In this document: piece after piece, positions 1 to 64,000 of the stretch
How the letters are laid out: each line of letters begins with the position of its first letter
Position numbering within the stretch: the first letter of the stretch is position 1
The notes under the pieces: generated by a model
The model's database searches: none
The model's input: only the letters and a program-made list of their open reading frames with translations
What the model was told of the DNA's origin: nothing
Position numbers and translations under genes: made by a program
Sequence record: OQ708376.1
Direction: 5' to 3' (one strand)
Length of the DNA: 64,000 nucleotides
Source: Escherichia phage vB_EcoM_CRJP21

Positions 1-3
1 ATA

Positions 4-267
4 ATGGCACTTCGTATCTATGAGTGCCGATCCAATAGATACAATTTTTACCAGTACAGATTTGATAAAGAAGAATTTGATAGCATCAAAATGCTAAAGA
101 ATTTATGTAACAATAAAAAGAATATGCATATATCAGAATTTGTTGCTTTGTATTTTTATTTAAAAAGTTCATTGTATATGAACACGATGCAAAGATTCGA
201 TACTAGAATTAATGTATTCACCGATAAAGAATTTTATATATACGATAAATTCTTAGATAAGGTTTAA
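4..267 (+). CDS. hypothetical protein (87 aa)
   Basis: ATG ORF in track, AT-rich codon usage, same strand as downstream gene run. Confidence 0.4.
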   Translation: MALRIYECRSNRYNFYQYRFDKEEFDSIKMLKNLCNNKKNMHISEFVALYFYLKSSLYMNTMQRFDTRINVFTDKEFYIYDKFLDKV

Positions 268-268
268 T

Positions 269-766
269 ATGACAACTGTTTATATTGATAAACGATTAAA
301 TTTATTGATTACCGATTCTAGAGTTACGTCAACTATACCACGAAACTTATTTGGTTTTTTCCCACTAAGACCAAAATATCAATATGGAGTTGTTAATCAA
401 AAAACTTTATATGTACATGACCGTTTATTCAGTGCTAGTGGGTCAGTAAGTGAAATTGATAAAGTACTGGATTGGTTAATTAATAAAGTACCAGTTATAC
501 CTGACAGAAAGTTAAGTTGCCATTGTGTGCTTCTTTCTAAAGATTATGTTATTCATATGATTTTAACTAAAGGAAAGTTTATTAAAAAACTTGAATATCT
601 ACATGAAGACTACACTTTCTTTATGGGAAGTGGTGGAGAATACATGGTAGATGCTGCTATTCATGAAGAACATACAACTTTATATGATAAAGTGTTTAGT
701 ACTTTCATGGATGTGCATAACCATGATTGCTTCACAGATGATAATATTAATGTATATCGATTTTGA
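269..766 (+). CDS. hypothetical protein (165 aa)
   Basis: ORF starts 1 nt after upstream stop (TAA-T-ATG); same-strand operon-like packing. Confidence 0.5.
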   Translation: MTTVYIDKRLNLLITDSRVTSTIPRNLFGFFPLRPKYQYGVVNQKTLYVHDRLFSASGSVSEIDKVLDWLINKVPVIPDRKLSCHCVLLSKDYVIHMILTKGKFIKKLEYLHEDYTFFMGSGGEYMVDAAIHEEHTTLYDKVFSTFMDVHNHDCFTDDNINVYRF

Positions 767-787
767 TTTCGTCATTAGGAGATGTAA

Positions 788-1753
788 GTGAAAAAGCTTG
801 ATTTAAATACAATTGCCGAAGAAGTTCTGGATGAATGTTTTTCTAATGAAGAAGTCAACACACTAGAAGCCTTAGATTTCGTTGAAGATAAAGATGAAAA
901 TGAAGGTAAAGTACAAAGCAGTTTCAAATATAATATTACACTTAAGCGACCACCAAATGTTTCCAATGAAGATCTAATTCGTGATATTCAAGCTGGTATC
1001 AATGTAAAGAAAAACACTGAACTGTTAGTTCGTTACAATTATGGACTTATTATTGATGTAGCAAGTAAATGTACTTGTTATATCCCATTTGAAGATAAGA
1101 TTTCATATGGTGTTGAGGGGTTCATGAGAGCACTAAAAACCTTTGATCTTAATAAGAATGTGAAGTTCATTACCTATGCTTCTTCTAGTATTTACATGAC
1201 AGTTTATAACGAAAGTTCTGACGCTAACTATATGGTACACTTCCCACGTTATATGAGTGTTCATAAGATCAAAGTAAAAAGATTCTGTCAGGAATATATG
1301 CGTAAACATGGTGTTCGCCCAACTCCTGAAATAATCTCAGAGGGTACTGGGATTGAGATTCAGCATGTTAATAACTGTTTGTTATTTCAAAGCGAATACA
1401 CTTCTCTGGATGCACCATTAGACGGTGTTACCGATGGTACACTAGGTGACATTATTCATTCACCTGCTTCTGATTTTAACCTCAATGTTGATAGTATTCG
1501 TGCACCTTTACGTTATGCTATCAATGAACTGACTAACGAATTGAGTACTAAAGAACGTGAGATTATCCAGCGTGTTCATGGTCTAGGTGAATATGAACCT
1601 GAAACGCTTCGTGAGATTGCTGATAATGGTTTTGTTGATGATAATGGAAAATATGTTAAATCCCGTTCATCAATACACCGAAAGTACAGTGAAGCTATGC
1701 AAAAGCTTAAGAAGTTAGTACTTGCAAAAGGGTACGAATACGAAGATTTCTAA
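788..1753 (+). CDS. sigma-70 family RNA polymerase sigma factor (regions 2, 3 and 4 recognisable)
   Basis: GTG start 7 nt after AGGAG; region 2-like YGVEGFMRALKTFDLNKNVKFITYA, region 3-like KHGVRPTPEIISEGTGIE, region 4-like LSTKEREIIQRVHGLGEYEPETLREIA; motif-level match from memory, no search run. Confidence 0.65.
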   Translation: MKKLDLNTIAEEVLDECFSNEEVNTLEALDFVEDKDENEGKVQSSFKYNITLKRPPNVSNEDLIRDIQAGINVKKNTELLVRYNYGLIIDVASKCTCYIPFEDKISYGVEGFMRALKTFDLNKNVKFITYASSSIYMTVYNESSDANYMVHFPRYMSVHKIKVKRFCQEYMRKHGVRPTPEIISEGTGIEIQHVNNCLLFQSEYTSLDAPLDGVTDGTLGDIIHSPASDFNLNVDSIRAPLRYAINELTNELSTKEREIIQRVHGLGEYEPETLREIADNGFVDDNGKYVKSRSSIHRKYSEAMQKLKKLVLAKGYEYEDF

Positions 1754-1760
1754 AGAACAA

Positions 1761-1788
1761 GGGTTGGCTTATGCCAACCTTTTTTTTA
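1761..1788 (+). terminator. intrinsic terminator (GGGTTGGC-TTAT-GCCAACC + T8)
   Basis: GC stem-loop followed by T-run directly after sigma gene stop. Confidence 0.7.
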
Positions 1789-2404
1789 TGGGATGAAGTA
1801 AAAGTTTGTGATATAATTATCTTGTACAATTCTGTTGGCATGATATTCATGTACCTGATCCACTCGAAAACGTAGAGGGCAGTTGAGCAGTCCGACAGTG
1901 CGAACAGCAAAAGAAACCCGTTAGATGTGGGCATAGTTTGAACCCCTCACGGCAATGCGGCTGTATAAAGAACCACGTTAGGATAGCTGGTGGTTCCTTG
2001 ATAGACATATAAGGATAACACCTTACGAATTATCTAAGGGAGAGTTATCGAATTTTGTACAGGAAAGTTGCGTCCAAAATTTGAGTACTCACATTAAGTA
2101 TTTGATTGCATAGATACTTAATGAAGATACACTATGTTTAAAAGTGTAGACCGTCATATGAAACTGAAGTAGAGAGAAACAGGATGACCCGCTTTCGCAC
2201 TCGTTATGAGTAATCTTCAATGCAATAGCTCTGATACCATCAGCGTCAAATTTCCCTCCTTGTGGGGGGAAGAAAAATCCCTTCCTCAAATCCCGTCAAT
2301 ATTAAAAGTCCTTGACAGTTATTAATCATTCGCGTAGAATACGTAGTATTAGAAGCGAACAGACATCTCGAAGAGATGGATGATTAACCATTAAGGAATA
2401 TCAA

Positions 2405-2614
2405 ATGAATTCAGTAATCTTTTTAGTAGTCGCTTTCTCTGTTAATTCCGGTGTACAAATAACCCCAATGAATTCCATGAATCAATGCATAGCAGTACGT
2501 GATAGTACATACGAACAAGTAAACAAAGATATTTGGATTACAGTTAGTAAAGAACAAATGTGGTGTTACAATAGTAATACTAACACAAAGCTTATTGTAG
2601 GACAAACTCAATGA
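2405..2614 (+). CDS. hypothetical small protein with N-terminal hydrophobic segment
   Basis: ORF after AGGAAT RBS-like; downstream of TTGACA-N17-TAGAAT promoter at about 2322-2350. Confidence 0.45.
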   Translation: MNSVIFLVVAFSVNSGVQITPMNSMNQCIAVRDSTYEQVNKDIWITVSKEQMWCYNSNTNTKLIVGQTQ

Positions 2615-2841
2615 GTTATGGCGTTCGTTTTGAGATTCGTTCTATTGTCATCAATGCAGAGAAACAAGTATCGTTGGATGGTGATATACGTGAAATTTAT
2701 CTATCATGTATCCGTGCGAAATCTGAAGCAGATGCCTTAGTACAAATGTATAGTTTTAACTTTTCAAATGGATTCTATTTGGTACGAGTTATTGAAGTGA
2801 AAAAAGTACTTATTGGTTGTAGCATAGAAGGATTAATGTAA
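2611..2841 (+). CDS. hypothetical protein (76 aa)
   Basis: ATGA start/stop overlap with upstream ORF. Confidence 0.45.
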   Translation: MSYGVRFEIRSIVINAEKQVSLDGDIREIYLSCIRAKSEADALVQMYSFNFSNGFYLVRVIEVKKVLIGCSIEGLM

Positions 2842-2842
2842 A

Positions 2843-3631
2843 ATGAGCACTATAGATGAACTGATTCGACGGAATTCAAAATATTACCAACCATCAGAAA
2901 TTGTAGGTAACATTACCAAATCAGAGTTTGGTCCAAATACTCGAAAACTCATTCATGTAATGTCACGTGATGGCTTTAAATGTGATTGTTGCGGTGAATC
3001 TAATGTAGTATTCACTTTACACAAGCACAGTACTAAAGATCGTTATAAATTCAGACCTTATGTACTTAAAGGGAAACGCCTTGTACGCATGACGTTAGAC
3101 CATAATGTACTGGACTGTCTTCAGGGCGGTAATGATAAAGAGAACATGACTGCACTGTGTGAAGATTGTAACGCATTACGCCAGCATAAGTTTGCTGAAT
3201 ACAGTGAGTTTAAACACTGGTATAATAACGCGGATCGTTCAATCGAGCCTGACGTTAACTACTGCTTCATTGAGTACATTAAGAATGCCAAAGATACATA
3301 CATTCTTAAATCAATGTCACCTATTACCGTGTTTCCTGAGAACCTATTCACTACATTAAAGAATAGTTTTATTGTAGGTGATATTGATGCATTCAAGTAT
3401 TTTGACAAAGGTGCAAAACATTTTGAAATTCAATGTCTTAGTACTGCACTATGTGAACTCATTAAAATTTACATAAAAGAGTATTTGGGTATTGACAATG
3501 TACGTGTACCAGAGTATACTTTTTCTATTGAATTCGATTGTGAATCAATCAAAGAGTTTGGAATTCTTTTCAATAAACAAATAGAACTTGCAATTCAAAA
3601 CGAAATCAAGTACTATACTACTAACATTTAA
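2843..3631 (+). CDS. HNH endonuclease domain protein
   Basis: HNH-like motif TLDHNVLDCLQGGNDKENMTALCEDCN plus upstream CDCCGE cysteine pair; free-standing, not inside another gene. Confidence 0.6.
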   Translation: MSTIDELIRRNSKYYQPSEIVGNITKSEFGPNTRKLIHVMSRDGFKCDCCGESNVVFTLHKHSTKDRYKFRPYVLKGKRLVRMTLDHNVLDCLQGGNDKENMTALCEDCNALRQHKFAEYSEFKHWYNNADRSIEPDVNYCFIEYIKNAKDTYILKSMSPITVFPENLFTTLKNSFIVGDIDAFKYFDKGAKHFEIQCLSTALCELIKIYIKEYLGIDNVRVPEYTFSIEFDCESIKEFGILFNKQIELAIQNEIKYYTTNI

Positions 3632-3646
3632 TCAGAGGAAATTATC

Positions 3647-3829
3647 ATGCAAATTATCATTCTTATCGTTGGCATCATGCTGGGTGTTTACGGTCACTCC
3701 TGGATGAACGAGAAGTTTCCTAATACGCGTCCTGAGTATTGCAGTTCTAATGTATTCCAGAATGGTGAGAAACCAAAGGAAAGCATTGGTAAAAAGCTGG
3801 ATAAAGTACTTGATGTGATCAATGAATAA
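3647..3829 (+). CDS. small membrane protein (60 aa)
   Basis: GAGGA RBS; N-terminal hydrophobic helix IIILIVGIMLGVY. Confidence 0.45.
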   Translation: MQIIILIVGIMLGVYGHSWMNEKFPNTRPEYCSSNVFQNGEKPKESIGKKLDKVLDVINE

Positions 3830-3839
3830 GGGCCATAAA

Positions 3840-4040
3840 ATGTTTAAACCGAATTCCAATGTTGGTAAGAAAGTTCAATTACTTGAAGATGTATCCACCA
3901 TGAGTGGAATTTTCCCAAGAGGTCACATCATGACTATTATTGCCGAAACATCCCGTGGGTGGGATTTGGAAGATGCTGATGGTAATCGCATCCTTGAGGC
4001 TGGATTCTATGGTCATCGTGAATATAAAATCGTTGATTAA
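3840..4040 (+). CDS. hypothetical protein
   Basis: ORF in track 3822-4040; ATG at 3840 has better RBS spacing (AAGGG N7 ATG). Confidence 0.45.
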   Translation: MFKPNSNVGKKVQLLEDVSTMSGIFPRGHIMTIIAETSRGWDLEDADGNRILEAGFYGHREYKIVD

Positions 4041-4136
4041 GGATACAACATGACTTTAGAGATTGTCTTTGGTATTGTTAGCTTAGTCGTCTGTGTGGGT
4101 TGGTTTGGGTATCTGATGATTTTTAGTGATTAATAC

Positions 4137-4165
4137 TTGACATAAGATATCAGTACTGTATAATG
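4137..4165 (+). promoter_or_regulatory. sigma-70-type promoter TTGACA-N17-TGTATAAT
   Basis: consensus -35 and extended -10 with AGTACTG immediately upstream of -10. Confidence 0.6.
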
Positions 4166-4209
4166 TTTATATCAAACGAAATCCACTTTAACAAATGATA
4201 GGAAATATT

Positions 4210-4488
4210 ATGTCTTTTTCTAAAGAAGAACGTGACCTTATTAAAAAAGCAATCTGGTTTTATGCTAATGAAGGGAAGTGCGATGAAGAAAAAGCACGTG
4301 AACTGTGTAATATCTTTGAGAAGAAACAAGATCTAAAAGTGTATCGTATCCGTGATTTGGATGAAGGGGATCGTATTGTCCTAGCTGAAACAAAAGAAGA
4401 AGCAGAACAAATCTTCACTGATAAAAACGAAAATCCACATTGGATGGAAGAAGTCTGTGATGTTAAAAAAGGTACTTATATCGATTGA
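4210..4488 (+). CDS. hypothetical protein (92 aa)
   Basis: ORF downstream of promoter 4137-4165; ATG at 4210 preceded by AGGAAA. Confidence 0.5.
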   Translation: MSFSKEERDLIKKAIWFYANEGKCDEEKARELCNIFEKKQDLKVYRIRDLDEGDRIVLAETKEEAEQIFTDKNENPHWMEEVCDVKKGTYID

Positions 4489-4513
4489 CAGTACTGAATA
4501 ATAGCAGTATTAT
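4485..4513 (+). promoter_or_regulatory. promoter TTGACA-N17-TATTAT
   Basis: sigma-70-like hexamers overlapping 3' end of upstream ORF. Confidence 0.5.
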
Positions 4514-4526
4514 GTTTTATATAAAA

Positions 4527-4586
4527 GGGAATGCAGTGAAAGGAAAGACAGCATAATCGTACTCGTCACTGCGTTCCCGCCCTTTT
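4527..4586 (+). other. long imperfect hairpin (13 bp arms GGGAATGCAGTGA / TCACTGCGTTCCC) followed by T-run, in 5' leader
   Basis: inverted repeat read directly; lies between promoter 4485-4513 and gene 4608. Confidence 0.5.
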
Positions 4587-4607
4587 AAATTAAATGAGGA
4601 ATTAACT

Positions 4608-4916
4608 ATGTTTCAAACTAACACTCAAGGTTTTGTAATCATCGATTTGAATCAAAACAGCGGTCATTGGATGAAACCTACTGACGCATGTATGCAGTTT
4701 GATTTCTTAGGTTACAAAATTAGTGTAAGTACTGGTGCTTCTGTACTGAGAGGTGGTTGTATCGTTGAACATCTGGTAACTGATCCAGAAGGTCGTGAGT
4801 ATGAAATCGCAGGTTCAGTACAAGATGCCATTATGTTTGTATGTCAGCGTGAAATGAATGGTTCGAATTCAAATGCACTGACTCATGCTCTTTCTCAAGA
4901 AGTGGAGGTTCGTTAA
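4608..4916 (+). CDS. hypothetical protein (102 aa)
   Basis: ORF with GAGGA RBS. Confidence 0.55.
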   Translation: MFQTNTQGFVIIDLNQNSGHWMKPTDACMQFDFLGYKISVSTGASVLRGGCIVEHLVTDPEGREYEIAGSVQDAIMFVCQREMNGSNSNALTHALSQEVEVR

Positions 4917-5161
4917 TGAAATACATTGTAGCAGTACTCGTCGCATTTCTACTCACTGCATGTGATGCTTCTACCAAAGAACGTACAAGTGATTTTGTTC
5001 TACCTGCTGAATTAAAAGAAGCAGGGTGTAAGATTTATCGTATGCAACAAGATGGTGCTGGTGCGACTTTATACACTGTGTACTGTCCTAATGCAAATAC
5101 AAGTACTGGATACACTAGCGGTAAAACACGAATCAACACTTCCGTAATTCATGGAGAATAA
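4916..5161 (+). CDS. putative lipoprotein (signal peptide with lipobox LTAC)
   Basis: N-terminus MKYIVAVLVAFLLTAC; ATGA overlap with upstream gene. Confidence 0.55.
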   Translation: MKYIVAVLVAFLLTACDASTKERTSDFVLPAELKEAGCKIYRMQQDGAGATLYTVYCPNANTSTGYTSGKTRINTSVIHGE

Positions 5162-5163
5162 CA

Positions 5164-5532
5164 ATGAGCCTTGATACAACACGTGCAGCAGATTTATTAA
5201 CTCGTCTGAATGATGAAGAATATCTTGCTGAGATAAAGTACAAGCTTGACAAACTTGTTCGAAGTGCTGAAGTAATTGAAGTTGAAGGTCACTTACCGAT
5301 GGATCAATACCATAGGTTCAAGGAAGATATGGTTTATTATCCTAATGAAATTTGGATTGAGTGGCAACATTGGACTAACAAAACTCTTCGCATTGAAGGG
5401 TATTGTGTGAAGTATGAAAGTTCACCTGGTGATGTTACAAAAACTCTATCAATTTGGTGTACAAAAACAAATGAACTCGTTGAGGTGAATTTGAATTATA
5501 TGAATGGATTCCGTTGGGGTGATGTTAAATGA
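5164..5532 (+). CDS. hypothetical protein (122 aa)
   Basis: ORF, tight packing. Confidence 0.5.
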   Translation: MSLDTTRAADLLTRLNDEEYLAEIKYKLDKLVRSAEVIEVEGHLPMDQYHRFKEDMVYYPNEIWIEWQHWTNKTLRIEGYCVKYESSPGDVTKTLSIWCTKTNELVEVNLNYMNGFRWGDVK

Positions 5533-5804
5533 TTAAAAAACTCTTGACTGGAATCATTGTGTGCAGTACAATGTTTCTTACAGCATGTAATGATGACGGC
5601 AGGTTTAGTGCAAAAGACTTAGTTCGTCAGGATTGTACATTCACAGGTAAGTCTTTTATTAACGAGTATGAAATATGTACACAATCAGGTCGTATCTGTG
5701 GTGGTTGGGAAAAACGTCAGGAGCGATTGTATGTATATGAATGCCCTGGACATCACAACAAAGTACTAAGCACACACAAACTTGTTTATGATAAGGTTGA
5801 ATAA
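5529..5804 (+). CDS. putative lipoprotein (lipobox LTAC)
   Basis: N-terminus MIKKLLTGIIVCSTMFLTAC; several Cys downstream. Confidence 0.55.
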   Translation: MIKKLLTGIIVCSTMFLTACNDDGRFSAKDLVRQDCTFTGKSFINEYEICTQSGRICGGWEKRQERLYVYECPGHHNKVLSTHKLVYDKVE

Positions 5805-6019
5805 TGACTACCAATGAAATGATGCAGGTTATTTGGGATAAAGGTTGTGATATTAAAATCACTAGTACTGATGTTCGTGTATTCAAAACTGAATATATGG
5901 AGTACTTGGACCTTGATACTTATAATAATATTGTATCAATTGAACACAAAGGTGCAGTACTGGAAACCATTGACGTAGTACTCAAGAAAGCTACCGACCT
6001 ATTAGGAGTGGCAGTGTGA
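5804..6019 (+). CDS. hypothetical protein (71 aa)
   Basis: ORF, start overlaps upstream stop. Confidence 0.45.
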   Translation: MTTNEMMQVIWDKGCDIKITSTDVRVFKTEYMEYLDLDTYNNIVSIEHKGAVLETIDVVLKKATDLLGVAV

Positions 6020-6162
6020 ATAACAAAGAGTGGGAAGATTACCGCAAGAAGTGCAGGGAGTTTGATAAAGAACTTACTGGTACAGTGAATGCAGTAATGT
6101 GGGTATCTGTAATTATTGCAGTTCTTGCGTTGGGTGCTATTATTATTAATAAATTATTCTAA
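6016..6162 (+). CDS. small protein with C-terminal transmembrane helix (48 aa, GTG start)
   Basis: GTG 7 nt after AGGAG; hydrophobic VMWVSVIIAVLALGAIII; not in ORF track (short). Confidence 0.3.
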   Translation: MNNKEWEDYRKKCREFDKELTGTVNAVMWVSVIIAVLALGAIIINKLF

Positions 6163-6172
6163 GGCGAATATC

Positions 6173-6373
6173 ATGTTTACTTTATATCTCGCAGTAGTTC
6201 TCACCAATGGTGAAATCACTCGTACTATTGGTGAAGGTGTATATAAAACACCAGACCAGTGCTACTCTGCCACTCATTGGCCTCGCGATAGTGGGGATGA
6301 AACTCGCACTGAATTCAAATGCATGAAAGTAAAAGGTGATTTTGTTAACCTTAAGGTTATCGAGGCGAAATAA
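6173..6373 (+). CDS. hypothetical protein (66 aa)
   Basis: ORF track 6116-6373; internal ATG 6173 preceded by AAGGCGAA. Confidence 0.45.
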   Translation: MFTLYLAVVLTNGEITRTIGEGVYKTPDQCYSATHWPRDSGDETRTEFKCMKVKGDFVNLKVIEAK

Positions 6374-6891
6374 TGGATATTAATGAGTTGTTGAAATTAG
6401 TGTTTAATCGTGAACGCCGCGATACAAGACCAATTGAATATCAAGATGTGATACGCATTGAAACTGATTTCTGTTATGGTAAAACAACTCATGACCTTTT
6501 GAATCTCTCTGGAAAACGCTATGCTGATGTTTGTTTTTCAGAGAGAAGTGATGGTTCAGAAATAACGAGTACTGATATTGTTTGTTACGCACGCAGTGCT
6601 GATAAATCTTATGAAATAGAACTTATATATTCCCCTAGTTCTAAAACAAATCATCACCGCCATATTTTATATGATGTTTACACACCACCTGGTATTGCTG
6701 AATATTTTGTTATTGATTATAGTACTGAAGAAAATGTGTTTCAACAAAGTTTGATTCATAACTTTGAGGTGAATGATCCATTAGTACCAAAGTTGTTCAA
6801 ACTACTTGACACCATCGATGTTGATTTTGAATTTGTTATGTGCATTAGAACTTCTTTATTCAATGAATTCATGGAACTTTTTAATATATGA
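6373..6891 (+). CDS. hypothetical protein (172 aa)
   Basis: ORF, ATGA overlap. Confidence 0.55.
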   Translation: MDINELLKLVFNRERRDTRPIEYQDVIRIETDFCYGKTTHDLLNLSGKRYADVCFSERSDGSEITSTDIVCYARSADKSYEIELIYSPSSKTNHHRHILYDVYTPPGIAEYFVIDYSTEENVFQQSLIHNFEVNDPLVPKLFKLLDTIDVDFEFVMCIRTSLFNEFMELFNI

Positions 6892-7109
6892 ATAGATACT
6901 ATGTTGTGTATGAACACGTCTCTGAATTTAATAACATACGCGGGTTTTCCAGAGTAGTCACCAAGATGGATGTATTCATTCGTGCTCTTAGTGAAGTAGA
7001 TGCACTGTTTAAATTGTTTGATGAAATTACAAAGTATAACACACCTAAAACACACCGCTATGTGGAAACTGTACATAGCATTATGCTAACTGAAAGTGAT
7101 GAGGAATGA
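6888..7109 (+). CDS. hypothetical protein (73 aa)
   Basis: ORF, ATGA overlap. Confidence 0.45.
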   Translation: MNRYYVVYEHVSEFNNIRGFSRVVTKMDVFIRALSEVDALFKLFDEITKYNTPKTHRYVETVHSIMLTESDEE

Positions 7110-7112
7110 TAA

Positions 7113-7331
7113 ATGAATTTATATCTAGTTGAAGGTTTAGTACAAGTCTATAAACCAGAAGGTGAAGGTCAACGTTTTTCACACGTAGAAGAATTTAAGT
7201 ACGTTGTACAGGCTGATGGTCAGTACGATGCGGAAATTCAAGTAGATGAATCATTCCGTAAGAAAAATGAAATTGGTAAATTTCAATACCAGAACTTACA
7301 ATATAAAGTATGGCCTAGTATAAATGACTAA
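7113..7331 (+). CDS. hypothetical protein (72 aa)
   Basis: ORF with GAGGAAT RBS. Confidence 0.5.
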   Translation: MNLYLVEGLVQVYKPEGEGQRFSHVEEFKYVVQADGQYDAEIQVDESFRKKNEIGKFQYQNLQYKVWPSIND

Positions 7332-7539
7332 GATGTGGTGGTGTCATGGTGTATATAACGTGTATGTAAATGGTAGATATAAAATGTCTAGTACCTATGC
7401 AAGACGTGTTAATGCGAACAACCAAGTTGATGCTGCTTGTGAGATCATTGAGTGGTATGCTGAGTTCAATGCACCTGACTATATGTACGAAATAGTTACA
7501 ATAAATGTTGTACAAATCGATACATCTTTGATACAATAA
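7324..7539 (+). CDS. hypothetical protein
   Basis: ORF in track; start uncertain. Confidence 0.35.
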   Translation: MTKMWWCHGVYNVYVNGRYKMSSTYARRVNANNQVDAACEIIEWYAEFNAPDYMYEIVTINVVQIDTSLIQ

Positions 7540-7571
7540 CCACATCAAAAAAATTGCATCTGAGGATACTT

Positions 7572-8234
7572 ATGTTAGTTAATCTTAATTTCATCACTTC
7601 ACCTGACTGGGCATTACGTGGAGTTTCTTTAAACTTCAAGGAAACTATGTTTGACTACATTGGTGAGTGTACATTGGTAAATGCAACTTTTGATCCAAAT
7701 CATCCGTTTTGGGCTGAAATTCATGATCCAAATGTAAACAACAATACATCTGTTATGACTATTGTCCAGACTAAACATGCAGGTATCCTTGCAGGTTATC
7801 GACCTGCACATGCAATTGAACACTTCACTGATTACGATGTCGTGGATGAATACCCAATGATCCATGAAGATGGAAGTCTATACACATCTGAAGACTTCCG
7901 TGCTATCTTTAATAGTACTGATGATATTCTACCAAGTGGACGTCCACGTCCTGAGTCTTATCTTATGCATCCATCTTATGGTGTAGCAGATACGCTTGAA
8001 CAGATTATGAATAAGTACAAGAACCTAATTGAAGGTCCAGAAGAAATTGTCCTGTGCTATCACCCAGTACTGAAGTCTGAACAACCAAAGGATGGTGGAT
8101 GGCGTTGGCATAAGAATGGTGAGTATATCGGTACTAAACGAAGTAAAGAACGTTTTGAGTACTTGTATGATGAGCCAGATGTTGATGTGGTTTTGTGTTA
8201 TAATTTTATTAAGGTGAAAAAGAAATGTATCTAG
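7572..8234 (+). CDS. hypothetical protein (220 aa)
   Basis: ORF track 7554-8234; ATG 7572 follows GAGGA. Confidence 0.55.
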   Translation: MLVNLNFITSPDWALRGVSLNFKETMFDYIGECTLVNATFDPNHPFWAEIHDPNVNNNTSVMTIVQTKHAGILAGYRPAHAIEHFTDYDVVDEYPMIHEDGSLYTSEDFRAIFNSTDDILPSGRPRPESYLMHPSYGVADTLEQIMNKYKNLIEGPEEIVLCYHPVLKSEQPKDGGWRWHKNGEYIGTKRSKERFEYLYDEPDVDVVLCYNFIKVKKKCI

Positions 8235-8467
8235 TACTAAGTTTTGTTGTTGCACTATTGTTTATGTTCTATCCTACACTAGTGGCATTAGCCACTAGAC
8301 GAACGATGGTAGATCTCACTACTGTATTCTTGCTAAACGTGGCATTAGTACTGGTGTCTATTATCATTCCAGTGAGCTTTACAGTTATTGATATTATTTC
8401 GGTATTACTCTTCGTGTTAAGTTATCTTATGCTTATTGAAGAAACAAATGTTGACAAACGTTCGTAG
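8225..8467 (+). CDS. small membrane protein (80 aa)
   Basis: two hydrophobic helices; start overlaps upstream gene. Confidence 0.45.
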   Translation: MYLVLSFVVALLFMFYPTLVALATRRTMVDLTTVFLLNVALVLVSIIIPVSFTVIDIISVLLFVLSYLMLIEETNVDKRS

Positions 8468-8479
8468 TACTGTATAATG
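8451..8479 (+). promoter_or_regulatory. promoter TTGACA-N17-TGTATAAT
   Basis: consensus hexamers, AGTACTG before -10. Confidence 0.6.
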
Positions 8480-8524
8480 GTTCCTGTAGTCTGAAACTTA
8501 ACACTTAAACTTGAGGTAAAAAAT

Positions 8525-8851
8525 ATGCTATCAGTACTAATTTCAATTCCGTCTTTAATTCTGATTTGGCTTCTGGTTTACGAATGCTTTATTACTGATG
8601 ATAATGATAAAAAAGAGTTCTCTGAGTTGTTTATGCTTGATTCACCGATTGTGCGTATTTTCTATACAGTAGTTGTGGTTTCAGTAATTGTATGGGTTTT
8701 GAGTTTTATCTTCCCACTCGGTGCAGTAGTTAAAACTTTGGATTTAGTTGAGAACTTTGTTGCAATTATGTGGCTAATCAAAGCACTATTTGCAGGAAAT
8801 GTTAAAATTTGGATTGATATTATCAAATTCAAGTTCACGAATAAGATGTAA
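8525..8851 (+). CDS. membrane protein (108 aa)
   Basis: GAGG RBS; multiple hydrophobic segments. Confidence 0.5.
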   Translation: MLSVLISIPSLILIWLLVYECFITDDNDKKEFSELFMLDSPIVRIFYTVVVVSVIVWVLSFIFPLGAVVKTLDLVENFVAIMWLIKALFAGNVKIWIDIIKFKFTNKM

Positions 8852-8929
8852 CAGTGAAAATATCTCTATAGTATTAAATACTTCTGTACATATATATAGT
8901 ACAGAAGTATTTCTCGTTAGAGGTTTGTT

Positions 8930-9289
8930 ATGAAGAGTTATATAAAATTAATAGCACTTGTGTGTGCATTATTTTCATGTTTTAGTTATGGTGCAGCAGC
9001 AGAAACATATTGTCGTAGTACTAAGGGAACGTGGCATGTATTGACTAACGACCCTAGAAATGGTAAAAATATAGTTGTTGATGGTGTGATTTATCGTTTT
9101 AAAGTAGAAAGTATTATCGGTAATAAAAAAATCTCGACTTATAGAGATGATTCTGGTACATTAGCAAACGTAATATTAATTGTAGACCCAAGAACTGGTA
9201 ATGGTGATATCTATATAGTAATTTACTTGGACTCATCGGTACGCCGTGACCTAGATATAGATAAATTGAACTTACACTGTGAAATATAG
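8930..9289 (+). CDS. secreted protein (signal peptide)
   Basis: N-terminus MKSYIKLIALVCALFSCFSYGAAAE. Confidence 0.5.
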   Translation: MKSYIKLIALVCALFSCFSYGAAAETYCRSTKGTWHVLTNDPRNGKNIVVDGVIYRFKVESIIGNKKISTYRDDSGTLANVILIVDPRTGNGDIYIVIYLDSSVRRDLDIDKLNLHCEI

Positions 9290-9300
9290 GACTTAAAAAA

Positions 9301-9678
9301 ATGGTAAACACTATTTTACTTTTGTTGTTGAATATTCCAATTATTCTGTCTTTTTTAATTTCTATTTTTATGGCAGGATATTGTTTAGTTGCAGTAATTC
9401 ATTTCATTTTAACAAACAAATATGTCCTAATTTCTAAGCTTGATTCTATTTTTGCTTGCGATTCGATTGCTTATAACTTGTGGTTAATTTGTTCTTGCAT
9501 TATGGGAGTAACTTTCCTTCTGTATGTATTTGATGTCCTTGACCAAAAGTTCGTATACATCAGTACTGGATTGGCTCTTTATCCTGCTACGTGGTACTTG
9601 ATTTACGTTGGTGATATATGGTATAGTACTTATAAAGAATATCAGTACAAGAAATCACTTAACGTTGGAGGAAAATAA
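9301..9678 (+). CDS. membrane protein (125 aa)
   Basis: multiple hydrophobic helices. Confidence 0.5.
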   Translation: MVNTILLLLLNIPIILSFLISIFMAGYCLVAVIHFILTNKYVLISKLDSIFACDSIAYNLWLICSCIMGVTFLLYVFDVLDQKFVYISTGLALYPATWYLIYVGDIWYSTYKEYQYKKSLNVGGK

Positions 9679-9680
9679 TC

Positions 9681-10031
9681 ATGAAAATTATTTTATTTTT
9701 TGTATGTATGTTAATGTGTGGATTGTCATATGCTGAACCATTGGAAGGTTTAGTTTGTACAGATGGTAATATTAAACATATCTATCAAGGTGATAGTGAC
9801 GATCGAGATATTGTATATATTGATGGACAATCATATACGTTTGTTAAAGAGCATACAGTAGGCGACATTAGCTTCACTGAGTTTTCTAACGACACAGACC
9901 CTAACTTCTTAGCGTTTATTGAAGTAGATGTATATGAAGATAGTAATGGCACACAATATGCTAAATTAGTTATGATGCGTCGTGGTGCTAAAGAAACTAG
10001 TTTTGGTGGCTTGTGTAAATATAAGGATTGA
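9681..10031 (+). CDS. secreted protein (signal peptide)
   Basis: GGAGG RBS; N-terminus MKIILFFVCMLMCGLSYAEP. Confidence 0.55.
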   Translation: MKIILFFVCMLMCGLSYAEPLEGLVCTDGNIKHIYQGDSDDRDIVYIDGQSYTFVKEHTVGDISFTEFSNDTDPNFLAFIEVDVYEDSNGTQYAKLVMMRRGAKETSFGGLCKYKD

Positions 10032-10035
10032 TATT

Positions 10036-10227
10036 ATGTTGATTTATCAAAGTGATAATATTCGTGTTATGCAGCATCCCTACTTACAAATCTTTGATGT
10101 GCAGCAGTATATGGAAGGTGATGACCCAAGAACCTATGGTCGTAAGTATGATTACTTCACTGTAAAGCAGTGTAAAAATATTAACGAAGTACGACAATTA
10201 GTTCAAGAACTTCAAAACAAAGGTTGA
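10036..10227 (+). CDS. hypothetical protein (63 aa)
   Basis: ORF track 9982-10227; ATG 10036 after AAGGA. Confidence 0.45.
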   Translation: MLIYQSDNIRVMQHPYLQIFDVQQYMEGDDPRTYGRKYDYFTVKQCKNINEVRQLVQELQNKG

Positions 10228-10256
10228 CTTCGGTCAGCCTTTTTTGTTATAATTCT
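10221..10256 (+). terminator. bifunctional terminator/promoter element (GGTTGAC-TTCG-GTCAGCC + T-run; -35 TTGACT in stem, TATAAT downstream)
   Basis: 8 bp stem with UUCG loop and T5; TTGACT-N18-TATAAT. Confidence 0.7.
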
Positions 10257-10281
10257 CTTAATAAATTAGAGGATTTTAATT

Positions 10282-10722
10282 ATGTATGTATATCGTTTTG
10301 AACTTAAATTCAGTTACATTGAACCTAACTTAGAACCTGCACGAACTGTAGGTCCGTTTGCACGGTATTCAACCAGATACAGTACTAAAAATGGATTTGA
10401 CCGTTTGCTTATGACTACACCTTCTCAATTCCAACCTGAACCAACTGAGGATGGGATCTATTCAATCAAAAGTGGATGGGTATTTGGCTGTCAAAGTTTG
10501 AAAGATTTGTTCAGATTCTTCACTATGGACTTGGGTAAATTGCATCGTGCTGGGTTTGCTATATCTGTATATGAAGTTCCAGACCACCATGTAGACATTG
10601 GTCGTAATCAGGTTCAGTACTATTGCGGTAGTGCTAAATTAGTTCGTATCATGTCAGTTAAGGAAGCAAAGGATGAGTTCCGACAAAGTAAAAGAGAAAC
10701 ACATGAGGTAATATATGGATAA
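10282..10722 (+). CDS. hypothetical protein (146 aa)
   Basis: GAGGAT RBS. Confidence 0.55.
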   Translation: MYVYRFELKFSYIEPNLEPARTVGPFARYSTRYSTKNGFDRLLMTTPSQFQPEPTEDGIYSIKSGWVFGCQSLKDLFRFFTMDLGKLHRAGFAISVYEVPDHHVDIGRNQVQYYCGSAKLVRIMSVKEAKDEFRQSKRETHEVIYG

Positions 10723-11059
10723 AACTCAAATAGAATTAAAGAAATTTGTTTCATTCTATCTTCCTGATGACCCACGTAATTCACAAAAAGATATTGAATA
10801 TTATAATATCCTATCTAAACAGTTAATGAGAAAGTTTCAACAGTGTTTAACTATATTCAATACAGATGGAAGACGTAGATACCGAATCGTTTCAATGAAT
10901 GATGAAAACGCAAATTTCTTTGATTACGATGTAGTTTTTAGAGCATATAATGATGATCGTATAAAATTAAATTATGATCAAATTATACTTGACCTGAATG
11001 TTATATGTGTTATAATCACTCACGTAGCCGAACTTAATGGTTTTAAAGAATGGTATTGA
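10715..11059 (+). CDS. hypothetical protein (114 aa)
   Basis: overlapping start. Confidence 0.5.
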   Translation: MDKTQIELKKFVSFYLPDDPRNSQKDIEYYNILSKQLMRKFQQCLTIFNTDGRRRYRIVSMNDENANFFDYDVVFRAYNDDRIKLNYDQIILDLNVICVIITHVAELNGFKEWY

Positions 11060-11073
11060 ATAGAGGATAACAT

Positions 11074-11340
11074 ATGAAGCTTAAATTACAATATAATGGA
11101 TTTACTTTACGTAATGATACTGAATTTATTAATCGTTCTCCTGGTGCTGAACTGTTTTTACGAGAGATGAACATTCCTTTCATCATTACTACAGTGGGCG
11201 ACCGTGAAGTTCTACAATATGCAGAGCATCCGATTATTGATGTTCCTTGGTACTCTGAGCATATGTACATGGATATGGCACGTCGCTACAACTGTAAGTT
11301 CGTAGTTGAAGGTGATAAAATTACAGTCGAATTTAAATAA
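11074..11340 (+). CDS. hypothetical protein (88 aa)
   Basis: GAGGAT RBS. Confidence 0.5.
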   Translation: MKLKLQYNGFTLRNDTEFINRSPGAELFLREMNIPFIITTVGDREVLQYAEHPIIDVPWYSEHMYMDMARRYNCKFVVEGDKITVEFK

Positions 11341-11352
11341 GGTAAATTAAAA

Positions 11353-11646
11353 ATGATCAGTACTTCAGTTAATGAAAGCATCGTCGCTGACGTAGAAATG
11401 GTTAAAGAATGTGCAGATGAAACTCTTCGTGATATGTACATTAATGATTTAATTACTGAATACGGTAGTCGTGGTGTACACGAATTTATTCGTTTAAGTG
11501 GAGAGTTGATGAAAAATCGAATTCGTATGAAGCTTAACGTACATCCAAAAGCATGGGCATTTACATTAAAATACGCAGAAGATATTGTTAATTTGCGTCG
11601 AACTGAAGTATATGAACGTTTGCACAATGGTATGTTAGATAAATGA
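11353..11646 (+). CDS. hypothetical protein (97 aa)
   Basis: ORF in track. Confidence 0.5.
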   Translation: MISTSVNESIVADVEMVKECADETLRDMYINDLITEYGSRGVHEFIRLSGELMKNRIRMKLNVHPKAWAFTLKYAEDIVNLRRTEVYERLHNGMLDK

Positions 11647-11655
11647 TTGTAAAAT

Positions 11656-11685
11656 AGGAATTCTTAAATGAATTCCTTTTTGTTT
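11656..11685 (+). terminator. intrinsic terminator (AGGAATTC-N-GAATTCCT + T-run)
   Basis: perfect inverted repeat followed by TTTTTGTTT. Confidence 0.65.
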
Positions 11686-11698
11686 ATAAGGTATAGTA

Positions 11699-11920
11699 AT
11701 GAAATATATAGTACTTGTACTGATATTATTCAGTACTGTTGTAAGTGCTAAACAAAAAGAATATGTTAAATGTATAAATTATGAAGAGAAATATGTTGAA
11801 ACATATAAAAAAAGTATAATTAAAAACGTTTCGATTACTAACAGAGCAACAATCATTGTACTTAAAAATGGGTTAATTATGCTATATAAACCACACGTTA
11901 AATGTGAAATTATTAATTGA
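11699..11920 (+). CDS. secreted protein (signal peptide)
   Basis: N-terminus MKYIVLVLILFSTVVSA. Confidence 0.5.
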   Translation: MKYIVLVLILFSTVVSAKQKEYVKCINYEEKYVETYKKSIIKNVSITNRATIIVLKNGLIMLYKPHVKCEIIN

Positions 11921-11927
11921 GGAAATT

Positions 11928-12500
11928 ATGAATCGTAAAGGTCGTTTTAAAGTATCAAAAAAGAACAAAAGTTCTAGGTTTAAACCTATTGTTTTAACAG
12001 TTAAATCTAACAAAGATTTAACTGCACTTAGTAAAAAGATAATTTCATCTAAGATTGAAGTATCATACGTAAATTCATTAAAATATATGAATGTCAAACC
12101 ACTGGACCAACTCATTTCACTTATATTTGAACGTAATGATTTTGAGATATCAGTAGATGATTATAGAGCCTATAATGCTGGTTTCATTAATGTTACTTGT
12201 AATAAAAAACTAACTGAGTTGGAAAATTTGTCATGTATAATAAATCTAGATAAAGGTGTTGTGAAGTACCATTTTGTACATTTCACTAATATCAATAATG
12301 GAATGGGTGTACAATCCAGACCTATAGTGCCTACGTGTGATGTTACTAAATTAGCAAAGCTCAATGATGAAGAATATTTTCAAGAAAGCATTGTAACTGA
12401 GCATTTAGATGATATAATAGCTACTTACAAAGAATGCATATGGGTGTTGAATGCTATAAAACCTAAATTGTGTTTAATGAATATTGTTCGTGATTTATGA
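11928..12500 (+). CDS. hypothetical protein (190 aa)
   Basis: ORF track 11904-12500; ATG 11928 after GAGGAAAT. Confidence 0.5.
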   Translation: MNRKGRFKVSKKNKSSRFKPIVLTVKSNKDLTALSKKIISSKIEVSYVNSLKYMNVKPLDQLISLIFERNDFEISVDDYRAYNAGFINVTCNKKLTELENLSCIINLDKGVVKYHFVHFTNINNGMGVQSRPIVPTCDVTKLAKLNDEEYFQESIVTEHLDDIIATYKECIWVLNAIKPKLCLMNIVRDL

Positions 12501-12513
12501 ATGGGGAATCGTA

Positions 12514-12957
12514 ATGAGTTGGGTAAATGTTAATAGTATTGAACTTAACGAACAAGATATTTTTGCATTTGTAAATTTAACTAATAACACAGTACTAAAA
12601 GGGCGTTTGTTCAGTGCTAGTGATGGGTACAAATGGATCTCTTTGATGGATGATAGTGGTGTGATTTATAATGTAATGCAATTACCCCAATGGGTATATA
12701 GTAACACTGCTGACGATGTTCTTACCGCAGTTATGCGTGAGTTTGAAAAACTCCCAGGTGGTGATATCAAAAACAAAGTTTTTAATGCAGAACGTAAAAA
12801 TTATACAGCACAGCAATTGGAATCCCTTGCCATTGCTGCTTATCAAGCTGCTATTAAGAAGCCAGAGTGCGTTATTCTTAAGTATGTACCAGACTTAAAA
12901 CTTACGTTGGAAGACATGGATGCATTCATTTTTACATCTGAACTTGAACAGTACTAA
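12514..12957 (+). CDS. hypothetical protein (147 aa)
   Basis: ORF track 12484-12957; ATG 12514 after GGGGAATCG. Confidence 0.5.
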   Translation: MSWVNVNSIELNEQDIFAFVNLTNNTVLKGRLFSASDGYKWISLMDDSGVIYNVMQLPQWVYSNTADDVLTAVMREFEKLPGGDIKNKVFNAERKNYTAQQLESLAIAAYQAAIKKPECVILKYVPDLKLTLEDMDAFIFTSELEQY

Positions 12958-13072
12958 TTTAACTTTGGGACAACCATTCTTATTATGATATAATGTTTTA
13001 TGTCATTCGATATAAATGACAACGGAACTATAAATATTATAGTAAAATTTATCTCTTATAGGAGTTATAAAA

Positions 13073-13456
13073 ATGGTTGATAAATGGAATAAGAAAGATC
13101 CATCACATGATGTTGATATTTCTGGTCTAGACAATGCACATAAGCACAAGTATCTAGATTCACTAGGTCTTCTAAAACCAGACCAAAGTCTTGCACATGA
13201 TCGTCCATCCCGTGAAAAAGCATTTAGCCTAGAATCACTAGGTCATGAGCTTAATCGTGTGTTTGAGGATCACCCAATCTATGTACGTGATATTATCGAG
13301 AAACTTAAAGTAACTCCTAAAGAGCACTTTAAAGCAACTGTACACTCTGCATTCCGTGCATTGCATGATTCTCTAAAGAAAACTCACAATCTTCGTAAAA
13401 TTCATGATGAAATCGTGAATGCAATCGAAAGTGAAAAACATAAGTTCAAGAAGTAA
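13073..13456 (+). CDS. hypothetical protein (127 aa); shares LDSLGLL motif with 13727-15214
   Basis: AGGAG RBS. Confidence 0.55.
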   Translation: MVDKWNKKDPSHDVDISGLDNAHKHKYLDSLGLLKPDQSLAHDRPSREKAFSLESLGHELNRVFEDHPIYVRDIIEKLKVTPKEHFKATVHSAFRALHDSLKKTHNLRKIHDEIVNAIESEKHKFKK

Positions 13457-13461
13457 TAAAA

Positions 13462-13496
13462 AGGGGTTGACTAAGGTCAGCCCTTTGTTGTATCAT
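13462..13496 (+). terminator. bifunctional terminator/promoter element (variant loop TAAG)
   Basis: GGGGTTGAC-TAAG-GTCAGCCC + T-run; TATCAT downstream. Confidence 0.6.
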
Positions 13497-13525
13497 AACT
13501 TCTCAATATAACTGAGGTATCATAT

Positions 13526-13639
13526 ATGCAAGGTTTGAAATTTGTAGTTGCTGCACTCATCGCCGCAGTTCTGGTTGGTGGTGTATTCTATGTAGTGGAT
13601 CAAAAAGTAAATCCACCTGCACAAGAACAATCTAAGTAA
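13526..13639 (+). CDS. small membrane protein (37 aa)
   Basis: TGAGGT RBS N7 ATG; single hydrophobic helix; flanked by terminator/promoter elements on both sides; below ORF-track size cutoff. Confidence 0.4.
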   Translation: MQGLKFVVAALIAAVLVGGVFYVVDQKVNPPAQEQSK

Positions 13640-13646
13640 CAAAATA

Positions 13647-13680
13647 AGGTTGACTTCGGTCAGCCTTTTCTTTATACTAT
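13647..13680 (+). terminator. bifunctional terminator/promoter element
   Basis: GGTTGAC-TTCG-GTCAGCC + T-run; TATACT downstream. Confidence 0.65.
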
Positions 13681-13726
13681 AAATATAGTCATAGAGAAAA
13701 AAATGAAATCTATGGAGAGAAATCAA

Positions 13727-15214
13727 ATGCCAAGTAATTTTACTGATAAAAATGGTGGTAACATGGCTGGTCACTCTGATAAATGGAGTGAACGCAACCG
13801 CCGTCCAAATAGTTATCAAGCAGGTCAAGGTTCACGTGGGTCACGTAACCAAGGAACTGGTCTAGCTGGTAAAGCAAACGCAGAAGCAGGTGAAGTTAAG
13901 AGTACTGAGAACATGACTGAGCTAGAAAAGCTACGTTATGTTAACTCATTAGGTCTTCTTAACGCAACACAAAAACAACGCCTTGCTGATATGGAACGTG
14001 CTGAGAAAGAACAAGCAGTTCCTAAAGAAGAACCAAAAGCAGAAGTACCTAAAGCTGCTAACCCTGTTAAAGAGTTATCAGATAACTTAGGTAAGATCTT
14101 TGCTAACAAACCACAGTTGATTCAGGGTATTGTCAAAGCACTACAGGCAGTTCCTAAAGAAGAACTCAAAGGTAAAGCACAAGCTGTACTTGATGTAATG
14201 AAAGGTAATAAGAGCACTGAACCAACTGAAGTATTCAGTACTATCATGCGTGCACTTGAAGGTACACACAAAGAAGATTCCAAAGAACCTGAACAGGGTG
14301 AAGCAAGTCTTGATGGTATTCTTAAAACTTTTGATAATATTGGTAAAGCAGACCGTGCTAATGCCCAGCAAGTCAAGAATGTACTGGCTAAACTTGAAAA
14401 CCGTTTAGAAGGTAAAGACAATAAGGTTAAGCTCGTATCAGATGCAGTTAACAGTGCACTTAAATCTTATGTACAAGGTGAGAAAAGTCGCTTCGTAACA
14501 GCTATGGATGCTGCATTCAACACTATGAAAAAGTATGAAGCAGAACATGGTGAGAAGGTAACACCAGATGGTTATCTAAAGCGTGCAGATGAAGAGGGTG
14601 CAGTTGAACAGAAAGATGTTGAGCCTGAGCAAGAAGAAATACCTGATACCGTTGATATGGATGGATACATTCATCGTCCTGAGATGGAAGAGTTTGGGTC
14701 AGATAAAGAAGGTTTTGAACATGCAATGGCAGTATATAAAGCATTAGTTAAAAATCCAGATTATGCTAACCGTTTTGTTGACGAGTTTGATAGTGCATGG
14801 AATAACTACAAAGAGAAAGGTTATGACTTCCCTGCTGAAGCTGCATTCTTTGAACTTGGTAAACTATTAGCTAAACATGGAATTGACGTTGGTTCATCTG
14901 ATTCCGAAGGTATGGAAGAAGAACATCTTGAAATGACCGATAAATCAATTCATGAACTTCAAAAGCTAATGATGTGGATATCCGAGATTGGCAAAAAAGC
15001 AGGTGCTGATCGTAAAAGTATCAACAAAAACATTAGTTGGATTAAAGATAATGTTGGTAACAATGCTCGTAAACTTCAAAAGGCGTGGGCTGATTTAGTA
15101 AATGGTGCAGATGATGTTGACATTGAATCACCAGAAGCATATGAGTATGCACTAACTACACTTGATAACTCATTCAAAGAGTACGACAGTGGTGTTGGAA
15201 AGGATAAAAAATAA
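13727..15214 (+). CDS. large acidic Lys/Glu-rich protein (about 495 aa), unknown function
   Basis: ORF track 13703-15214; ATG 13727 after GGAGAG; low-complexity acidic composition. Confidence 0.55.
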   Translation: MPSNFTDKNGGNMAGHSDKWSERNRRPNSYQAGQGSRGSRNQGTGLAGKANAEAGEVKSTENMTELEKLRYVNSLGLLNATQKQRLADMERAEKEQAVPKEEPKAEVPKAANPVKELSDNLGKIFANKPQLIQGIVKALQAVPKEELKGKAQAVLDVMKGNKSTEPTEVFSTIMRALEGTHKEDSKEPEQGEASLDGILKTFDNIGKADRANAQQVKNVLAKLENRLEGKDNKVKLVSDAVNSALKSYVQGEKSRFVTAMDAAFNTMKKYEAEHGEKVTPDGYLKRADEEGAVEQKDVEPEQEEIPDTVDMDGYIHRPEMEEFGSDKEGFEHAMAVYKALVKNPDYANRFVDEFDSAWNNYKEKGYDFPAEAAFFELGKLLAKHGIDVGSSDSEGMEEEHLEMTDKSIHELQKLMMWISEIGKKAGADRKSINKNISWIKDNVGNNARKLQKAWADLVNGADDVDIESPEAYEYALTTLDNSFKEYDSGVGKDKK

Positions 15215-15223
15215 ACATTTAAA

Positions 15224-15260
15224 AGGTTGACTTCGGTCAACCTTTTTTTGTAAATATAAA
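15224..15260 (+). terminator. bifunctional terminator/promoter element (perfect stem GGTTGAC/GTCAACC)
   Basis: UUCG-loop hairpin + T7. Confidence 0.7.
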
Positions 15261-15285
15261 AGAGGAATTAAGAAGAGGGATTACA

Positions 15286-15537
15286 ATGAAAAAATATATT
15301 ATATTTGGAATTGTATTATTTTCCAGTACTAGTTATGGTGCAGATTATCATTGCTCCGTAGCAAGACAGGATTTCAGAAATGGGGATTTCTATACCACTT
15401 CATACACAAAAGGAATAATACACGACATCGACACAACTATTGGATTTAATGCATTTGATAACAAAGATTCATATACTTCAGGTATACTATCTGAGCGTAA
15501 GACTGATGTAATGGGAATAGAAAAAGAGTTCCGGTGA
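15286..15537 (+). CDS. secreted protein (signal peptide)
   Basis: N-terminus MKKYIIFGIVLFSSTSYGA. Confidence 0.5.
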   Translation: MKKYIIFGIVLFSSTSYGADYHCSVARQDFRNGDFYTTSYTKGIIHDIDTTIGFNAFDNKDSYTSGILSERKTDVMGIEKEFR

Positions 15538-15547
15538 TTCAGTAGCA

Positions 15548-15871
15548 ATGTGCAATGACATTGAAAGTACTAAAACAATTTATTATAATAATGAACGTAA
15601 TTATCGTTTTCATAATTTAACCACAAATAAAAGTTTACTATTTTACAATTGTAAAGAAGTAAAACTCCCACCCGACAATAGCTGTAACCCGACGAACCCA
15701 TCACCAGCACAATGTAATACTCAATCTGAACCTGATAACAATAAAAAAGACAAAGATAAAGATAAAAAAGAAGACAAAAAACCTTTAAAAGATAAAAAGA
15801 AAGATAAAAAACCTAATCCGTTTAAAAATAATAAACCAGCACAACCCGATATGACGTGTAAAATAAAATAA
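15548..15871 (+). CDS. Cys-containing protein with Lys/Asp-rich low-complexity tail
   Basis: ORF in track; weak RBS; KDKDKDKKEDKK repeat. Confidence 0.3.
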   Translation: MCNDIESTKTIYYNNERNYRFHNLTTNKSLLFYNCKEVKLPPDNSCNPTNPSPAQCNTQSEPDNNKKDKDKDKKEDKKPLKDKKKDKKPNPFKNNKPAQPDMTCKIK

Positions 15872-15880
15872 GGATATATA

Positions 15881-16300
15881 ATGAAAAAGATTTTTTTAAG
15901 TATTATTTTAGTACTTTTTAGTTTTAATGTATATGCAGCAGATGCTAAACAGGTTGCAAATACAGTAAAAGATGTTATAGTAGATAATGCTCCTACATTA
16001 GAGGAAATTGGGGTAAAAACTTGTGATATAGTAATATATAATTTAGTTAATGATGAACGAGTTATGTTGAATACGTATGAACAAGTAGTCCCATTGGTTG
16101 AATCTGGTGATGCTTTTAGCTTTACATATAAAGTTAAATTAACAGGAGGGGTTGAAGTTAATCTTGACATTGATACCGCTTCAGTACTAAAAGATAAACT
16201 AGGATATGTGTTCAATCGTATTCGTGAAGAAGGTCATCTTAAGTATGTTTATGAAAGTAAAATACTAAAACGTGCAATAGTTATAGAAAACTGTAAATGA
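15881..16300 (+). CDS. secreted protein (signal peptide)
   Basis: N-terminus MKKIFLSIILVLFSFNVYAADA. Confidence 0.55.
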   Translation: MKKIFLSIILVLFSFNVYAADAKQVANTVKDVIVDNAPTLEEIGVKTCDIVIYNLVNDERVMLNTYEQVVPLVESGDAFSFTYKVKLTGGVEVNLDIDTASVLKDKLGYVFNRIREEGHLKYVYESKILKRAIVIENCK

Positions 16301-16307
16301 TAATAAA

Positions 16308-16340
16308 AGGGTTGACTTCGGTCAGCCTTTTTTGTTATGA
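16308..16340 (+). terminator. bifunctional terminator/promoter element
   Basis: GGGTTGAC-TTCG-GTCAGCC + T6. Confidence 0.7.
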
Positions 16341-16369
16341 TGTTGATATTAACTACAGAGGATAAAGTA

Positions 16370-17011
16370 ATGACTAAGCAAGAAATATTCAAAACTTTAA
16401 TTGACATTTTGCGTCCATCAAAAACTCGTTGTGCGATGGAGTTTGATATTCCTTATGCTGAACGCGTAATCTTTCCACAAGTTAAAGCTGCTGGACTTAC
16501 TTTGCTTGGAATGGGGATGTACTCTGTAGTAGTTGAACATAAAAACTATCCTGGACGAGCATTTAAAGTAACCACTTCACGCTGGGATGGTTTTCGTGCT
16601 TATGCAAAGTACTGCATTGAAAACGCAGGAACCAAGTTTCTTCCAGTGATCTACAGTGCCAACGAACAAGGAAACTTTGGATGGTATGAGATGGACAAGT
16701 ACTATCCTATAATTAAACAAAAAAATAATTATGATGACTTTGTTAGTACTAAAATTGGAGATTTGTATTCGTATGCACATGCTGGTCAGTACGCAACTTC
16801 AGTGAATGATATGCGTGGAAATTCTGAAGAGATTGCTATTGCAACGGTCGCTGCTAACATCATGAAAGAGTTTCACGGGCGTTTTGTACCAGACATTCAT
16901 TCAAGTAATGTGATGATGGATAAAGATGGGAATGTATTCATTACTGATCCTCTTTCGTGTGATGTGCGTAGAGAAATACCAATTACTGAAGAAGATCCAG
17001 TTTTTTATTGA
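16370..17011 (+). CDS. hypothetical protein with possible kinase/phosphotransferase-like motif (DIHSSNVMMDKDGNVFITD)
   Basis: ORF track 16337-17011; ATG 16370 after GAGGA; motif-level resemblance only. Confidence 0.5.
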   Translation: MTKQEIFKTLIDILRPSKTRCAMEFDIPYAERVIFPQVKAAGLTLLGMGMYSVVVEHKNYPGRAFKVTTSRWDGFRAYAKYCIENAGTKFLPVIYSANEQGNFGWYEMDKYYPIIKQKNNYDDFVSTKIGDLYSYAHAGQYATSVNDMRGNSEEIAIATVAANIMKEFHGRFVPDIHSSNVMMDKDGNVFITDPLSCDVRREIPITEEDPVFY

Positions 17012-17072
17012 CAGAACTGATGTTCTGATGTATTCTTAATAAACCATAAAAATTGCGGTAAAGGATAAAATC

Positions 17073-17354
17073 ATGCGTTCATTTGAAAACTTAATAGGTA
17101 AGCATCTTTTATCTGAAATTGATGCAGACGTTAAAGAATTATCCAAATCAAAAAGTTACATTCATTTGGATGAACTGTTTGTTAAGTACGGTGAGATTGG
17201 TTTTAAGTCATTATTTGTTTTTACTATGAAAGTACATAGTTTAAAGTACTTCGATTTGAGTGCTAAAGATGGTGAACCGAATCTATATTACATGTATTAC
17301 CTTAAGAACAAAGATGAAGCTAATACATTACTCTCTGAATATATATTGGGGTAA
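17073..17354 (+). CDS. hypothetical protein (93 aa)
   Basis: AGGA RBS. Confidence 0.5.
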   Translation: MRSFENLIGKHLLSEIDADVKELSKSKSYIHLDELFVKYGEIGFKSLFVFTMKVHSLKYFDLSAKDGEPNLYYMYYLKNKDEANTLLSEYILG

Positions 17355-17356
17355 AA

Positions 17357-17695
17357 ATGGAACAATATTTTGAATTAATAAACAAAGTATCATTTTATGT
17401 AGTATCTTTGGTTTGGGTGTATTATATGTTTTGCTATATTATTGCATTCTTCCGATACACTACTTTATATGAACGTATCTACTATGATGCCCCAATTTCA
17501 TTCTTGATGTTTTGTGCCTGTACGTGGGGAATATTAGAAGTACTGATATGTGGGTATAGTACTGATGAATTAAATCTGGTATCGGTGTTGACTGGGTTTT
17601 CATTTGTTGTTATGATAGCTGCCGTTCCAGTATGGTTGTTCTTTGGACTAGTTCATCGCATTGATATATGGCGTTCTAATATCCCTGAAAAGTAA
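17357..17695 (+). CDS. small membrane protein, paralog family member (array A, 1 of 3)
   Basis: hydrophobic helices; C-terminal R-x-N-[ILM]-P-[EN]-[KRE] tail shared with 10 other ORFs. Confidence 0.55.
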   Translation: MEQYFELINKVSFYVVSLVWVYYMFCYIIAFFRYTTLYERIYYDAPISFLMFCACTWGILEVLICGYSTDELNLVSVLTGFSFVVMIAAVPVWLFFGLVHRIDIWRSNIPEK

Positions 17696-17704
17696 GGATT
17701 GGTA

Positions 17705-18046
17705 ATGATTTATTACACTAACATGTTTGCCTATGCTGTTGCTTGCATTTACATTGTTTACTTCTTATTCGGTGGAGTACTGTGCTTCTTTAAGTACAAA
17801 ACGTTGTTCAACCGAATGTACCCAAATCATCCAATTGTAGTTGTACTTTTGATTCTTTCAGTTTCTCAAATAATCGTTGAAACTACAATGGGTATCAGTA
17901 GTGTACATTATAGTTTTGGTACTATAGTAATTATTACTATGCTTATTGCATACATTTTAGTACTTGGATATGGTATCTTTGGTAATATTGGTATGAAAAT
18001 GTATCATCGAATTAAAACATTACGTGATAATCTACCGGAGCGTTGA
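17705..18046 (+). CDS. small membrane protein, paralog family member (array A, 2 of 3)
   Basis: ATG 17705 after AAGGA; C-terminal tail RDNLPER. Confidence 0.55.
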   Translation: MIYYTNMFAYAVACIYIVYFLFGGVLCFFKYKTLFNRMYPNHPIVVVLLILSVSQIIVETTMGISSVHYSFGTIVIITMLIAYILVLGYGIFGNIGMKMYHRIKTLRDNLPER

Positions 18047-18047
18047 T

Positions 18048-18392
18048 ATGTATAATTTGAACCTAATCTCATATATTATAACAACACTGTTTACATTCTA
18101 TGCCTTTGTTGGTATAATCCTACTGTACTTTAAATTTTATAAAGTGTTTAACCGTTTCTATCCTTCAATGGAGAATGAGTTTTTCTTTGTGTTGTACGTA
18201 GGTTACACATTAATGGCTACATGTTTCACTGTAGCCGATGGTGTCATCGGCATTAAAACTGATTCCCCAAATGGTAGTACGCTGGTTGCATTTATTCTTA
18301 CTGGATTCCTTGCAACTTATATTGCCTTCATTACAACATGGTCAGTGGTTGAATTTCTCTTGCGACTACGAAAGAATATGCCGAATCGATAG
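18048..18392 (+). CDS. small membrane protein, paralog family member (array A, 3 of 3)
   Basis: ATG 18048 after GGAG; C-terminal tail RKNMPNR. Confidence 0.55.
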   Translation: MYNLNLISYIITTLFTFYAFVGIILLYFKFYKVFNRFYPSMENEFFFVLYVGYTLMATCFTVADGVIGIKTDSPNGSTLVAFILTGFLATYIAFITTWSVVEFLLRLRKNMPNR

Positions 18393-18401
18393 GAGACATA
18401 T

Positions 18402-18656
18402 ATGTTTGCGTTGCGTAATAAAAACACTAAAGAATTATTATGTATTGATACCGTATGGGATTGTGCGGGGTCAACTACAGTTCTTGAAGAAGGAACTGGA
18501 TATTGCGTGTTTGTTGTACATGATAGGAATGAACTCGAATTATTACTTGCTGAGTTCAATGCTGGTGGTAATCCTAACAGTACTGAATACCCTGAGATTA
18601 TCAATCCAGCACCACCAGGCTCTTATGAAATTCTACAACTGTGGGAGTTGAAGTAA
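18402..18656 (+). CDS. hypothetical protein (84 aa)
   Basis: GGAGA RBS. Confidence 0.5.
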   Translation: MFALRNKNTKELLCIDTVWDCAGSTTVLEEGTGYCVFVVHDRNELELLLAEFNAGGNPNSTEYPEIINPAPPGSYEILQLWELK

Positions 18657-19036
18657 TGCGTCAAATGCACAAAGTAACCGAGCTAAACAAGCGTCTGGTT
18701 AAACAATCAATGTTCGAGGATAAAGAGTCTTATTATAACTTTAAACGTGCAGTAGAGGCTGCTATCCACATTCAGAAGCTTAAAGAACGTGGTTGTATTA
18801 TTCTGGAAAATGGTTCGGAAGTTGTAACGGATGACTTTAGTGTAGCGTTTGATGTTTCACCTGACGGGACGCTATCAATGCCCCGCTTAGGAACTGGAAA
18901 CATGACTGTTTGGGTTGGCTTCACTATGGGGAATGTACCTGGTACTGTGTACGTAGATGATGCAGAATTGAAAGACAGTTTCAAAAACTTATCTTATCTT
19001 GAACCACAATACGCACATGAAATGAATTTATTTTGA
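18656..19036 (+). CDS. hypothetical protein (126 aa)
   Basis: ORF track 18641-19036; ATG 18656 after GGAG. Confidence 0.5.
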   Translation: MRQMHKVTELNKRLVKQSMFEDKESYYNFKRAVEAAIHIQKLKERGCIILENGSEVVTDDFSVAFDVSPDGTLSMPRLGTGNMTVWVGFTMGNVPGTVYVDDAELKDSFKNLSYLEPQYAHEMNLF

Positions 19037-19037
19037 G

Positions 19038-19094
19038 TTGACAAACACATTCAGTACTGTATAATGCTTATCAAGGGGATGAACTTCTCATCCC
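19038..19094 (+). promoter_or_regulatory. promoter TTGACA-N17-TGTATAAT followed by 5' stem-loop GGGATGA-N-TCATCCC
   Basis: consensus hexamers; hairpin just downstream of predicted start site. Confidence 0.6.
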
Positions 19095-19112
19095 TACAAT
19101 CGAGGAACTACC

Positions 19113-19667
19113 ATGATTACTTTTAAGAAAACTGCTAACCACATCCATGAAATCTACATTAACGGTCACAAAGCTGGCCTTCTTCGTTTACTCGCCCATC
19201 ACCCTGATGCTACCGTATCTGATAATGAACCTAAAGATTGGCGTGTCTTTTTCTTTGGAAAGTACAGTGATTTTCAAGTATCAAACCTGAAGAACATTCG
19301 TTCAGTATGCACGTTAAATGAAATTAAAGAAAAGTTAGCACAAGCATTGAAAACTAATCCAGATGGTGTTCTTCCACCTGATAACTTTGTAGAGAAAGGT
19401 TATGCCTTAGCTCATTTCAAAGATGGTACTATTCAATCTATCAGTACTGAATATGAATATCATTGGACTGAGTACTTCACTTATGGTTCGAGTAATACAT
19501 TGATGGATTCACGTAGTAAATTGGAAGAAGTACTGACTCGTATGAATGAACGCGAGCGTCAGTTATATGACAAACCAGAAATGTGGAGTTCAACTTACAT
19601 TGACCGTATTGACTATGTTATTATGACTCCAATCTTTGACACTGCTTACTATGATTCTTTGAAATAA
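19113..19667 (+). CDS. hypothetical protein (184 aa)
   Basis: GAGGAACT RBS. Confidence 0.55.
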   Translation: MITFKKTANHIHEIYINGHKAGLLRLLAHHPDATVSDNEPKDWRVFFFGKYSDFQVSNLKNIRSVCTLNEIKEKLAQALKTNPDGVLPPDNFVEKGYALAHFKDGTIQSISTEYEYHWTEYFTYGSSNTLMDSRSKLEEVLTRMNERERQLYDKPEMWSSTYIDRIDYVIMTPIFDTAYYDSLK

Positions 19668-19679
19668 GGATAACTTATA

Positions 19680-19856
19680 TGAAACTACGTACTCGTAATC
19701 GACTGATGGATGCACTGTACCATGAACAGCTTTCACTGAATGAAGTGAAGCGTCAGTTAATGTACACATATCAGTTTCCCGCTCGCATTGCAAAACAACG
19801 TGCTAAAGAATTGCTGAAAGAAGCAATCGAGTACTGGGAATCTGATTCGTACTAAT
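19680..19856 (+). CDS. hypothetical basic protein (58 aa)
   Basis: AAGGA N8 ATG; below ORF-track cutoff. Confidence 0.4.
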
Positions 19857-19894
19857 ATTACGTGATATGTCACGTTAATTAAGTGAGGCGATAA

Positions 19895-20146
19895 ATGAAA
19901 ATATTATTAGTTCTAATACTACTAATAGTTTTACCATTTACTTTAGTATCCCCTGGACTTGCATGGAATGTATTTGTGTACTTAGTATGTACTATTGTAG
20001 TAAATGGTATCTTGTTCTTAGTTCTATTCATAAATGGAATAGGACACGGTGGAGGATGGACCAGTACTGCTGATATTGTACATAAAACCACTATGTCTTT
20101 ATTTGTAATGTGGAATTTATTCTGGACTTGGTTTGTGTTCTTCTAA
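19895..20146 (+). CDS. small membrane protein (83 aa)
   Basis: GAGG RBS; hydrophobic helices. Confidence 0.5.
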   Translation: MKILLVLILLIVLPFTLVSPGLAWNVFVYLVCTIVVNGILFLVLFINGIGHGGGWTSTADIVHKTTMSLFVMWNLFWTWFVFF

Positions 20147-20154
20147 TTAAAAAT

Positions 20155-20526
20155 ATGAATATAGATTTGAAAGGTGCAACACGAACTGTTATCCTCGTTG
20201 GGGAATATGCTATCAAGATTCCAACCTTTAAAAGTTGGAAGCTATTCTTAACAGGGATGATAGCTAACCTCAATGAACGTTCGTGGATGCAGTACTCCAA
20301 TCGTAGTGATAGTAGTATCTGTCCTACGTTGTGGTCATCATGTACTGGACTAGTAACTGTACAGAAACGTTGTAAGCCAGTTCAACATAGGGGTTTATTT
20401 TGGGTGGAGTTGTGTGCTTTAGCATTGAATTCAGAGTTAAGTACTGACTTCTTCTATTCAGATGCGAAGCCAGAAAACTTTGGGTATCTGGGTGGTAAGT
20501 TAGTTAAACTTGATTATGGAGATTAA
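20155..20526 (+). CDS. small protein with protein-kinase-like catalytic motifs (AIK, D-x-KPEN, DYG)
   Basis: ORF track 20110-20526; motifs EYAIKIP, SDAKPENFGY, VKLDYGD; motif-level only. Confidence 0.4.
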   Translation: MNIDLKGATRTVILVGEYAIKIPTFKSWKLFLTGMIANLNERSWMQYSNRSDSSICPTLWSSCTGLVTVQKRCKPVQHRGLFWVELCALALNSELSTDFFYSDAKPENFGYLGGKLVKLDYGD

Positions 20527-20527
20527 T

Positions 20528-20797
20528 ATGTACGCACTGTATAATAAAGAAAAGAAACGATTTGCTAAGGTTGAAATTTCGATTGATACATTTGATATGT
20601 TGGAGTACTGTATTGTAACTGACCTATATGCTAACTTGTATTACGTTCTTGATGACGTATCAGTACTGCAACGATTGCTTGAGAATTCCAAAAGTCAATG
20701 CCAGGGCATCCATGATGGTTCATCTTATGAAACACCTGAGTGTTCCTACGGCTATCTGGACGGGTATGAGATTGTGAAGTTGGGGATCATTGAATAA
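20528..20797 (+). CDS. hypothetical protein (89 aa)
   Basis: ATG 20528 after GGAG. Confidence 0.45.
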   Translation: MYALYNKEKKRFAKVEISIDTFDMLEYCIVTDLYANLYYVLDDVSVLQRLLENSKSQCQGIHDGSSYETPECSYGYLDGYEIVKLGIIE

Positions 20798-20802
20798 AGA
20801 AA

Positions 20803-20836
20803 AGGGTTGACTTCGGTCAGCCCTTTTTGCTATAAT
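20803..20836 (+). terminator. bifunctional terminator/promoter element
   Basis: GGGTTGAC-TTCG-GTCAGCCC + T5; TTGACT-N18-TATAAT. Confidence 0.7.
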
Positions 20837-20864
20837 TATTTCATCAAGACGAGAGGATGAATAC

Positions 20865-21380
20865 ATGACACGCATTAACTTAGTACACGTTAAAGAACTT
20901 GCTGACCAACATCTGATGGCTGAATATCGTGAACTCCCACGTGTATTTGGTGCTGTACAAAAACACGTTCAAGCACGTAAGCGTGTACGTGATTTCAAAA
21001 TTAACAGTACTTATCTGTTAGGTTCAGGTCATGTGACATTCTTTTACGACAAGTTGCTGTACTTACAGAAGCGTCATATCGATATTGTTAACGAATGTTT
21101 GCGTCGTGGTATGAAGATTCAAAACACTGAAGTAAACGACATTAGCGGATTCCCTGCTGAGTTTTGTAATGACTACGTACCATCGGAGTCAGAGATTAAA
21201 ATGTCTCGTGACCGTTTGATTGAGAAGCTCCAGATGAAGCCTACGTGGTATAAGTTTACTGATGTTGAATGTCCACAGTACGTTAAAGATATGCAGAACG
21301 TAAGTAGTAAGAACGAATCTAGTACTGATATGTTCGACGAAATTGAAGAACAAATCAAAGATGAAATGAATAATTATTAA
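20865..21380 (+). CDS. denV: pyrimidine dimer DNA glycosylase (T4 endonuclease V homolog) with C-terminal extension
   Basis: N-terminus [34 protein letters not shown]...[10 protein letters not shown]...PTWYK closely matches T4 DenV as I recall it; AGAGGAT RBS. Confidence 0.85.
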
Positions 21381-21385
21381 AGGAA

Positions 21386-21405
21386 AGGGTTGACTTCGGT
21401 TACAC
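21386..21405 (+). terminator. degenerate copy of terminator/promoter element
   Basis: GGGTTGACTTCGGTTAC, stem disrupted. Confidence 0.3.
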
Positions 21406-21418
21406 AAAGGAACATAAC

Positions 21419-21613
21419 ATGTTATTAGTATATTCAAAGCGTTTCTGGATTTCTTTTATTGTACTATCGCTAATCGGCTTCGGTTTGAGTATACTCTTTT
21501 CGTGGGATGAATTGGGCACATGGTATTATGAAGTCCCGTGGTACATGAAGATAGCTCCTTGTTATGCGGCATTGTTCGTGTCATTCCTTATTGTTGTCTT
21601 CAGCGAGGATTAG
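21419..21613 (+). CDS. small membrane protein (64 aa)
   Basis: AAGGAAC RBS; two hydrophobic helices. Confidence 0.5.
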   Translation: MLLVYSKRFWISFIVLSLIGFGLSILFSWDELGTWYYEVPWYMKIAPCYAALFVSFLIVVFSED

Positions 21614-21719
21614 TTGATGTAGTATGTGCTACACCAAAGTATTTGGATATTTTAGATATAAACATTGACACCTGTTCTATCTTTCTGTATTATGTACATC
21701 ACCAAATGAGGAATACAAC

Positions 21720-22079
21720 ATGGCATCTTTAAGTGAAATCGCAGAATACAACCCACTAACAATCTCAACAATTCAACGTACAAAAACTTTTTATTTCCGT
21801 CCTTCTGATGGATGGAAACGTGGAATGAATGGTGACTATCGAGTACTGGAAGATTCACTAATCGAGCGTATCAACTCTGAACTACAGAAGTATGAAGGTG
21901 TTAAAGTTGTGCGTTCAACTTCTCGTTATTTTGAGTACTACATTGAGTCTTCAACTGTAAATGAAAACTCATCATTCTCGGTGGACAACACTGATATTCT
22001 TCGTAATGCAGTTGGTCTGTTATGCAACATTGCAGAAGAAATGGGCTTAACTATTACTACTATGAGTGAATTAGAATAA
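21720..22079 (+). CDS. hypothetical protein (119 aa)
   Basis: GAGGAAT RBS. Confidence 0.55.
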   Translation: MASLSEIAEYNPLTISTIQRTKTFYFRPSDGWKRGMNGDYRVLEDSLIERINSELQKYEGVKVVRSTSRYFEYYIESSTVNENSSFSVDNTDILRNAVGLLCNIAEEMGLTITTMSELE

Positions 22080-22083
22080 CATA

Positions 22084-22118
22084 AAGGGTTGACTTCGGTC
22101 AGCCCTTTTTGCTATAAT
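22084..22118 (+). terminator. bifunctional terminator/promoter element
   Basis: GGGTTGAC-TTCG-GTCAGCCC + T5; TATAAT downstream. Confidence 0.7.
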
Positions 22119-22144
22119 ACTTTCATCAACAGAAGAGGTAACAC

Positions 22145-22375
22145 ATGAAACTATCTTTTATACGATTGGCTGAATTCTTTGGTACTGATGTAATTACTCT
22201 ACAACAAATAGCAGATAATACATCATTAACTACGCAAGAAGTACTTGACTTAGATGTAATTCAGTGCAATAATACTTCAATCGATTACAAAGAAGGTCTT
22301 GTCGAAAAAGATAAGATTCAGGCTAAGATTAATGGTGCTGGACGGGTTCAGTACTGGAAAGCTATATTAAGTTGA
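22145..22375 (+). CDS. hypothetical protein (76 aa)
   Basis: AGAGG RBS. Confidence 0.5.
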   Translation: MKLSFIRLAEFFGTDVITLQQIADNTSLTTQEVLDLDVIQCNNTSIDYKEGLVEKDKIQAKINGAGRVQYWKAILS

Positions 22376-22390
22376 ATTGGAGATTTGTAT

Positions 22391-24034
22391 ATGATTGGAA
22401 GTTTTTGTTTTATTGACAAAAAAAAACGTTCAAAACCTTATATTATTGCTGAAAAGGTAAGAAATATATTTTCTAATATAAAAGAAATAAATTGTGACTT
22501 TATTGGTTTTGATATTAACTCAATACTTGAATGGGAAGGGGAAAAAACATATATTTTATATGAAATAAATGGTATAACAAAAAAGATTAGATATGATATT
22601 CTAAGACAACATTCTAATAATGGTTCTTTTCCGAATAAAAAACATTTTAATTCTGAAGAATTAAAAAAATGTAGTAAAGAAAAAAAAATATTTGATTATG
22701 ATAAGTCAATGAGATTGTCATCTTATTATTCAACACCAAATATAATAACGGTTGGTGATAAAGATATATCATATTTTACTGCTCTTCAGTTAGAAGCTAT
22801 ATCTCCATATATGCATTTTAACTCTATCACACCCACTGAATATTCGAAAAAAATATTGAATAAGATAAAAGAGTTTAAAAATGTTGAAGTTATTTTTTAT
22901 GGATTTTATGTATCATACTATTCAGAATGGAATAACAAAAAAACAAAAATAGTAATATCTTTTAATGAATATGTTACCTATCATATGACAATTGATGATT
23001 TTTTATATAGTTTAGATAGTAATATAACAGATATTCCTCGTTTTAATTATAATAATGAAAATTTTATTTATCGTATGATGTTTTTTGGATATGCTAATAA
23101 TCATACTTTTGATTTATCAAATTTAAACATTAAAAATTCCAAATCAATAATTAGAAAAAAATGTAAAGTATGTAAAAGTACTGATGTAGTGAGTATTGCA
23201 CAACATATTAGGAATCCTAGTTGCTCTGTATGTTTTTATAATACTGAAAAATTTAATTATAATGAATATGAAGCATGTGAAGAAGTTGTTAATGAGTATA
23301 AGGGATTTCATTATATGAATCATGATAATATAAAATTCATTCCAATTGGATGTTCTTACACACCATTTGAATGGTATGAAATAATAAAATATAAGGGTGG
23401 TGATTCTTTTATTGGTTTTTATATTAACAGTTCTTCAGAGTTTGACGGTAATAAGACGAAAATTTTATTAGATATTAATGGGGTAATATTAACTCCAACA
23501 ATTCTCAATTTTCTTGAGAGATACGAAAATATGTATAAAGACCTAATAAATCCAACAATATCTTTGGAAATTATGTCTAATAATAAATACAAACCCTCGG
23601 TTGCACGTCACAAAAGAATCTTTAGTCAACCTATTTTAACATTAGGAGGGATTATTTCATCAAATGATTTATCATCATATGAAATGATAGTCGCATTGTT
23701 CCTAATCAAAAATAATATTGATTTTCATTTTCAATTCAGAACTGAAGAATCAATAGAATTTATGGGAAATAGAAGATATGATTTTTATGTACCAGATTAT
23801 AATCTAATCATTGAAGTTGATGGTGCACAGCATACAAACTATTGCCCAATATTTCATAGAAGTGAAGAGTGCTTACAAAAACAAATGGAAATTGATGAAA
23901 TAAAACTTGAATTTGCAAAAGAATCAGGATATAATTTTGCTCGCATTAACTATGATGAATCTATTGTTGATGAACTTATTAATGTGATTAAAAAAATATC
24001 ATCTGAAAATAATCAGATTATTAGAACTTATTAA
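22391..24034 (+). CDS. Asn/Lys-rich protein with C-terminal PD-(D/E)xK-like nuclease motif
   Basis: ORF track 22385-24034; C-terminal RRYDFYVPDYNLIIEVDGAQH resembles Vsr/DUF559-type fold; motif-level only. Confidence 0.45.
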   Translation: MIGSFCFIDKKKRSKPYIIAEKVRNIFSNIKEINCDFIGFDINSILEWEGEKTYILYEINGITKKIRYDILRQHSNNGSFPNKKHFNSEELKKCSKEKKIFDYDKSMRLSSYYSTPNIITVGDKDISYFTALQLEAISPYMHFNSITPTEYSKKILNKIKEFKNVEVIFYGFYVSYYSEWNNKKTKIVISFNEYVTYHMTIDDFLYSLDSNITDIPRFNYNNENFIYRMMFFGYANNHTFDLSNLNIKNSKSIIRKKCKVCKSTDVVSIAQHIRNPSCSVCFYNTEKFNYNEYEACEEVVNEYKGFHYMNHDNIKFIPIGCSYTPFEWYEIIKYKGGDSFIGFYINSSSEFDGNKTKILLDINGVILTPTILNFLERYENMYKDLINPTISLEIMSNNKYKPSVARHKRIFSQPILTLGGIISSNDLSSYEMIVALFLIKNNIDFHFQFRTEESIEFMGNRRYDFYVPDYNLIIEVDGAQHTNYCPIFHRSEECLQKQMEIDEIKLEFAKESGYNFARINYDESIVDELINVIKKISSENNQIIRTY

Positions 24035-24042
24035 TAATAAAA

Positions 24043-24076
24043 AGGGTTGACTTCGGTCGGCCCTTTTTGCTATAAT
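24043..24076 (+). terminator. bifunctional terminator/promoter element
   Basis: GGGTTGAC-TTCG-GTCGGCCC + T5; TATAAT downstream. Confidence 0.7.
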
Positions 24077-24104
24077 TATTTCATCAACTACAGAGGGTAA
24101 CGAA

Positions 24105-24878
24105 ATGAACCGTACAGAGAAAGCAATCCAAATCGAAAAGAACTTCAACTCCATGATGGCAGCACTGGAATGTCTTCTTGATACACAAACTAACTCTATC
24201 AACTCTCTGATCGTTTCTGGTAAGGGTGGTGTTGGTAAAACTTATAACGTTGACCAACGGTTGCAGAAAGCTGATGATAACTTTGAAATCGACTACAAGA
24301 AAATCAGTGGTAAAGTAACTACTTTGGGTCTGTATGAAGCACTGTATCGTTCACGTCATGCAGCATCTGTACTGTTACTTGATGACGTTGATATCTTCTC
24401 GGACGAGACTAATATTGATTTGCTTAAAGCTGTGTTGGATACGTCAGAGAAGCGTGTAGTTTCTTACGCGACTTCTGCTAAGTACTTGGAACAGCAGGGT
24501 ATCCCTAAGCAGTTTGAATTCCGTGGTAAAGTAATCTTTCTGACTAACAAAAACCTGTCACAGATTGCTAAAGGTAAAAGCAGCTTAGCACCACACATCG
24601 ATGCACTGATCACTCGTAGTATCTTTGTTGACCTGCAACTGTTCACCAACGAAGAAGTGATGATTCACATTGAGAACATCATGAACAAAACTAACATCCT
24701 TGAAAACAATGGTGTTAACAAAAATGGTTGTAAAGCAATCCTGAATTGGATGCTGAGCAATGAAGATCGTCTACGTAGTCCTTCACTGCGTATGCCAGTA
24801 CTGATCGCTGGTCTGTATAATAAATTCCCATACGATTGGGAGTCAATGGCAGAGAATATGTTCCTTGATAAAATTTAA
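24105..24878 (+). CDS. P-loop NTPase (Walker A SGKGGVGKT, Walker B-like LLLDDVD)
   Basis: GGGTAACG RBS; Walker motifs read directly. Confidence 0.55.
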   Translation: MNRTEKAIQIEKNFNSMMAALECLLDTQTNSINSLIVSGKGGVGKTYNVDQRLQKADDNFEIDYKKISGKVTTLGLYEALYRSRHAASVLLLDDVDIFSDETNIDLLKAVLDTSEKRVVSYATSAKYLEQQGIPKQFEFRGKVIFLTNKNLSQIAKGKSSLAPHIDALITRSIFVDLQLFTNEEVMIHIENIMNKTNILENNGVNKNGCKAILNWMLSNEDRLRSPSLRMPVLIAGLYNKFPYDWESMAENMFLDKI

Positions 24879-24887
24879 TTACATGCA

Positions 24888-24916
24888 TTGACAGTACTAA
24901 CAATGTGTAGTACTAT
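24888..24916 (+). promoter_or_regulatory. promoter TTGACA-N17-TACTAT
   Basis: consensus -35, near-consensus -10, ahead of membrane-protein array. Confidence 0.5.
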
Positions 24917-24945
24917 AACAAAAGTTTAATCACTGGAGACACCCA

Positions 24946-25287
24946 ATGCGTGAGTTTTTTGAATCTAATATAATGCTTGGTATTACACTGATATACATGT
25001 TTGTATTCTTGTTTTATCATTCAATTGTAATTAGTCTTTGGTATTTTAAAAGGAAAGTTGTTTTTAAATTGTATTCGTATGATAATGTATTCTTAGTTGT
25101 ATATAGCATTATACAAGGTGGGTTTATTTTATTTGGTGTGATGACATATGTGATTTACATGTTACAAATTGATAATACACCACACATTACACAATATGTT
25201 GTGTTTTCAGGACTAATCGTCTGGTTATTGGTGTGTACTATGTATTTTATTATTAAAGCTCGTGATAACTTTAAATGGGGATTCTAA
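24946..25287 (+). CDS. small membrane protein, paralog family (array B, 1 of 8)
   Basis: GGAGAC RBS; clear paralog of 25275-25625 (shared LIY-F-F-YH and WYFK-K-VFKLY segments). Confidence 0.6.
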   Translation: MREFFESNIMLGITLIYMFVFLFYHSIVISLWYFKRKVVFKLYSYDNVFLVVYSIIQGGFILFGVMTYVIYMLQIDNTPHITQYVVFSGLIVWLLVCTMYFIIKARDNFKWGF

Positions 25288-25625
25288 TGTTAGAATTTTT
25301 TAAATCAGATACAATGATTAGTATTACTTTGATTTATCTGTTTGGTTTTTTCTTTTATCATGCACTAGTTGTAGTACTATGGTATTTTAAAAAGAAAATT
25401 GTTTTTAAACTGTATCCAGTGAGGAATTCATCACTAGTTCTTTACACACTTGTTCAAGGTTTGTTTGCAATTGTTGGTCTTATGGCACACTTAATTTATT
25501 GTGCTAATCCTCACTTGAACTCAATCTCACAATATATTGTATTCTTTGGGTTGTTCATTTGGTTAGTTGCATACTTAATCCATCTCATTATTCATGGTAG
25601 AGATAAAATTCGCGGAGACTTCTAA
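25275..25625 (+). CDS. small membrane protein, paralog family (array B, 2 of 8)
   Basis: paralog of upstream gene; overlapping start. Confidence 0.6.
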   Translation: MGILMLEFFKSDTMISITLIYLFGFFFYHALVVVLWYFKKKIVFKLYPVRNSSLVLYTLVQGLFAIVGLMAHLIYCANPHLNSISQYIVFFGLFIWLVAYLIHLIIHGRDKIRGDF

Positions 25626-25972
25626 TGTTTGAAGCTTATCTTGAGTTTTTAAGGAGTAGTCCAGTTGCACATTCACTTGCAGGGATTATTCTAACAACTT
25701 ATGTATCATTTTGGTTAGTTATGTTTCTAGGATGGTATTTTAAACGACAATTCTATAAACGTAATGGTGAAGATTTTATGAATTCTGCCATTAATCAATC
25801 GTTGTTTGCATCAACATTGATTGCATGTATTGTAGCAACACTCACAGGAAAGGTACTACCAGCTTTTTCCGCAGTTTACGGCACACTTGGGATGATATGT
25901 TTAACTTTTATATTGACCATTAAAATTTGTTGTGTTATGATTGAACTTCGAAATAAGATACCGGAGGAATGA
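25625..25972 (+). CDS. small membrane protein, paralog family (array B, 3 of 8)
   Basis: ATGA overlap; WYFKRQFYKRN motif; tail RNKIPEE. Confidence 0.55.
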   Translation: MFEAYLEFLRSSPVAHSLAGIILTTYVSFWLVMFLGWYFKRQFYKRNGEDFMNSAINQSLFASTLIACIVATLTGKVLPAFSAVYGTLGMICLTFILTIKICCVMIELRNKIPEE

Positions 25973-26307
25973 TGGAGTACTTTATTGATTTACTGCCGTG
26001 GTATATGAAAGTTAGTACTTTGTACTATATTATTAGTGCTGGGTTCTACTTTCTGATGTGGTTCTTCAAACGACCAATTTCAGTATTCATCTCTGATAAC
26101 ATGCTGCAATTAAAATTACACGCATGGTTTGGTATGGCGATGATTATGCCAATTATTCACTACTCAATGATTAGTAGAGGTTTCCGTTCTAATGGTGAAC
26201 CAATTGTATTAGTATTCTATTGGGGTTCAACTATTGCATATGTAAGTTTGTTGTTGTTCCCAGTCGTTCATAAGTTACGTGCTAAAGTTCCTGATGCGAG
26301 GTACTAA
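25969..26307 (+). CDS. small membrane protein, paralog family (array B, 4 of 8)
   Basis: ATGA overlap; hydrophobic helices. Confidence 0.55.
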   Translation: MMEYFIDLLPWYMKVSTLYYIISAGFYFLMWFFKRPISVFISDNMLQLKLHAWFGMAMIMPIIHYSMISRGFRSNGEPIVLVFYWGSTIAYVSLLLFPVVHKLRAKVPDARY

Positions 26308-26621
26308 TGGATATAGTAACATTGATTTACACGTTGTATTCATTCTATTTCATTATGTGTTGGGTTGGATTTTTATTTGTACTCAAGATGTTTGATTATG
26401 TTGAAAAACAGATAAAAGAATTTTGTATTCCTTTTATCGGTTCAACCATTATTAGTGTTTCTTGTGTGTATTTTTTGGTTTTTGATCCACCAGATAACAC
26501 TGCAATGATTGACTTGATGTTACTACCAACAACTGTTACTTTTTTATGTAGTCTGATGCCGCCGATTAGCCGTGGACTAACAGAATTTAGACGCAATCAA
26601 AAGCGTAAACGAGGGATGTAA
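26307..26621 (+). CDS. small membrane protein, paralog family (array B, 5 of 8)
   Basis: overlapping start; basic C-terminal tail. Confidence 0.5.
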   Translation: MDIVTLIYTLYSFYFIMCWVGFLFVLKMFDYVEKQIKEFCIPFIGSTIISVSCVYFLVFDPPDNTAMIDLMLLPTTVTFLCSLMPPISRGLTEFRRNQKRKRGM

Positions 26622-26989
26622 TGGAAATTGCTCTTATTATCTTAACTGCTATGCTGTTTATTAGTACTGTGGTTATAATTGGTAAATTCTTTTGTGTATC
26701 ATTTTTAGAAACGGTATACGATGAAATTGCTGATGATTATGAATTACAAGCCGGATTTTTCATTACGTATTGGCTTAGTTTATTTTGTCTAGTCATTGCT
26801 TGGATTTTACATATCTTTAAATGGGGTATGGTAGACGGTGATCCTATTATGGCAATTATTGTTCTAGTGTTTGGTATCCTTGGTGGTGCAGTGCATAATC
26901 TAATGGTTATCTGGCAAACTGTTCAATATGTTTTGGTTCCCTATTTCGAAAAGATGCACAGTACAATTAAAAAACGTAAACGAGGTTAG
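26621..26989 (+). CDS. small membrane protein, paralog family (array B, 6 of 8)
   Basis: overlapping start; basic tail KKRKRG. Confidence 0.5.
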   Translation: MEIALIILTAMLFISTVVIIGKFFCVSFLETVYDEIADDYELQAGFFITYWLSLFCLVIAWILHIFKWGMVDGDPIMAIIVLVFGILGGAVHNLMVIWQTVQYVLVPYFEKMHSTIKKRKRG

Positions 26990-26990
26990 T

Positions 26991-27353
26991 ATGAACGGGA
27001 TAGAATTATCTTTCGTTGGTCAATTACTAGTAATGGCGTATACATTTATCTTCTCACTGAATGCATTCGTGTGCATTGGGAAGTACTTCCATAAGCGACC
27101 ATTATCAAATATATATGATGTAATCCAAAAGAGATATAGTCCAGCATATACTGTGTTGGGTACAGTATTCAATTTTGGTTTTATTGTATTAATAATTGGA
27201 CTGTTCACATCCTCTTTGAATACAATAACCTTTGGTCTTATGATATGTTCATTGGTATTAGCCGTAATTATATGTTGTTTAGTACTGCACCTTGTGGTAC
27301 TATTGTATATAAAGATCTCTGAAATCCACCAACGTTTGGGTATGAGGAAATAA
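26991..27353 (+). CDS. small membrane protein, paralog family (array B, 7 of 8)
   Basis: ORF track 26928-27353; ATG 26991 directly after upstream stop, CGAGG RBS. Confidence 0.5.
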   Translation: MNGIELSFVGQLLVMAYTFIFSLNAFVCIGKYFHKRPLSNIYDVIQKRYSPAYTVLGTVFNFGFIVLIIGLFTSSLNTITFGLMICSLVLAVIICCLVLHLVVLLYIKISEIHQRLGMRK

Positions 27354-27354
27354 T

Positions 27355-27726
27355 ATGAGTTACCGTGAGATATTTTCCATTATTTCAATTATTATGTTCA
27401 GTACTGGAACACTGGTATGGTTATTATACTTCTTCTGTATTAATCCAGTGTATAATATGTTATGTAATATTAAATCAAGTGCCGGATATATCACTTTTAT
27501 GGTCTTTATGGGATATTATTGTCTAAGCATTTTAGGTGTTGTTTTGGTTGTTATATTTGATGTGGGACCAAATAGTGATGGTATGGAAATACATGAATTA
27601 ATAACCATGTTTGGATGTATGATACCAACAGCACTACTGTTTGTAGCTACTGGTAGTGGATTGATAAAATTATATAATTATTTAAAATCCATTCATAATT
27701 CCATTCATAATAAGCGTATGTCATAA
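27355..27726 (+). CDS. small membrane protein, paralog family (array B, 8 of 8)
   Basis: ORF directly after upstream stop. Confidence 0.5.
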   Translation: MSYREIFSIISIIMFSTGTLVWLLYFFCINPVYNMLCNIKSSAGYITFMVFMGYYCLSILGVVLVVIFDVGPNSDGMEIHELITMFGCMIPTALLFVATGSGLIKLYNYLKSIHNSIHNKRMS

Positions 27727-27767
27727 TAAAAATCCAGTACTATTAAGTACTGGATGTATAAGGAGTT

Positions 27768-28430
27768 ATGATGAAATCAAAATTAGGTTTGTTTTATAAA
27801 AATTATTTTGTTAAACAACGTAAATTTATAAAAAAATATTTCTCTGGAGAGAAGTCTAGTCCTATAATCTTTAAAAGACCAAGTTATAATACTTACTTAG
27901 CTGGTGCTAAACAGTCTAAGAAATTTATTACTCTTTTACATAAAAACAACATTAAAGCTTCTTATGTTGAAACGAGAAGAAACTCATCAATAACTCCGGG
28001 TGATTTTATTGAGTACGGATGTTTCAATATTAAGTACAATGATAATACATACTTTATGGATATTGATTGTAATACATCCAATCTTTTTAACATTGTAGTA
28101 AATCCATTAAAACAATATAATGTTTATGGTGATTCTATTATCAAATTAATCAAAAACAAAGATGGCTTTGATTTTGAAATAAATGTTTTAGATGATAATT
28201 TTGACGAAGTACCCGTAAACCCTGAAATCTGTGATATTTTAAACAGTTTAAAAGGTAGTACCTACAATATATCATCTGATTTAATGTTTCAGTACTCATT
28301 AATCCATAAAGATATTGAAAAGTATATTGAATGCTCCAGAATTTTGAATTTTCTCTATGATGAATTTAAAAAGAGTTCTAAAATAACTGCATACACTTTG
28401 TACAATATTCCTAAAATGGTGAATCTTTGA
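27768..28430 (+). CDS. hypothetical protein (220 aa)
   Basis: AAGGAG RBS; converges with minus-strand array. Confidence 0.55.
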   Translation: MMKSKLGLFYKNYFVKQRKFIKKYFSGEKSSPIIFKRPSYNTYLAGAKQSKKFITLLHKNNIKASYVETRRNSSITPGDFIEYGCFNIKYNDNTYFMDIDCNTSNLFNIVVNPLKQYNVYGDSIIKLIKNKDGFDFEINVLDDNFDEVPVNPEICDILNSLKGSTYNISSDLMFQYSLIHKDIEKYIECSRILNFLYDEFKKSSKITAYTLYNIPKMVNL

Positions 28431-38229: not shown

Positions 38230-39432
38230 CTATTGTTGCCATAACTGCGTTGGCATTAATGTTAGTGTAGTAATACTATAAGTGCCATCTGGCAATCTAC
38301 CACCATTTCCATTCCAGCCACCACATGCATATAATTTATAATCTTTAGTAATTATTATGGTTCTGCTCCAATCTTTAGATGCCATAAGAACATTTTCATA
38401 ACCACCACTTATTGCACTAAGATTAAAAATATTCCAAGTTCTAACTAATGTATTAGTTCCATTACCTTCTTGACCATATGAGTTAGCACCACTACTTCTA
38501 ACATATGGTGCGTATTGTGCCATAGGTGCACCAATTGATGCATTTCCCATATTACTTGGACAAATAAAAGTACTGTACTTACTTACATCAACCGTGACCG
38601 ATGTGTTCCTAATTGGTGTTAGCTGATTTACCGATGTAGTCGTACCATTACCCGCTTGTCCAGTACTGTTAGCCCCGCTATAATATACAGACCCACCAGT
38701 AGTAAACCACCAAGTAACATCGTATGTAGTACTAATATGTTCTACATTACTAATCACGAATTTGTTCAAATATACAACAGAACTACCACCACATCCACTT
38801 TCACCAAAGTTATCCTTACCACAAAACCATGCATCTTTATTTGATTTGATATAGTGCGTTCCTTGTAATGAACATGCCATATGTGTAACTTCACCCATAT
38901 TAGTCATAACTGTGAGTGTAGGGATGGAATTTTTATTACCAGAGCCACATTCACCATTGGTATTTCTTCCACACGCAATTACTCTACCATCGGTTAATAA
39001 TATTCTAGTACTTTCACCTATATATACACTCTTGATCATATTAGCCATAACACCTATTTTATTAAATGCAACAGTAACATCAGTCCATGTTGTCAAATAA
39101 CCATTAACAGGTGTTGCATCTCCATAATCAGAAAATGCAGCCACAGACCCAGTGTAGTATATTTTATTATCCAAATCAATCATCAACGAACCTTGAACAC
39201 CAAGCCAAAAGGCTGCACAGTTCCTTGCAAGTACTGTAAATGACGAAACTGCTGCTGAATTCCCAAGACCAAATTGATACATGTTATTACTACCATAACC
39301 ATATAAAGTATTAGTTGGGTTATGTAGATACATACAGTTTGTATAATGTTGTTGTAAAACATCTGAGAACTCTACAGGTTCTGGACCTGGTGCAATATTT
39401 GCGTACTTAACCATTCTTCCAAAAGGTAACAT
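38230..39432 (-). CDS. RCC1-like beta-propeller repeat protein (paralog 9 of 9, first transcribed)
   Basis: N-terminus MLPFGRMVKYANIAPGP; motifs GSNNMYQFGLGN, GANSYGQEGNG; AAGGAGGGAAAT RBS with TATAAT-like box upstream. Confidence 0.7.
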   Translation of the reverse strand: MLPFGRMVKYANIAPGPEPVEFSDVLQQHYTNCMYLHNPTNTLYGYGSNNMYQFGLGNSAAVSSFTVLARNCAAFWLGVQGSLMIDLDNKIYYTGSVAAFSDYGDATPVNGYLTTWTDVTVAFNKIGVMANMIKSVYIGESTRILLTDGRVIACGRNTNGECGSGNKNSIPTLTVMTNMGEVTHMACSLQGTHYIKSNKDAWFCGKDNFGESGCGGSSVVYLNKFVISNVEHISTTYDVTWWFTTGGSVYYSGANSTGQAGNGTTTSVNQLTPIRNTSVTVDVSKYSTFICPSNMGNASIGAPMAQYAPYVRSSGANSYGQEGNGTNTLVRTWNIFNLSAISGGYENVLMASKDWSRTIIITKDYKLYACGGWNGNGGRLPDGTYSITTLTLMPTQLWQQ

Positions 39433-39480
39433 ATTTCCCTCCTTATTAATTATATCATATTTACCCCATAAAGAAAACCC

Positions 39481-39509
39481 TTGACATCCTTTCAGTACTG
39501 GTGTACTAT
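39481..39509 (+). promoter_or_regulatory. promoter TTGACA-N17-TACTAT ahead of small-protein array
   Basis: consensus -35; divergent from RCC1-array promoter region. Confidence 0.5.
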
Positions 39510-39534
39510 AGAAGGAATATAAGGAGAACTACAC

Positions 39535-39762
39535 ATGACAAATACTCTTAAGTACTACCTCAATACTCTAAATGAACTAGAGTACGGGGAATTTCTCGCG
39601 GATAGTTCGTGGCTAATTGAGCTAAAAAATTATAATAGTCCAGGATGCACCCTTATGATGAACAATGCAATTGATACCCTCATTGTGAGTATTTTACACA
39701 GCAACATCTGCGGGGATAGCAATAAACAATTATCAAAAATCTTAGTACTGCTATCTATATGA
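39535..39762 (+). CDS. small protein, tandem paralog family S (member 1)
   Basis: AGGAGAAC RBS; first of about 17 consecutive ~60 aa ORFs. Confidence 0.5.
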   Translation: MTNTLKYYLNTLNELEYGEFLADSSWLIELKNYNSPGCTLMMNNAIDTLIVSILHSNICGDSNKQLSKILVLLSI

Positions 39763-39962
39763 ACATTGAACAGTACTACATCGATGCACTACCAACAAAA
39801 GGTCTACGAGAAAGCCTACTGTATACACAAAATACTTTTATACACTACAAACGTTGTCCTAAACTCCTGAACTCGTACAGGAGTAATATCATAAGAAATG
39901 CTTTACAAGGGGCAGAAAGTATGCAATACTATTATATCCTTGCCCTTTTAATCGAGTACTAA
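39759..39962 (+). CDS. small protein, tandem paralog family S
   Basis: ATGA overlap; C-terminus YYYILALLIEY. Confidence 0.5.
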   Translation: MNIEQYYIDALPTKGLRESLLYTQNTFIHYKRCPKLLNSYRSNIIRNALQGAESMQYYYILALLIEY

Positions 39963-39963
39963 T

Positions 39964-40173
39964 ATGAATACTGAACATAAAGAATTCTACACCAAATACC
40001 TTAGCAACGAAGAACAATTGTTTCTAAGGAGTGTATCACCTTTAAGTATAGATACACCACACGCCAGAGATTGCTTTAATAATTGTATACGTAGTACTAT
40101 AGAAGCAATCGAATGTAATAACAAAAATATTATGTACTCAGGTTTAATAGGACTAATATATTTCTATGAATAA
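39964..40173 (+). CDS. small protein, tandem paralog family S
   Basis: MNTEHKEFYTKY; near-duplicate of 42804-43013. Confidence 0.55.
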   Translation: MNTEHKEFYTKYLSNEEQLFLRSVSPLSIDTPHARDCFNNCIRSTIEAIECNNKNIMYSGLIGLIYFYE

Positions 40174-40360
40174 TCATAAAGATTTCTATTGTAGTAAACT
40201 ACCCAAACAAGAACAGCTATCATTCTCTTTAGCACCACCTATGAGAAAGGATAATCTGTATTATAATTACGATTTCAGGATGGTGACACGTTATGCAATA
40301 GAACATACGTTCCCTGCAACTAAGTACCGCTCTATCCTGAACCTCATCTTTAAGTTCTAA
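40166..40360 (+). CDS. small protein, tandem paralog family S
   Basis: MNNHKDFY; overlapping start. Confidence 0.5.
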   Translation: MNNHKDFYCSKLPKQEQLSFSLAPPMRKDNLYYNYDFRMVTRYAIEHTFPATKYRSILNLIFKF

Positions 40361-40407
40361 AAGGTACACCAGGGACCGAGTACTTTAACATAGTAAGGCT
40401 AATTACA

Positions 40408-40593
40408 ATGAATCATATAAGCTACTACTACCAACAACTATCCGACAGAGACAAGTACAGTCACAACTCCCATGTGTGGTACTACAAACGCGGCAGTATA
40501 AGAGACAAACAACATTACTTCTGTATTTCTATTAAAGAAGCACTGACAACTAAGTACACGTACCGAGCAGTACTGAAACTTATTGAAATGTAA
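40408..40593 (+). CDS. small protein, tandem paralog family S
   Basis: ORF; C-terminal KYTYRAVLKLIEM resembles next member. Confidence 0.5.
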   Translation: MNHISYYYQQLSDRDKYSHNSHVWYYKRGSIRDKQHYFCISIKEALTTKYTYRAVLKLIEM

Positions 40594-40601
40594 GGAAGAA
40601 A

Positions 40602-40784
40602 ATGAACATAGAATTCTATTTAACTAAACTACAACACGCCGAAAGATTCAACTTCAATAAGTTCAATATTTTCTACAATTGCGGGAACAAAAAAGATAAA
40701 CACACCTTCCTATATGTCGTCACAAGAGATGCACAAAACGAAAAGTACACATACAGAGAAGTAATGAAACTAATCGCTATTTAA
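40602..40784 (+). CDS. small protein, tandem paralog family S
   Basis: C-terminus KYTYREVMKLIAI. Confidence 0.5.
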   Translation: MNIEFYLTKLQHAERFNFNKFNIFYNCGNKKDKHTFLYVVTRDAQNEKYTYREVMKLIAI

Positions 40785-40792
40785 GGAATACT

Positions 40793-40972
40793 ATGCAACA
40801 ATTCTATAGAGAACGTATAACCATAAAAGACCGTTTCATGTACGACACCTTCGTGAAGTACTACAAACTAGGAACAAAAAGTACTAAAAATATTAATCTC
40901 AATAGCTGCATTTATGCTGTACTAACACAAGATAATCCCTACAGGGAAATCCTCGCCCTGGCATCTATATAA
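40793..40972 (+). CDS. small protein, tandem paralog family S (59 aa, below track cutoff)
   Basis: AAGGAAT RBS; MQQFYRER...REILALASI. Confidence 0.45.
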   Translation: MQQFYRERITIKDRFMYDTFVKYYKLGTKSTKNINLNSCIYAVLTQDNPYREILALASI

Positions 40973-40982
40973 AGGAAACCAA

Positions 40983-41654
40983 ATGAAACTTAATGCACAC
41001 AGCAAACAATACCTTAAGCACTTTAAGTACCTCAATAGTATTCAGGCAGAATCAGTTACATCTGCATATACGTATCACCCGAATGTACTAAAGAAACGAA
41101 ATAAAAAGGAAAAATCCAGTACAAATGGAGTTAACGTATCAAAGAACCTTGAATTGTACATGAAGAAAAATAATATAGCTGTTCATTATATGAATATCTA
41201 TAATACTGATTTAAAAGTATTGAGTACTAATACGAGCACAAAGGTACTAAAGAACGCATCCTTCATCATCAATATGCAGTTGGATAATACCCCGTGCACT
41301 TTAATGCTATACTTCGGGAATACATACTTCTTCGGGAATTGTAACACCTCCCACGATGTCAATACAGCACAATTCCAAATGGGTGGCATATACTCTACTG
41401 ATGCAGAAAAAGTACACGAGAATATGCACTTCTGGCAAGCACAACGTACAGAAGAAACTGATACAGTACTACAATTCCTCAAAGAATTACAAGGCAAAGA
41501 ATTATCCGAGGAAGAACTATTCATGTACAGTACTGTAATCGATAATCCAGCACTCTATAAAAATGCGTACAATCTGACAAAACATGTACAGGAAATTATC
41601 AGTACTAATAAGAAAATGCATCACCTCATTACGTATATTACAAACTATGTATAA
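40983..41654 (+). CDS. hypothetical protein (223 aa) embedded in small-protein array
   Basis: AAGGAAAC RBS; much longer than neighbours. Confidence 0.5.
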   Translation: MKLNAHSKQYLKHFKYLNSIQAESVTSAYTYHPNVLKKRNKKEKSSTNGVNVSKNLELYMKKNNIAVHYMNIYNTDLKVLSTNTSTKVLKNASFIINMQLDNTPCTLMLYFGNTYFFGNCNTSHDVNTAQFQMGGIYSTDAEKVHENMHFWQAQRTEETDTVLQFLKELQGKELSEEELFMYSTVIDNPALYKNAYNLTKHVQEIISTNKKMHHLITYITNYV

Positions 41655-41847
41655 AGAATTCTACATAAAAGAACTACCAAAGTTTCTACAAGGAAATCTA
41701 TTAGAAGATGAACCTCGCGGTATTGACTGTATATATGAAGCTGATTACTTCCGTACATGTACTGAACAAGTACTTAATGAAGAAGCTAATGAAAACAATT
41801 ATCAAGTACAACTGTACCACACCCTGTACCTTGCGTTCCAGTACTAA
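41647..41847 (+). CDS. small protein, tandem paralog family S
   Basis: start at MYKEFYIKELP (41647), overlapping upstream stop. Confidence 0.55.
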   Translation: MYKEFYIKELPKFLQGNLLEDEPRGIDCIYEADYFRTCTEQVLNEEANENNYQVQLYHTLYLAFQY

Positions 41848-41856
41848 GGATAATAT

Positions 41857-42042
41857 ATGTATAAAGAATACTACATAGAGAAACTCCCAATGTATCTCCA
41901 ACACCTTGTACCAAACGTTGCATTGGGTATAGAAAAAAACTACGAAAAAGACTACTTCATTCAGTGCACTAAATCCTCGATATATATTGAAGACTATAAT
42001 CGAGTACTGTATCATATCCTTTTACTAATATATAGGTACTAA
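41857..42042 (+). CDS. small protein, tandem paralog family S
   Basis: MYKEYYIEKLP...LLIYRY. Confidence 0.55.
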   Translation: MYKEYYIEKLPMYLQHLVPNVALGIEKNYEKDYFIQCTKSSIYIEDYNRVLYHILLLIYRY

Positions 42043-42043
42043 T

Positions 42044-42226
42044 ATGCACAAAGAATACTACACACAATTTCTCCCCAGCATTTTTGAACACTACGCCAGA
42101 TATAAAGTCCCTATGGATAACGATTTGGCAGTACTGGGATTCAATAACTGCATAGAACGAAGTATAGAAAATAGTAGTAGTTATGACCAGCTATATAACA
42201 CTATCCTACTTATATTCAGGTACTAA
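42044..42226 (+). CDS. small protein, tandem paralog family S
   Basis: MHKEYYTQFLP...LLIFRY. Confidence 0.55.
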   Translation: MHKEYYTQFLPSIFEHYARYKVPMDNDLAVLGFNNCIERSIENSSSYDQLYNTILLIFRY

Positions 42227-42227
42227 C

Positions 42228-42416
42228 ATGCATAAAGAATACTACACAAAACATTTCCCAATGTACCTCAGAACTAATCTATTAGATAAACCTCGCGGTA
42301 TCAATGCACAAAACGATAAAGTGTACTTTACTATGTGCACTAAAGCATGTATACTAGATTTTGACAGCTATCATCGAGTACTGTATCATACCCTGTACCT
42401 AGCTTTCGTATTCTAA
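42228..42416 (+). CDS. small protein, tandem paralog family S
   Basis: start at MHKEYYTKHFP (42228), 1 nt after upstream stop. Confidence 0.55.
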   Translation: MHKEYYTKHFPMYLRTNLLDKPRGINAQNDKVYFTMCTKACILDFDSYHRVLYHTLYLAFVF

Positions 42417-42425
42417 GAGAACAAT

Positions 42426-42611
42426 ATGCATAAAGAATTCTACTTAAGCCATCTCGATCTAAACTCCCAAATGCTTATACCACAAATCCCAATAGATATC
42501 AAGGATAAGAAAAATACCGAACAATTCATTTACCATACACAGTGTGCGATCACCCCAAATTACATTCCATATGAATTGTACTACATTCTCGCCCTAATAT
42601 ATAGGTACTAA
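42426..42611 (+). CDS. small protein, tandem paralog family S
   Basis: MHKEFYLSHL...ALIYRY. Confidence 0.55.
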   Translation: MHKEFYLSHLDLNSQMLIPQIPIDIKDKKNTEQFIYHTQCAITPNYIPYELYYILALIYRY

Positions 42612-42612
42612 T

Positions 42613-42798
42613 ATGCATAGAGAATACTACACACAATTTGTTAAAGGGAACTACAAACATGCCGTACCCAGAACCCCTTTAAATTTTCATGACCCAAGTA
42701 CTATATTCTTGTTCCATGACGCAATACGTACAGTACTCAATACTAAAGATGAAGATGTGCAGTACGTATTCTTACTATTACTTATATACAGACACTAA
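42613..42798 (+). CDS. small protein, tandem paralog family S
   Basis: MHREYYTQFV...LLIYRH. Confidence 0.55.
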   Translation: MHREYYTQFVKGNYKHAVPRTPLNFHDPSTIFLFHDAIRTVLNTKDEDVQYVFLLLLIYRH

Positions 42799-42803
42799 CT
42801 AAT

Positions 42804-43013
42804 ATGAATAAAGAACATAAAGAATTCTACTCCAAATACATAAGCCCCTCAGAACAAATGTTTCTAAGGACTACTCCACCTTTAAGTACTAATACATTTT
42901 TCGGCAGAGTATGCTACAATAATTGTATTCAAATGACTTTAAACGCAAACGAAGATGGTAACAGTACTAACCTGTACTCAGGTATCATAGGTATACTATT
43001 CCTGTATGAATAA
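42804..43013 (+). CDS. small protein, tandem paralog family S
   Basis: MNKEHKEFYSKY...LFLYE. Confidence 0.55.
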   Translation: MNKEHKEFYSKYISPSEQMFLRTTPPLSTNTFFGRVCYNNCIQMTLNANEDGNSTNLYSGIIGILFLYE

Positions 43014-43194
43014 TTACAAAGACTTCTATTTGAATACACTACCTACTGTACTTTCTCTAAGTGCTCAATGTAAAATCCCGCTGGATAATGCTTACGCCAG
43101 ATATAGCTATTCCATAACTGTTAATCGATGTATAGAGAATCATTGCAGTACTAACCAGTACTATAACATAATCCTACTTATATTCAGGTACTAA
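43006..43194 (+). CDS. small protein, tandem paralog family S
   Basis: MNNYKDFY...LLIFRY. Confidence 0.55.
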   Translation: MNNYKDFYLNTLPTVLSLSAQCKIPLDNAYARYSYSITVNRCIENHCSTNQYYNIILLIFRY

Positions 43195-43195
43195 T

Positions 43196-43378
43196 ATGAA
43201 TAAAGAACATAAAGAATTCTATATACGAAAACTAACATTCGTCCCCGTAAGAATATATAAAGAATGCGACCCAAGATTATACCTATGGCACTTCAATGAG
43301 TGCATAAAAGATTCTATATACCCTAAGAACTACAAAGAACAATTGTGCTCAGTACTAACACTAGTACTATCATATTAA
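43196..43378 (+). CDS. small protein, tandem paralog family S
   Basis: MNKEHKEFYIRKL. Confidence 0.55.
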   Translation: MNKEHKEFYIRKLTFVPVRIYKECDPRLYLWHFNECIKDSIYPKNYKEQLCSVLTLVLSY

Positions 43379-43393
43379 TTAATAGAGAATACT

Positions 43394-43585
43394 ATGTATA
43401 AAAACTTCTATATAAGTAAACTAAAAGAAAATGAACAAGTATGGATTAGATCTATAATAGTACTGGCATTTAATAGATATGCATTTAACAGATGTACCGA
43501 GATTGCTATAGACCCTTATAATATTAAAGAGAATGTACAGTATAATCAGTACTACTATATCTTAATGCTTATATATAGGAAGTAA
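43394..43585 (+). CDS. small protein, tandem paralog family S (last member)
   Basis: MYKNFYISKL...LIYRK. Confidence 0.5.
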   Translation: MYKNFYISKLKENEQVWIRSIIVLAFNRYAFNRCTEIAIDPYNIKENVQYNQYYYILMLIYRK

Positions 43586-44570
43586 TTAAACACAAGTAGA
43601 CAGGGGAAGCTCCTAGTGAACAACCTTTATGTACAGGCGAATTGTTAAAATTCAGCCTGGACAAATGCGATCACTAGGATTCTCCCCAGGCTAAACCCCG
43701 TAATCATAGGTAGTCATAAGTAATCATATATAAACATTTATATGAGCACCGTAGAATCACAGAATGATTATATATGATTCAGTACTGATTAGTATAGACA
43801 AGAATTCTCAAGAATGCACGGGAAGGATTCAGTACTGATATGCCACTAAGTAGGCAGAGGAAGTCTGCCGTACTTTGTAGTTTCCAAGCTCCTTTTCCAT
43901 TTTTCAAATTACATCAAATGTAATCAAAAGTAATCACGCAATGATTAGTACTGAATTATTACTTTCACCTTAATTACAATTACCCTTTTACCCTTCGGGG
44001 TAAAATTCAATTACCCCTTGAGGCTCCAGCAAAAAGTTGGTTAGTACTCCATCCTAAATCTCGATCCTAAAAATTTTGGAGTACCTATGAAATAAAAGTT
44101 GGATCTTCGAAAGTTGAAATTTACGTTGGGACGTTTATGATTTGTGGGATATAATGATGTTTGTAGACGGGTAGTTCTCAAGAATATCAGTACTGAAAGA
44201 TGAAAGAAAGTTATTGACTTTATGATTCAGTACTGTATAATGTTCTACATAGGGTGATGAGTTGCTGCGAACAATTCATTTACTCTACCTCCTGTCGTGA
44301 GACAGTACAGAAAAGATAGTTCCTCCTGTGGTGGTACATCTTTTTGAACCTCATATGAAAATCGTAATAACAGTACTGATATTAACAGAATGGTGTCAGT
44401 ACTGATTTTAATCTAAAGCATTATGCCACCAGCACAAGCTGGTGGATTCCCTCTAACAGTATTCAGTACTACATGATGGTCTTCATCCTCCTAGGGTAAC
44501 ATAGTGAGGGCTATGATGGCAGTACTGAATACTCCCTTTCAAAAGATAGATCTATGGTATAGTACTGACG

Positions 44571-44759
44571 GATTTTGGGCGTAGTTACCCTGGATGGATT
44601 TTGGGCGTAGATATGTCTAGCCCTCCAGAAGTCTGGAAGTAAAGATGGCTATCCATCTAGACGGCTAAACGGCTAGATTTCTGGATGGCTGGATGGCTAG
44701 ACGTTTGGACGGCTAAACGGCTAGATGGTTACACGTCTGGAAGTATAGACGGCTAAATC
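44571..44759. repeat. iteron-like short direct repeat cluster (GGATTTTGGGCGTAG x2; ACGGCTAAACGGCTAGAT x2; GGATGGCT x2; GTCTGGAAGTA x2)
   Basis: direct repeats read in ORF-free region. Confidence 0.7.
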
Positions 44760-45384
44760 AAAATTTTATTTTGTTTTTTCCAATAGTTCCCCTACCGCGT
44801 GGGGATAGTTTCCCCGCAGTATCTGGTGTTAGATTTTTCTGAATCTGGAATCATTATCTTATAAACTGGGGGCAATGTCAACGGCCTGGCCGGATATTTT
44901 TAAAAATTTTTTCAGTACTGAATTTTGGGCGTAACTATGCACCCGGTGGGCTTGAGTCTTTCTCGACTTGATGGAACTATTATACAGTACTGGAAAAATA
45001 AAGCAATACCCTGGAAGCAAAAAAGTTTTAATTAATTTGCTTGCTATCCTGGGCCGGACTATGGTACTATATTTCAGTACTGAGAAAGTGCGTTTACCTG
45101 CTAGGGTGCGGGAGTGTATCCTTTTTTTATATCTTGAATTTTGGACGGATCTTCCCACCCCCTGGGGTATCCGCTTTCTCGCGTCTATGTAGTAATTATA
45201 CGCTTTTTCAGGATCAAGTCAATACCTAAAAACAAAATAATTGAAAATAATTTAACGCGTTTAAACGGCCTGTAAAGCCCTGGAATGATTGGAATGGTGC
45301 AAATGTATAGCTTATGTGTATTAATGCGTTAGAATGCGTCTGAGGACGTTTTACGGGGTATAGGGATGATTTAGTGGATTGATT

Positions 45385-45471
45385 CAGTACTGAATAATAG
45401 TACTCCTATATAGAAAGATAGTTCCCCTGGATGATTGCAGTACTGAATAATAGTACTCCTATATAGAAAGA
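45385..45471. repeat. 34 bp direct repeat x2 (CAGTACTGAATAATAGTACTCCTATATAGAAAGA) separated by 19 bp
   Basis: two identical copies at 45385-45418 and 45438-45471. Confidence 0.8.
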
Positions 45472-45502
45472 AAACTATTTTAAAAGTATTTGTAGAAAGT
45501 AC

Positions 45503-45561
45503 TTGCACCGTACTGATAAAAGCGTATAATGTTTTACATCGAGAGCGGGAACACTTCCCGC
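45503..45561 (+). promoter_or_regulatory. promoter (TTGCAC-N16-TATAAT) + 5' stem-loop AGCGGGAAC-N-TTCCCGCT
   Basis: first of about 25 promoter/5'-hairpin cassettes. Confidence 0.6.
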
Positions 45562-45585
45562 TACACATTAAGAGAGATTAAAACG

Positions 45586-45948
45586 ATGGCGACTCAAATC
45601 AATAAAATCATGCTTAACCTGGTAAACTTCCGCGATGAGATGAAAGGTCTTCCGGCTGAAACTGTAAAAATTCACATTGCAGCTTATCGGGAACTTATTG
45701 CAATGTTGCCGCTTAAGCGTGAACAATACGCCGCTACTTTGATGCTGGATTCAATGATCCATATAATGATCTCAAATGATTTGACGATGGTTTATCAGTA
45801 TATGGGCGAAAATTTCGCGGTGTGTAGTAAGCCAGTACCAGGGATGGCAACAACTGAGGAATTGCACGGCTTAAACTTAAAACAAGATGCATGGGATAAT
45901 ATGCCTCGTTTCCTGGTATGGGCTGACAGTGGCAAAATTTACAAATAA
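45586..45948 (+). CDS. hypothetical protein (120 aa)
   Basis: ORF track 45529-45948; ATG 45586 downstream of promoter and hairpin. Confidence 0.55.
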   Translation: MATQINKIMLNLVNFRDEMKGLPAETVKIHIAAYRELIAMLPLKREQYAATLMLDSMIHIMISNDLTMVYQYMGENFAVCSKPVPGMATTEELHGLNLKQDAWDNMPRFLVWADSGKIYK

Positions 45949-45962
45949 GTTTAATAAAGTAC

Positions 45963-46021
45963 TTGCAAACTATGTTTAATGGCGTATAATGTTTTACATC
46001 AGGTGGGGAATAGTTCCCCAC
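45963..46021 (+). promoter_or_regulatory. promoter TTGCAA-N16-TATAAT + 5' stem-loop GTGGGGAA-TAGT-TCCCCAC
   Basis: consensus hexamers; hairpin at predicted +5 to +25. Confidence 0.6.
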
Positions 46022-46041
46022 TATATAAGAGGATTAAAAAA

Positions 46042-46281
46042 ATGGCTAAATCAAAAATGTTCTTAGGTCACAAAAACAAAACTCATTGGAATGTAAGCCT
46101 TTGGATTAATAACGATGAGGGATTGTATCGGTTGGCCCAGGACTTTATTAACGATAGCACTAATCGCAATGATGCGGCCCGTCATATGATGTTATTTTTA
46201 GAACAGACTGGACAAGATAAAACACCGGACGGATTCAAATATAGCACTACTGCGATCCGTGCGGCGATGGTTGGAATGTAA
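46042..46281 (+). CDS. hypothetical protein (79 aa)
   Basis: ATG 46042 after GAGGAT. Confidence 0.55.
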   Translation: MAKSKMFLGHKNKTHWNVSLWINNDEGLYRLAQDFINDSTNRNDAARHMMLFLEQTGQDKTPDGFKYSTTAIRAAMVGM

Positions 46282-46291
46282 TAGAATTTAT

Positions 46292-46330
46292 TTAAAGTAC
46301 TATCATTTTTTTGCGATAGTACTTTATAAT
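46292..46330 (+). promoter_or_regulatory. palindrome-containing promoter-like element (AAAGTACTATC-N10-GATAGTACTTT then TATAAT)
   Basis: inverted repeat + -10 hexamer; no good -35. Confidence 0.4.
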
Positions 46331-46367
46331 AGTGTTTTATTCATACACCAACGATAAGGGCAACAGC

Positions 46368-46634
46368 ATGAAAATTAAGTATTTTGCGACGCGTGAACAA
46401 GCTCGGATCGCCGCACGCCAGGACGGGGCAACGTTTAAAGATATGGGCGTACAATCGGAACGTGGTAAACGTTGGGCCATTGTAAAGCGTAGTACCGCCA
46501 GATCATTACAGTACTGGTTAGCGGCCTTAAAAAGTCCCGATAGTGTATCGCGTCGAGTGGTAGAAATAAAGCTCGACCGAAAGGGCAACCGCGTGACCGT
46601 GTACCGTACTAAAAAGATTGCAGTACTTGAATAA
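46368..46634 (+). CDS. hypothetical protein (88 aa); paralog of 58345-58740
   Basis: MKIKYFATREQARIAARQDGATFKDMG vs MITKFYATREAARIVAREEGAAFKDMG. Confidence 0.6.
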   Translation: MKIKYFATREQARIAARQDGATFKDMGVQSERGKRWAIVKRSTARSLQYWLAALKSPDSVSRRVVEIKLDRKGNRVTVYRTKKIAVLE

Positions 46635-46642
46635 AAAGTACT

Positions 46643-46700
46643 TGCAAACTATGTTTAATGGCGTATAATGTTTTACATCGAGAGCGGGAACTCTTCCCGC
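46643..46700 (+). promoter_or_regulatory. promoter TTGCAA-N15-TATAAT + 5' stem-loop GCGGGAAC-N-TTCCCGC
   Basis: near-identical to cassette at 45963. Confidence 0.6.
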
Positions 46701-46721
46701 CTATAACCTGGAGTAATGAAA

Positions 46722-46952
46722 ATGACTAATATGTATATGACTGAAGTTAAAACCGTAAAAGATACTACCACGAATAAAACTACTTACTTACAGCGGATCT
46801 GTGGTGTATGGCAACGTATCAGCAAATCAAAGTACTTTAAATTAACATCATATGCAAACCGTTCGGATTCATTCAGTACTGAAATAAAAGGTAATAAAGT
46901 ACACCAATACGGCACTTATTATTATTATAGCCTGGACGCGATTGCAGTATAA
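46722..46952 (+). CDS. hypothetical protein (76 aa)
   Basis: ORF track 46716-46952; ATG 46722 has better spacing from GGAG. Confidence 0.5.
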   Translation: MTNMYMTEVKTVKDTTTNKTTYLQRICGVWQRISKSKYFKLTSYANRSDSFSTEIKGNKVHQYGTYYYYSLDAIAV

Positions 46953-47202
46953 GCAGTTTACAAATCTTTACAATTGCCGGTATTGACTTATTTTGTCAGT
47001 ACTGGCATAATGTATTCATTGGCAGATAAGCCGTAGCCCATAGGGTGCGGGAGTGTATCTATAGAAAAATTAGTTTAGTATAGTTACAATTGTGCACCCG
47101 GTGGGTTAGCTGTTGTCATGGGGTATATTATACCAGTACTTGATAATGCTGTCAATACTTTTTTTTTACTATTCAGTACTGAAAACTATTTTTAAAAAGT
47201 AC

Positions 47203-47348
47203 TTGCAAACTATGTTTAAAGGCGTATAATGTTTTACATCAGGACGGGGAACGAAATAAGTAACTTCCCGTTAAGTAGCCCAGGAGTAAGGCACACGAAA
47301 AACTCCCCTGATAAAATAGTTTGACAAATGTTTTTAAAAGCGTATAAT
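47203..47348 (+). promoter_or_regulatory. tandem promoters (TTGCAA..TATAAT and TTGACA..TATAAT) flanking about 80 nt structured leader
   Basis: two consensus promoters about 118 bp apart; leader holds CGGGGAAC...CCCCG-type hairpins; second copy at 57123-57267. Confidence 0.55.
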
Positions 47349-47380
47349 ACTTACATCAACTACTGAATGAGGGTTACAAA

Positions 47381-47992
47381 ATGAAAACTATCACTACTAC
47401 TACTTATGTTATGGCTTTTTCTGAATTGAACGCAGAACAACAAACGTCAGCTATCGAACTGGTTCGGGAACGTGAAAAAAACTCAAACGACAATTATTTT
47501 TCTGAAAGTGAAATTGAATACTATAAAGAAACAGTACTACCGGAATATGGCATTAATGACGCTGAAATACAATTCAGTGGTTTTTGGTCCCAGGGTGACG
47601 GTGCATCAATCAGTACTGACCACGTTGACGCAGTGAAGTTTTTACGCAAGGTAAGAGCATTAACTAAGTATCGCTCAATCCGTCACTTGCTGAATGAAGA
47701 TGATTTGGCGATGAGTGTAAAACGTTCGCACTCCCACTACTCGCATGAGAATACTGTAAGCGGGTACATTGAATCGGCTTACACTGATTTAACCGCAAAA
47801 CAAGAAACGTTAGTTAATGAGCTTGAGGAACTACTCACTGAAACTATTCGTGAATTGTCCCGCAAGTTGTACCGTGATTTAGAGAATGCATATGAGGATC
47901 AATTCACTACTGAAAACATTACGGCACTGATTGAGGGTAACGAATATCAATTCAATGTTATTGATGGCGTAGTAGAATCAATCGAATATTAA
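47381..47992 (+). CDS. hypothetical protein (203 aa)
   Basis: ORF after tandem promoter element; GAGGGT RBS. Confidence 0.6.
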   Translation: MKTITTTTYVMAFSELNAEQQTSAIELVREREKNSNDNYFSESEIEYYKETVLPEYGINDAEIQFSGFWSQGDGASISTDHVDAVKFLRKVRALTKYRSIRHLLNEDDLAMSVKRSHSHYSHENTVSGYIESAYTDLTAKQETLVNELEELLTETIRELSRKLYRDLENAYEDQFTTENITALIEGNEYQFNVIDGVVESIEY

Positions 47993-48005
47993 TTTAAAAA
48001 GTACT

Positions 48006-48075
48006 TGCAAACTAAGTTTAAAAGCGTATAATACTTTATATCGAGAGCGGGAATAGTTCCCGCTACTAATGAGGA
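48006..48075 (+). promoter_or_regulatory. promoter TTGCAA..TATAAT + 5' stem-loop AGCGGGAATAGTTCCCGCT
   Basis: cassette architecture. Confidence 0.6.
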
Positions 48076-48084
48076 ATACTACAA

Positions 48085-48249
48085 ATGAATACTTTTACCT
48101 TCGCTCAATTGAACGCCCTGGATGTATTGTCTGATGCTTTGCGGGATGCAACTGAAAGCGGTTTATTTGACAATGTTGACATTCACCCTGATGTAATTAA
48201 TAATTTTTGTGATGCTATCGCAGAAGTACTGGAAGATCTAAAAAAATAA
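48085..48249 (+). CDS. hypothetical acidic protein (54 aa)
   Basis: GAGGAAT RBS after promoter/hairpin cassette; below track cutoff. Confidence 0.45.
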   Translation: MNTFTFAQLNALDVLSDALRDATESGLFDNVDIHPDVINNFCDAIAEVLEDLKK

Positions 48250-48258
48250 TAGAAAGTA

Positions 48259-48319
48259 CTTGCAATTAGTTTTCAGTACTGTATAATGGTTTACATCAAA
48301 GGGAGAAATGGTTCTCCCT
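48259..48319 (+). promoter_or_regulatory. promoter TTGCAA-N18-TATAAT + 5' stem-loop GGGAGAA-ATGG-TTCTCCC
   Basis: cassette architecture. Confidence 0.6.
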
Positions 48320-48337
48320 GGTAATGAGGAAAATACA

Positions 48338-48559
48338 ATGGCTAATATCACTACTCTTTCCCAACTGGAAGCACTGGTTAAATCTATGCGGGAACATGCT
48401 GACAAAATCGGCGTACAAGATCCAGCCGTTTGCTTCTGCGACGAATTGAATGATGATACCCTGGTAATAGCAGAAGTCCAGGACGTTTCTAACTATTCCT
48501 CGCGTTACACTGGCGGCGTAGCAAATAAAGGTGACTTCTGTTTATACCTTACAAAATAA
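48338..48559 (+). CDS. hypothetical protein (73 aa)
   Basis: ORF track 48308-48559; ATG 48338 after GAGGAAAAT. Confidence 0.55.
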   Translation: MANITTLSQLEALVKSMREHADKIGVQDPAVCFCDELNDDTLVIAEVQDVSNYSSRYTGGVANKGDFCLYLTK

Positions 48560-48563
48560 CAAC

Positions 48564-48593
48564 GCGGGGAGATAATAACTCCCCGTTACTTTT
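48564..48593 (+). terminator. intrinsic terminator (CGGGGAG-N-CTCCCCG + T-run)
   Basis: hairpin + TTACTTTTT. Confidence 0.6.
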
Positions 48594-48727
48594 TCAGTAC
48601 TGAATCATTTAATAGACGGATCTCGGCACCCGGTGGGTTAGTGACTGTTTCGTCTTGATGTAGTAATTATGCCAGTACTGGATGCACTTGTCAACAATTA
48701 TTTTCCAAATACTTTTTATTAAAATAC

Positions 48728-48783
48728 TTGCAATTAGTTTTTAAACGCGTATAATGTTTTGCATAGGGGGAGCGGTTCCCCTG
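48728..48783 (+). promoter_or_regulatory. promoter TTGCAA..TATAAT + 5' G-rich stem-loop
   Basis: cassette architecture. Confidence 0.55.
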
Positions 48784-48802
48784 GTAACTAAGGAATAATA
48801 AA

Positions 48803-49039
48803 ATGCTTGAACAAATCAAATCAACGTCTTCGAATGTAACGGGAACGGTAGCACACTTTACTAGTGATGAATCGCGGGGCGTTCCCTATTGTGCTGTACA
48901 TGTAAACACTGAGGGTAACTACTGGTTTACGGTTTACGGATCATATTCATTTGGACGGCCTGGACATCAAAAAATTCTGGATAAAGTACAACCAACGGGT
49001 AAAAATATCACTGCCGAAATGTTTTATAAAAAATCATAA
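48803..49039 (+). CDS. hypothetical protein (78 aa)
   Basis: AAGGAAT RBS. Confidence 0.55.
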   Translation: MLEQIKSTSSNVTGTVAHFTSDESRGVPYCAVHVNTEGNYWFTVYGSYSFGRPGHQKILDKVQPTGKNITAEMFYKKS

Positions 49040-49044
49040 AGTAC

Positions 49045-49103
49045 TTGCAATTAGTTTTTAGTACTGTATAATATTTTACATCGCAAGGGGAAACGGTTTC
49101 CCC
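49045..49103 (+). promoter_or_regulatory. promoter TTGCAA-N16-TATAAT + 5' stem-loop GGGGAAAC-GG-TTTCCCC
   Basis: cassette architecture. Confidence 0.6.
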
Positions 49104-49123
49104 TGGTAACTAAGGATAATCAA

Positions 49124-49423
49124 ATGAAAATTGCAATCATCGCCCTGGCTTTATCTGTTTCCTCTTTCGCTGTTAATGCGTCATTAGATGTAAGTAGTGA
49201 AAAATTCATTCAGTGCACTGTTGCAATGACCGATGAAAGAACTGGCGAGATTGTATTAAAGGATTTAGAGATCCAGCCGGAAGCATTTAAAAACGGCCCG
49301 TTCCATGAAGAAGACGAAAACGGTAGCACGACAATTTATTATGATGCCAGTACTAAACGCGGTTCGGTCACTGTAATGGATACCGAGAAAGTAACTCATA
49401 CCGGCGTTATTAATTGCCGTTGA
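49124..49423 (+). CDS. secreted protein (signal peptide)
   Basis: N-terminus MKIAIIALALSVSSFAVNAS. Confidence 0.55.
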   Translation: MKIAIIALALSVSSFAVNASLDVSSEKFIQCTVAMTDERTGEIVLKDLEIQPEAFKNGPFHEEDENGSTTIYYDASTKRGSVTVMDTEKVTHTGVINCR

Positions 49424-49444
49424 TAGATACTACGGGGTAACATC

Positions 49445-49675
49445 ATGACTAAGCGAATTGTTTTACTTAACGAAAGCAGTACTACACAACTACTTAACGC
49501 CGTGCATTATGATATTGAAACGAGCGTTAATCTTATCAGTACTGTAGTTCTGTTGGACACTGGAAAGGTAGCCAATGATAAAGCGATTGCAGGTATACTA
49601 ACGGATCTTGTGCCTGGTAGCAGTGCACCAATAACGTTAAATGGTAAAGTGTTTAATATTTTACTCACTGATTAA
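49445..49675 (+). CDS. hypothetical protein (76 aa)
   Basis: ORF in track; GGGG-rich RBS. Confidence 0.45.
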   Translation: MTKRIVLLNESSTTQLLNAVHYDIETSVNLISTVVLLDTGKVANDKAIAGILTDLVPGSSAPITLNGKVFNILLTD

Positions 49676-49681
49676 GTACAT

Positions 49682-49709
49682 AGCCCACCTGGTGGGCTTT
49701 TTTGTTTTT
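49682..49709 (+). terminator. intrinsic terminator (AGCCCACC-TGGT-GGGCT + T-run)
   Basis: hairpin + T6GT5. Confidence 0.7.
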
Positions 49710-49757
49710 GTAGTATCGTAGTACTGAGATACTTTGAAAATAGTTTTAAAAAAGTAG

Positions 49758-49785
49758 TTGACATTACCACAGAAAAGCGTAGAAT
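49758..49785 (+). promoter_or_regulatory. promoter TTGACA-N16-TAGAAT with about 120 nt leader
   Basis: hexamers read; long leader before ATG 49909. Confidence 0.5.
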
Positions 49786-49908
49786 GTATTACATCAAGAC
49801 GGGGAGCACTAAGTAGACCGCCAGTAAGTCGAACGAAAAACTGGACACGTCGAGAAAACTTTGATACACTAATAAACGTAAACTAAACTTTAATTGAGGA
49901 TTTATAAA

Positions 49909-50391
49909 ATGGCTAATGTAAAATCATTCATCAAAGCACTGGTAGCAAATGAAACTAACGTCGCGGCTGAGATCCTGGCTGAACTGGATAACGATACCAT
50001 GAAAGCGGTACGCAACAATTTTAACATTGCGTACAGTGAAGCTAAAGAACTGCAAGCCAAAAAGGTAGCAGAACTGGAAGAACAGAAAAAAGCCCGTGAA
50101 GCAGAACTACAAGCAACAATTGAAAGTATTCAGGCGGCAGTGTCTGGATTGGATCTGGAAGTGGTTGTAGAAATGGCACATAAAGCCCTGGCGGTTAAGT
50201 ACGGTGAAGATAAGCCGGAATCTAAACCTAAAAAATGGATTCAAGAACGTGTTACTGTAGTACTTGATAACGGTGAAGAACATTTGATTCCTGTACGCGG
50301 TAACTGCATTGCGGTAGTACTGGACGCTATCAAAGAAAGCGGTATGACTCGCGAGGAATGGATCGAAGCTCATCGCAAAGTTGAAGCATAA
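49909..50391 (+). CDS. hypothetical protein (160 aa)
   Basis: ORF track 49894-50391; ATG 49909 after GAGGAT. Confidence 0.55.
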   Translation: MANVKSFIKALVANETNVAAEILAELDNDTMKAVRNNFNIAYSEAKELQAKKVAELEEQKKAREAELQATIESIQAAVSGLDLEVVVEMAHKALAVKYGEDKPESKPKKWIQERVTVVLDNGEEHLIPVRGNCIAVVLDAIKESGMTREEWIEAHRKVEA

Positions 50392-50412
50392 CAATTAAAG
50401 TACTGAATCACT

Positions 50413-50439
50413 AGCCCACCTTAAACAGTGGGCTTTTTT
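50413..50439 (+). terminator. intrinsic terminator (AGCCCAC-N-GTGGGCT + T6)
   Basis: hairpin + T-run after gene stop. Confidence 0.7.
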
Positions 50440-50593
50440 GTGTCTGTAGTATTCCAGTCCACCAGCACCGCCTAGAATCGATTCTAACGCATTAAACTGA
50501 TTATCTGATACATCGCCCTAGCTGGTGGCGTTAAGGTCGTTAGAATGCGATTGAGAGCGTTTAAAGTATTTTGCAAAAAGTAATAAAAAGTAC

Positions 50594-50655
50594 TTGCACG
50601 ATTAAGAGATTAGCGTATAATGTTTTACATCGAGAGGGGGAAACGGTTCTCCTTC
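50594..50655 (+). promoter_or_regulatory. promoter TTGCAC..TATAAT + 5' stem-loop
   Basis: cassette architecture. Confidence 0.55.
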
Positions 50656-50676
50656 CAAATCAAAGGAATCAAAACA

Positions 50677-50904
50677 ATGGCTATTATCATTACTCGCGTA
50701 TCTGGTACTACTGGCAACGAACAAGTAGTTGCAGTCATTACTAACAAGGCAGGTGCGGAATTGCAAAATGCAATGAATACCTGGGCCGTTAATGAGTTCG
50801 GTCAGTGGGCAAGTGTAGCATACATTGAAACCTATCAAGTGCCGTCGATTAGTTTAACTGATTTGGGCGTTGAGCGTATCCTTTGCCTGGATGAATTAAA
50901 TTAA
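50677..50904 (+). CDS. hypothetical protein (75 aa)
   Basis: ORF track 50620-50904; ATG 50677 after AAGGAAT. Confidence 0.55.
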   Translation: MAIIITRVSGTTGNEQVVAVITNKAGAELQNAMNTWAVNEFGQWASVAYIETYQVPSISLTDLGVERILCLDELN

Positions 50905-50913
50905 AAAAAGTAC

Positions 50914-50973
50914 TTGCAAAGTAAATCGAATAAAGTATAATACATTACATCAAGGGGAGAAATGATTCTCCCC
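50914..50973 (+). promoter_or_regulatory. promoter TTGCAA-N16-TATAAT + 5' stem-loop GGGGAGAA-ATGA-TTCTCCCC
   Basis: cassette architecture. Confidence 0.6.
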
Positions 50974-50990
50974 ACTACAAGGAAACTAAA

Positions 50991-51203
50991 ATGGCTATCA
51001 TTACTAAAATCAAAGTTAACAAGACTATCGTTAAACTGGCAGAAGTGAAAGAAGGTTATAAAGTATCTTGGTGCGGTATGTATCGGACGTTCGCAGATAT
51101 AGATGATGCGATCAATTATTACAGTGACACGGTTAAAAACTTTGTTCGTGCTGATGTGGTTATGGCAGTGGCAACATATAAAGCAGCGAAAGAAAGTAAG
51201 TAA
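50991..51203 (+). CDS. hypothetical protein (70 aa)
   Basis: AAGGAAAC RBS. Confidence 0.55.
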   Translation: MAIITKIKVNKTIVKLAEVKEGYKVSWCGMYRTFADIDDAINYYSDTVKNFVRADVVMAVATYKAAKESK

Positions 51204-51226
51204 AAATATTATCACAGTACTATTGA

Positions 51227-51261
51227 CATAGTTTGATAGTACTGGCATAATAGATTTTATC
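51227..51261 (+). promoter_or_regulatory. promoter with embedded palindrome AGTACTAT-TGACATAGTTTG-ATAGTACT (operator-like), -10 CATAAT
   Basis: 8 bp inverted arms flank -35 TTGACA and spacer; the same or a closely related palindrome architecture recurs at 46292, 53833, 54093, 58262 and 61888. Confidence 0.55.
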
Positions 51262-51294
51262 AAGACGACACATATTAATTTAAGGAATACTAAA

Positions 51295-51618
51295 ATGGCT
51301 AAAACTATCATCAACACCGTTTCCCTGGCTGCAATCCATGCAATCAATGTTGACGGTAAACGTTGGACTGATTCATATGGCAATACTTATCATTCTTGTC
51401 ATGTAAGCGTTGAACTGGATAACGGCTTGAATGATCTGGCGGTTGAATCATTTACTTATGGCTATGAGGATGCATATCAACAAACGGCGGTATCACTCTT
51501 AAAGGAATCAGTAGACGGGCTTGATACTGTTGAAACCTCCCTCTATCGTTTGTGCAATGATCTTAATATCCCGTTGCATTGTACTGTACAGGATGTAAAA
51601 CGTAAAAAAGATCTTTAA
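51295..51618 (+). CDS. hypothetical protein (107 aa); paralog of 57926-58249
   Basis: shared W/RWTD-x-GNTYHSC, FTYGY, DVKRKKD segments. Confidence 0.6.
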   Translation: MAKTIINTVSLAAIHAINVDGKRWTDSYGNTYHSCHVSVELDNGLNDLAVESFTYGYEDAYQQTAVSLLKESVDGLDTVETSLYRLCNDLNIPLHCTVQDVKRKKDL

Positions 51619-51698
51619 TTAGCTTTACTTTATGCAGATACTTTGATATAGTGTCTGCATAGGGGAAAGAAATTAAATCAACTTAAGAGGAAAGTAAA

Positions 51699-51968
51699 AT
51701 GAAAAATATCAGTACTTTAATCGATGCAGGTACACATGTTCGTCGGTCTATGGTTGCAACCAGTTCTACAAAACAAGTAGCGAGCGGTTATCTTGTATTT
51801 GTGCACGATGGAAAACTCCTGGAACGTTCAATCAATTTTGATGTTAAAAACAATTGCCGTTTTATTATCTTTCGCCGTGAACAATATAAAATTGATTTGC
51901 CAGCGAAGCCCATTAGCGGGGCGTACAACGTGCAATCATTGTTTGAGCGTCAACCTTACACCTATTAA
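51699..51968 (+). CDS. hypothetical protein (89 aa)
   Basis: AGAGGAAAGT RBS. Confidence 0.5.
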   Translation: MKNISTLIDAGTHVRRSMVATSSTKQVASGYLVFVHDGKLLERSINFDVKNNCRFIIFRREQYKIDLPAKPISGAYNVQSLFERQPYTY

Positions 51969-52019
51969 TCAAAACATCGTTAGCGGTCGATTTAGGCCGC
52001 TTATATTGGGGATTATACC

Positions 52020-52292
52020 ATGAACGTTAATCAAGTACTGAATGAGATCGAAAGCATCATTAAACCGATGAAGCGTACTGATGCTATGTTAACACCGGAA
52101 GAATGCCGCCTTTATGAGCGTTACAGCGTCGAACAAGTCCAGGCAATGGCTATGGCTACCCCAGCCGTTTCACCGCCTGAGAATGCGTTACAGGACGTTA
52201 CAGGGGATTATATCATTAATCCAGTACTAGGGAAGATGACTGCAATCACCGAAGATCAAAAAGACTACTTAAGCCAGTACTTAAAAGGTTAA
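52020..52292 (+). CDS. hypothetical protein (90 aa)
   Basis: ORF in track. Confidence 0.5.
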   Translation: MNVNQVLNEIESIIKPMKRTDAMLTPEECRLYERYSVEQVQAMAMATPAVSPPENALQDVTGDYIINPVLGKMTAITEDQKDYLSQYLKG

Positions 52293-52297
52293 TTAAT

Positions 52298-52507
52298 ATG
52301 CTTACTGTACAGGATAAGATCGACATCTTAAAGGTTAATATGTATGTGATTGATGCCGTACCTGGTAAAGTATTTGCATACGATGATAGTACTGTAAGCG
52401 ATTTCTACTATAGCCAGGACGTGGGGGATCTTTCTGTACAGTCGGTTATTGAAAACGTAGTTAATGCAGCGTATGAGCATTTACTTTCAAATAGTACTTG
52501 CAATTAG
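52298..52507 (+). CDS. hypothetical protein (69 aa)
   Basis: ORF in track; 3' end overlaps next promoter. Confidence 0.45.
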   Translation: MLTVQDKIDILKVNMYVIDAVPGKVFAYDDSTVSDFYYSQDVGDLSVQSVIENVVNAAYEHLLSNSTCN

Positions 52508-52557
52508 TTTTTAAACGCGTATAATGTTTTACATGAAGGGGAGAAATGATTCTCCCC
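52498..52557 (+). promoter_or_regulatory. promoter TTGCAA-N16-TATAAT + 5' stem-loop GGGGAGAA-ATGA-TTCTCCCC
   Basis: cassette architecture. Confidence 0.6.
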
Positions 52558-52575
52558 AATAACAGGAGAAACAAA

Positions 52576-52728
52576 ATGAAACAATACAACGCTCGGTTTG
52601 ATGTTACTATCGGTAACGGCAAAGGTCAATTCTCTTTCAGTACTCGCCGCAGTTATACAGAAAACTTCCTGCGTAATTGTGCACTGACCGCCGCTCAAAT
52701 TAAACACTATTTTCAGGCTAAAAAATGA
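52576..52728 (+). CDS. hypothetical basic protein (50 aa)
   Basis: ORF track 52546-52728; ATG 52576 after AGGAGAAAC. Confidence 0.45.
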   Translation: MKQYNARFDVTIGNGKGQFSFSTRRSYTENFLRNCALTAAQIKHYFQAKK

Positions 52729-52814
52729 AATCATTAGCTTATTACAGTTCGGCCCTGGTCGGTGCATTGATCGCGGCATTGTTAGTAACCTATCTATTCT
52801 TTATGGTGATTTAA
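52725..52814 (+). CDS. putative membrane micro-protein (29 aa)
   Basis: ATGA overlap with upstream stop; single hydrophobic helix; speculative. Confidence 0.25.
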   Translation: MKSLAYYSSALVGALIAALLVTYLFFMVI

Positions 52815-52958
52815 ATGAATCCAACAGGTTTAAACTATAAAAGTTGTTCTGCATTTACGAAAGCAAATAAAGCGAATGCACGTAAAGCGAAAGTACAGGA
52901 ATACATCAAGCAAGGCATGACGCGAAAAGCGGCGATTATAAAAGCTAAAAATAAATGA
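52815..52958 (+). CDS. putative basic micro-protein (47 aa)
   Basis: ATG directly after upstream stop; ends at terminator element; speculative. Confidence 0.25.
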   Translation: MNPTGLNYKSCSAFTKANKANARKAKVQEYIKQGMTRKAAIIKAKNK

Positions 52959-52963
52959 AAAAA

Positions 52964-52996
52964 GTGGTTGACTTCGGTCAGCCATTTTGTTATTAT
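52964..52996 (+). terminator. bifunctional terminator/promoter element (variant)
   Basis: GGTTGAC-TTCG-GTCAGCC; TATTAT downstream. Confidence 0.55.
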
Positions 52997-53089
52997 ATAT
53001 TCATTGAGAGATAGCTCACTAGCCCACAGGGTGCAGGAGTGTATCTATTGTATGAGTATTGAGTACTGAAAACTATTTTTAAAAAGTAC

Positions 53090-53148
53090 TTGCAAACTAT
53101 CTCAATAAGCGTATAATGTTTTACATCGAAAGGGGAAACGGTTTCCCC
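53090..53148 (+). promoter_or_regulatory. promoter TTGCAA-N16-TATAAT + 5' stem-loop GGGGAAAC-GG-TTTCCCC
   Basis: cassette architecture. Confidence 0.6.
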
Positions 53149-53168
53149 TGGTAATAAGGAAACAAATC

Positions 53169-53510
53169 ATGACTATCTCAATTGCTCAATCTAACTTTGA
53201 AAATGAAATCATCGCCCAGGCACTGCGTTTAAATGATGGTCGGGCCGAAATTAATTACGGTTTCAATTCAGGCGGTTGCGAAAAATATCAGTACTTTGTA
53301 ACGGCTGATGGCGGTGTCCTGGGTATCAATACAGTTATTGTAAACATCCAAAAAATTAATTTCAATGATCCAGACGATAGCCAGTTTTACATCACTGGCG
53401 TAGACGTGAACTATGAGGATGACTCACTAACTGATGATCACACTGGCGAGCGGTTAGAAAGTGCATACGGTGAAGATGATTATCAGTCCGGTCCAGAAGA
53501 TTTCGAATAA
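53169..53510 (+). CDS. hypothetical acidic protein (113 aa)
   Basis: AAGGAAAC RBS. Confidence 0.55.
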   Translation: MTISIAQSNFENEIIAQALRLNDGRAEINYGFNSGGCEKYQYFVTADGGVLGINTVIVNIQKINFNDPDDSQFYITGVDVNYEDDSLTDDHTGERLESAYGEDDYQSGPEDFE

Positions 53511-53524
53511 TATAAAAAAATAGT

Positions 53525-53584
53525 TTGACAATAGATTATAGTACTGTATAATAGTTTACATCAAGGGGAGAAAAACTTCTCCCC
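53525..53584 (+). promoter_or_regulatory. promoter TTGACA-N16-TGTATAAT + 5' stem-loop
   Basis: cassette architecture. Confidence 0.6.
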
Positions 53585-53606
53585 ACTAACAGAGAGAGAA
53601 AACAAA

Positions 53607-53819
53607 ATGGCTAATATCCGGTCGAAATTAAAAAATGCAAAACAAGTTTTATTTTCAGATCATGAATACTTTAATAAAGATATTACAGGAGTTACAAGTA
53701 TCAAGGAAGTAAAAGAAAAAACCGGCGTTTTGTGTGATGTGCGATTAGTTGGAACATTTGGGAATAACGTGCTATATCGCTGCGGTGATTACAATTTTAC
53801 ACTGACTATCATTAACTAA
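53607..53819 (+). CDS. hypothetical protein (70 aa)
   Basis: AGAGAGAGA RBS-like. Confidence 0.5.
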   Translation: MANIRSKLKNAKQVLFSDHEYFNKDITGVTSIKEVKEKTGVLCDVRLVGTFGNNVLYRCGDYNFTLTIIN

Positions 53820-53832
53820 AAATATTATCACA

Positions 53833-53867
53833 GTACTATTGACATAGTTTGATAGTACTGACATAAT
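53833..53867 (+). promoter_or_regulatory. palindrome-containing promoter (AGTACTATTGACATAGTTTGATAGTACT)
   Basis: same architecture as 51227. Confidence 0.55.
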
Positions 53868-53901
53868 AACTTTTATCAACTACACTATTAAGGAATTAAA
53901 A

Positions 53902-54081
53902 ATGGCTATCATCGCAAAAACTGAAATCGTTGGTCTGGATTCTATCATCATGACGTTTGAAGATCAAAAAGGTATGTATGTAGTTTCATATGGTGATTAT
54001 GTTCGGGAGTATGAAACGGTAGACGAAGCCTTTGAAAGTTACATTCGCCAGGTGAATAAAGCATACGACGATTACCGCTAA
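53902..54081 (+). CDS. hypothetical protein (59 aa)
   Basis: AAGGAAT RBS; below track cutoff. Confidence 0.45.
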   Translation: MAIIAKTEIVGLDSIIMTFEDQKGMYVVSYGDYVREYETVDEAFESYIRQVNKAYDDYR

Positions 54082-54092
54082 AATATATTACC

Positions 54093-54136
54093 AGTACTAT
54101 TAAAGATATTGACAACGTTTGATAGTACTGTATAAT
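54093..54136 (+). promoter_or_regulatory. palindrome-containing promoter (AGTACTAT..TTGACA..ATAGTACTG TATAAT)
   Basis: same architecture as 51227. Confidence 0.55.
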
Positions 54137-54180
54137 AAGTTTTATCAACAGTAGTTAACTTAACCTAAGAGAGAAATAAA

Positions 54181-54324
54181 ATGATCGCACTGGATTCATT
54201 CATCGACGCAGTACTGGCAAAAACTGGCGAGGATCTGACCGCAGAACAATACGCAATGATCGAGCAATGCCAGCAAGACGGTAAATCGGTGAAAGATACT
54301 GTTAAGATTATCCGCAAGATGTAA
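54181..54324 (+). CDS. hypothetical protein (47 aa)
   Basis: AGAGAGAAAT RBS-like; below track cutoff. Confidence 0.4.
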   Translation: MIALDSFIDAVLAKTGEDLTAEQYAMIEQCQQDGKSVKDTVKIIRKM

Positions 54325-54330
54325 GATTAT

Positions 54331-54362
54331 AGCCCACTGGTTAACGCTGGTGGGCTTTAATT
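54331..54362 (+). terminator. terminator-like hairpin AGCCCACTGG-N-CCAGCGGGCT-like with weak T tract
   Basis: inverted repeat read; T-run weak. Confidence 0.4.
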
Positions 54363-54429
54363 CATTACCCTATACAATGCCAGTACTAAACCGTTTATCT
54401 CGTTAGAATGCGTTACAGGACGTTTAACA

Positions 54430-54627
54430 ATGATTAGCATGAAATCAGTACAAAAACAAATAGAAACATTATCAAAAATTAAACGTAAACAGTACTCCTT
54501 AGAATATACAATCAATGGTAACTATCATCTAATGAAAGAGAATAATTTTATAGTCATTGATGAATCATTGCAAATCATTAGTATAGTACTGAAAGCATTA
54601 ATCAATGACAGAAAAAAATTAAAATAA
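54430..54627 (+). CDS. hypothetical protein (65 aa)
   Basis: ORF in track; AT-rich. Confidence 0.4.
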   Translation: MISMKSVQKQIETLSKIKRKQYSLEYTINGNYHLMKENNFIVIDESLQIISIVLKALINDRKKLK

Positions 54628-54631
54628 ACTA

Positions 54632-54660
54632 TTGACAATATCATCAAGTACTGGCATAAT
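54632..54660 (+). promoter_or_regulatory. promoter TTGACA-N17-CATAAT
   Basis: hexamers read; followed by about 300 nt without a + strand ORF. Confidence 0.5.
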
Positions 54661-54958
54661 ACTTACATCAAGACGAGAACGTCACTAACCCATAGGGTGC
54701 ACAAATGTAACTGTATAATATTGATCAAAAAATGATCTGATCAATACTTGATCAATTTGCGTAAAGTAGTATAATTCTATGCAGTTGGTTAGACGAAAGG
54801 TTATGATTAGTAGTGCAAGTGTATAAAAATTTTCATGGTGTATCGTTTCGCACATATGGGGATGAATATGTGGTATCATGTGGATTGGAAAAAGTAAGAA
54901 CAAGTAATATTATTGTCGCATTACAGTACTATAGTATTTTTATAATGAGGTTAAAATA

Positions 54959-55216
54959 ATGGCTGTAGGATTCGCGAAAGATGGGGCCGAACAAGACGAG
55001 ATTAACGCAGTGATTCAGGCCGCCGTTAACCACGCTAGAAAGCAAATTAACGCACAAATAGAATCACTGATACATTGCCTCGACTGCGGCGATATAATCC
55101 CTGAGAATCGACGCCAGGCCGTTAAGGGATGTAAGTACTGCATAACTTGCCAGGAGGATCATGATAGTACTTTTAAACGTCCCCCGCGTAATTGTTGGCA
55201 TAGATCTATGAGATAA
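54959..55216 (+). CDS. DksA/TraR family C4-type zinc-finger protein
   Basis: CLDCGDIIPENRRQAVKGCKYCITCQ matches TraR-type C-x2-C-x17-C-x2-C pattern with conserved IP..RR. Confidence 0.6.
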   Translation: MAVGFAKDGAEQDEINAVIQAAVNHARKQINAQIESLIHCLDCGDIIPENRRQAVKGCKYCITCQEDHDSTFKRPPRNCWHRSMR

Positions 55217-55222
55217 AAAGTA

Positions 55223-55250
55223 TTGACAGTACTGAAAGATAGTGTATAAT
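55223..55250 (+). promoter_or_regulatory. promoter TTGACA-N16-TATAAT
   Basis: consensus hexamers. Confidence 0.55.
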
Positions 55251-55279
55251 GTTTTATATCTTAACTGAGGATAGAAATC

Positions 55280-55636
55280 ATGGGAATACAACATATCACG
55301 CGTACTACTGACAATGGCGAGATCACTGGTTATCAAGTACAGGGCAAAGTAGCACAATTGCAGTACTGGTTTGTTAAACGTGGAATCATTGCACCGGATC
55401 TTGATTATGACCGTGTAGCGTTTATTGATTCTCTTTATGTTGATCCTGATAGTCGGGGCAATGGTGAAGGTAACGAATTAATGAATGCCTTTATTGATGC
55501 CGCCGATGATTCAGATTGTATCATTTTAGAATGCGATACGGGAGAAGATAACGCCTTTAATCTTAAAGAATGGTACGAAGGTTTCGGATTCGAGGTACTG
55601 ATCGATAGTGAATATCCTATCATGATTTTATCATAG
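55280..55636 (+). CDS. GNAT-like N-acetyltransferase (putative)
   Basis: YVDPDSRGNGEGNELM and NAFNLKEWYEGFGFE resemble GNAT motifs A and B; motif-level only. Confidence 0.45.
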   Translation: MGIQHITRTTDNGEITGYQVQGKVAQLQYWFVKRGIIAPDLDYDRVAFIDSLYVDPDSRGNGEGNELMNAFIDAADDSDCIILECDTGEDNAFNLKEWYEGFGFEVLIDSEYPIMILS

Positions 55637-55638
55637 TA

Positions 55639-55696
55639 CTTGCATTTAGTTTTCAGTAGTGTTATAGTACTTACATCAAGGGGAAACATCTTCCCC
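55639..55696 (+). promoter_or_regulatory. promoter-like + 5' stem-loop GGGGAAACATCTTCCCC
   Basis: weaker -10 (TATAGT). Confidence 0.45.
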
Positions 55697-55708
55697 TACT
55701 AAGAGGAA

Positions 55709-55903
55709 ATGAAAATGGAAAACTTATCAAGTATTTTAGTACAAGATGATTTCGGTAATCCTGGAAGTGCTATCATTGTTCGGGGTAATAAAGCAACATT
55801 TGTTATTGCTGGTGGACCTGTACAGCGTAGCATTAAAAACAATGCCGTTACTATTAATAATGTACGCTATCGCTTAGATAAAGAATTGATTCATAAACTG
55901 TAA
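55709..55903 (+). CDS. hypothetical protein (64 aa)
   Basis: GAGGAAAT RBS. Confidence 0.5.
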   Translation: MKMENLSSILVQDDFGNPGSAIIVRGNKATFVIAGGPVQRSIKNNAVTINNVRYRLDKELIHKL

Positions 55904-55930
55904 TATTAATTTAATAGAGGATAACAATAA

Positions 55931-56254
55931 ATGTACATTCATACTACTATCACAAAGGAAGTCCGTTGCCAGTTCGAAAGTATTCCGGGCGTATGTTTCA
56001 TCACTGGTACGTTTTCCCCTGGTGATCGTGATAATCCAGTACTGTTACAATTACGCCATCCATCATGGGATAAAGCATTTGATCTACCGTTGAATGAATT
56101 CGCAACTACTGCTGAAAAGTACATTAAAAATATTCGCGAGAATGATCGACTATTCATTAATGCTTTTAGTGATTCCGCGTTAAGCGAGATCCACGGTGTA
56201 TTGGTTGCAATCATGGAATCAATGGAGAAAACTAAATTCAAACAAGGTGAATAA
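55931..56254 (+). CDS. hypothetical protein (107 aa)
   Basis: AGAGGAT RBS. Confidence 0.55.
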   Translation: MYIHTTITKEVRCQFESIPGVCFITGTFSPGDRDNPVLLQLRHPSWDKAFDLPLNEFATTAEKYIKNIRENDRLFINAFSDSALSEIHGVLVAIMESMEKTKFKQGE

Positions 56255-56260
56255 AAACTA

Positions 56261-56320
56261 TTGACAAGATAATCTAGTACTGTATAATAAGTTACATGAA
56301 GGGGAGAAATGATTCTCCCC
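56261..56320 (+). promoter_or_regulatory. promoter TTGACA-N17-TATAAT + 5' stem-loop GGGGAGAA-ATGA-TTCTCCCC
   Basis: cassette architecture. Confidence 0.6.
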
Positions 56321-56337
56321 ACTGAGAGGAAAGAAAA

Positions 56338-56550
56338 ATGCAAGGTCAACTAATCGTTCGTAAATGGTCTGATACTAACGCTAAACCGTGGGATGTACAA
56401 TACATCGGACCGGATGGGGTATCACGTTATCAGCCTGGCGTAACGCATAGTACTGAGCAATATGCCGCCGCTCACCGCGAACGCCTGTTAGAATCCATGA
56501 AACAGGGATACGGTGAAAAATTCATTCAAGATCATTGGCTGAAAGATTAA
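56338..56550 (+). CDS. hypothetical protein (70 aa)
   Basis: GAGAGGAAAG RBS. Confidence 0.55.
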   Translation: MQGQLIVRKWSDTNAKPWDVQYIGPDGVSRYQPGVTHSTEQYAAAHRERLLESMKQGYGEKFIQDHWLKD

Positions 56551-56567
56551 TATAAGGAGTACAGCTT

Positions 56568-56660
56568 ATGCAAATGAATCCGATGATTATTGTTTTAGCT
56601 GTACTTATGATCATTCATGCAATAGTAGAAGTATTAACGCAATCAGGAGTAATAAAATGA
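56568..56660 (+). CDS. putative membrane micro-protein (30 aa)
   Basis: AAGGAG N8 ATG; hydrophobic; speculative. Confidence 0.3.
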   Translation: MQMNPMIIVLAVLMIIHAIVEVLTQSGVIK

Positions 56661-56830
56661 TTCAAGTAGAATTATCAGTACTGAAAGATCTGTTTTATCG
56701 GTTAGGTACTACTGGCGAGTATCCTAAAAGTGATACCGCAAAACTTTTTGTATCACTCGACTTATGGCAACGCGAACAATTAGTAATGTCCTGGCGTAAA
56801 GGTAAAGCAGATAGCGAGGTGAAAGCATGA
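56657..56830 (+). CDS. hypothetical protein (57 aa)
   Basis: ATGA overlap; AGGAG upstream. Confidence 0.35.
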   Translation: MIQVELSVLKDLFYRLGTTGEYPKSDTAKLFVSLDLWQREQLVMSWRKGKADSEVKA

Positions 56831-56976
56831 AAGAATTCTTATTCGAAGTAGTGTTTCAAGGTGTCGGTAGTAACCAACTGATTCGCTCAAGTGGTTACAA
56901 TGTTAACCAGGCATGGAATAACATTAAACAAATGTACCCGAACGCTATCACCTATCGCAACCCGAAACAAGTTTAA
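56827..56976 (+). CDS. hypothetical protein (49 aa)
   Basis: ATGA overlap; ends just before terminator element. Confidence 0.35.
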   Translation: MKEFLFEVVFQGVGSNQLIRSSGYNVNQAWNNIKQMYPNAITYRNPKQV

Positions 56977-56990
56977 AAATAATTGAAAAA

Positions 56991-57026
56991 GGGATTGACT
57001 CCGGTCAGTCCCTTTGCTATTATATA
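56991..57026 (+). terminator. bifunctional terminator/promoter element (GGGATTGAC-TCCG-GTCAGTCCC)
   Basis: hairpin; TTGACT-N17-TATTAT; identical copies at 60261 and 62519. Confidence 0.6.
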
Positions 57027-57122
57027 CGCATAGAAACAAATCAGCCCACAGGGTGCATAAATGTATCTATTGTTTGCTGGTGGCTAGTACTGAAAACTAT
57101 TTTTAAAAAAGTACTTGCATTG

Positions 57123-57267
57123 TACTTAGAATCAAGTATAATGTTTTACATCAGGACGGGGAACGAAACAAGTAACCCCGTTAAGTAGTCCAGGAGTAAG
57201 ACATAAGAAAACCTCCCCTGATAAAATAGTTTGACAATAGAAAGTAAACGAGTATAATACTTACATC
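57123..57267 (+). promoter_or_regulatory. tandem promoters flanking about 80 nt structured leader (second copy of 47203-47348 element)
   Basis: near-identical to 47203-47348. Confidence 0.55.
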
Positions 57268-57291
57268 AACCACTGATAAGGAAACATTAAA

Positions 57292-57567
57292 ATGCGGATT
57301 CTACTGACAGCTAACGAAATCGAACAAGTACTGACTACTAACCTGGAAGACTGGAAACGTGAAGCAGATATCCAGGCGGTTCAACGGCTTAACGATGAGT
57401 TAACGCCGGATGACTTAAGCAAGATTGTAGATCCTCAATTCTACGAAGATATCCACGACACCGCGTTAAGCGTCGAGGATGTACTAGATAAGCACTACAT
57501 TGATATTGATTTGCAGGTTTACGGTCGTAAAAACTTTATCACTATTCACGACATTTACAATAATTAA
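57292..57567 (+). CDS. hypothetical acidic protein (91 aa)
   Basis: AAGGAAAC RBS. Confidence 0.55.
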   Translation: MRILLTANEIEQVLTTNLEDWKREADIQAVQRLNDELTPDDLSKIVDPQFYEDIHDTALSVEDVLDKHYIDIDLQVYGRKNFITIHDIYNN

Positions 57568-57570
57568 GTA

Positions 57571-57630
57571 TTGACAAAGTATCTTAGTACTGTATAATAG
57601 TTTACATCGAGAGGGGGAATGGTTCCCCTC
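57571..57630 (+). promoter_or_regulatory. promoter TTGACA-N17-TGTATAAT + 5' stem-loop GAGGGGGAA-TGG-TTCCCCTC
   Basis: cassette architecture. Confidence 0.6.
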
Positions 57631-57653
57631 CTAACAAAGAGAGAGAAATAAAA

Positions 57654-57836
57654 ATGGCTAAATGCACTATCTGTAAGAAAGAAATCGTATTAGTTCCAAG
57701 TGCCCGTGAACGTGCCGCTCGGTTCGGTGGCAAAGCGTCAGACTATACAAAAATGTTTACTACCCATGCAGCTTGCCAGGTAGCAAAACGTTCACAAGAA
57801 AGCGTAGAATTAATGCGTAAACTTTCCAAAAAATAA
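57654..57836 (+). CDS. hypothetical basic protein (60 aa) with CTICKK...HAAC cysteines
   Basis: AGAGAGAGA RBS-like. Confidence 0.5.
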   Translation: MAKCTICKKEIVLVPSARERAARFGGKASDYTKMFTTHAACQVAKRSQESVELMRKLSKK

Positions 57837-57839
57837 GTA

Positions 57840-57900
57840 TTGACAAAGTATCTTAGTACTGTATAATAGTTTACATCAAGCGAGGGGAATGGTTCCCCTC
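57840..57900 (+). promoter_or_regulatory. promoter TTGACA-N17-TGTATAAT + 5' stem-loop (duplicate of 57571 cassette)
   Basis: near-identical to preceding cassette. Confidence 0.6.
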
Positions 57901-57925
57901 CTAACTAAAAGAGAGAGAAATAAAA

Positions 57926-58249
57926 ATGGCTATGATCCTTACCCAGAAAGTAGAACTGAAAATTGTAACCTCCTTTGACATTAAAGTTAATCGCTGGACT
58001 GATCGGAACGGTAACACTTACCACTCTTGCTACGTGTCCGCGTTAATTGGCGACCGCTGGGAAGACTTGGGACATGAAACCTTTACTTACGGTTACGGTA
58101 CACAAGGAGAATACACGGGCTTGGAGATCATTAAAGAAACCGTTATAGGTTTCAACCCGAAAGAAAAAGTTATTCACCGCATCGAAAAAGAGATTAACAA
58201 AGAAATAACAGTTCGCTACTACGATGTAAAACGTAAGAAAGACATGTAA
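57926..58249 (+). CDS. hypothetical protein (107 aa); paralog of 51295-51618
   Basis: shared motifs as noted. Confidence 0.6.
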   Translation: MAMILTQKVELKIVTSFDIKVNRWTDRNGNTYHSCYVSALIGDRWEDLGHETFTYGYGTQGEYTGLEIIKETVIGFNPKEKVIHRIEKEINKEITVRYYDVKRKKDM

Positions 58250-58261
58250 TAGAATCCATTT

Positions 58262-58300
58262 AAAGTACTATTTGACATTGCCCAGATAGTACTTTATAAT
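58262..58300 (+). promoter_or_regulatory. palindrome-containing promoter (AAGTACTAT-TTGACA-...-ATAGTACTT TATAAT)
   Basis: TTGACA-N17-TATAAT with flanking inverted arms. Confidence 0.55.
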
Positions 58301-58344
58301 AGACTCTAACTTGTAGTACTAACTCAACTAATAGGATGTATACC

Positions 58345-58740
58345 ATGATTACTAAATTCTACGCTACCCGTGAAGCTGCCCGTATTGTTGCACGCGAGGA
58401 AGGAGCAGCATTTAAAGACATGGGCAAAGATGCACCGAAAGGTCAACGCTGGGCCGTACAGTTCAAAGAAATCTCTGATATCGTGAATTCACCGGAGCCA
58501 GTACTAACAGCAGCAGAACTAAAACGAGCGGATTTACTGGCGGCAGTACTTAACGCACAAGATGAATTTATCGCTGATTCTGATATCAAAGTACAGACAA
58601 ACCATACCGCTTGGACTCACGCGGATCACCTGGCAAACCTTAAGCGTCCAAGTGAACTGGTTCGCAACCAGAAAGAGATCCGACACGACCGTAAGGGTAA
58701 TCGTGTAACAGTATACAGTAAACGCCGCCAGGTTATCTAA
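58345..58740 (+). CDS. hypothetical protein (131 aa); paralog of 46368-46634
   Basis: ORF track 58336-58740; ATG 58345 matches paralog N-terminus. Confidence 0.55.
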   Translation: MITKFYATREAARIVAREEGAAFKDMGKDAPKGQRWAVQFKEISDIVNSPEPVLTAAELKRADLLAAVLNAQDEFIADSDIKVQTNHTAWTHADHLANLKRPSELVRNQKEIRHDRKGNRVTVYSKRRQVI

Positions 58741-58762
58741 TAACTTGCAGTACTAACAACAC

Positions 58763-58788
58763 GGCGGGATCAGTTCCCGCCTTTTTTA
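58763..58788 (+). terminator. intrinsic terminator (GGCGGGA-N-TCCCGCC + T6)
   Basis: hairpin + T-run. Confidence 0.7.
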
Positions 58789-58802
58789 TAGGATAAACTA
58801 AA

Positions 58803-59057
58803 ATGATTAAGGTACAACTATCTAAAGATAATATCTTGCGGGTACACTATAAAGCACCACAGAGAATCATCACAAAGGCCGTACAGCTTGCTAATGAGTT
58901 TATTAATGGTAACCTATTACCAAGGAAGTTAAGCAACGGAAAACTGCGTGTAATCGATGTAGACACTAACAACAGAATAGTAATTGAGAACACAGGAAAG
59001 ATAAACCTATATGAACACCAACAATATAATAAGAAAATAAAACTAATATCACGTTGA
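58803..59057 (+). CDS. hypothetical protein (84 aa)
   Basis: ORF in track. Confidence 0.5.
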   Translation: MIKVQLSKDNILRVHYKAPQRIITKAVQLANEFINGNLLPRKLSNGKLRVIDVDTNNRIVIENTGKINLYEHQQYNKKIKLISR

Positions 59058-59110
59058 CAGTACTCAATTGTTTTAGTACTATGTACATATACCAACACGG
59101 GAGAAACAAA

Positions 59111-59329
59111 ATGAAATTATCTAAAATCGAAAAGAAAACTATTGATGAAGCAGTTAAGCACGGTTATACCTTTCGTAATGATTCACATTTTACCAATTTT
59201 CAACAAGGGTATCGTACTATTAAAAAACTCATTGACAAAGGTTTATTAGTTGAAGTCAATAACGGCAATGGTATTGAGTATCAACCAACACAAGACGCAT
59301 TTTATTTTAAGAAATATAATATTATCTAA
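59111..59329 (+). CDS. hypothetical protein (72 aa)
   Basis: ORF track 59054-59329; ATG 59111 after GGGAGAAAC. Confidence 0.5.
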   Translation: MKLSKIEKKTIDEAVKHGYTFRNDSHFTNFQQGYRTIKKLIDKGLLVEVNNGNGIEYQPTQDAFYFKKYNII

Positions 59330-59387
59330 TTGACAGTACTCAAATGTTTTAGTACTATATGTACATACCAACACGGGGAAAAACAAA

Positions 59388-59630
59388 ATGATTACTTTAG
59401 AAAAACGTATCAAAGAAACTACATCGCTGGTGGAACTGTTAACAGTACTGAAATGCCGTACTACTCGGTTTAGTACACCGGACTTTATTAATATGGTTGA
59501 TGTTAATGGTCGCTATCGTATCACGGTCGAACAAGGAGCGGCGAAAGTATTCAGTACTAAAAACACTAAGGAAGTGATTCACGCTGTAAGTGTTAAAAAA
59601 GTAGTTGCCATTGATAGTAAAGTACTGTAA
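59388..59630 (+). CDS. hypothetical protein (80 aa)
   Basis: preceded by near-duplicate of the 59055-59110 intergenic. Confidence 0.5.
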   Translation: MITLEKRIKETTSLVELLTVLKCRTTRFSTPDFINMVDVNGRYRITVEQGAAKVFSTKNTKEVIHAVSVKKVVAIDSKVL

Positions 59631-59661
59631 GATAGTTTCATTAACTCAAGGAGAACATGCA

Positions 59662-60246
59662 ATGCGTAATTATACTAAATTCATCCGTACCCTGTCAGAA
59701 ATGGAAACCAACAAAGAGATCCTTTCAGCTTGTCGGTTAGCTGGTCTGGAGATCATCGGTGCGGGTTCTTCCCGTATTGTATTCGCTTTAAATGATCGGT
59801 TAGTGATTAAGGTCGCGAATTGTGATGCGGGTGTAGAACAAAATGAAACTGAATGTAAGGTATGGAATTTTTTAGATTATGACCGCCCTCAATTGAAACA
59901 GTACTTTGCAAAGGTGCATATGCATTTATGCGATCCTGATAATATGTTTATCGTTATGGATCGGTTGAGTACTGCAAGTAAAGGCAGTGTAAAGCACGTA
60001 AACGCGTGCAATGAATTAAAGTACAATATTAAACGTAATGCCATTGAACGCCAGCACCGCTTTGCTGATGCACTACAACACGTTGATGATACATTATCAA
60101 CACTAACGATAAGAGATATCAGAAAACAGAATATCGGCCAGGATCGTAATGGCCTTATTAAAGTACTTGATTACGGTTTAACCCGCAATATCTGGAATCA
60201 GTACTATAAAAAGCGTGATGTAGAAGCAAGTAAGGTAACACGATAA
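59662..60246 (+). CDS. small protein-kinase-like protein (G-loop GAGSSRIV, VIKV, RDIRKQN, DYG)
   Basis: ORF track 59605-60246; ATG 59662 after AAGGAG; kinase subdomain motifs in canonical order. Confidence 0.45.
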   Translation: MRNYTKFIRTLSEMETNKEILSACRLAGLEIIGAGSSRIVFALNDRLVIKVANCDAGVEQNETECKVWNFLDYDRPQLKQYFAKVHMHLCDPDNMFIVMDRLSTASKGSVKHVNACNELKYNIKRNAIERQHRFADALQHVDDTLSTLTIRDIRKQNIGQDRNGLIKVLDYGLTRNIWNQYYKKRDVEASKVTR

Positions 60247-60260
60247 AAAAGATTAAAAAA

Positions 60261-60296
60261 GGGATTGACTCCGGTCAGTCCCTTTGCTATTATATA
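60261..60296 (+). terminator. bifunctional terminator/promoter element
   Basis: GGGATTGAC-TCCG-GTCAGTCCC; TATTAT downstream. Confidence 0.6.
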
Positions 60297-60387
60297 TTCA
60301 TTGAGAGATAACTCACTGACCCATAGGGTGCGGAAGTGTATCTATTATATAAGTATTCAGTACTGAAAACTATTTTTAAAAAAGTAC

Positions 60388-60448
60388 TTGCATTGTACTT
60401 AGAATCAAGTATAATGTTTTACATAGAGAGGGGGAAATGGTTCTCCCT
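60388..60448 (+). promoter_or_regulatory. promoter TTGCAT..TATAAT + 5' stem-loop
   Basis: cassette architecture. Confidence 0.6.
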
Positions 60449-60467
60449 GGTAATAAGGAATAAAATC

Positions 60468-60689
60468 ATGACTACAATGACTTGCATTTACGCTTCCAAT
60501 CTTCTGAATGATGCGGCCTTTAATGTTGATTCAGAATATCAATGTTATCGGGATGAAAATAAAAAAGTTTTTGTAGTTGATAATAATGGTTTCCATATTG
60601 AATTACAATCCGGTTTCACTGGTGTTGATGGTAAATCAGTGTGGGGCGTACAGGATGATAAAGGCACATATCATTTTAAACGTAATTAA
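60468..60689 (+). CDS. hypothetical protein (73 aa)
   Basis: ORF track 60336-60689; ATG 60468 after AAGGAAT. Confidence 0.55.
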   Translation: MTTMTCIYASNLLNDAAFNVDSEYQCYRDENKKVFVVDNNGFHIELQSGFTGVDGKSVWGVQDDKGTYHFKRN

Positions 60690-60693
60690 GTAT

Positions 60694-60751
60694 TGACAAA
60701 GTATATCAGTACTGTATAATAGTTTACATCAAGGGGAGAATAGTTCTCCCC
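60694..60751 (+). promoter_or_regulatory. promoter TTGACA-N15-TGTATAAT + 5' stem-loop GGGGAGAA-TAG-TTCTCCCC
   Basis: cassette architecture. Confidence 0.6.
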
Positions 60752-60773
60752 GATACTAAAAGGAAACAAAATT

Positions 60774-61046
60774 ATGTCCAGCTACTCCGCTACTATGATC
60801 ATTAAAGATATGAACGGTAATCCTACTTCTGCTGGTGGATCATTTGGAAACATTAATTTAGATGGTCGGTTATCCATGCAATCAGCCATCGATGCAGCGA
60901 AAGAAGTTTTTAAGAATGAATGTACTGTTAGTAAGATGGATTATATGGGATTCGCTATCGAGAAAACTAATCGTTTTGTGAACTACAAAAATCCACTGAT
61001 GATTGATACTAACCTGAAAGCTAACGAAGTGGGGTACTTATTATGA
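60774..61046 (+). CDS. hypothetical protein (90 aa)
   Basis: AAAGGAAAC RBS. Confidence 0.55.
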   Translation: MSSYSATMIIKDMNGNPTSAGGSFGNINLDGRLSMQSAIDAAKEVFKNECTVSKMDYMGFAIEKTNRFVNYKNPLMIDTNLKANEVGYLL

Positions 61047-61234
61047 CAGTAGAAGAAGTTAAAAAAGTACTGGCAGTACTACGCTATCATAATCATTGCA
61101 AGGTGAAGAATGATCCTGATTATGTTGATTCATCCCTGGAGGAAGACACATTAAACGCAATAAGCCATATGCAAACATTAGCAAAGCGTATGACCGAAAA
61201 GAATAGACCGGACTATATCGGAAATAAAATTTAA
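61043..61234 (+). CDS. hypothetical protein (63 aa)
   Basis: ATGA overlap. Confidence 0.45.
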   Translation: MTVEEVKKVLAVLRYHNHCKVKNDPDYVDSSLEEDTLNAISHMQTLAKRMTEKNRPDYIGNKI

Positions 61235-61242
61235 AAAGTACT

Positions 61243-61302
61243 TGCATTGTAGTTAGATTAACGTATAATGTTTTACATAGAGCGGGGGAATAGTTCTCCC
61301 GC
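61243..61302 (+). promoter_or_regulatory. promoter TTGCAT..TATAAT + 5' stem-loop
   Basis: cassette architecture. Confidence 0.6.
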
Positions 61303-61320
61303 CAGTCCAGGAGATACACC

Positions 61321-61584
61321 ATGAACACTATCGAAATCACTATCAATGCACACGTATACGACAACGTAGTACTGCAAACTACTATGACCGCTAATGATAC
61401 CAGTACTTTGCGGAATACCGTTGTAAGTGCTGTATGTGCTGCAATCGGTGATGTAGCCCTGGAAAATGCAGAACACATCAACAACGGTTTCACTATGTGC
61501 AAACGTGATAACGCAAAACATATCATCTTAGAAGGTTACGGCGGTGTAGAATATAATCTTTATATGAAAAAAGTACTTGCATAA
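61321..61584 (+). CDS. hypothetical protein (87 aa)
   Basis: AGGAGAT RBS. Confidence 0.55.
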   Translation: MNTIEITINAHVYDNVVLQTTMTANDTSTLRNTVVSAVCAAIGDVALENAEHINNGFTMCKRDNAKHIILEGYGGVEYNLYMKKVLA

Positions 61585-61632
61585 TAACTAAAACAAAGTA
61601 TAATGTTTTGCATAGGGGGAGATATCCTCCCC
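61576..61632 (+). promoter_or_regulatory. promoter TTGCAT..TATAAT + 5' stem-loop GGGGGAGA-TAT-CCTCCCCC
   Basis: overlaps 3' end of upstream gene. Confidence 0.55.
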
Positions 61633-61651
61633 CACTAAAAGGAGTAATAAA

Positions 61652-61876
61652 ATGGCTAACTTTGATGAACTGATGCGGGAAGTAGCTAACCTGGCAGAAG
61701 AGAAGAAATCATTCGATTCTATCTATAACACCGCTCACCGTGATTCAGTACTGGCATGTACTCAGGATCAAAAAGATGAACTAATCGCCACCTATCATGA
61801 AGCATGGAAGTACTACCGACAATGGGAGAAAGAAGAAAGTGAGTCTACCATTGACGGCCTCAATAATCTAATCTAA
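61652..61876 (+). CDS. hypothetical protein (74 aa)
   Basis: AAGGAGT RBS. Confidence 0.55.
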   Translation: MANFDELMREVANLAEEKKSFDSIYNTAHRDSVLACTQDQKDELIATYHEAWKYYRQWEKEESESTIDGLNNLI

Positions 61877-61887
61877 AAGTTTTATTT

Positions 61888-61923
61888 CAGTACTATTGAC
61901 ATAGCTTGATAGTACTGATGTAA
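61888..61923 (+). promoter_or_regulatory. palindrome-containing promoter (AGTACTATTGACATAGCTTGATAGTACT)
   Basis: same architecture as 51227. Confidence 0.5.
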
Positions 61924-61952
61924 TAACTTTACTAACTACAAGGGGAAACATA

Positions 61953-62210
61953 ATGGAACAGTTCACACAATATCGGGTAAATCCTCAAGCTATGGCCTAC
62001 GTAGAAGACCATAAAACATTACCAGTACTGCAACCAGTTAAAGGCCATATCTATCGTGCTATGTCGTGGAGTACTGCACAGGATGGATATAAAACCGTTG
62101 CCGTGGGTATGTATTGCGGGAATGGTGAATGGTTTGATCCAAATAATCCGGTAGCCATTGACAGTACTGAAAAAATGAAATGGGCCGACTACATCGAAGA
62201 TATTTCATAA
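61953..62210 (+). CDS. hypothetical protein (85 aa)
   Basis: AAGGGGAAAC RBS. Confidence 0.5.
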   Translation: MEQFTQYRVNPQAMAYVEDHKTLPVLQPVKGHIYRAMSWSTAQDGYKTVAVGMYCGNGEWFDPNNPVAIDSTEKMKWADYIEDIS

Positions 62211-62216
62211 AACTAT

Positions 62217-62280
62217 TTGACAGTACTAACCAGTAATGTATAATGTTTTACATAGAGCGGGGGAATAGTTCTCCCGTCAA
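62217..62280 (+). promoter_or_regulatory. promoter TTGACA-N16-TATAAT + 5' stem-loop
   Basis: cassette architecture. Confidence 0.6.
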
Positions 62281-62299
62281 TAGTTTGGAGTAAAACATT

Positions 62300-62500
62300 A
62301 TGTCTATCGCTATCGCCCTGGTTGAAGTACTGAAAGAAGCTAAAGCCAACCTTATCGATGTACAGATTAAGGAATTACAAAATGGTTTAATCGGCTGTAC
62401 TTGTACCGCTGGTGGAGCGGCAGACTATCGGGAATTCGAATCACTTGAATCGATGGTCCGTTATCTTACCATGATCGTAGAAGATTGGAGAATCATCTAA
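62300..62500 (+). CDS. hypothetical protein (66 aa)
   Basis: GGAGTAAAAC RBS. Confidence 0.5.
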   Translation: MSIAIALVEVLKEAKANLIDVQIKELQNGLIGCTCTAGGAADYREFESLESMVRYLTMIVEDWRII

Positions 62501-62518
62501 CAAAAAAGAATAAAAAAA

Positions 62519-62554
62519 GGGATTGACTCCGGTCAGTCCCTTTGCTATTATATA
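62519..62554 (+). terminator. bifunctional terminator/promoter element
   Basis: GGGATTGAC-TCCG-GTCAGTCCC; TATTAT downstream. Confidence 0.6.
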
Positions 62555-62664
62555 CTCATAGACAAAAACTAGCCCACTGGGTGCAGGAGTGTATCTAAAA
62601 TATATAGTTAATAACGGTGAGTAACTATCTGCTGGTGGGGTGAAAACTATTAATAAAAAAAGTA

Positions 62665-62695
62665 TTGACAAAGTATATCAGTACTGCAATAATGT
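62665..62695 (+). promoter_or_regulatory. promoter TTGACA-N17-GCAATAAT
   Basis: hexamers read; -10 weaker. Confidence 0.45.
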
Positions 62696-62746
62696 ATCTC
62701 GTAGGGCGGCAATGGTGCGACGGCCCACAAAGTTAGGAGATTCAAA

Positions 62747-63079
62747 ATGAGTACTTCAATCGCTATCGTTAAAGCTTTCATCCGTACCAATGTTTCATCT
62801 GTATTCATCGACGGTCTGGATCGGGAAGTAGAATACTCAATCATTATCGCACAGACTGCAAACGGTGCTCGGTATATCCTTAATGATAGTGAAGCAAATC
62901 ACTACTACTTCACTAAAGCTACTGGCTTTAAACGCATCGATGCTGACGTAGTATACACTAAGATGAATAAGCTGGTAGACAAGATTAACGCGAAAGGTAC
63001 TATCGATTTACAGTACTGGACCGAAACCGATCCAGAATATGGATCTCACCGCTACCTGAATCCAGGTATTAAAATGTAA
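62747..63079 (+). CDS. hypothetical protein (110 aa)
   Basis: TTAGGAGAT RBS. Confidence 0.55.
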   Translation: MSTSIAIVKAFIRTNVSSVFIDGLDREVEYSIIIAQTANGARYILNDSEANHYYFTKATGFKRIDADVVYTKMNKLVDKINAKGTIDLQYWTETDPEYGSHRYLNPGIKM

Positions 63080-63085
63080 AAAGTA

Positions 63086-64000: not shown

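Follow-up and report, generated by a model that had tools for sequence, protein, structure and literature searches.

The segment at 39535-43585 (+ strand) of the window, meaning the whole 64,000-nucleotide stretch analysed, is a single polycistronic, translationally coupled operon that holds a lineage-specific multigene family of an Asteriusvirus jumbo coliphage. It consists of 17 small + strand ORFs (59–75 aa) and one ORF of 223 aa, and at least 16 of the 17 small ORFs are diverged copies of one protein, with the first gene a possible additional copy. Across the whole region the DNA shares 99.6% identity with that of Escherichia phage PBECO4, an Asteriusvirus of 348 kb, whose GenBank record has just 6 CDS annotated here. 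The first-pass annotation had listed these ORFs, including the 223-aa one at 40983-41654, and each was found where it had been placed; two start sites were moved to internal ATG codons that give the family N-terminus (m09 to 41647; m12 from 42183 to 42228). The tight packing it described was likewise borne out: TAATATG occurs at four junctions and TAACATG at one, start and stop overlap by 4 or 8 nt at four, and the other gaps measure 5–15 nt with one exception of 47 nt. Each junction carries an SD-like sequence or stop/start coupling. On one side the operon stands back to back with a divergent array of RCC1 genes across a common intergenic region, and on the other it ends at an ORF-poor hub, as had been proposed. 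The features are as follows.

39481..39509, + strand: sigma70-type promoter-like site in the divergent intergenic region (TTGACA-17 nt-TACTAT, 10/12 matches)
39521..39526, + strand: Shine-Dalgarno AAGGAG, 8 nt ahead of the m01 ATG, invariant in 8 phages
39535..39762, + strand: m01, 75 aa, first gene of the operon, possible family member
39759..39962, + strand: m02, 67 aa, divergent member (subfamily C), ATGA overlap with m01
39964..40173, + strand: m03, 69 aa, core (HMM E 5e-27; PHROG 11711), 54% identity to m15
40166..40360, + strand: m04, 64 aa, core (HMM E 7e-25), overlaps m03 by 8 nt
40408..40593, + strand: m05, 61 aa, divergent, subfamily B (phmmer 32 bits to m06)
40602..40784, + strand: m06, 60 aa, subfamily B (phmmer and profile-profile)
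40793..40972, + strand: m07, 59 aa, subfamily B (phmmer and profile-profile)
40983..41654, + strand: m08, 223-aa orphan ORF inside the operon, not a family member (PHROG 29152)
41647..41847, + strand: m09, 66 aa, core by HMM, start overlaps the m08 stop by 8 nt
41857..42042, + strand: m10, 61 aa, core, AF2-modelled protein
42044..42226, + strand: m11, 60 aa, core by HMM, TAATATG junction
42228..42416, + strand: m12, 62 aa, core by HMM
42426..42611, + strand: m13, 61 aa, core by HMM
42613..42798, + strand: m14, 61 aa, core by HMM
42804..43013, + strand: m15, 69 aa, core by HMM, missing from phages 121Q and G17
43006..43194, + strand: m16, 62 aa, core by HMM, missing from 121Q and G17
43196..43378, + strand: m17, 60 aa, core by HMM
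43394..43585, + strand: m18, 63 aa, core by HMM, final gene ahead of the ORF-poor hub

Similarity among the small proteins exceeds chance: in an all-against-all phmmer comparison, 63 ordered pairs outscored the best shuffled pair (11.4 bits, the top score among 20 shuffled sets), and real pair scores reached 78 bits. These pairs join m03, m04 and m09–m18 into one 12-member core family, the members of which match the family HMM with E 1e-21 to 1e-27. All 12 also match PHROG 11711 (best E 6e-28), a group that carries no function and excludes the divergent subfamilies (m02, m05–m07) tied to the family here. Of the latter, m05–m07 form a second phmmer cluster, subfamily B, which hhalign matches to the core profile along its full length (probability 92.7%, E 4e-7, z = 13 over 40 column shuffles), with the same outcome for m02 (probability 86%, E 5e-6, z = 10). 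For m01 the same comparison gave E 0.004 and z = 2.9, with equal scores in 2/40 shuffles, and its AlphaFold (AF2) model is all-helical with low confidence (pLDDT 63). The earlier count of about 17 paralogues is fair, because 16 are demonstrable and one is possible, and the shared motifs described with it hold for the 12 core members in the form of an N-terminal [HY]-K-[ED]-[FY]-Y, a central F-x-x-C-[TI] and a C-terminal L-[IV]-[YF]-x-Y. No remaining ORF in the window matched the family HMM below E 0.06, and an HMM scan of ~99.6% of the PBECO4 genome found the family confined to the array. The embedded m08 was tried as a family member and rejected, hhalign against the family showing no relation; it has no match in Pfam or PDB, its position in the operon is kept in 8/8 phages, and its homologues with a source name come from Asteriusvirus-like phages or E. 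coli assemblies.

The family protein is a ~60-residue soluble four-helix protein. The AF2 model of m10 (pLDDT 93.8, pTM 0.78) places helices at residues 2-7, 12-15, 28-43 and 47-60, a confident structure. The earlier reading of the array as one expanded family of small helical proteins is right. No 19-residue window is sufficiently hydrophobic for a membrane span. The copies share a conserved core of aromatic and hydrophobic residues (N-terminal [HY]K[ED][FY]Y..L, F34, C37-[TI]38, [IL]42 and the C-terminal motif) and differ in three places: the loop at residues 16-27, the exposed side of helix 3, and the 43-49 turn. Net charge ranges from -7 to +5 and pI from 4.4 to 9.6, several members being acidic. 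The family has no match in Pfam, none in PDB by sequence or by Foldseek, and only itself in BFVD, and no sequence or fold similarity to known anti-defence or host-takeover proteins was found. Searched exhaustively with the HMM, a set of 1.84 billion proteins yielded 33 representatives, and all those traceable to a named source come from Asteriusvirus-like coliphage or Salmonella phage, a distribution that points to a family restricted to the PBECO4-like phage group.

Copy number, for which comparative genomics had been suggested, varies from 14 to 21 small ORFs per phage among eight phages that are otherwise ~90-99% identical (17 in the window, 16 in 121Q, 21 in E9.1, 14 in JNE01 and 14 in UE-S1). 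Between conserved flanks the array changes by cassette insertions, deletions and replacements and by one chimera, P0017, in which an m10 body is joined to an m12 tail; in 121Q and G17, m09 is replaced by two other cassettes. The breaks in homology blocks (m09+20, m10+7, m15+26, m16+170 and just after m04) lie in or beside the conserved junction. Judged by these alignments, the gene content of sister phages shifts via recombination in conserved junctions, by which entire cassettes are gained, lost, exchanged or fused. Since close relatives gain, lose and swap copies, the array looks like an accessory gene battery.

These are genuine genes that evolve under purifying selection. All 17 frames are open and the array ORFs are intact in 8/8 phages, and the suggested dN/dS analysis gave a pooled orthologue value of 0.36 (Sd 164, Nd 249), the window serving as reference throughout and the pairs being phylogenetically non-independent; the m01 orthologues gave 0.28. 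Orthologue substitutions were not enriched at paralogue-variable positions (5.4% against 6.3%; Spearman rho 0.12, p = 0.36). With dN/dS below 1 and no such enrichment, no residue-level signature of diversifying selection or an arms race was seen.

A conserved host-type (sigma70) promoter probably drives the operon. Its -35 hexamer is invariant and its -10 is TAC(T/A)AT across the eight phages, including the divergent JNE01, and its spacer contains CAGTACTG, a palindrome ~65 times as frequent in the window as expected, with some copies inside strong promoters. Because the promoter scan as a whole returned no more sites than shuffles (29 against 31.9 expected), the call is based on where the site lies, on its conservation and on its likeness to the strong promoters of the phage; the -10 of the array promoter is imperfect, and conservation runs at 90% across the entire intergenic region and thus does not single out the promoter hexamers. 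From the promoter type, host RNA polymerase probably transcribes the operon early in infection. Phage CBB, a relative, has clusters of RpoD-like promoters ahead of short hypothetical genes, and these promoters were read as early (PMC5259590). No Asteriusvirus transcriptome or total-cell proteome was found in the literature searched.

The reading we favour, at a probability of roughly 45%, is that the array is a battery of accessory genes, expressed early and directed at the host, whose products are binders sharing one scaffold. Most likely, each paralogue would be a small protein that stoichiometrically binds or inhibits a different host protein or protein variant, from an operon that would be transcribed early by host RNA polymerase from the sigma70-type promoter. 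The proteins would be cytoplasmic and left out of the particle, and the repertoire would be tuned by gain and loss of cassettes and not by fast point substitution. Targets would lie in host takeover or anti-defence, by analogy with T4 Ip1, Ip2 and Ip3, each of which blocks one variant of the polymorphic host nuclease GmrSD (PMC12373910). The arms-race or anti-defence function suggested by the first-pass annotation finds support only in gene content and context: 14–21 copies vary between conserved flanks, the sigma70-type promoter is conserved, the products were not detected in virions of the related phage phAPEC6, and a common conserved core carries very different charges from copy to copy (pI 4.4-9.6). 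Purifying selection (0.36), the lack of any concentration of substitutions at paralogue-variable positions and the lack of anti-defence similarity speak against a classic arms race.

Tandem paralogue arrays with strain-variable copy number that modulate host responses are known from ASFV (MGF110/360) and from poxvirus K3L amplification, but these 'genomic accordions' belong to unrelated viruses, proteins and hosts and offer an analogy only. Phage accessory regions, described as anti-defence hotspots (Silas et al., bioRxiv 10.1101/2023.04.06.535777), and anti-CRISPR loci likewise show variable content between conserved flanks of near-identical genomes, with small genes of unassigned function. 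Typical accessory regions collect unrelated, horizontally acquired genes, whereas nearly all genes of the array are paralogues of one lineage-restricted orphan fold, made in place by duplication and recombination. Jumbo phages similarly tolerate many-copy families of tiny domains with no more than a conjectured function: Bacillus phage G has about 35 copies of a zinc ribbon (PMC7824862), and CBB has a set of 22 paralogous ORFs (PMC5259590); the array differs in fold, in having no metal-binding pattern or known relatives, and in its strictly tandem copies within one operon.

Alternatively, the small proteins might partner the neighbouring RCC1-like virion proteins, the adjacent families having co-expanded as functional pairs, for instance as paralogue-specific chaperones, assembly factors or adaptors for hair-like fibres. 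The two tandem families do share an intergenic region, RCC1 paralogues are virion proteins in phAPEC6 (gp549 and gp551, which adjoin the array; PMC7247149), and both arrays vary in size: 121Q and E9.1 have about 12 RCC1 units, against ~9 for the window, JNE01 and UE-S1. This pairing is nevertheless unlikely: RCC1 and small ORFs are not one-to-one (~9/17 in the window, 12/16 in 121Q, 12-13/21 in E9.1 and 9/14 in both JNE01 and UE-S1), and m09 is replaced and m15-m16 are lost in phages that keep the adjacent RCC1 genes. Moreover, the RCC1 genes are preceded by a hairpin and then TAAATATAGTATAAT without a -35, as against TTGACA-17-TACTAT for the array, and such different upstream signals suggest different temporal classes.

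It is quite unlikely that the array products are packaged internal (ejection) proteins of the T-even Ip kind, which would enter with the DNA to disarm host nucleases, the N-terminal motif being a capsid-targeting leader. In T4 the leader is followed by the protease-site motif [LI]-x-E, found after it in just 3/12 core members, so that a conserved cleavage motif sets the T-even Ips apart from the array proteins. The N-terminal helix is packed in the fold (pLDDT 91 for residues 1-10) and is not a detachable leader; homology spans the whole length, unlike that of the Ips, which have only the leader in common and show no sequence or fold similarity to the array proteins. Ip genes are late, since their products are built into the prohead, whereas the host-type promoter of the array suggests early synthesis. 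The T-even ip locus was reportedly characterized by Repoila et al. in 1994 as hyperplastic, and its content, too, differs between close relatives. The array further recalls this locus (Ip1, Ip2 and Ip3 in T4) in its tandem, recombination-prone arrangement of small, varied, non-structural-looking proteins with a short conserved N-terminus, here of ~9 residues (PMC12373910, PMC3012670); the phage also encodes a T4-like prohead core protease and, according to the phAPEC6 report, has an inner body (PMC7247149). None of gp540c-548c is among the 62 virion proteins of phAPEC6, despite detection of a 4.7-kDa protein (PMC7247149); because the phAPEC6 annotation holds 9/19 array ORFs, 8 of them small, only these were searchable by mass spectrometry. 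The Ips are packaged and injected, whereas the array proteins were not detected in these virions.

A role as small regulators or nucleic-acid binders acting on the phage itself, with targets such as the CAGTACTG palindromes and promoters of the adjacent hub, is very unlikely. The proteins are small and helical and the array ends at a hub with 12 copies of CAGTACTG, but they match no helix-turn-helix or other DNA-binding fold, they are not consistently basic (pI 4.4-9.6, several acidic), and 14–21 exchangeable copies would be unexpected for a regulator.

That the ORFs are decaying, functionless or untranslated duplicates, the repeat being kept for a DNA-level reason, is extremely improbable: the sparse PBECO4 annotation (6 CDS), an odd coding-strand composition (G 14%, differing from other + strand genes) and a palindrome-related GTACT motif recurring at gene ends are outweighed by 17/17 open frames in 8 phages, the dN/dS of 0.36, coupling signals at each junction, and a protein-core pattern of conservation with a very confident AF2 fold. 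Where residues are conserved, synonymous codon choice agrees only slightly better at the termini than in the middle (0.63 vs 0.50), and the conservation is therefore at the protein level.

The array at 39535–43585 on the plus strand holds, according to the ORF listing, 17 small ORFs of 59–75 aa and one of 223 aa, numbered m01–m18 in order with the 223-aa ORF as m08. Neighboring genes are joined by TAATATG (four junctions) or TAACATG (one), by overlaps of 4 or 8 nt (four), or by gaps of 5–15 nt, the sole larger gap being the 47 nt between m04 and m05. At most of the junctions without overlap there is a Shine-Dalgarno sequence of the AAGG/AGGA type, and at the TAATATG junctions an AGGT is supplied at the right distance by the penultimate codons AGG TAC. 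All-vs-all phmmer comparisons revealed 63 ordered pairs above 11.4 bits, the highest score among 20 shuffled replicates and hence our cut-off, with real scores reaching 78 bits; these pairs connect m03, m04, and m09–m18 into a core. The same twelve, out of 18 array ORFs, match PHROG 11711 (unknown function; best E 6e-28) and are recovered by hmmsearch with a core HMM at E 1e-21 to 5e-27, the next best of 340 window ORFs scoring E 0.07. A second cluster (m05–m07) scores 16–32 bits among themselves in phmmer. Profiles of the divergent groups, built from orthologues and extra paralogues gathered from seven related phages, align end-to-end with the core, that of m05–m07 at an hhalign probability of 92.7% (E 4e-7, z 13) and that of the m02 group at 86% (E 5e-6, z 10); none of 40 column shuffles per query alignment reached either score. 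The m02 subfamily HMM also matches m05 (E 0.0016), and an extra cassette found in phages slurp01, G17, and phAPEC6 is intermediate, scoring 31 bits against m02 and 14.7 against the core HMM.

For m01, comparison with the core gave an hhalign E of 0.004 and z of 2.9, a score equally high in 2 of 40 shuffles. Its termini (KYYLNTL... and ...KILVLLSI) resemble those of the family, and its AlphaFold2 model is helical with low confidence (pLDDT 63), which made the model uninformative as a membership test. The 223-aa m08 was rejected as a family member (hhalign probability 0.2% against the family) and belongs to a separate PHROG, 29152. The phmmer, HMM, and profile results therefore give 16 members, one possible member (m01), and one foreign gene (m08). 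The first-pass annotation had described about 17 tandem paralogues, tightly packed with stop/start overlaps such as TAATATG around an embedded 223-aa ORF at 40983–41654. That array is confirmed and sharpened to 16 paralogues plus one possible, its packing is borne out by the junctions, and the embedded ORF is present, though unrelated to the family; the pairwise similarity on which the proposal had been made to depend goes beyond composition, as judged from the pairs exceeding the shuffled replicates.

All array frames are open in the eight phages compared (the window, 121Q, G17, phAPEC6, slurp01, E9.1, JNE01, and UE-S1). Nei-Gojobori comparisons of the window's small ORFs with their orthologues, all small genes pooled, yielded Sd 164 and Nd 249 (pS 0.055, pN 0.020) and a dN/dS of 0.36, with single genes ranging from about 0 to 0.9; these comparisons all share the window as reference and are not independent, and their direction is clear. 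In an alignment of 36 sequences, made non-redundant at 70% identity, Y6 never varies, and conservation is strong at K3, L10, F34, C37, [TI]38, [IL]42, [YL]51, L55, L57, [IV]58, [YF]59, and Y61. Aromatic or aliphatic residues occupy these columns and the intervening ones are almost random, a pattern that, read from the alignment, is the signature of a folded core. An AlphaFold2 model of the core protein m10, based on a 33-sequence alignment, is very confident (pLDDT 93.8, pTM 0.78) and contains helices at residues 2–7, 12–15, 28–43, and 47–60, in line with the helical fold (likely two to three helices) proposed at first pass. Its hydrophobic C-terminal helix is exposed and may serve in dimerisation. 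No membrane-spanning segment was found in any member (highest 19-residue Kyte-Doolittle mean 1.18, in m01; core maximum 1.02), which does not fit a small membrane protein of the holin-like or exclusion type.

Codon identity at conserved residues is 0.63 at the termini vs 0.50 in the middle, a small excess that places the conservation on protein rather than DNA; DNA-level over-conservation of the junctions, as under selection for recombination sites, was rejected because this excess is largely codon bias. Residue-level diversifying selection was likewise rejected, since amino-acid differences between orthologues (5.4% at paralogue-variable columns vs 6.3% at conserved ones) do not track the paralogue-variable sites (rho 0.12, p = 0.36). 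Each paralogue's own surface is maintained, and change is a matter of gene swapping rather than fast substitution. The coding strand is unusually A-rich and G-poor (A 38.9%, G 14.3%, C 19.4%), hence a negative GC skew, which resembles that of the RCC1-like genes on the opposite strand and differs from that of other plus-strand window genes (G 19–21%).

The comparison of copy number suggested by the first-pass annotation, in which each array ORF of the eight phages was assigned to its best window paralogue, showed 14 small ORFs in UE-S1 and in JNE01, 16 in 121Q, 17 in the window and in G17, 18 in phAPEC6, 20 in slurp01, and 21 in E9.1. All eight share the central m08 and the same flanks, namely the promoter and RCC1 genes on one side and an ORF-poor stretch, the hub, on the other. 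The family members of JNE01 are for the most part different ones. In blastn of the window against 121Q or G17, homology ends at m09+20 and restarts at m10+7, the body of m09 being replaced by two other cassettes in both phages; at a second break, from m15+26 to m16+170, m15 and m16 are gone, and in 121Q the flanking blocks overlap by ~50 nt, which is what a crossover within shared junction sequence would produce. The extra cassette of slurp01, G17, and phAPEC6 lies directly after m04. The longest DNA repeat in the array is the junction itself (gene end, TAATATG, and the next gene's N-terminal motif), 63 nt present in four copies at 63–84% identity, and a metagenomic protein, P0017, joins the body of m10 to the C-terminus of m12. 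These breakpoints, the junction repeat, and the chimera imply that homologous recombination at conserved junctions, unequal or ectopic, is what diversifies the family. 121Q and G17 have naturally lost m09, m15, and m16, which implies that individual members are dispensable.

The array matches PBECO4, an Asteriusvirus, over its full length (KC295538.1, 153706–157756, reverse strand; 99.6%) and, with less coverage or lower identity, ~30 further jumbo phages of Escherichia and Salmonella in the Asteriusvirus group. The PBECO4 record (KC295538.1, 150706–160756) has just 6 CDS across the array, some with different starts, three of them being versions of m05, m12, and m15 cut short at the N-terminus, and for 11 of the 17 small genes it lists no protein; proteomic or comparative work relying on this annotation will miss those 11. 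The phAPEC6 annotation covers 9 of 19 array ORFs (8 of the 9 small), whereas the 121Q record annotates all of its own array ORFs, as hypothetical proteins gp249–gp265. The sequences are thus already public, and a full-text search by genus and strain names found no description of the array.

Searches for relatives returned no Pfam match and no PDB match, by sequence or by Foldseek, and a viral structure library gave just two matches, both members of the array family itself. An indexed search of 5.8 billion proteins retrieved 50 sequences and an exhaustive HMM scan of 1.84 billion representatives 33 matches, one of which, the 531-aa P0067, was discarded as a false positive caused by a low-complexity repeat. 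All source-named matches come from Asteriusvirus-like coliphages or Salmonella phages, or from such phages hidden in E. coli assemblies. An HMM scan of PBECO4 (~347.9 kb, excluding record positions 296800–298113, with the window standing in for the corresponding part of the genome) revealed no further copies, and neither sequence nor fold resembles characterised anti-defence or host-takeover proteins (Acr, Ocr/ArdA, AsiA, and similar). The array is an accessory locus that a jumbo phage has built from an orphan fold by lineage-specific tandem expansion. It is a phage accessory region in the operational sense of Silas et al. (bioRxiv 10.1101/2023.04.06.535777), its content varying between conserved flanks; however, it holds paralogues generated in place, whereas typical accessory regions hold unrelated imports.

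The expression signals of the array are as follows.

39481–39509, plus strand: promoter-like site TTGACA-17 nt-TACTAT ahead of m01, inside the 102-nt intergenic region
39521–39526, plus strand: Shine-Dalgarno sequence AAGGAG ahead of m01
41987–42015, plus strand: promoter-like TTGAAG-17-TATCAT inside m10
42361–42389, plus strand: promoter-like TTGACA-17-TATCAT inside m12, 11/12 matches

The site upstream of m01 is present in all eight phages, with an invariant -35 hexamer and a -10 of TAC(T/A)AT, including JNE01, which is reported to have ~80% identity to PBECO4 over just 59% of its length (PMC10868205). Promoter-like sites in the whole scan (29 found vs 31.9 in shuffles) are not enriched, so the argument for the m01 promoter is purely positional and comparative. 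It resembles the strongest promoters of the window, TTGACA-N8/9-CAGTACTG-TATAAT, with a weaker -10, and differs from the element upstream of several RCC1 genes, a conserved GCCAGTAC...GTACTGGC hairpin with a T run, then TAAATATAGTATAAT-N-AAAGGAGG and no -35. No terminator-like hairpin was found on the plus strand inside the array, and no T4-type late promoter motif (TATAAATA or ATAAATA) between 28 and 46 kb. In CBB, a related phage, RpoD-like promoters cluster before short hypothetical genes, in what its authors read as an early, host-takeover region (PMC5259590). From the signals in the DNA we infer that the array is one early operon, putatively read by the host polymerase. At the m12 and m10 sites GAGTACTG abuts the -10, imitating the strong-promoter layout of the phage; they may act as promoters within the array or simply reflect the coding sequence for the conserved ...RVLYH... 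stretch.

Taken together, the array appears to be a battery of small soluble proteins with one scaffold and distinct, individually conserved surfaces. They are probably made early and cytoplasmic, and sister phages differ in which members they carry. On the best-supported reading the proteins are putative stoichiometric binders with differing targets, serving host takeover or counter-defence. A more specific version, to which we assign a probability of roughly 0.3, is a mini-binder library in which every paralogue of ~60 residues would be directed against a different variant of a polymorphic E. coli/Salmonella defence or essential factor and neutralise it, delivered by immediate-early expression rather than injection, with the conserved gene junctions serving as recombination sites that add, drop, and fuse specificities. 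The anti-defence or host-targeting role suggested at first pass is thus plausible: context and gene turnover speak for it, whereas selection signatures and homology do not. If true, the library would be the functional counterpart of the internal protein (Ip) system of T-even phages, from a previously unknown fold. Jumbo phage genes are mostly of unknown function, and tandem families with fast turnover are the most promising source of new host-manipulation and anti-defence activities. The array offers at least 16 natural variants of one tiny, apparently orphan domain with a confidently predicted fold, and related phages supply natural knock-outs, replacements, and one chimera, a compact setting in which to look for new inhibitor-target pairs and to follow how binders diversify by cassette recombination.

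Among the alternatives, the one that survives best, though unlikely, is that the array proteins are partners of RCC1 virion proteins. Orthologues of the neighboring RCC1 block are virion proteins in phAPEC6 (PMC7247149); RCC1 unit number varies between phages from about 9 to about 12, with fragmentary copies in 121Q, and co-expansion with the array was rejected, there being no one-to-one relation. Ranking next, and quite unlikely, is that they are packaged, Ip-like proteins. For the binder reading, too, the T-even ip locus is the closest documented parallel: each of Ip1, Ip2, and Ip3 inhibits a single GmrSD variant, without cross-protection (PMC12373910), and T-even Ip proteins have just a capsid-targeting leader in common (PMC3012670). 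Array members are homologous over their full length, whereas Ip bodies are unrelated apart from the leader. That N-terminal capsid-targeting leader ends in a prohead-protease site, [LI]-x-E. Among the 12 core members only m09, m11, and m18 have such a site in their first 15 residues, so the array, unlike the Ips, has no conserved cleavage motif, and the N-terminus of m10 belongs to the confident AlphaFold2 fold. Ips are packaged, whereas the annotated array products of phAPEC6, gp540c–548c, are absent from its 62 virion proteins (PMC7247149), a negative that covers nine annotated ORFs (eight small) of the 19 in the array and concerns small proteins, which give few peptides; a 4.7-kDa protein was detected in the same virions (PMC7247149). 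By this comparison the array may work like the Ips but would not be one of them. Less probable again is a set of phage-directed regulators acting on the neighboring palindrome-rich hub, which adjoins the array in all eight phages; the array proteins range from pI 4.4 to 9.6 and from -7 to +5 in net charge. That the ORFs are non-functional is very improbable given their open frames and dN/dS.

The RCC1 block consists of nine tandem RCC1-like paralogues (28411–39432, minus strand), from which the array is transcribed away. Just upstream of it lies a third tandem array (24946–27726, plus strand) of eight back-to-back ORFs of 104–141 aa, whose products are all strongly hydrophobic and probably cross the membrane several times; paralogy is clear between the first two (E 3.5e-32) and only weak similarity links the others (E 2e-4 to 1e-2), and the array is kept in 121Q (gp224–232), E9.1, JNE01, and UE-S1. 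A 220-aa ORF (27768–28430, plus strand) borders the RCC1 block at its far end and is colinear with m08 in the short motifs KNNI..Y, CNTS, and LMFQYS/LFMYST; a relationship between the two was rejected as non-significant (BLASTP E 2.1, hhalign probability 1.6%). On the other side of the small-protein array, the hub comprises the following features.

43586–45528: hub after the array, ORF-poor, ~1.9 kb, unannotated in 121Q and PBECO4
44214–44241, plus strand: near-consensus promoter
44627–44754: iteron-like 8-bp tandem units GGATGGCT/AGACGGCT
44881–44853, minus strand: near-consensus promoter
45222–45195, minus strand: near-consensus promoter
45375–45471: 44-nt direct repeat, 53-nt-spaced

Judged from such elements, the hub could be a regulatory or replication-origin region. 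It also holds many copies of the 8-bp palindrome CAGTACTG, in direct and inverted orientation. The palindrome occurs 59 times in the window vs 0.9 expected (no shuffle exceeded 5) and is densest at 43780–45445, with twelve copies within the hub. A subset lies exactly between the -35 and -10 of TTGACA-N8/9-CAGTACTG-TATAAT (e.g., 4151, 19052, 44228, 48274, and 60707); most copies are in coding sequence without promoter context, which implies that the palindrome itself is favoured genome-wide. Downstream of the hub, at 44000–64000, nearly all ORFs are short (about 50–200 aa) and on the plus strand, among strong TTGACA/TATAAT promoters, which fits the predicted early region of Rak2/CBB-like phages. 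Searches of the window for tRNA genes and other known RNA genes gave no match. Stop-codon reassignment was rejected as a cause of the scarcity of long ORFs: TGA/TAG recoding adds little, and TAA recoding merges ORFs as expected of an AT-rich genome, so that a standard code with many short genes fits.

Follow-up and report, generated by a model that had tools for sequence, protein, structure and literature searches.

Probable junction of unique DNA and the 20-kb terminal repeat in Escherichia phage vB_EcoM_CRJP21: a conserved end-cleavage site and a non-coding hub

An ORF-free, repeat-rich region in the genome of Escherichia phage vB_EcoM_CRJP21 is very probably the junction between unique DNA and the right 20-kb direct terminal repeat (DTR), comprising a conserved end-cleavage site and a 1.7-kb non-coding "terminal hub". 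The region (positions 43590-45530) belongs to a 64-kb stretch of record OQ708376.1, referred to here as the window, which represents the last 64 kb of the genome of this Asteriusvirus (PBECO4/121Q/G17-like) jumbo coliphage. The original prediction, made from the sequence alone, had offered three candidate roles for the region: a replication origin, a packaging or terminal-repeat junction, or a site cluster for a phage DNA-binding protein. All of the features that it listed were found where it had placed them, and the second role is borne out by six sequence records, by published PhageTerm and restriction mapping, and by a cut-site sequence that does not vary across two genera. Placement at a genome end makes an odd repeat hub a defined, testable set of cis elements.

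Ends of the terminal repeat and the cut site

The final base of the window is the right genome end (...GGGCGGGTAACCT), and the same tail forms the right DTR boundary in phages fEgEco12, vB_Ec-M-J and G17. The inner DTR boundary (43848|43849) is straddled by the region under study. The base equivalent to position 43849 is where the DTR starts or stops in six independent records: in G17, the exact 20,668-bp repeat runs up to the base matching 43848|43849, and five further records start at 43849. The terminus of CRJP21 was transferred from relatives that are 93-99% identical, whose ends had been determined by PhageTerm and restriction mapping (PMC13070987), PhageTerm (PMC11895373) and read coverage (PMC6563267). 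Judged by this sequence correspondence, position 43849 is the mature genome end and position 64000 the other end of the repeat.

The DTR carries approximately 60 small early genes, every one on the + strand. In this respect CRJP21 resembles other Rak2-like and Asteriusvirus phages (G17, Sharanji, fEgEco12 and vB_Ec-M-J; Muenster; CBB), which have the same end to the nucleotide and a repeat of approx. 20-21 kb containing early genes. The DTR and its ends are already published, and the accounts of Rak2-like repeats that were consulted give the existence and length of the repeat only; neither the hub, nor the cut-site sequence, the Chi bias or the 8-bp array is described in them (PMC13070987, PMC11895373, PMC6563267). 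The anatomy of the hub, the oriented enrichment of Chi throughout the DTR and the metbox arrays appear to be undescribed so far.

Comparison with the Klebsiella phages showed that the 25 nt spanning the cut (ATTCAGTACTGATATGCCACTA^AGT) are invariant across two genera. The 25-mer, which occurs once in the window, is matched at 100% identity in Alcyoneusvirus, a distant genus of Klebsiella phages, and PhageTerm placed the terminus of phage Muenster at the same position within it. When read from outside to inside, the motif G(N)CTA^AG is common to both repeat boundaries in both genera (4/4 examined), in inverted orientation. This is the first explicit cut-site sequence for the approx. 20-kb terminal repeats of Rak2-like jumbo phages, and it helps to orient and annotate many permuted records.

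Several elements surround the cut (Table 1). The structured tail of the unique region, situated directly after the last small gene, has a DNA fold of -21.8 kcal/mol (z -5.0); it probably serves the operon upstream as a terminator or insulator. The GTAATCA-type repeats located outside the DTR have a partner set inside it, at 43904-43936, so that two sets flank the cut site and may form a protein-binding flank. The fold-back hairpin at the very end of the repeat (-6.9 kcal/mol, z -3.8) may act in end processing, by analogy with the hairpin ends of T7.

Table 1. Elements located at and around the inner boundary of the terminal repeat (window positions)
Element	Position	Strand	Details
Structured non-coding tail of unique region	43590-43700	+	23-nt imperfect inverted repeat, 43597-43619/43671-43693
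10-bp phased GTAATCA-type repeats	43700-43742		Outside DTR boundary; repeat search, period 10
End-cleavage site ATTCAGTACTGATATGCCACTA^AGT	43827-43851	+	Cut between 43848 and 43849
Right DTR	43849-64000		20,152 bp; ends matched to relatives and literature
Fold-back hairpin AGTAGGCAGA-ggaag-TCTGCC-g-TACT	43849-43874	+	Begins at nucleotide 1 of repeat
GC stem-loop TTTTACCC-TTCG-GGGTAAAA	43986-44005	+	z -5.3
Rightward sigma-70 promoter-like sites	44114-44141, 44126-44155, 44214-44241	+	Consensus match
Double-Chi hairpin CCACCAGC-acaa-GCTGGTGG	44426-44445		z -4.1
Two copies of GGATTTTGGGCGTAG	44571-44613	+	Related copies at 44920-44934 and 45136-45150
14 consecutive 8-bp boxes (AGACGGCT, AAACGGCT, AGACGTTT, ACACGTCT, ...)	44643-44754		MetJ PWM scan
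T-rich tract followed by overlapping GC hairpins	44786-44822	+	z -1.8, weak
Leftward promoter-like site TTGACA-N17-GATAAT	44881-44853	-
Cross-genus conserved block	44979-45201		Contains leftward promoter and its 5' region
Leftward promoter-like site, CAGTACTGTATAAT type	45008-44980	-
Leftward promoter-like site TTGACT-N16-TATAAT	45222-45195	-	Early-family downstream sequence
Block AATGCGTTAGAATGCGTCTGAGGACGTTTTACGG matching T5 Repeat Region 3 (T5 9267-9305) and other T5-like phages	45323-45362	+
Two 44-nt direct repeats (34 nt perfect)	45375-45471	+	Each with CAGTACTG and a second AGTACT 13 bp away
First canonical early promoter AAAGTACTTGCAC-N16-TATAATGTTTTACATC with 5' stem-loop	45498-45566	+
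First DTR gene	45586-45948		phrog_7352; downstream of 45498-45566 promoter

In the scheme that we propose, the terminase or an associated nickase would nick opposite strands at the two repeat boundaries in concatemers, the repeat would be duplicated via strand-displacement synthesis (Watson/T7-type model), and the fold-back hairpin may assist. In the concatemer junction of T7 and T3, the terminal repeat is flanked by short repeat arrays, a hairpin-end intermediate occurs, and the early promoters A1-A3 are located near the left end. The region of CRJP21 shares with these phages exact ends, short repeat arrays beside a repeat boundary, a hairpin-forming end sequence and inwardly directed host RNA polymerase promoters a few hundred bp from the end. 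It differs in the length of the repeat (160 bp in T7 vs 20 kb) and in the sequence of the array units.

Non-coding status of the hub and the origin and leader readings

The claim that the stretch is free of ORFs proved sound: within 43590-45530 no ORF is longer than 99 aa (a minus-strand frame with a GTG start), and none of the six ORFs of 42-99 aa matched a PHROG or Pfam family, while both flanking genes did match PHROG families (phrog_11711 and phrog_7352). No gene is annotated in this stretch in the curated G17, PBECO4, 121Q, phAPEC6, SP27 and A4 records, and the region contains no tRNA (ARAGORN) and no Rfam family at a permissive E-value. The 1.7 kb of non-coding DNA inside the repeat is conserved at least as well as the flanking genes. 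Conservation reaches beyond the genus in the block at 44979-45201 (72% over 235 nt with Klebsiella phage Muenster), which is also found in RaK2, K64-1 and phiKp_21, and partly in Munch.

The promoters of the hub are predicted, as consensus matches only. The third of the rightward sites belongs to the phage early-promoter family (TTGACT-N16-TATAAT GTTCTACAT, 11/12 match); CAGTACTG abuts its -10 hexamer, and the site is 94% identical to the one that precedes the first DTR gene. There is no ORF for 1.3 kb after the rightward sites, and the three leftward sites converge on the 8-bp array and the genome end. The GC hairpins noted near 43995 and 44425 do fold better than shuffled sequences (z values in Table 1), and the position of the T-rich element at 44786-44822 is kept in Muenster and Munch, right after their arrays.

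Early-family promoters that have no ORF behind them, together with several stable stem-loops, could mean that the region is no more than a transcribed leader or a locus for a non-coding RNA. We regard this as highly improbable, given that no Rfam family was recognised, that the first gene has a promoter of its own 50 nt upstream, and that a physical end and a cut site common to two genera are located inside the region.

The compositional boundary is also real (GC content of 34.1% to the left vs 38.3% to the right), and the GC skew changes sign near 44 kb. The cumulative GC-skew minimum at this place, the AT-rich tracts (44760-44790, 44895-44915 and 45230-45255), the short repeats and the convergent early promoters without ORFs would all suit a replication origin, either of the R-loop type of T4 oriF/oriG or of the iteron type. 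Nevertheless, we consider an origin quite unlikely. The change in skew coincides with the repeat boundary and with an array of + strand small genes of atypical composition to its left; elsewhere in the window the skew merely tracks gene orientation. The proposed "iterons" are 8-bp boxes that fit the operator model of a host repressor (MetJ, see below) rather than iterons of 17-22 bp, and the hub contains no DnaA boxes. This first of the predicted roles was left without positive support.

Palindromes and oriented Chi sites

The dense cluster of AGTACT that had been reported for the region does exist (19 copies), but it is not a local feature, since the hexamer occurs 280 times in the window as a whole, where 21 copies would be expected. 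AGTACT is the top 6-mer of the window (z 56, 13-fold over-represented), and its density in the hub (9.8/kb) equals that of other non-coding repeat DNA (10.8/kb). The hub does stand out by its content of the longer palindrome (T)CAGTACTG(A), AGTACT itself being a genome-wide and lineage-wide signature. The density of CAGTACTG is 6.2/kb in the hub vs 1.8/kb in other non-coding repeat DNA (3.5-fold); for TCAGTACTGA, with 7 of its 14 window copies in the hub, the difference is 8-fold. The two copies of the 34-bp direct repeat (45385-45418/45438-45471), within the 44-nt repeats that carry such palindromes, are perfectly identical, as had been stated.

The CAGTACTG palindromes may be sites for some DNA-binding factor. 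One possible, though not favoured, reading is that a phage protein with specificity for (T)CAGTACTG(A), e.g. the small terminase subunit or an early-gene regulator, uses the region as its platform, and that the palindrome cluster acts as a pac-like recognition region or a regulatory sink. Besides the local excess of the longer palindromes, this is suggested by the copy located 11 bp from the cut, within the invariant 25-mer, and by the fact that AGTACT abuts the -35 and -10 hexamers of early promoters in three genera. On the other hand, AGTACT occurs approximately every 230 bp (at a spacing close to Poisson, according to a periodicity check), also inside genes on both strands and in all three codon phases, which means that the factor cannot be end-specific. 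In addition, the right repeat boundary of Asteriusvirus has no AGTACT-type copy within 70 nt, and some close relatives diverge immediately upstream of position 43837. The third predicted role, a cluster of sites for a phage DNA-binding protein, may apply to the CAGTACTG palindromes, but AGTACT itself is not a local signature, and for the 8-bp array a host protein is the best candidate ligand.

Three host proteins were rejected as ligands of CAGTACTG. The spacings of 13, 16, 20 and 22 bp give neither CTG-N10-CAG nor GTACT-N8-AGTAC, which excludes LexA and TrpR. The site of SlmA is GTGAGTACTCAC, and the flanks found here are opposite to those it needs (only 10% of the sites have G at -1, and only 5% have C at +1). 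A literature search for AGTACT or CAGTACTG in jumbo phages gave nothing relevant. The excess of AGTACT over the genome, kept across genera, points to some DNA-binding or DNA-marking system in this lineage.

The hairpin at 44426-44445, 577 bp from the genome end, contains one RecBCD Chi site in each orientation. The same element is present in Salmonella phage Munch (484-503, loop TTAA). It resembles a terminator stem, and is annotated as a terminator in the G17 record; Muenster has no such hairpin. The whole repeat contains nine + strand Chi sites vs 0.16 expected (p 2e-13) and two - strand sites vs 0.065 expected, one of the latter being in the hub hairpin. CCACCAGC at 44426 faces the hub end, and the nine copies of GCTGGTGG face the far end. 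The G17 repeat shows the same bias, and the Muenster repeat contains seven Chi sites vs 0.12 expected, with none in the next 25 kb.

The exact octamer 5'-GCTGGTGG-3', oriented toward RecBCD entering at a DNA end, is a putative Chi site in the hosts E. coli and Klebsiella. After injection, whichever end RecBCD enters, the hub hairpin and the nine co-oriented sites of the repeat would switch it from nuclease activity to the loading of RecA. The loading of RecA at Chi may then lead to recombination between the repeats, with the formation of circles or concatemers, as proposed for P1. The clustering of Chi near the packaged ends of P1 provides a precedent (Subramaniam and Smith, as quoted in PMC12315714). 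CRJP21 has in common with P1 and the Chi-rich lambdoid phages a strong excess of GCTGGTGG in or near terminally redundant DNA, oriented against RecBCD entering an end; it differs from them in lineage, in its exact, non-permuted ends, and in that one pair of Chi sites forms a hairpin. In the searchable literature we found no report of Chi clustering in jumbo phages. Since the oriented excess is kept in two genera, these phages may well make use of RecBCD at their genome ends, and not only inhibit it.

The 8-bp array and its likeness to the T5 injection-stop region

The short direct repeats described as iterons were confirmed, and resolve into an 8-bp periodic array (approx. 44643-44754) plus the GGATTTTGGGCGTAG-type repeats. 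The array was scanned with the MetJ PWM and thresholds of Augustus and Spicer (2011; PMC3228920), according to which an operator consists of at least two adjacent 8-bp boxes, each with at least one quarter of the consensus score and together with at least the consensus score. All 14 boxes (with CTAG at the box junctions) form a predicted operator by this standard: single boxes score 3.8-10.7 bits (threshold 3.15 bits), and the array as a whole scores 102.8 bits (threshold 12.58 bits). No other run in the 64 kb is longer than two boxes, and the maximum in shuffled sequences is three; the E. coli K-12 metJ/metB and metF operators were recovered as controls. BLAST, with the array as query, matched no met operator in the full set of complete E. 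coli genomes, a database of excessive size for repeats as short and degenerate as these.

In its 8-bp periodicity, consensus (AGAYGKCT vs AGACGTCT for MetJ operator boxes), CTAG junctions and box scores, all above the published threshold, the array resembles the MetJ operators of E. coli. It differs from these in number and position (14 boxes beside a genome end vs 2-5 boxes), and in its preference for G at box position 6 (9 of the 14 boxes). Natural half-boxes have a G there in approx. 10% of cases only, which leaves room for a different protein as the ligand, or for weak binding. On present sequence evidence, the best candidate ligand is the host protein MetJ, and MetJ-SAM thus becomes a concrete candidate for experiments. 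The array overlaps no promoter, the nearest promoter-like sites being 90-400 bp away. It most likely would recruit MetJ-SAM as a long cooperative filament between the convergent early-type promoters, and this filament may be a roadblock or a repressor sponge.

Metbox arrays of the same kind are present near the record ends or in the repeat regions of T5-like and T7-like phages of MetJ-bearing hosts, including a 9-box array 38-109 nt from the record start of the T7-like phage PGT2; the arrays of different phage families may be related via transfer, in which case they are not independent evidence. There was one match to a phage listed with a Xanthomonas host, a genus that is not known to have MetJ. 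A literature search for metboxes in phage genomes gave nothing relevant. MetJ boxes are found here and in the T5-like phages of Aeromonas and Vibrio, and Fur-box-like arrays in T5 and in the jumbo phages of Klebsiella and Salmonella. The clusters of Fur boxes are confined to T5 and these relatives: a scan of the window gave 5 matches vs 4.2 expected (chance level), none of them in the hub.

We tentatively suggest that phages with long, exact terminal repeats, of three families (Rak2-like jumbo myoviruses, T5-like Demerecviridae and some T7-like Autographiviridae), have operator arrays for host repressors by their ends. Cooperative filaments of host protein would assemble on these arrays, and may serve as metabolite-sensing roadblocks in DNA entry or packaging, or as sponges by which host regulons are derepressed. 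The array may, alternatively, titrate MetJ (Fur in the relatives) as phage DNA replicates, its position at the end being incidental, which we consider doubtful; the accompanying proposal, that the genes for methionine and SAM synthesis (or iron uptake) are derepressed to the benefit of a very large phage, seems to us similarly doubtful. Such titration would agree with the number of boxes (14 vs 4-5 in the strongest host operators), with the presence of one array per repeat copy, and with the metbox or Fur-box-like arrays found at the same position in related phages. The departure from the MetJ consensus at box position 6 speaks against it, and the fact that such arrays recur beside genome ends in three phage families favours a role connected with the ends.

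One such role is known from T5, whose untranslated "Repeat Region 3", in the left terminal repeat, contains the injection stop signal (Heusterspreute 1987; Wang 2005; Davison, bioRxiv 10.1101/866236). By analogy, the far end of CRJP21 would enter first, the approx. 20 kb of early genes would be expressed, and transfer would pause at arrays loaded with host protein; we rate this as rather unlikely, and give no better chance to the proposal that the loading proteins are MetJ here and proteins bound to Fur-like and DnaA boxes in T5. The analogy is based on several similarities. In both phages, the long terminal repeat with the early genes has at its inner end a large ORF-free region, rich in repeats and palindromes, with a non-coding extent of 1.2 kb and an overrun of approx. 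270 bp into unique DNA in T5, and of 1.7 kb and 260 bp here. A block of 36-40 nt may also be common to the two, and the same kind of metbox array is present at that place in T5-like phages of Aeromonas and Vibrio. Klebsiella relatives of CRJP21, in turn, have an array of the T5 DRC type: that of the Muenster hub matches the T5 DRC/palindrome E-I array, where the T5 shear point maps. The orientation of Chi, moreover, suggests that the far end is the one most exposed to RecBCD.

There are also differences. The hub contains no DnaA box (TTWTNCACA) and no IRD'-spacer-IRC' inverted repeat (paired DnaA boxes, 52-bp spacer), and the repeat has no A1/A2 genes: as judged from size and annotation, there is no A1-sized ORF (the largest has approx. 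200 aa), and none is annotated as A1 or A2 in G17 or Muenster. CRJP21 is a myovirus with T4-like replication genes, and two-step transfer has never been reported for its lineage. Strictly collinear homology with Repeat Region 3 was rejected because the order of the common elements is mirrored while their strand is retained. The likeness of the GGATTTTGGGCGTAG repeat (10-mer GGATTTTGGG) to T5 direct repeat A (GGATTTTGGGG) was also set aside, as it is not statistically significant on its own.

The 8-bp array ties the jumbo phages to the T5-like non-coding injection-stop region, the mechanism of which has been open since the 1980s; if host-repressor arrays do act as entry roadblocks, the T5 injection stop signal would be an array of this type. 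The AATGCGTTAGAATGCGTCTGAGGACGTTTTACGG block (pairwise E 1e-4) is not collinear with its T5 counterpart, and outside the genus its database matches are confined to T5-like phages (87.5% over 40 nt). The exact 12-mer CGTTAGAATGCG from this block occurs again at positions 50538 and 54401.

Position and sequence of the terminal-repeat junction

The 1.9-kb stretch at window 43590-45530 matched 41 phage records in a database search (80-99% identity), all of them jumbo coliphages of the PBECO4/121Q/G17 type (genus Asteriusvirus) or isolates of this type from Salmonella hosts. Where a record exceeds approx. 365 kb, the distance from the match to one end is invariably 19-21 kb. In phage G17, the direct terminal repeat is exact and 20,668 bp long, with an inner boundary that falls between window positions 43848 and 43849, and the first base of five further records (from Finland, Poland, the Philippines, Bangladesh and one unstated location) is the exact equivalent of window 43849; one of the five bears the annotation "Direct Terminal Repeats 1..21525". 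The other repeat boundary is the last base of the window (...GGGCGGGTAACCT), as in fEgEco12, vB_Ec-M-J and G17. It follows that the window represents the final 64 kb of a linear record, with the right repeat (20,152 bp) at 43849-64000. Of the three roles originally proposed for the region (replication origin, packaging or terminal-repeat junction, site cluster for a phage DNA-binding protein), the second was correct: it is a terminal-repeat junction. The ends of the relatives are experimentally grounded, by PhageTerm and restriction mapping for fEgEco12 (PMC13070987), PhageTerm for Sharanji (PMC11895373) and, in the case of G17, read coverage (PMC6563267). That the repeat exists, and where it lies, has already been published for close relatives, so the core identity of the region is known.

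The ends of Klebsiella phage Muenster (genus Alcyoneusvirus), which shares approx. 30% ANI with fEgEco12-type phages (PMC13070987), were determined independently. At its left boundary (...TTCAGTACTGATATGCCACTA/AGT..., the slash marking the cut), the 21 nt outside the repeat are identical to those of the window, and the cut is at the same bond. A database search with 35 nt spanning the junction found the 25-mer ATTCAGTACTGATATGCCACTAAGT at 100% identity in RaK2, K64-1, KP13-7, RCIP0023 and phiKp_21; within the window the cut site occurs once. The right boundaries, read from outside to inside, are GAAGTCGCTA/AGGTTACC in the window and AAAAGTGCTA/AGCCTAAT in Muenster, and G(N)CTA^AG, in inverted orientation, is common to all four boundaries (two phages, both repeat ends). 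Such inverted symmetry would be predicted by a model in which the two boundaries are nicked on opposite strands and the repeat is then copied by strand displacement. A fold-back beginning at nucleotide 1 is predicted for the initial 26 nt of the repeat (-6.9 kcal/mol, z -3.8). We found no description in the literature of the cut-site sequence or its cross-genus invariance, which appear to be undescribed.

A stem-loop, AATCCCTT...AAGGGATT, lies within the last 95 nt at the far end (window 63905-64000, ending exactly at the right genome end), where any large non-coding region is absent; the two boundaries of the repeat therefore differ greatly in complexity.

The non-coding hub and its predicted promoters

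The prediction that the stretch is ORF-free held: none of its six ORFs (42-99 aa) matched PHROGs or Pfam, whereas the flanking genes on both sides did. Curated records leave it blank, and pipeline-annotated ones place "hypothetical proteins" of 30-70 aa there. No tRNA was found in the 64-kb window, and Rfam gave zero matches for the region, even at E=1. All of the features initially listed (direct repeats, stem-loops, AGTACT sites and a perfect 34-bp repeat) are present, as is the compositional boundary (GC content is 34.1% to the left of the region and 38.3% to its right, and GC skew changes sign). Window 39535-43585 holds a tight tandem array of approx. 20 small + strand genes (60-77 aa), the last matching phrog_11711, which ends 260 bp short of the repeat boundary; C and A predominate on their coding strand (GC skew -0.1 to -0.23), the reverse of what the window's other + strand genes show.

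The 1.7 kb of non-coding DNA inside the repeat, here termed the hub (see table), is at least as conserved as flanking coding DNA in seven Asteriusvirus genomes, and its module order is retained in Muenster and Salmonella phage Munch. The three leftward promoter-like sites lie in a block with 72% identity to Muenster across 235 nt. The site at 44214-44241 shares its downstream signature with the phage early-promoter family, of which there are approx. 17-20 sites in the repeat (window 45498-63100), each consisting of AAAAGTACTTGCA-N16/17-TATAATGTTTTACATC followed by a 5' stem-loop. This family is highly uniform, AAAAGTACTTGCA-N16/17-(C)GTATAATGTTTTACATC, with a GC stem-loop at the predicted 5' end of each transcript, and almost all of the small genes in the repeat have one of their own. 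In some of these promoters, and also in Muenster and Munch, a second AGTACT adjoins the -10 element (CAGTACTGTATAAT).

Features of the hub and related arrays (window positions with a sign are distances from the repeat end at 43849)
Phage	Feature	Position	Strand	Remark
Window	10-bp phased GTAATCA repeats	+55 to +88		a mirror set lies outside the repeat, at -149 to -107
Window	rightward sigma-70 promoter-like sites	+265 to +392	+	sequence match
Window	hairpin CCACCAGC-acaa-GCTGGTGG	+577		
Window	GGATTTTGGGCGTAG	+722 to +764		two copies
Window	8-bp array	+794 to +905		
Window	leftward promoter-like sites	~+1000 to +1370	-	three
Window	T5-shared block	+1474		
Window	44-nt repeats	+1526		two
Window	first canonical early promoter	+1649		
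Window	first gene start	+1737		
AhSzq-1	metbox array	3969-4192		28 boxes
Pontus	metbox array	1500-1619		15 boxes
pVp-1	metbox array	3000-3071		9 boxes
PGT2 (T7-like Ermolevavirus)	metbox array	38-109 nt from record start		9 boxes
Muenster	AATGAGAATCATT-type palindrome arrays, Fur-box-like	780-910, 1058-1096, 1300-1325		
Munch	AATGAGAATCATT-type palindrome array, Fur-box-like	690-800		
T5	AATGAGAATCATT-type palindrome array, Fur-box-like	5470-5640		

Where at least 15 copies of AGTACT had been described as a dense cluster, we counted 19. The clustering is local for longer palindromes: CAGTACTG reaches 6.2/kb in the hub vs 1.8/kb in the other non-coding DNA of the repeat, and 7 of the 14 window copies of TCAGTACTGA are in the hub. 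AGTACT itself is not locally clustered: throughout the window it ranks as the top over-represented 6-mer, with 280 copies where 21 are expected (z 56). It occurs approximately every 230 bp, in genes on both strands and in all three codon phases (approx. 3/kb even within unique-region genes), and its density in the hub (9.8/kb) equals that in the other non-coding DNA of the repeat (10.8/kb). Early promoters explain less than 10% of the sites, and the remainder, including intragenic ones, show near-Poisson spacing and preferred flanks (W-C-AGTACT-G-W). The excess is kept in Munch and Muenster (7.8/kb in the repeat, 2.3/kb beyond) and absent from T5. LexA, TrpR and SlmA were rejected as the cognate factor, since their site geometries or flanks do not fit.

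Chi sites and a MetJ-operator-like array

From the sequence we infer functions for the cut site, the Chi features, the 8-bp array and the T5-shared parts. The arms of the hub hairpin are the E. coli Chi octamer recognized by RecBCD, one per orientation. On the + strand of the repeat there are nine copies of GCTGGTGG (0.16 expected, p 2e-13), in unrelated contexts, coding and non-coding, and two of CCACCAGC (0.065 expected); the unique 44-kb part has two and none, respectively. G17 shows the same pattern, and the 20-kb repeat of Muenster contains seven co-oriented sites (0.12 expected) and one opposite, with none in the 25 kb that follow. Enrichment of Chi (GCTGGTGG) in these terminal repeats (window 43849-64000; Muenster 1-20030) exceeds 50-fold and is co-oriented. 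The majority orientation is that to which RecBCD responds when it enters at the far end (window 64000), and the copy at 44426 is the first encountered from the hub end. Munch has kept the double-Chi hairpin with a different loop. The closest precedent found is P1, in which Chi sites cluster in or near the terminal redundancy (PMC12315714); the double-Chi hairpin and the oriented excess appear to be undescribed in the literature.

A second small non-coding element of the repeat (window 50459-50570) carries a divergent Chi pair (CCACCAGC at 50459, GCTGGTGG at 50521) surrounding an inverted AATGCGTTAGAAT motif, followed by an exact 12-mer, CGTTAGAATGCG, of the T5-like block of the hub. A third copy of this 12-mer, at 54401 (within 54346-54412), lies 55 nt past another Chi.

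The short repeats originally described as iterons form an array of strict 8-bp periodicity (AGACGGCT, AAACGGCT, AGATTTCT, GGATGGCT, AGACGTTT, ACACGTCT and similar units) with CTAG steps between units. It was scored for metboxes, the operator boxes of the host methionine repressor MetJ, with the half-metbox matrix that Augustus and Spicer published (PMC3228920) and with their thresholds. The scan detected 14 consecutive qualifying boxes (44643-44754; 102.8 bits), and no run elsewhere in the window exceeded two boxes, nor in shuffles three. In a 5-kb control from E. coli K-12 only the known operators were recovered (metJ/metB, 4 boxes, 31 bits; metF, 4 boxes, 25 bits). By our own calculation, the consensus of an 8-bp tandem repeat would, allowing for any register, agree with AGACGTCT in at least 7 of 8 positions with a probability of approx. 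0.003. We call the array MetJ-operator-like, with predicted MetJ binding.

The same test revealed arrays in non-coding DNA of the T5-like Demerecviridae AhSzq-1 (Aeromonas; adjoining the A1/A2 genes), Pontus (Vibrio) and pVp-1. Together with that of PGT2, these (hosts Aeromonas, Vibrio and E. coli) are mostly near record ends. BLAST located further ones in jumbo phages of Erwinia, Serratia and Yersinia and in GAP32, approx. 700-800 bp after the start of the record. Nearly all of the hosts are gamma-proteobacteria of MetJ-possessing groups. Because the 8-bp unit is common to unrelated phage families, a host protein would be a more parsimonious ligand than a phage protein. Two caveats attach to the MetJ reading: box position 6 is mostly G, and the arrays of different phages may share ancestry. 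We found no published description of the array, or of similar arrays recurring close to the ends of T5-like and T7-like phages; both appear to be undescribed. Parts of the hub also match positions 54-819, near the record start, of the jumbo phage XbC2 (listed host Xanthomonas).

Comparison with T5

In T5, the left terminal repeat has at its inner end a 1.2-kb untranslated stretch made up of repeats and palindromes, named Repeat Region 3, which extends 270 bp beyond the boundary into unique DNA and includes the injection stop signal (Davison, bioRxiv 10.1101/866236). The topology is the same here: with the genome oriented as in G17, the early genes are directed away from the hub, and the hub extends 260 bp past the boundary. 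Window 45323-45362 matches T5 9267-9305 (pairwise E 1e-4), and T5-like phages are its only database-wide matches outside the genus. T5-like Aeromonas and Vibrio phages have metbox arrays in corresponding non-coding regions. Defining features of T5 are lacking: the hub contains no DnaA boxes, IRD'-spacer-IRC' is absent, and the repeat is without A1/A2-sized genes. The common motifs are not collinear. Membership of the Repeat Region 3 element family was therefore rejected, and we treat the hub as having the same setting and part of the motif vocabulary, a partial sharing with the injection-stop region that appears undescribed in the literature.

At the position of the window's metbox array, Muenster has an array matching the T5 DRC/palindrome E-I array, including an identical 24-mer. 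The T5, Muenster and Munch arrays look like clustered Fur boxes (14-17 of 19 positions), and Fur boxes in the window are at chance level; in the Klebsiella and Salmonella relatives and in T5 itself, such arrays take the place of the metbox array. T5 palindrome D (TACTGTATAAATATACAGTA) resembles a LexA (SOS) box.

Follow-up and report, generated by a model that had tools for sequence, protein, structure and literature searches.

The DNA analyzed here, 64,000 nucleotides of Escherichia phage vB_EcoM_CRJP21 (OQ708376.1; the window), makes up the last 64 kb, at the right-hand end, of a linear Asteriusvirus chromosome, i.e. that of a PBECO4/121Q-like jumbo coliphage. It comprises the rightmost stretch of unique genomic sequence (positions 1-43,848) and, as judged from alignments with related phages, a complete direct terminal repeat (DTR) of 20,152 bp on the plus strand (43,849-64,000). 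The unique arm is 91% coding and syntenic with the 312-357 kb region of phage vB_Ec-M-J. Its last genes before the chromosome end are 18 plus-strand ORFs (39,535-43,585), most of them ~60-aa paralogues arranged in tandem, followed by a non-coding final 263 bp (43,586-43,848) with two copies of the CAGTACTG motif at 43,780 and 43,830. The DTR opens with a non-coding leader (43,849-45,585) and continues with 51 small plus-strand ORFs (45,586-63,848; median 79 aa, 72% coding). Genes were called by a simple ORF picker; no tRNA genes were found within the 64-kb window.

The leader has no credible ORF, contains ten copies of CAGTACTG, and is kept at 92-98% identity in 26 related records. A sigma-70-like promoter in the leader (44,214-44,241, plus strand; TTGACT, 16-nt spacer, TATAAT; an 11/12 match) is followed by a candidate structured non-coding transcript (44,249-44,412, plus strand; fold z-score -4.25), whose terminal 14-bp hairpin is made of two CAGTACTG copies and which includes a terminator-like site at 44,371-44,404. 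The Rfam scan of the 43-64 kb region (E <= 1) returned three chance-level matches only, and none for this candidate. A unit resembling it, as judged by eye, is present in the Klebsiella jumbo phage fENko-Kae01. Two GAyGGATTTTGGGCGTAG boxes and then an 8-bp-periodic array of direct repeats (GGATGGCT / GGACGGCT / AAACGGCT) occupy positions 44,567-44,755 of the plus strand and form a candidate protein-binding array, whose predicted function would be packaging or replication; fENko-Kae01 has a homologous box of this type, which is followed by repeats unlike those of CRJP21. The leader also holds the promoter of the first gene cassette (45,503-45,530, plus strand; TTGCAC, 16-nt spacer, TATAAT).

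Most ORFs of the array are organized as single-gene cassettes with a common layout: a sigma-70 promoter, a G/C hairpin in the 5'-UTR, a Shine-Dalgarno site, and the ORF. The repeat contains 104 sigma-70 matches (vs 67 +/- 9 in shuffles), the near-consensus promoters have a single orientation, and at least 30 of the 51 genes have a promoter of their own. Among the encoded proteins are a DksA/TraR C4 zinc-finger protein of 85 aa (54,959-55,216, plus strand; Pfam PF01258, E = 5e-11), a GNAT acetyltransferase of 118 aa (55,280-55,636, plus strand; PF00583, E = 4e-9), and a kinase-like protein of 194 aa (59,662-60,246, plus strand), whose Pfam match is weak, falling below threshold; a homologue is encoded in the repeat of fENko-Kae01, and relatives carry a Ser/Thr kinase annotation for this protein. 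The cassettes are similar to the early promoter plus stem-loop (PeSL) cassettes of T4-type hyperplastic regions (PMC2839356, PMC4122927): small, variable orphan genes are bordered by recurring intergenic units of ~85 bp, each with a poly-G/poly-C stem-loop and a Shine-Dalgarno site besides the near-consensus sigma-70 promoter, and all seven alignment breakpoints found in one pairwise comparison of the vB_Ec-M-J and CRJP21 repeats lie in intergenic cassettes. In the PeSLs of phages PST and nt-1, the stem-loop precedes the promoter and serves as a terminator (PMC2839356, PMC4122927), whereas in CRJP21 it lies 12-13 nt past the -10 box, within the 5' UTR, and has no U tract.

An earlier note on this DNA, made from the sequence alone, described two compositionally different halves that share a promoter type, a motif, and a hairpin. 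The motif is indeed common to both: CAGTACTG occurs in 59 copies (0.9 expected), 24 of them on the left, 12 in the interval of 43.6-45.5 kb, and 23 on the right; a literature search for it returned primer sequences only. Likewise, the hairpin that incorporates a -35 box (AAAGGnTTGACTnCGGTCAGnCnTTT) is found on the left (10,219, 13,646, and 15,246) and on the right (52,961, 56,988, 60,258, and 62,516). The promoter type is shared only weakly, with 12 perfect 12/12 sigma-70 matches in 43.6-63.6 kb, none in 23.6-43.6 kb, and three in 3.6-23.6 kb.

The structural key to the two halves, which the note missed, is that the boundary between them is a physical chromosome end and that the right half is a whole DTR. 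Window position 43,849 aligns to position 1 of phage fEgEco12 (99.0% identity over 3 kb), whose termini were mapped by PhageTerm and restriction digests in the paper describing that phage, and to position 1 of vB_Ec-M-J, where the 21,525-bp repeat annotated for that phage begins. At the other end, the final base of the window corresponds to fEgEco12 position 20,993, with which the fEgEco12 repeat ends; thus, the G+C-richer half would be one complete DTR. The right-terminus motif ATTGGACTATG-N35-CCT (63,955-64,000, plus strand) reaches the chromosome end; in relatives the cut falls between CCT and TAGC, and the motif flanking the right border is shared with fENko-Kae01. Since only the right-hand copy lies within the window, the DTR call for CRJP21 was made via the mapped termini of its relatives. 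The repeats of fEgEco12 (20,993 bp) and vB_Ec-M-J agree with that of CRJP21 in position, length, and gene content, and long DTRs are also present elsewhere in the RaK2/121Q/PA5oct clade of jumbo phages (19,736 bp in fENko-Kae01, ~39 kb in PA5oct). The DTR architecture is already known, which makes the present finding largely ordinary, being a further instance of a known design. In the literature on the terminal repeats of this clade, we found no mention of a step in composition or codon usage where the repeat begins or ends: the text of the fEgEco12 paper, when searched, contained no 'GC content' or 'promoter' passage, and in the PA5oct paper codon usage was compared for the whole genome only (PMC7318152).

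The step change claimed between 43.6 and 45.5 kb is real. The best single change-point in the 64-kb window, obtained by maximum likelihood, falls inside this interval at 44,251 (log-likelihood ratio 53). The G+C content is 34.12% for 1-43,590, 38.43% for 43,590-45,530, and 38.27% for 45,530-64,000, or, by structural compartment, 34.1% for the unique arm and 38.3% for the DTR; in 500-bp windows it rises from 0.304 (43,000-43,499) to 0.430 (44,250-44,749). Blocks of 1 kb have a mean of 0.342 (sd 0.031) on the left and 0.382 (sd 0.024) on the right (Mann-Whitney p = 1.5e-5), the step being small, ~4 percentage points, so that single blocks from both halves overlap in G+C. The modest size of the step could suggest ordinary patchiness, i.e. 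local G+C variation of the kind present in phage genomes, with a border of no special meaning, and the genome of the related phage TH47 has a second G+C-rich block of comparable size and level at 300-317 kb (~0.389). We consider this explanation very improbable: the optimal split of the 64 blocks at 44 kb (t = 6.05) was not reached in any of 5,000 block permutations (maximum 5.35), and the borders of the step agree with experimentally mapped termini. The idea that the repeat is one among several equivalent G+C-rich blocks was also rejected, because the TH47 block, which encodes tail fibre and virion proteins and thymidylate synthase (thyA), owes its G+C to the first two codon positions and is poor at the third (GC3 only 0.16-0.40, mostly ~0.2), and is a different phenomenon from the terminal-repeat block. 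The same type of step was observed in fEgEco12 (38.5% in the repeat vs 32.1%), where the change-point (21,013) is 20 bp off the repeat border, and in fENko-Kae01 (37.3% vs 33.8%; change-point 19,577, repeat border 19,736), which places the inner DTR border 20-160 bp from the end of the G+C-rich block in these two phages. As a separate observation, GC skew in the window has a minimum near 43.7 kb, which might be taken for a replication origin; across the TH47 genome, skew tracks the direction of transcription.

The extra G+C of the repeat resides almost wholly in coding DNA, where it affects codon positions 3 and 1. Coding G+C is 39.7% in the repeat vs 34.2% on the left, and intergenic G+C is 34.7% vs 33.7%; repeat and left genes differ in GC3 (0.370 vs 0.267) and GC1 (0.492 vs 0.418), with GC2 nearly equal (0.340 vs 0.344). 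These values eliminate G+C-rich intergenic hairpins as the cause, and short gene length was discarded as well, since equally small fEgEco12 genes just past the repeat have a GC3 of 0.297 and a codon adaptation index (CAI) of 0.281. With the ribosomal-protein, tufA, and fusA genes of E. coli as reference, the median CAI of repeat genes is 0.426, compared to 0.26-0.35 for groups of left genes (p = 3e-8). Repeat genes favour CTG, ATC, CCG, GGC, CGC, ACC, and CAG and avoid AGA, AGG, ATA, and ACA. The rise of G/C-ending codons is limited to those preferred in E. coli (mean log-odds +0.81 vs +0.14, p = 0.0075), and AAG and GAG drop. The pattern is replicated in fEgEco12 (CAI 0.443 vs 0.281, p = 6e-15; AGA 0.08 vs 0.44; ACA 0.18 vs 0.55), and the CAI shift in fENko-Kae01 (0.421 vs 0.311, p = 3e-4). 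The codons AGA and ACA, common outside the repeat, are matched by phage-encoded tRNAs, as seen in TH47, whose genome encodes tRNA-Arg(UCU) and tRNA-Thr(UGU). The codons named in the earlier note for the right half were mostly the proper ones: CTG increases from 0.10 to 0.28 of Leu codons, GCG from 0.06 to 0.17, and CCG from 0.07 to 0.34, but CGT declines from 0.45 to 0.41, the Arg codons that rise instead being CGC and CGG. Its description of the left proteins as Asn/Lys/Ile/Tyr-heavy applies to Tyr but not to Asn (6.7 vs 6.5%), Lys (6.4 vs 7.4%), or Ile (7.8 vs 7.5%); the residues commoner on the left are Tyr, Phe, and Ser.

Of the two causes that the note had offered for the shift, different codon or expression constraints are thus well supported, as the excess is found at positions 3 and 1 and is directed to codons preferred in E. 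coli. On the strength of this analysis, the repeat is probably an array of immediate-early cassettes driven by the host polymerase, with codons tuned to the translation system of the naive host. Its genes would be immediate-early or host-takeover genes, transcribed by the host RNA polymerase in its unmodified state, and their translation would precede the build-up of phage tRNAs, so that selection at this stage would keep their codon usage, and hence their G+C content, nearer to that of the host. Recombination at the repeated promoter cassettes would shuffle genes inside the array and with other coliphages; a minority of the array genes would thereby enter from a common pool that matches the array in composition. 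Early timing in Asteriusvirus is suggested by the promoters and by PA5oct, where, by RNA-seq, the gp34-gp105 part of the repeat consists mostly of early genes, and where growth depends on the host polymerase (PMC7318152). Our search for literature on Asteriusvirus early genes or terminal-repeat codon usage found nothing relevant.

Similar arrangements exist in other phages. The pre-early genes of phage T5 are located in its 10-kb terminal repeats, and the host-takeover module of Bacillus phage SPO1 lies in a 13-kb terminal redundancy. As in CRJP21, these are long terminal repeats packed with small genes under strong host-type promoters, which are expressed first and act on the host; however, both phages are unrelated to Asteriusvirus, and no sign of a two-step DNA entry, as known for T5, was seen for CRJP21. 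For phage T4, codon usage was reportedly found to depend on expression time and on phage tRNAs (work of Cowe and Sharp, 1991, and Kunisawa, 1992). The likeness to T4 is that early genes are nearer to host codons and later genes use the codons of phage tRNAs, here AGA and ACA with tRNA-Arg(UCU) and tRNA-Thr(UGU). In CRJP21, unlike in T4, the putative early class is confined to one block with sharp borders, which are chromosome ends, and because of this confinement it becomes visible as a G+C step.

Since the edges of the repeat are also the edges of the early array, position alone does not tell selection on early genes apart from a mutational process specific to the repeat. Under the latter, the two repeat copies would recombine in each cycle, by circularisation or concatemer formation, and GC-biased heteroduplex repair, or a special replication and repair regime at chromosome ends, would lift the G+C content of the repeat whatever the function of its genes. 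Such a process would account for block borders within 20-400 bp of the repeat borders in three phages and for the G+C-rich leader (38.6%; 40.0% for 44,251-45,585), which, being non-coding, is not explained by codon selection. Two codons also run counter to host tuning: CGG, rare in highly expressed E. coli genes and non-preferred, shows the largest increase (from 0.01 to 0.19 of Arg codons), and TTA is unchanged at 0.32. Nevertheless, we regard a repeat-specific bias as an unlikely source of the step, because the non-preferred codons AGG, TTG, GGG, CTC, CCC, GTC, GTG, AAG, and GAG do not rise, GC2 is unchanged, intergenic DNA inside the array has a G+C content of just 34.7%, and substitutions at non-coding repeat sites are balanced (101 AT-to-GC vs 97 GC-to-AT).

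The second cause offered in the note, a different evolutionary origin under a shared regulatory grammar, holds for a minority of the genes only. For about 10 of the 51 repeat genes, the small-gene array of Vequintavirinae phage W70 contains homologues (59-93% amino-acid identity, three of them weaker at 30-42%), and approximately one-fifth of the repeat genes appear, from these sequence matches, to have been exchanged with Vequintavirinae phages. If the whole block had been acquired from a G+C-richer phage lineage or mobile pool, with the donor composition kept and resident signals added, the wider distribution of its sequences would be accounted for: in megablast searches with queries of equal length, the repeat matched 224 phage records, including Vequintavirinae and Phapecoctavirus at 80-90% identity, and two left stretches matched 36 and 82. 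The W70 array has the same composition as the repeat (GC1/2/3 of 0.48/0.344/0.376), and the tetranucleotide signature of the repeat is unlike the resident one, correlating at r = 0.37 with its own unique arm (0.66-0.95 among unique regions), as opposed to 0.67 and 0.79 for the W70 array and the fENko-Kae01 repeat, respectively; coding DNA without homologues retains r = 0.70 (W70) and 0.78 (fENko-Kae01). On the other hand, 18 of the 51 genes have homologues in the distant fENko-Kae01, all of them inside its repeat, and these genes have the highest GC3 (0.389). The lineage hallmark AGTACT is present at full density (4.2 per kb of coding DNA in the repeat, 3.3 in the unique arm), being ~4.9 per kb in genes without W70 homologues, 1.2 in W70-shared genes, and ~1 in W70 itself. 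No decay to A+T-rich composition was observed: polarised substitutions in the repeat, a test of low power with crude polarisation, are balanced (358 AT-to-GC vs 374 GC-to-AT), and the implied equilibrium G+C is 0.371 vs the current 0.382, the unique arm in this three-way comparison being sampled over 5.4 kb only. In addition, fENko-Kae01, a phage of another genus that infects another host (Klebsiella), has the same step, and the codons shift towards host usage instead of simply gaining G+C. Wholesale foreign origin of the block thus seems doubtful, and we favour the immediate-early cassette array with gene exchange at its cassettes.

The biology proposed for CRJP21 is that expected from T4, T5, SPO1, and PA5oct, with early genes in long terminal repeats and time-dependent codon usage, and a single block would tie together early timing, independence of phage tRNAs, and cassette shuffling. 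In practical terms, the change-point in G+C and codon usage locates both terminal-repeat borders to 20-400 bp in this phage group; among the deposited Asteriusvirus records, many are circular permutations or come without the repeat, and for these it offers a cheap aid to orientation and correction. The tetranucleotide and codon signatures of early-gene arrays from unrelated virulent enterobacterial phages (Asteriusvirus, the Klebsiella jumbo phage, and Vequintavirinae) correlate mutually at r = 0.70-0.80, even for non-homologous coding DNA, and at 0.2-0.6 with their own genomes. We tentatively suggest, as a possibility still short of probable, that these arrays form one compositional compartment. 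If so, either early cassettes flanked by promoters would circulate between phage families as a common pool, or the arrays would have been strongly tuned, by convergence, to the uninfected host, and the borders of repeats and early regions, hence the chromosome ends, would be predictable from sequence alone.

The G+C content of the window rises from 34.1% in 1-43,590 to 38.4% in 43,590-45,530 and 38.3% in 45,530-64,000. The best single split is a change-point at 44,251 (log-likelihood ratio 53), which falls inside the interval 43,590-45,530 where the earlier note had described an abrupt shift of base composition. The means of 1-kb blocks are 0.342 to the left and 0.382 to the right (Mann-Whitney p = 1.5e-5), with the best block split at 44 kb (t = 6.05; matched by 0 of 5,000 block permutations), and in 500-bp windows G+C climbs from 0.30 at about 43.0 kb to 0.43 at about 44.7 kb. 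The shift is genuine and sits where the earlier note put it, though its size is modest, about 4 points.

This step coincides with the border of a terminal repeat. Megablast assigned the phage to Asteriusvirus, jumbo coliphages of the PBECO4/121Q group. The region 43,000-46,500 was covered to at least 80% by 26 records, the best of them at 92-98% identity; the arrangement at the junction is thus constant and does not stem from an assembly artefact. A direct terminal repeat of 21,525 bp is annotated at the start of the record of the close relative vB_Ec-M-J, whose position 1 aligns to 43,849 of the window. In fEgEco12, another close relative, the repeat is 20,993 bp long; PhageTerm defined its termini, and restriction digests bore them out (PMC13070987). 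Position 1 of fEgEco12 also falls on 43,849 (99.0% identity over 3 kb), and the final base of the window ("...GGGTAACCT") is the final base of the fEgEco12 repeat, where "TAGCGAC" comes next. Given these mapped termini, the window is the last 64 kb of a linear record, composed of a unique right arm (43,848 bp, 34.1% G+C) and one complete repeat (20,152 bp, 38.3% G+C). Within the interval 43,590-45,530 lie the final 259 bp of the unique arm, then the terminus and the greater part of a non-coding leader, which ends at 45,585. A right-terminus motif, ATTGGACTATG followed by about 35 nt and then CCTTAGC, cut between CCT and TAGC, is common to the window (63,955-64,000), fEgEco12 (handle L005, 20,948-21,000) and the distant Klebsiella phage fENko-Kae01 (handle L016, 19,690-19,745), which suggests a conserved sequence-specific terminase cut. 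Unlike the right termini, the left termini show no likeness.

The step is kept in two other phages. In fEgEco12, G+C is 38.5% in the repeat versus 32.1% in the next 29 kb, and the change-point (21,013) is 20 bp off the inner repeat border. In fENko-Kae01 (repeat of 19,736 bp, annotated on the basis of PhageTerm), the values are 37.3% in the repeat versus 33.8% beyond it, with the change-point at 19,577. Since the G+C-rich block is the repeat in both these phages as well, the coincidence is a conserved property of the clade. A profile in 2.5-kb steps over the unannotated 352-kb genome of the relative TH47 gave about 0.386 G+C for the repeat region and revealed a second rich block at 300-317 kb (about 0.389), encoding tail fibre, virion proteins, an ATPase and thymidylate synthase. 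The G+C excess of this second block lies at codon positions 1 and 2; its GC3 is mostly 0.16-0.25, and T-ending codons are preferred (CGT 0.74, GGT 0.74). Among the regions examined, raised G+C is combined with host-like G/C-ending codons in the repeat only.

Coding DNA holds the shift, which falls on synonymous sites and first codon positions: comparing the repeat with the unique arm, coding G+C is 39.7% versus 34.2%, intergenic G+C 34.7% versus 33.7%, GC1 0.492 versus 0.418, GC2 0.340 versus 0.344, and GC3 0.370 versus 0.267. Ala, Asp, Glu, Arg and Gln are more frequent in the repeat proteins, and Phe, Tyr and Ser less so. The codon change points towards the host, E. coli. With 29 E. coli K-12 genes (ribosomal-protein genes, rpoA, tufA and fusA) as the reference, the median CAI of repeat genes is 0.426 versus 0.26-0.35 in three left-hand gene groups (p = 3e-8), which supports the proposal of the earlier note that the two halves are under different codon or expression constraints. 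From the unique arm to the repeat, the shares of CTG (0.10 to 0.28), ATC (0.18 to 0.49), CCG (0.07 to 0.34), GGC (0.06 to 0.24) and CGC (0.08 to 0.24) go up, and those of ATA (0.29 to 0.09), AGA (0.26 to 0.08), AGG (0.08 to 0.02) and ACA (0.36 to 0.20) go down. Among G/C-ending codons, the rise is confined to those preferred by E. coli, CGG excepted (mean log-odds +0.81 vs +0.14, p = 0.0075); AAG and GAG become slightly rarer, in line with E. coli preference. CGG (0.01 to 0.19) is a clear exception to the host-preferred pattern. This codon, which is not preferred by E. coli, accounts for 19% of Arg codons in the repeat versus 1% in the unique arm, and 18% versus 0% in fEgEco12, with no rise in the fENko-Kae01 repeat. 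The codon shift was replicated in fEgEco12 (CAI 0.443 in the repeat versus 0.281, p = 6e-15; AGA 0.08 versus 0.44; ACA 0.18 versus 0.55) and in fENko-Kae01 (CAI 0.421 versus 0.311, p = 3e-4). TH47 encodes tRNA-Arg(UCU), tRNA-Thr(UGU), tRNA-Asn and tRNA-Ser(GCU); thus AGA and ACA are served by phage tRNAs, and these are exactly the codons avoided by repeat genes. A repair bias specific to the repeat could also raise its G+C, as the repeat and the early array have identical borders and the non-coding leader is likewise G+C-rich, but the behaviour of the non-preferred G/C-ending codons speaks against such a bias, which we regard as improbable.

No credible ORF was found in the leader (43,849-45,585), which holds 10 of the window's copies of CAGTACTG. 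A sigma-70-like promoter at 44,214-44,241 is followed on the plus strand by a candidate non-coding RNA of 164 nt (44,249-44,412; folding z = -4.25 versus shuffles), with a terminal 14-bp hairpin formed by two CAGTACTG copies; the repeat of the clade relative PA5oct also has non-coding RNAs. Two GAyGGATTTTGGGCGTAG boxes and an 8-bp-periodic repeat array (about 44,627-44,755) are further elements of the leader. Its segments 44,043-44,085 and 45,152-45,202 are 90-93% identical to fENko-Kae01 (L016, 86-128 and 1,073-1,124), although the average identity between the two genomes is <30%; different short repeats occupy the relative place of the 8-bp array in the fENko-Kae01 leader.

From 45,586 onwards, the repeat carries 51 small plus-strand ORFs (median 79 aa; coding density only 72%) in a promoter-per-gene layout, with a stereotyped spacer order: AGTAC-TTGCAA or TTGACA, a 16-nt spacer, TATAAT, 12-13 nt, an 8-bp G/C hairpin, Shine-Dalgarno and ATG. 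The repeat contains 12 perfect sigma-70 consensus promoters, versus 0 and 3 in two 20-kb stretches leftward, and in fEgEco12 tight packing and overlap of genes start directly beyond the repeat. Recognisable products include a DksA/TraR zinc finger, a GNAT acetyltransferase and a weak kinase match. The G/C hairpin (e.g. GGGGAGAA-loop-TTCTCCCC) was found in at least 17 cassettes of 45,586-63,848, 12-13 nt past the -10 box; it has no U tract and sits at the mRNA 5' end, not at a terminator position. It could be an mRNA stabiliser, or a processing or regulatory target.

A non-coding element is present in seven copies (45,035-45,235; 46,975-47,300; 52,955-53,100; 54,628-54,760; 56,982-57,215; 60,252-60,400; 62,510-62,680). 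Most copies consist of a terminator hairpin with a -35 box (AAAGGGATTGACTCCGGTCAGTCCCTTT), TATTAT, and about 55 nt holding an invariant GGGTGC..A.TGTA.C core, followed by the next early promoter; a plain promoter replaces the hairpin in the 45-kb, 47-kb and 54-kb copies. A related unit is present in the fENko-Kae01 leader, and Rfam gave no match for the element, which may encode a family of very short RNAs.

No other part of the window is as mosaic as the repeat, of which related genomes cover only 27-81%. When the repeat is aligned to that of vB_Ec-M-J, each of the seven breakpoints falls in an intergenic promoter cassette, the alignment ends often overlapping, which agrees with the PeSL model of T4-type phages (PMC2839356, PMC4122927). 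Unlike the PeSL, the cassettes have their hairpin inside the 5' UTR and without a U tract.

A different evolutionary origin, the other explanation offered by the earlier note, would apply to about a fifth of the genes. Equal-length megablast queries retrieved 224 records for the repeat versus 36 and 82 for two left stretches, and Vequintavirinae and Phapecoctavirus were matched only by the repeat (5-7% of its length, 87-90% identity). In W70, a phage of the Vequintavirinae, small genes flanked by promoters form a comparable array whose GC1/2/3 is the same (0.48/0.344/0.376), and 10 of the 51 repeat genes have homologues in this phage. The tetranucleotide signatures of the two halves differ: for the repeat, the correlation is 0.37 when set against its own unique arm, compared with 0.79 for the fENko-Kae01 repeat and 0.67 for the W70 array, the correlations among unique regions being 0.66-0.95, and the signature persists in coding DNA alone and in genes without detected homologues (fENko-Kae01 0.78, W70 0.70). 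However, for 18 of the 51 genes the homologues are all inside the fENko-Kae01 repeat, and these genes have the top GC3 (0.389). The enrichment of AGTACT (280 vs 21.7 expected in the whole window) is lineage-specific, missing from W70 and E. coli, and in coding DNA this palindrome is no less dense in the repeat, at 4.2 per kb, than in the unique arm, at 3.3 per kb, the W70-shared genes being the only AGTACT-poor ones (1.2 per kb). A crude three-genome polarisation counted 358 changes from AT to GC within the repeat and 374 from GC to AT, so that its composition is near equilibrium and not decaying. We conclude that most of the gene array is long resident, while approximately one fifth looks to have been exchanged with other coliphages. 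Matches of the repeat at 80-90% identity to "Campylobacter phage" records (seven for the megablast query 43,000-46,500 and 13 for 45,500-64,000) may reflect mislabelled records or shared short cassettes.

AGTACT is densest at 43,586-45,585, and CAGTACTG occurs 59 times in the window (about 0.8 expected), with 35 copies in coding DNA and only about 9 in promoter spacers. Palindrome enrichment is also observed in TH47, fEgEco12 and fENko-Kae01 (186 vs 15 in the last). It is uncommon for a phage to have a palindrome over-represented throughout its genome; it may be a binding site or a modification site.

In the unique arm, 18 back-to-back plus-strand ORFs at 39,535-43,585 are mostly paralogues of ~60 aa, starting with M-x-K-E-[YF]-Y and ending with LL-[IL]-[FY]-R-Y; one 223-aa gene and one doubtful 56-aa ORF are among them. 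Despite the plus-strand ORFs, GC skew is negative and AT skew strongly positive; GC3 is high (0.38) and CAI low (0.26). The minus-strand run at 28,411-39,432 comprises genes of 298-433 aa, mostly paralogues annotated in relatives as RCC1-like ("regulator of chromosome condensation"; 14 copies in vB_Ec-M-J), and is opened by a 298-aa gene (28,411-29,307), a virion structural protein by relatives' annotation. Between its genes stand near-identical terminators of the form GCCAGTAC-nnn-GTACTGGC with a T run.

By their promoters and by analogy with PA5oct, in which repeat genes are largely early and growth requires host polymerase (PMC7318152), the repeat genes would be expressed first. Selection for translation by a naive host would keep their codon usage. 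The Asteriusvirus terminal repeat itself has already been described in print and annotated. Long repeats carrying early genes, and expression-time-dependent codon usage, are known from T5, SPO1 and T4. In PA5oct, too, early genes lie in a long repeat (PMC7318152). In the papers examined, we found no description of a composition and codon step at repeat borders; the step is a fresh instance of an already known design, and it serves to locate chromosome ends in deposited genomes.

Follow-up and report, generated by a model that had tools for sequence, protein, structure and literature searches.

A structured RNA element predicted at the 5′ ends of early transcripts in the terminal repeat of RaK2-like jumbo phages

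Results

A motif that recurs in the early region of Escherichia phage vB_EcoM_CRJP21 forms, judged from its sequence, the invariant core of a ~45-nt structured RNA module at the 5′ end of early transcripts. We are highly confident that the element is transcribed and structured as RNA. Its function can only be inferred; a leader switch close to the promoter, or a recognition tag, is most likely.

Within the window, the 64,000-nt stretch of record OQ708376.1 that was analysed, CCCAYNGGGTGC has nine exact matches against ~0.1 expected by chance, all between 44939 and 62584. With at most one mismatch allowed, CCCAYAGGGTGC is matched nine times against 0.11 expected, a number attained in none of 100 shuffles. 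Six cores start on the plus strand (47037, 53023, 54689, 57045, 60320 and 62573) and three on the minus strand (44939, 47094 and 48626). Two degenerate copies bring the total to 11, spanning 44.9–62.6 kb: a plus-strand core at 45097–45109, which reads CCTGCTAGGGTGC, and a minus-strand copy at 45141–45186 with the core CCCAGGGGGTGG, recovered by the covariance model. Neither exact-match nor covariance-model searches found a copy in positions 1–43800.

The repeat had been noticed in a sequence-only reading, which is confirmed and extended here; its copy coordinates were off by only 0–10 nt from the true core starts. The copy it placed at about 45097 is present on the plus strand, albeit as the degenerate form given above. 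Its "inverse" CACCCGGTGGG sites at 44940, 47095 and 48627 are likewise real, but they are minus-strand copies of the motif and not a separate core. Sequence resembling GTATCTAT does follow the core, although some copies deviate, and the copy at 54669–54714 carries the tail variant GUAACUGU. The description of the motif as always non-coding agrees with the fEgEco12 annotation, except for two tiny, probably spurious ORF calls that start within or next to an element.

Each copy has its own promoter

Where does the motif lie relative to transcription? We surveyed 69 regex copies from seven phage sources, the window and six relatives. A sigma-70 promoter precedes the motif on the same strand in 68 of them, and the gap from the end of its −10 box to the motif is 21–29 nt. 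All 11 window copies keep this spacing and share the strand of their promoter. These promoters are of a distinct, strong class, TTGACW-17-TG-n-yATwAT. With transcription start sites inferred from promoter geometry, the module spans +1 to ~+48, and its core would be transcribed from about +15. The −35 box is often embedded in the hairpin that terminates the preceding gene. The earlier remark that placed the motif immediately past a terminator/promoter element is correct and holds the key to the element's anatomy, whereas the proposed orientation independence does not hold: each copy is co-oriented with its own upstream promoter.

RNA architecture

From 5′ to 3′, the module consists of 2–4 unpaired nucleotides, the hairpin P1, a YUAR linker, the hairpin P2, GC, a purine-rich hexamer (rgARrU) and a G-Y-R-U-C-Y tail. 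P1 has 3–5 bp and a purine-rich loop of the type G..A. The nearly invariant P2 is formed by R-CCC, a 3–4-nt loop and GGG-U. In the alternative helix P3 the tail GYRUCY pairs with GGGUG(C), so that P2 and P3 are mutually exclusive.

P1 is paired at 92.6% across 70 distinct sequences, with double-sided changes at all four pairs, and none of 500 shuffles matches the observed score; pairing is 87.5% in a second, independently drawn set. RNAalifold recovers identical P1 and P2 helices. Pairing in P2 reaches 96–99%, loops of 3 or 4 nt are both tolerated, double changes from C-G to U-A occur at CBB 16131 and L022:4523, and the window copy at 45097 carries the variant CCU/AGG. For P3, pairing amounts to 90.5% and 85.7%, compared with 33–63% when the strands are shifted against each other. 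A pyrimidine occupies position 40, opposite G31, in 100% of cases, and a purine occupies position 41, opposite U30, in 100%, a pattern that follows the wobble logic of RNA. Double changes in P3 are rare (C32-G39 to G-C; U30-A41 to C-G), and one variant, G31 to U in L022:5436, is uncompensated. Because near-invariance holds for P2 and for the 5′ strand of P3, support for P3 comes mostly from one-sided variation. Of 107 copies folded with ViennaRNA, 74 favour P2 and only 17 P3. P3 followed by a U-tract forms a true terminator in 8 of the 107 copies and at 45103–45122 of the window; since ~92% of copies lack the U-tract, P3 is not a general terminator. Of the two earlier suggestions, protein-binding site and structured RNA module, the second is supported: the compensatory changes in P1, the variation in P2 and the pyrimidine- or purine-only variation of the tail favour an RNA element and disfavour a protein site in duplex DNA.

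Units within the window

The leftmost unit (44925–45006, minus strand) consists of the promoter TTGCTT-16-TATAAT at ~45006–44979 and a model match at 44970–44925 (core 44950–44939); it fires toward the left physical genome end, and a second minus-strand promoter (44881–44853) follows. At 45041–45129 (plus strand, read directly from the sequence) a weak promoter, TTGCTA-18-TACTAT, precedes the degenerate copy with P1 at 45077–45091, the P2-like CCU/AGG at 45097–45105 and P3 (AGGGUGC/GUAUCCU) at 45103–45122, then U7, an intrinsic terminator. This copy would yield a self-contained RNA of ~52 nt. The minus-strand unit at 45141–45222 converges on it, with the promoter TTGACT-16-TATAAT at 45222–45195 and the degenerate element at 45186–45141.

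A further convergent pair has as its left member a plus-strand unit at 46983–47062 (promoter TTGACT-17-CATAAT with TG; element 47018–47062, core 47037–47048), and as its right member a minus-strand unit at 47080–47155 without a P1 stem (promoter TTGACA-17-TATAAT with TG at 47155–47127; element 47114–47080, core 47105–47094). The core starts are 57 nt apart, and 47018–47125 is predicted to fold as a single long hairpin of −42.7 kcal/mol (z −5.3). The solitary minus-strand unit at 48555–48694 comprises a promoter (48694–48666), an element (48657–48612, core 48637–48626) and an intrinsic-terminator hairpin at 48585–48565 that starts 51 nt past the core; the predicted RNA is ~105 nt long.

The remaining units are on the plus strand. 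In four of them a terminator hairpin holds the −35 box. At 52961–53048 (hairpin 52961–52988, promoter 52968–52996, element 53003–53048, core 53023–53034) a second promoter at 53090–53117 and the gene 53169–53510 come next. The unit at 56988–57070 (hairpin 56988–57015, promoter 56995–57023, element 57030–57070, core 57045–57056) lacks the P1 stem and retains GAAACAA. The others lie at 60258–60345 (hairpin 60258–60285, promoter 60265–60293, element 60300–60345, core 60320–60331) and at 62516–62598 (hairpin 62516–62543, promoter 62523–62551, model match 62564–62598, core 62573–62584), the latter again without a P1 stem. The unit at 54632–54714 (promoter TTGACA-17-CATAAT with TG; element 54669–54714, core 54689–54700) has the gene 54959–55216, encoding a DksA/TraR zinc finger, downstream.

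In CBB and GAP32, 78–110 nt separate the element from the start codons it precedes, no second promoter being detected, and an orthologous gene of ~200 aa is preceded by the same P1 type in the window, CBB and GAP32; both observations support use as a leader. Downstream genes are otherwise unrelated to one another, and the element is therefore not part of a duplicated gene cassette. Most window genes have strong promoters of their own, so that antitermination is not obviously needed. About one third of copies are oriented against genes and meet a terminator after ~50 nt or face a partner copy; for these, an RNA product fits better than a leader.

Distribution among jumbo phages

The phage is an Asteriusvirus (RaK2-like) jumbo coliphage, and all 11 window copies lie within its ~21-kb direct terminal repeat, the immediate-early, small-gene region (repeat limits partly from PMC13070987). 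The covariance model collected 114 copies from relatives and IMG/VR viral contigs, and the relatives that bear the element infect Klebsiella, Salmonella, Cronobacter, Pectobacterium and Erwinia. In ~241 kb it gave 74 matches, all in terminal-repeat early regions, and none in the flanks of the other loci; in annotated genomes, too, every match falls within this region. Among the scanned sequence, element promoters are confined to the ~21-kb direct terminal repeat of Enterobacterales RaK2-like jumbo phages, where the element is kept across several genera despite diverged flanks. No matching Rfam family, host homologue or publication was found in the library and literature searched.

Discussion

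Does the element resemble a known signal? By sequence and architecture only, it is reminiscent of lambda nut (boxA/boxB) and HK022 put: small hairpin RNA signals just past early sigma-70 promoters, present in multiple copies and both directions in a terminator-rich phage early region. Like P1, boxB has a purine-rich loop, mostly with G first and A last. The element nevertheless contains no boxA consensus, no ops and no lambda-type boxB with its 5-bp stem and pentaloop, no N-like arginine-rich ORF was found, the hairpins of put are much larger, and the invariant P2 with its P3 alternative is missing from nut and put. Transcription attenuators that switch between mutually exclusive helices, among them those of plasmids pT181 and pIP501, which antisense RNA controls, share the three-strand logic, with CCC and YRUCY competing for GGGUG. 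Their second helix is a real terminator, as in a minority of element copies, and transcripts of a convergent pair are each antisense to the partner's leader. Unlike attenuators, P3 mostly lacks a U-tract, and the element occurs in many copies, before unrelated genes or no gene. As in 5′-terminal stabiliser hairpins such as that of the ompA 5′ UTR, a hairpin lies no more than 2–4 nt from the 5′ end, with pairing kept and sequence free; some element copies, however, have no P1, and nothing in those hairpins corresponds to the conserved P2/P3 and tail.

Could the copies instead be genes for one RNA family, short immediate-early transcripts that act in trans as small RNAs, decoys or sponges? We consider this main rival rather unlikely, though it carries real weight. 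Promoter and module would form a small RNA gene. Its invariant P2/P3 scaffold would bind or titrate a conserved protein of host or phage, specificity would come from P1, of which there are a few discrete sequence types, each strictly conserved, and copies at mRNA 5′ ends would enlarge the pool or be processed off. Solitary minus-strand copies in five genomes (window 48626; RaK2 14818 and 21886; CBB 10234; Munch 3322 and 12015; Hallingskeid 12367) meet an intrinsic terminator that starts 45–52 nt past the core, giving predicted RNAs of ~105–115 nt. The window copy at 45076–45129 and a few others end straight after P3, at ~52 nt, and convergent pairs contain no ORF. Each repeat, present twice per genome, holds at least 10 copies, all with near-consensus promoters, and identical P1 sequences (e.g. 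AGCAAGAACAAUGCU) precede non-orthologous genes in RaK2, CBB, GAP32, Munch and Hallingskeid. The related jumbo phage PA5oct expresses two abundant non-coding RNAs of 236–451 nt, ncRNA001 and ncRNA002, from its long direct terminal repeat (PMC7318152). These are not homologous to the element: positions 7000–24000 of the PA5oct record, the repeat part with the ncRNAs, gave a best covariance-model match of 7 bits (E ~2) with filters off. Against small RNAs speaks that most plus-strand copies have no terminator and continue into a promoter or gene, that a search for a mimicked host RNA or site found nothing similar, and that mutually exclusive helices such as P2 and P3 are found more typically in switches that act in cis.

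Less probable by a clear margin is a tag with a purely protective or processing role. Here the 5′-terminal hairpin would stabilise immediate-early RNA against 5′-end-dependent decay (RppH and RNase E) or mark later phage-directed cleavage, leaving transcription itself unaffected. P1 begins 2–4 nt from the inferred 5′ end, and its structure is kept while the stem sequence is free. According to Emory, Bouvet and Belasco (1992), 5′-hairpin stabilisation reportedly needs a hairpin as near the 5′ end as P1 is. The convergent pair, moreover, would fold to a ~45-bp duplex, long enough for RNase III. However, window copies 47094, 57045 and 62573 lack the P1 stem yet retain P2, P3 and the tail, and 12 near-invariant nucleotides with a P2/P3 alternative would be superfluous for simple end protection.

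Improbable in our view is a DNA-level role in the terminal repeat, in which hairpins or the ~100-bp palindromes of convergent pairs act as cruciforms, replication R-loop or primer sites, or recombination or end-protection signals, and transcription merely opens the DNA. The element is confined to the direct terminal repeat (PMC13070987), convergent pairs lie ~1 kb from the left physical end and, in CBB, also ~1.6 kb from the right terminal-repeat boundary, AT-rich DNA comes after the G-rich RNA segment GGGUGCGGAG, and Chi sites are enriched in the region. Yet the G·U-type variation in P3 and the exchange of A-U and G·U at the base of P2 are sensible only in RNA, and the strict promoter distance and co-orientation argue in the same direction. 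Marginally less probable still is a duplex-DNA binding site at ~+20 to +32 where a phage or host protein would find its operator or act as a roadblock. Twelve nearly invariant base pairs at a fixed promoter distance would suit a site that shuts off early promoters, but the distance from the CCC half to the GGG half can change by 1 nt, CCC/GGG to CCU/AGG double changes exist, the neighbouring P1 covaries, and the sequence is asymmetric, without a dyad. Chance similarity, or a functionless relic of recent promoter-cassette duplication, would account for promoter-proximal sequence common to the copies of one genome, but is contradicted by covariation with compensatory changes and cross-genus conservation despite diverged flanks, besides the excess of matches over expectation and the unrelated downstream genes, and deserves practically no credence.

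We hold, tentatively and short of an even chance, that the module serves as a cis-acting, co-transcriptional leader switch. It would act as RNA, in a promoter-proximal leader, where P1 is near enough to the 5′ end that it may protect that end. CCC, GGGUG and YRUCY would form a three-strand toggle similar to those that attenuators and expression platforms employ. A conserved factor probably recognises the near-invariant P2/GC face; RNA polymerase itself is one candidate, the others being an RNA-binding protein of the host and an early protein of the phage. The reading of this face would set the fate of the transcript: pausing, termination or read-through, or decay.

A repeated element confined to the terminal repeat

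Between 44937 and 62600 of the window, the sequence-only reading had described a repeated motif together with an "inverse" core, and proposed a protein-binding site or a structured RNA. The repetition is real: allowing up to one mismatch, CCCAYAGGGTGC has 9 matches where 0.11 would be expected by chance, and CCCAYNGGGTGC has 9 exact matches, every one within 44939-62584. The inverse sites likewise exist, but they do not constitute a separate motif, being the same sequence on the minus strand. The copy reported near 45097 is present but degenerate. Including a second degenerate copy, a minus-strand covariance-model match at 45141-45186, the total comes to 11, and window 1-43800 contains none.

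What is the nature of this part of the genome? Window 44000-64000 matches Asteriusvirus (RaK2-like) jumbo coliphages, the best being fEgEco12 at 95.7% identity, and position 152 of fEgEco12 aligns with window 44000. The direct terminal repeat (DTR) of fEgEco12 measures 20,993 bp, confirmed by PhageTerm and restriction mapping (PMC13070987), and a DTR is annotated at 1-21525 in the vB_Ec-M-J record. This correspondence and these extents place the left physical end near window 43849, with the DTR extending beyond the end of the window. The GC skew changes sign at ~44 kb. In the DTR part of the window the plus strand is rich in small ORFs, and each of them has a near-consensus sigma-70 promoter. 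A Pfam search of 20 of the ~42 DTR ORFs gave nothing beyond DUF7249, a DksA/TraR zinc finger and, below threshold, HVO_A0114, with no RNA-binding or antitermination domain among those 20; a tRNA/tmRNA scan found none.

Nearly all copies lie just downstream of a promoter

The reading had also placed a promoter beside the motif. Once each copy is printed in its own orientation, a strong one is seen directly upstream. A regular expression retrieved 69 copies from the window together with six related loci (fEgEco12, RaK2, CBB, GAP32, Munch and Hallingskeid). Of these, 68 are preceded on their own strand by a -35/-10 pair, assigned by consensus match only, whose -10 box ends 21-29 nt before the core. 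Promoter-like sites of comparable quality number ~107 per 20 kb, both strands counted, from which we infer that this linkage did not arise by chance. Ten of the 11 window copies match the sigma-70 consensus (-35 TTGACA-like, -10 TATAAT-like, 16-18 bp spacing) at 9-12 of 12 positions, and a TG extension is present in several cases; near 45097, the degenerate copy is preceded by a weak promoter, TTGCTA-18-TACTAT (8/12). Given the distance to the -10 box, transcription would reach the core at about +15 to +23.

In four window copies the -35 box sits inside a 12-bp hairpin (AAAGGGATTGACTCCGGTCAGTCCCTTT) which, read from upstream, is the terminator of the preceding gene. In these terminator-promoter fusions (52961-52988, 56988-57015, 60258-60285 and 62516-62543) a T-rich run follows the hairpin, and its left arm holds the -35 sequence TTGACT. 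Counterparts of these hairpins are present in RaK2, CBB, GAP32, Munch and Hallingskeid. A second, commoner promoter class precedes most of the small genes (AAAACTATTTTTAAAAAGTACTTGCAA-16-TATAAT or TTGACA-16-TATAAT, with an A/T-rich block upstream; for example window 47203-47230, 48005-48032 and 53090-53117) and never occurs with the element. In each relative where the element is found, the promoters tagged by it form a particular subset of the strongest early ones.

A predicted RNA fold with two competing helices

The element is an RNA module of ~45 nt. Its first part, P1, is a short hairpin between the inferred start and the core, whose stem sequence varies by copy with conserved pairing (GGAG/CUCC, GGAA/UUCC, GCCA/UGGC, ACCG/CGGU, AGCA/UGCU); stems of 3-5 bp and loops of 4-9 nt occur in several sequence types. 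P1 is 100% paired in a hand-picked seed of 14 sequences. The covariance model built from this seed found 74 matches in 241 kb and 40 more in IMG/VR loci. In two alignments made with the model, which lean towards the model's own structure, P1 pairing is 92.6% and 87.5%, with two-sided changes in all four pairs. None of 500 shuffles scored as high for P1 covariation, slid registers scored much lower, and RNAalifold, run on the first alignment with the structure withheld, predicted the same P1 and P2. P2, the core helix (R-CCC, loop, GGG-U), is nearly invariant and paired in 96-99%; it tolerates loops of 3 or 4 nt, shows double changes from C-G to U-A in CBB 16131 and at position 4523 of a further locus (L022), and reads CCU/AGG in the window copy near 45097.

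The tail that follows is a pattern with no fixed word: in 105 distinct copies we find U38 (90%), Y40 (100% pyrimidine), R41 (100% purine), U42, C43 and Y44. Since G alone can pair with either pyrimidine and U alone with either purine, the implied partner of the tail is 5'-GGGUG-3', which is the invariant 3' half of the core. The resulting helix, P3 (positions 27-32 with 39-44), shows 90.5% and 85.7% pairing, each G facing C or a wobble U, and U30 facing A or a wobble G; in rare double changes C32-G39 becomes G-C and U30-A41 becomes C-G. P2 and P3 share G27-U30, so that CCC and YRUCY compete for GGGUG, and the element thus has the two mutually exclusive helices with a common strand that typify an attenuator. 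Of 107 copies, ViennaRNA prefers P2 for 74 and P3 for 17, which makes the module a weakly biased toggle. The G·U logic of the tail, the tolerance of loop length and the compensatory changes argue for RNA rather than duplex DNA; of the two proposals in the sequence-only reading, that of a structured RNA is thereby strengthened, and that of a site on duplex DNA loses ground.

Could P3 be a general intrinsic terminator, as in a classical attenuator? A U-tract (at least 5 U in 7 nt) follows it in 8 of 107 distinct copies, plus window 45103-45122, too few for such a role. Alternatively, the tail could be read as a his-type hairpin pause (G-10, Y-1, R+1), whose geometry suits positions 31, 40 and 41; however, its +1 is mostly A, and all five tail positions are better explained by P3 pairing. 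Two further pairings were rejected, the first joining the 5' leader (AUAG) to the tail (CUAU) as a closing stem, the second a pseudoknot of the P1 loop with tail sequence (AGAUA:UAUCU); both are complementary in some copies only and, judged by eye, do not covary. A CsrA-type GGA hairpin loop was rejected because GGA lies in the P3 loop of only about half of the copies. A mini-ORF from the NUG at model positions 37-39 was also rejected: an SD-like GGAG directly adjoins the codon, and the reading frame is not preserved. Several ORF calls do start at this NUG or beside the element (window 60336-60689; fEgEco12 g045 at 16836-16955 and g05 at 3278-3388) and run on through the next promoter. They are probably spurious, and the element serves to correct gene calls that begin inside it.

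P1 falls into few discrete sequence types, identical across genera (for example AUAGCAAGAACAAUGCU), amid flanks and downstream genes that differ. A P1 type shared in this manner is found at RaK2 23945, CBB 10220 and 17427, GAP32 12859 and 19410, Munch 982, and Hallingskeid 16628 and 28823. Such identity amid differing flanks points to selection on P1 sequence as well as pairing, or to exchange between phages.

Genomic context of the copies

Downstream of plus-strand copies in the window, at a distance of 50-170 nt, comes either a second promoter ahead of a gene or, for 57045 and 60320, a gene with no second promoter scoring at least 10/12. In CBB and GAP32, the distance from several copies to a start codon is 78-110 nt, and no second promoter was detected there. 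The downstream genes are mutually unrelated, with one exception: the P1 type UGGC-AGAUAA-GCC stands ahead of an orthologous ~200-aa gene in the window (47381-47992), CBB (CBB_42) and GAP32 (GAP32_035). A duplicated gene cassette was therefore rejected, as the downstream proteins are unrelated.

Some copies form convergent pairs, which are imperfect palindromes of ~100 bp: window 47018-47125; CBB 988-1096, 3798-3906 and 20820-20928; GAP32 3769-3877, 6598-6706 and 22879-22987. Core spacing is 57 nt in most Asteriusvirus and Mimasvirus pairs, 77 nt at GAP32 6598/6675, and 68-75 nt in Munch and Hallingskeid. A read-through transcript of the window pair is predicted to form a single hairpin of ~45 bp (-42.7 kcal/mol, z -5.3). 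One convergent pair lies ~1 kb from the left genome end and, in CBB, another lies ~1.6 kb from the repeat's right boundary.

At solitary minus-strand copies in five genomes, a terminator hairpin starts 45-52 nt past the core, which predicts RNAs of ~105-115 nt. The features of a small-RNA gene (promoter, no ORF, Rho-independent terminator, an RNA of 50-300 nt) are present in these copies and at window 45076-45129, but are missing in most plus-strand copies.

Other sequence features of the terminal repeat

Chi (GCTGGTGG) occurs in 9 plus-strand copies in the ~20 kb of terminal repeat (44438, 50521, 54346, 55808, 57076, 59426, 60831, 62408 and 62631, by sequence count), versus 2 in the remaining 43.8 kb; its complement is found at 44426 and 50459 only. 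This plus-strand orientation is the one read by RecBCD entering from the right, and suggests end protection of the right-hand repeat copy.

The palindromic hexamer AGTACT is present in 280 copies in the 64 kb, against ~21 expected from base composition, 150 of them in window 1-43800 and 130 in the terminal-repeat part (for example 44188, 44228, 47174, 48595 and 60358). It is about equally frequent inside and outside long ORFs (128 of 280 within ORFs of at least 90 aa), and also occurs within promoter spacers (cAGTACTGgCATAAT), immediately 5' of -35 boxes (AGTACTTGCAA) and 10-35 nt past element tails. CAGTACTG occurs 59 times in the window. Directly 3' of element 54689, a TGATCA/GATC cluster (TGATCAAAAAATGATCTGATCAATACTTGATCAA, window 54722-54760) replaces the AGTACT motif usual at other copies. 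In Munch (near 3290 and 11985) and Hallingskeid (near 12340, 16690, 19550 and 28890), several elements have 3' of them TACTGTACAAATAAACAG, a possible LexA box by its CTGT-N8-ACAG spacing. Finally, the non-coding stretch at window 44560-44760, ~0.7-0.9 kb from the left physical end, contains degenerate GACGGCTAAACGGCTAGATGG-like tandem repeats with units of 8, 16, 24 and 48 nt and a repeated 17-nt GGATTTTGGGCGTAGTTAC/GATATG motif; two minus-strand promoters (~45006-44979 and 44881-44853) are directed into it.

Distribution and comparison with known systems

The RaK2-like phages that carry the element infect Escherichia, Klebsiella, Salmonella, Cronobacter, Pectobacterium and Erwinia; it also occurs in IMG/VR contigs 345-378 kb long. 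In seven annotated sources all matches fall within the DTR or its equivalent and none in the flanking sequence scanned; the PA5oct terminal-repeat segment scanned holds no homologue. Does the element imitate a host RNA or site? Blastn against 5,426 complete E. coli genomes gave no match, and 185,579 species genomes scanned for the pattern yielded 63 single matches in unrelated taxa, none in Enterobacterales, which is chance level; the best covariance-model match among these genomes lies in apparent coding sequence without a promoter. Such mimicry was rejected, there being no related sequence in the host genomes searched. Mimicry of a CRISPR repeat (an RNA anti-CRISPR) was likewise rejected, with local alignment scores of 4-6 to E. 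coli I-E/I-F repeats, at chance level.

Rfam 15 matched no family in the whole window at gathering thresholds, and in E-value mode gave five weak matches in 44800-63000, none on an element. A full-text literature search with six 12-mers returned chance primer matches only. Papers on CBB, fEgEco12 and PA5oct describe promoters or terminal repeats and do not mention the element, and on regulation of the ~21-kb region the literature found goes no further than "RpoD-like promoters". We conclude that this is a real, conserved RNA family, unmatched in Rfam or in the literature searched.

Of known early-promoter systems, a lambda-type nut site differs in that neither its boxA consensus (YGCUCUUWA; 43800-64000, either strand) nor a lambda/P22-like boxB (5-bp stem, GNRA-like pentaloop) was found; a crude scan of plus-strand ORFs of at least 30 aa in 43800-64000 revealed no N-type arginine-rich N-terminal motif. 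The put RNA of HK022, a pair of adjacent stem-loops just past an early promoter, acts in cis on RNA polymerase and needs no protein factor; the element is also predicted to place two hairpins beside its promoter, of differing size and sequence. The RfaH ops element GGCGGTAGYRTG is absent from the window. The likeness to nut and put is one of position, and that to an attenuator one of logic; the defining features of neither are found.

Interpretation

The data show a dedicated class of DTR promoters with a structured RNA motif encoded immediately downstream. What does it do? We tentatively favor, at somewhat below even odds, a cis-acting leader: P1 would guard the 5' end of the transcript, and the P2/P3 toggle, with an invariant face read by the polymerase or a protein, would set transcript fate. 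The main rival, that the units are genes for short trans-acting RNAs, is somewhat less likely in our estimate; it accounts for the antisense and orphan copies, for the terminators at fixed distance and for the P1 types identical across genera, and the lack of a terminator at most plus-strand copies speaks against it. Lesser rivals are a pure stabilizing or processing tag and a DNA-level role in the DTR, and also a duplex-DNA operator, which the G·U logic and compensatory changes disfavor.

The element is a mutable 45-nt handle for studying the control of immediate-early transcription or RNA fate, with three strands open to mutation and compensation, and it could be used in E. coli as a compact, portable promoter-plus-leader part. 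The RaK2-like terminal repeat (~21 kb) is dense with tiny genes that lack an assigned function and are presumed to drive host takeover. A bolder proposal, which we consider improbable though worth stating, is that each unit encodes a phage immediate-early RNA of a new class, in which a constant, protein- or polymerase-binding scaffold with the P2/P3 toggle carries one of few strictly conserved, interchangeable P1 types. Produced in bulk from >20 promoter copies per genome in the first minutes of infection, such RNAs would reprogram or neutralize a conserved host machine; candidate targets would be RNA polymerase during elongation or termination, an RNase or RNA chaperone, and a defence sensor. 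If true, the element would represent an RNA-based arm of host takeover by jumbo phages.
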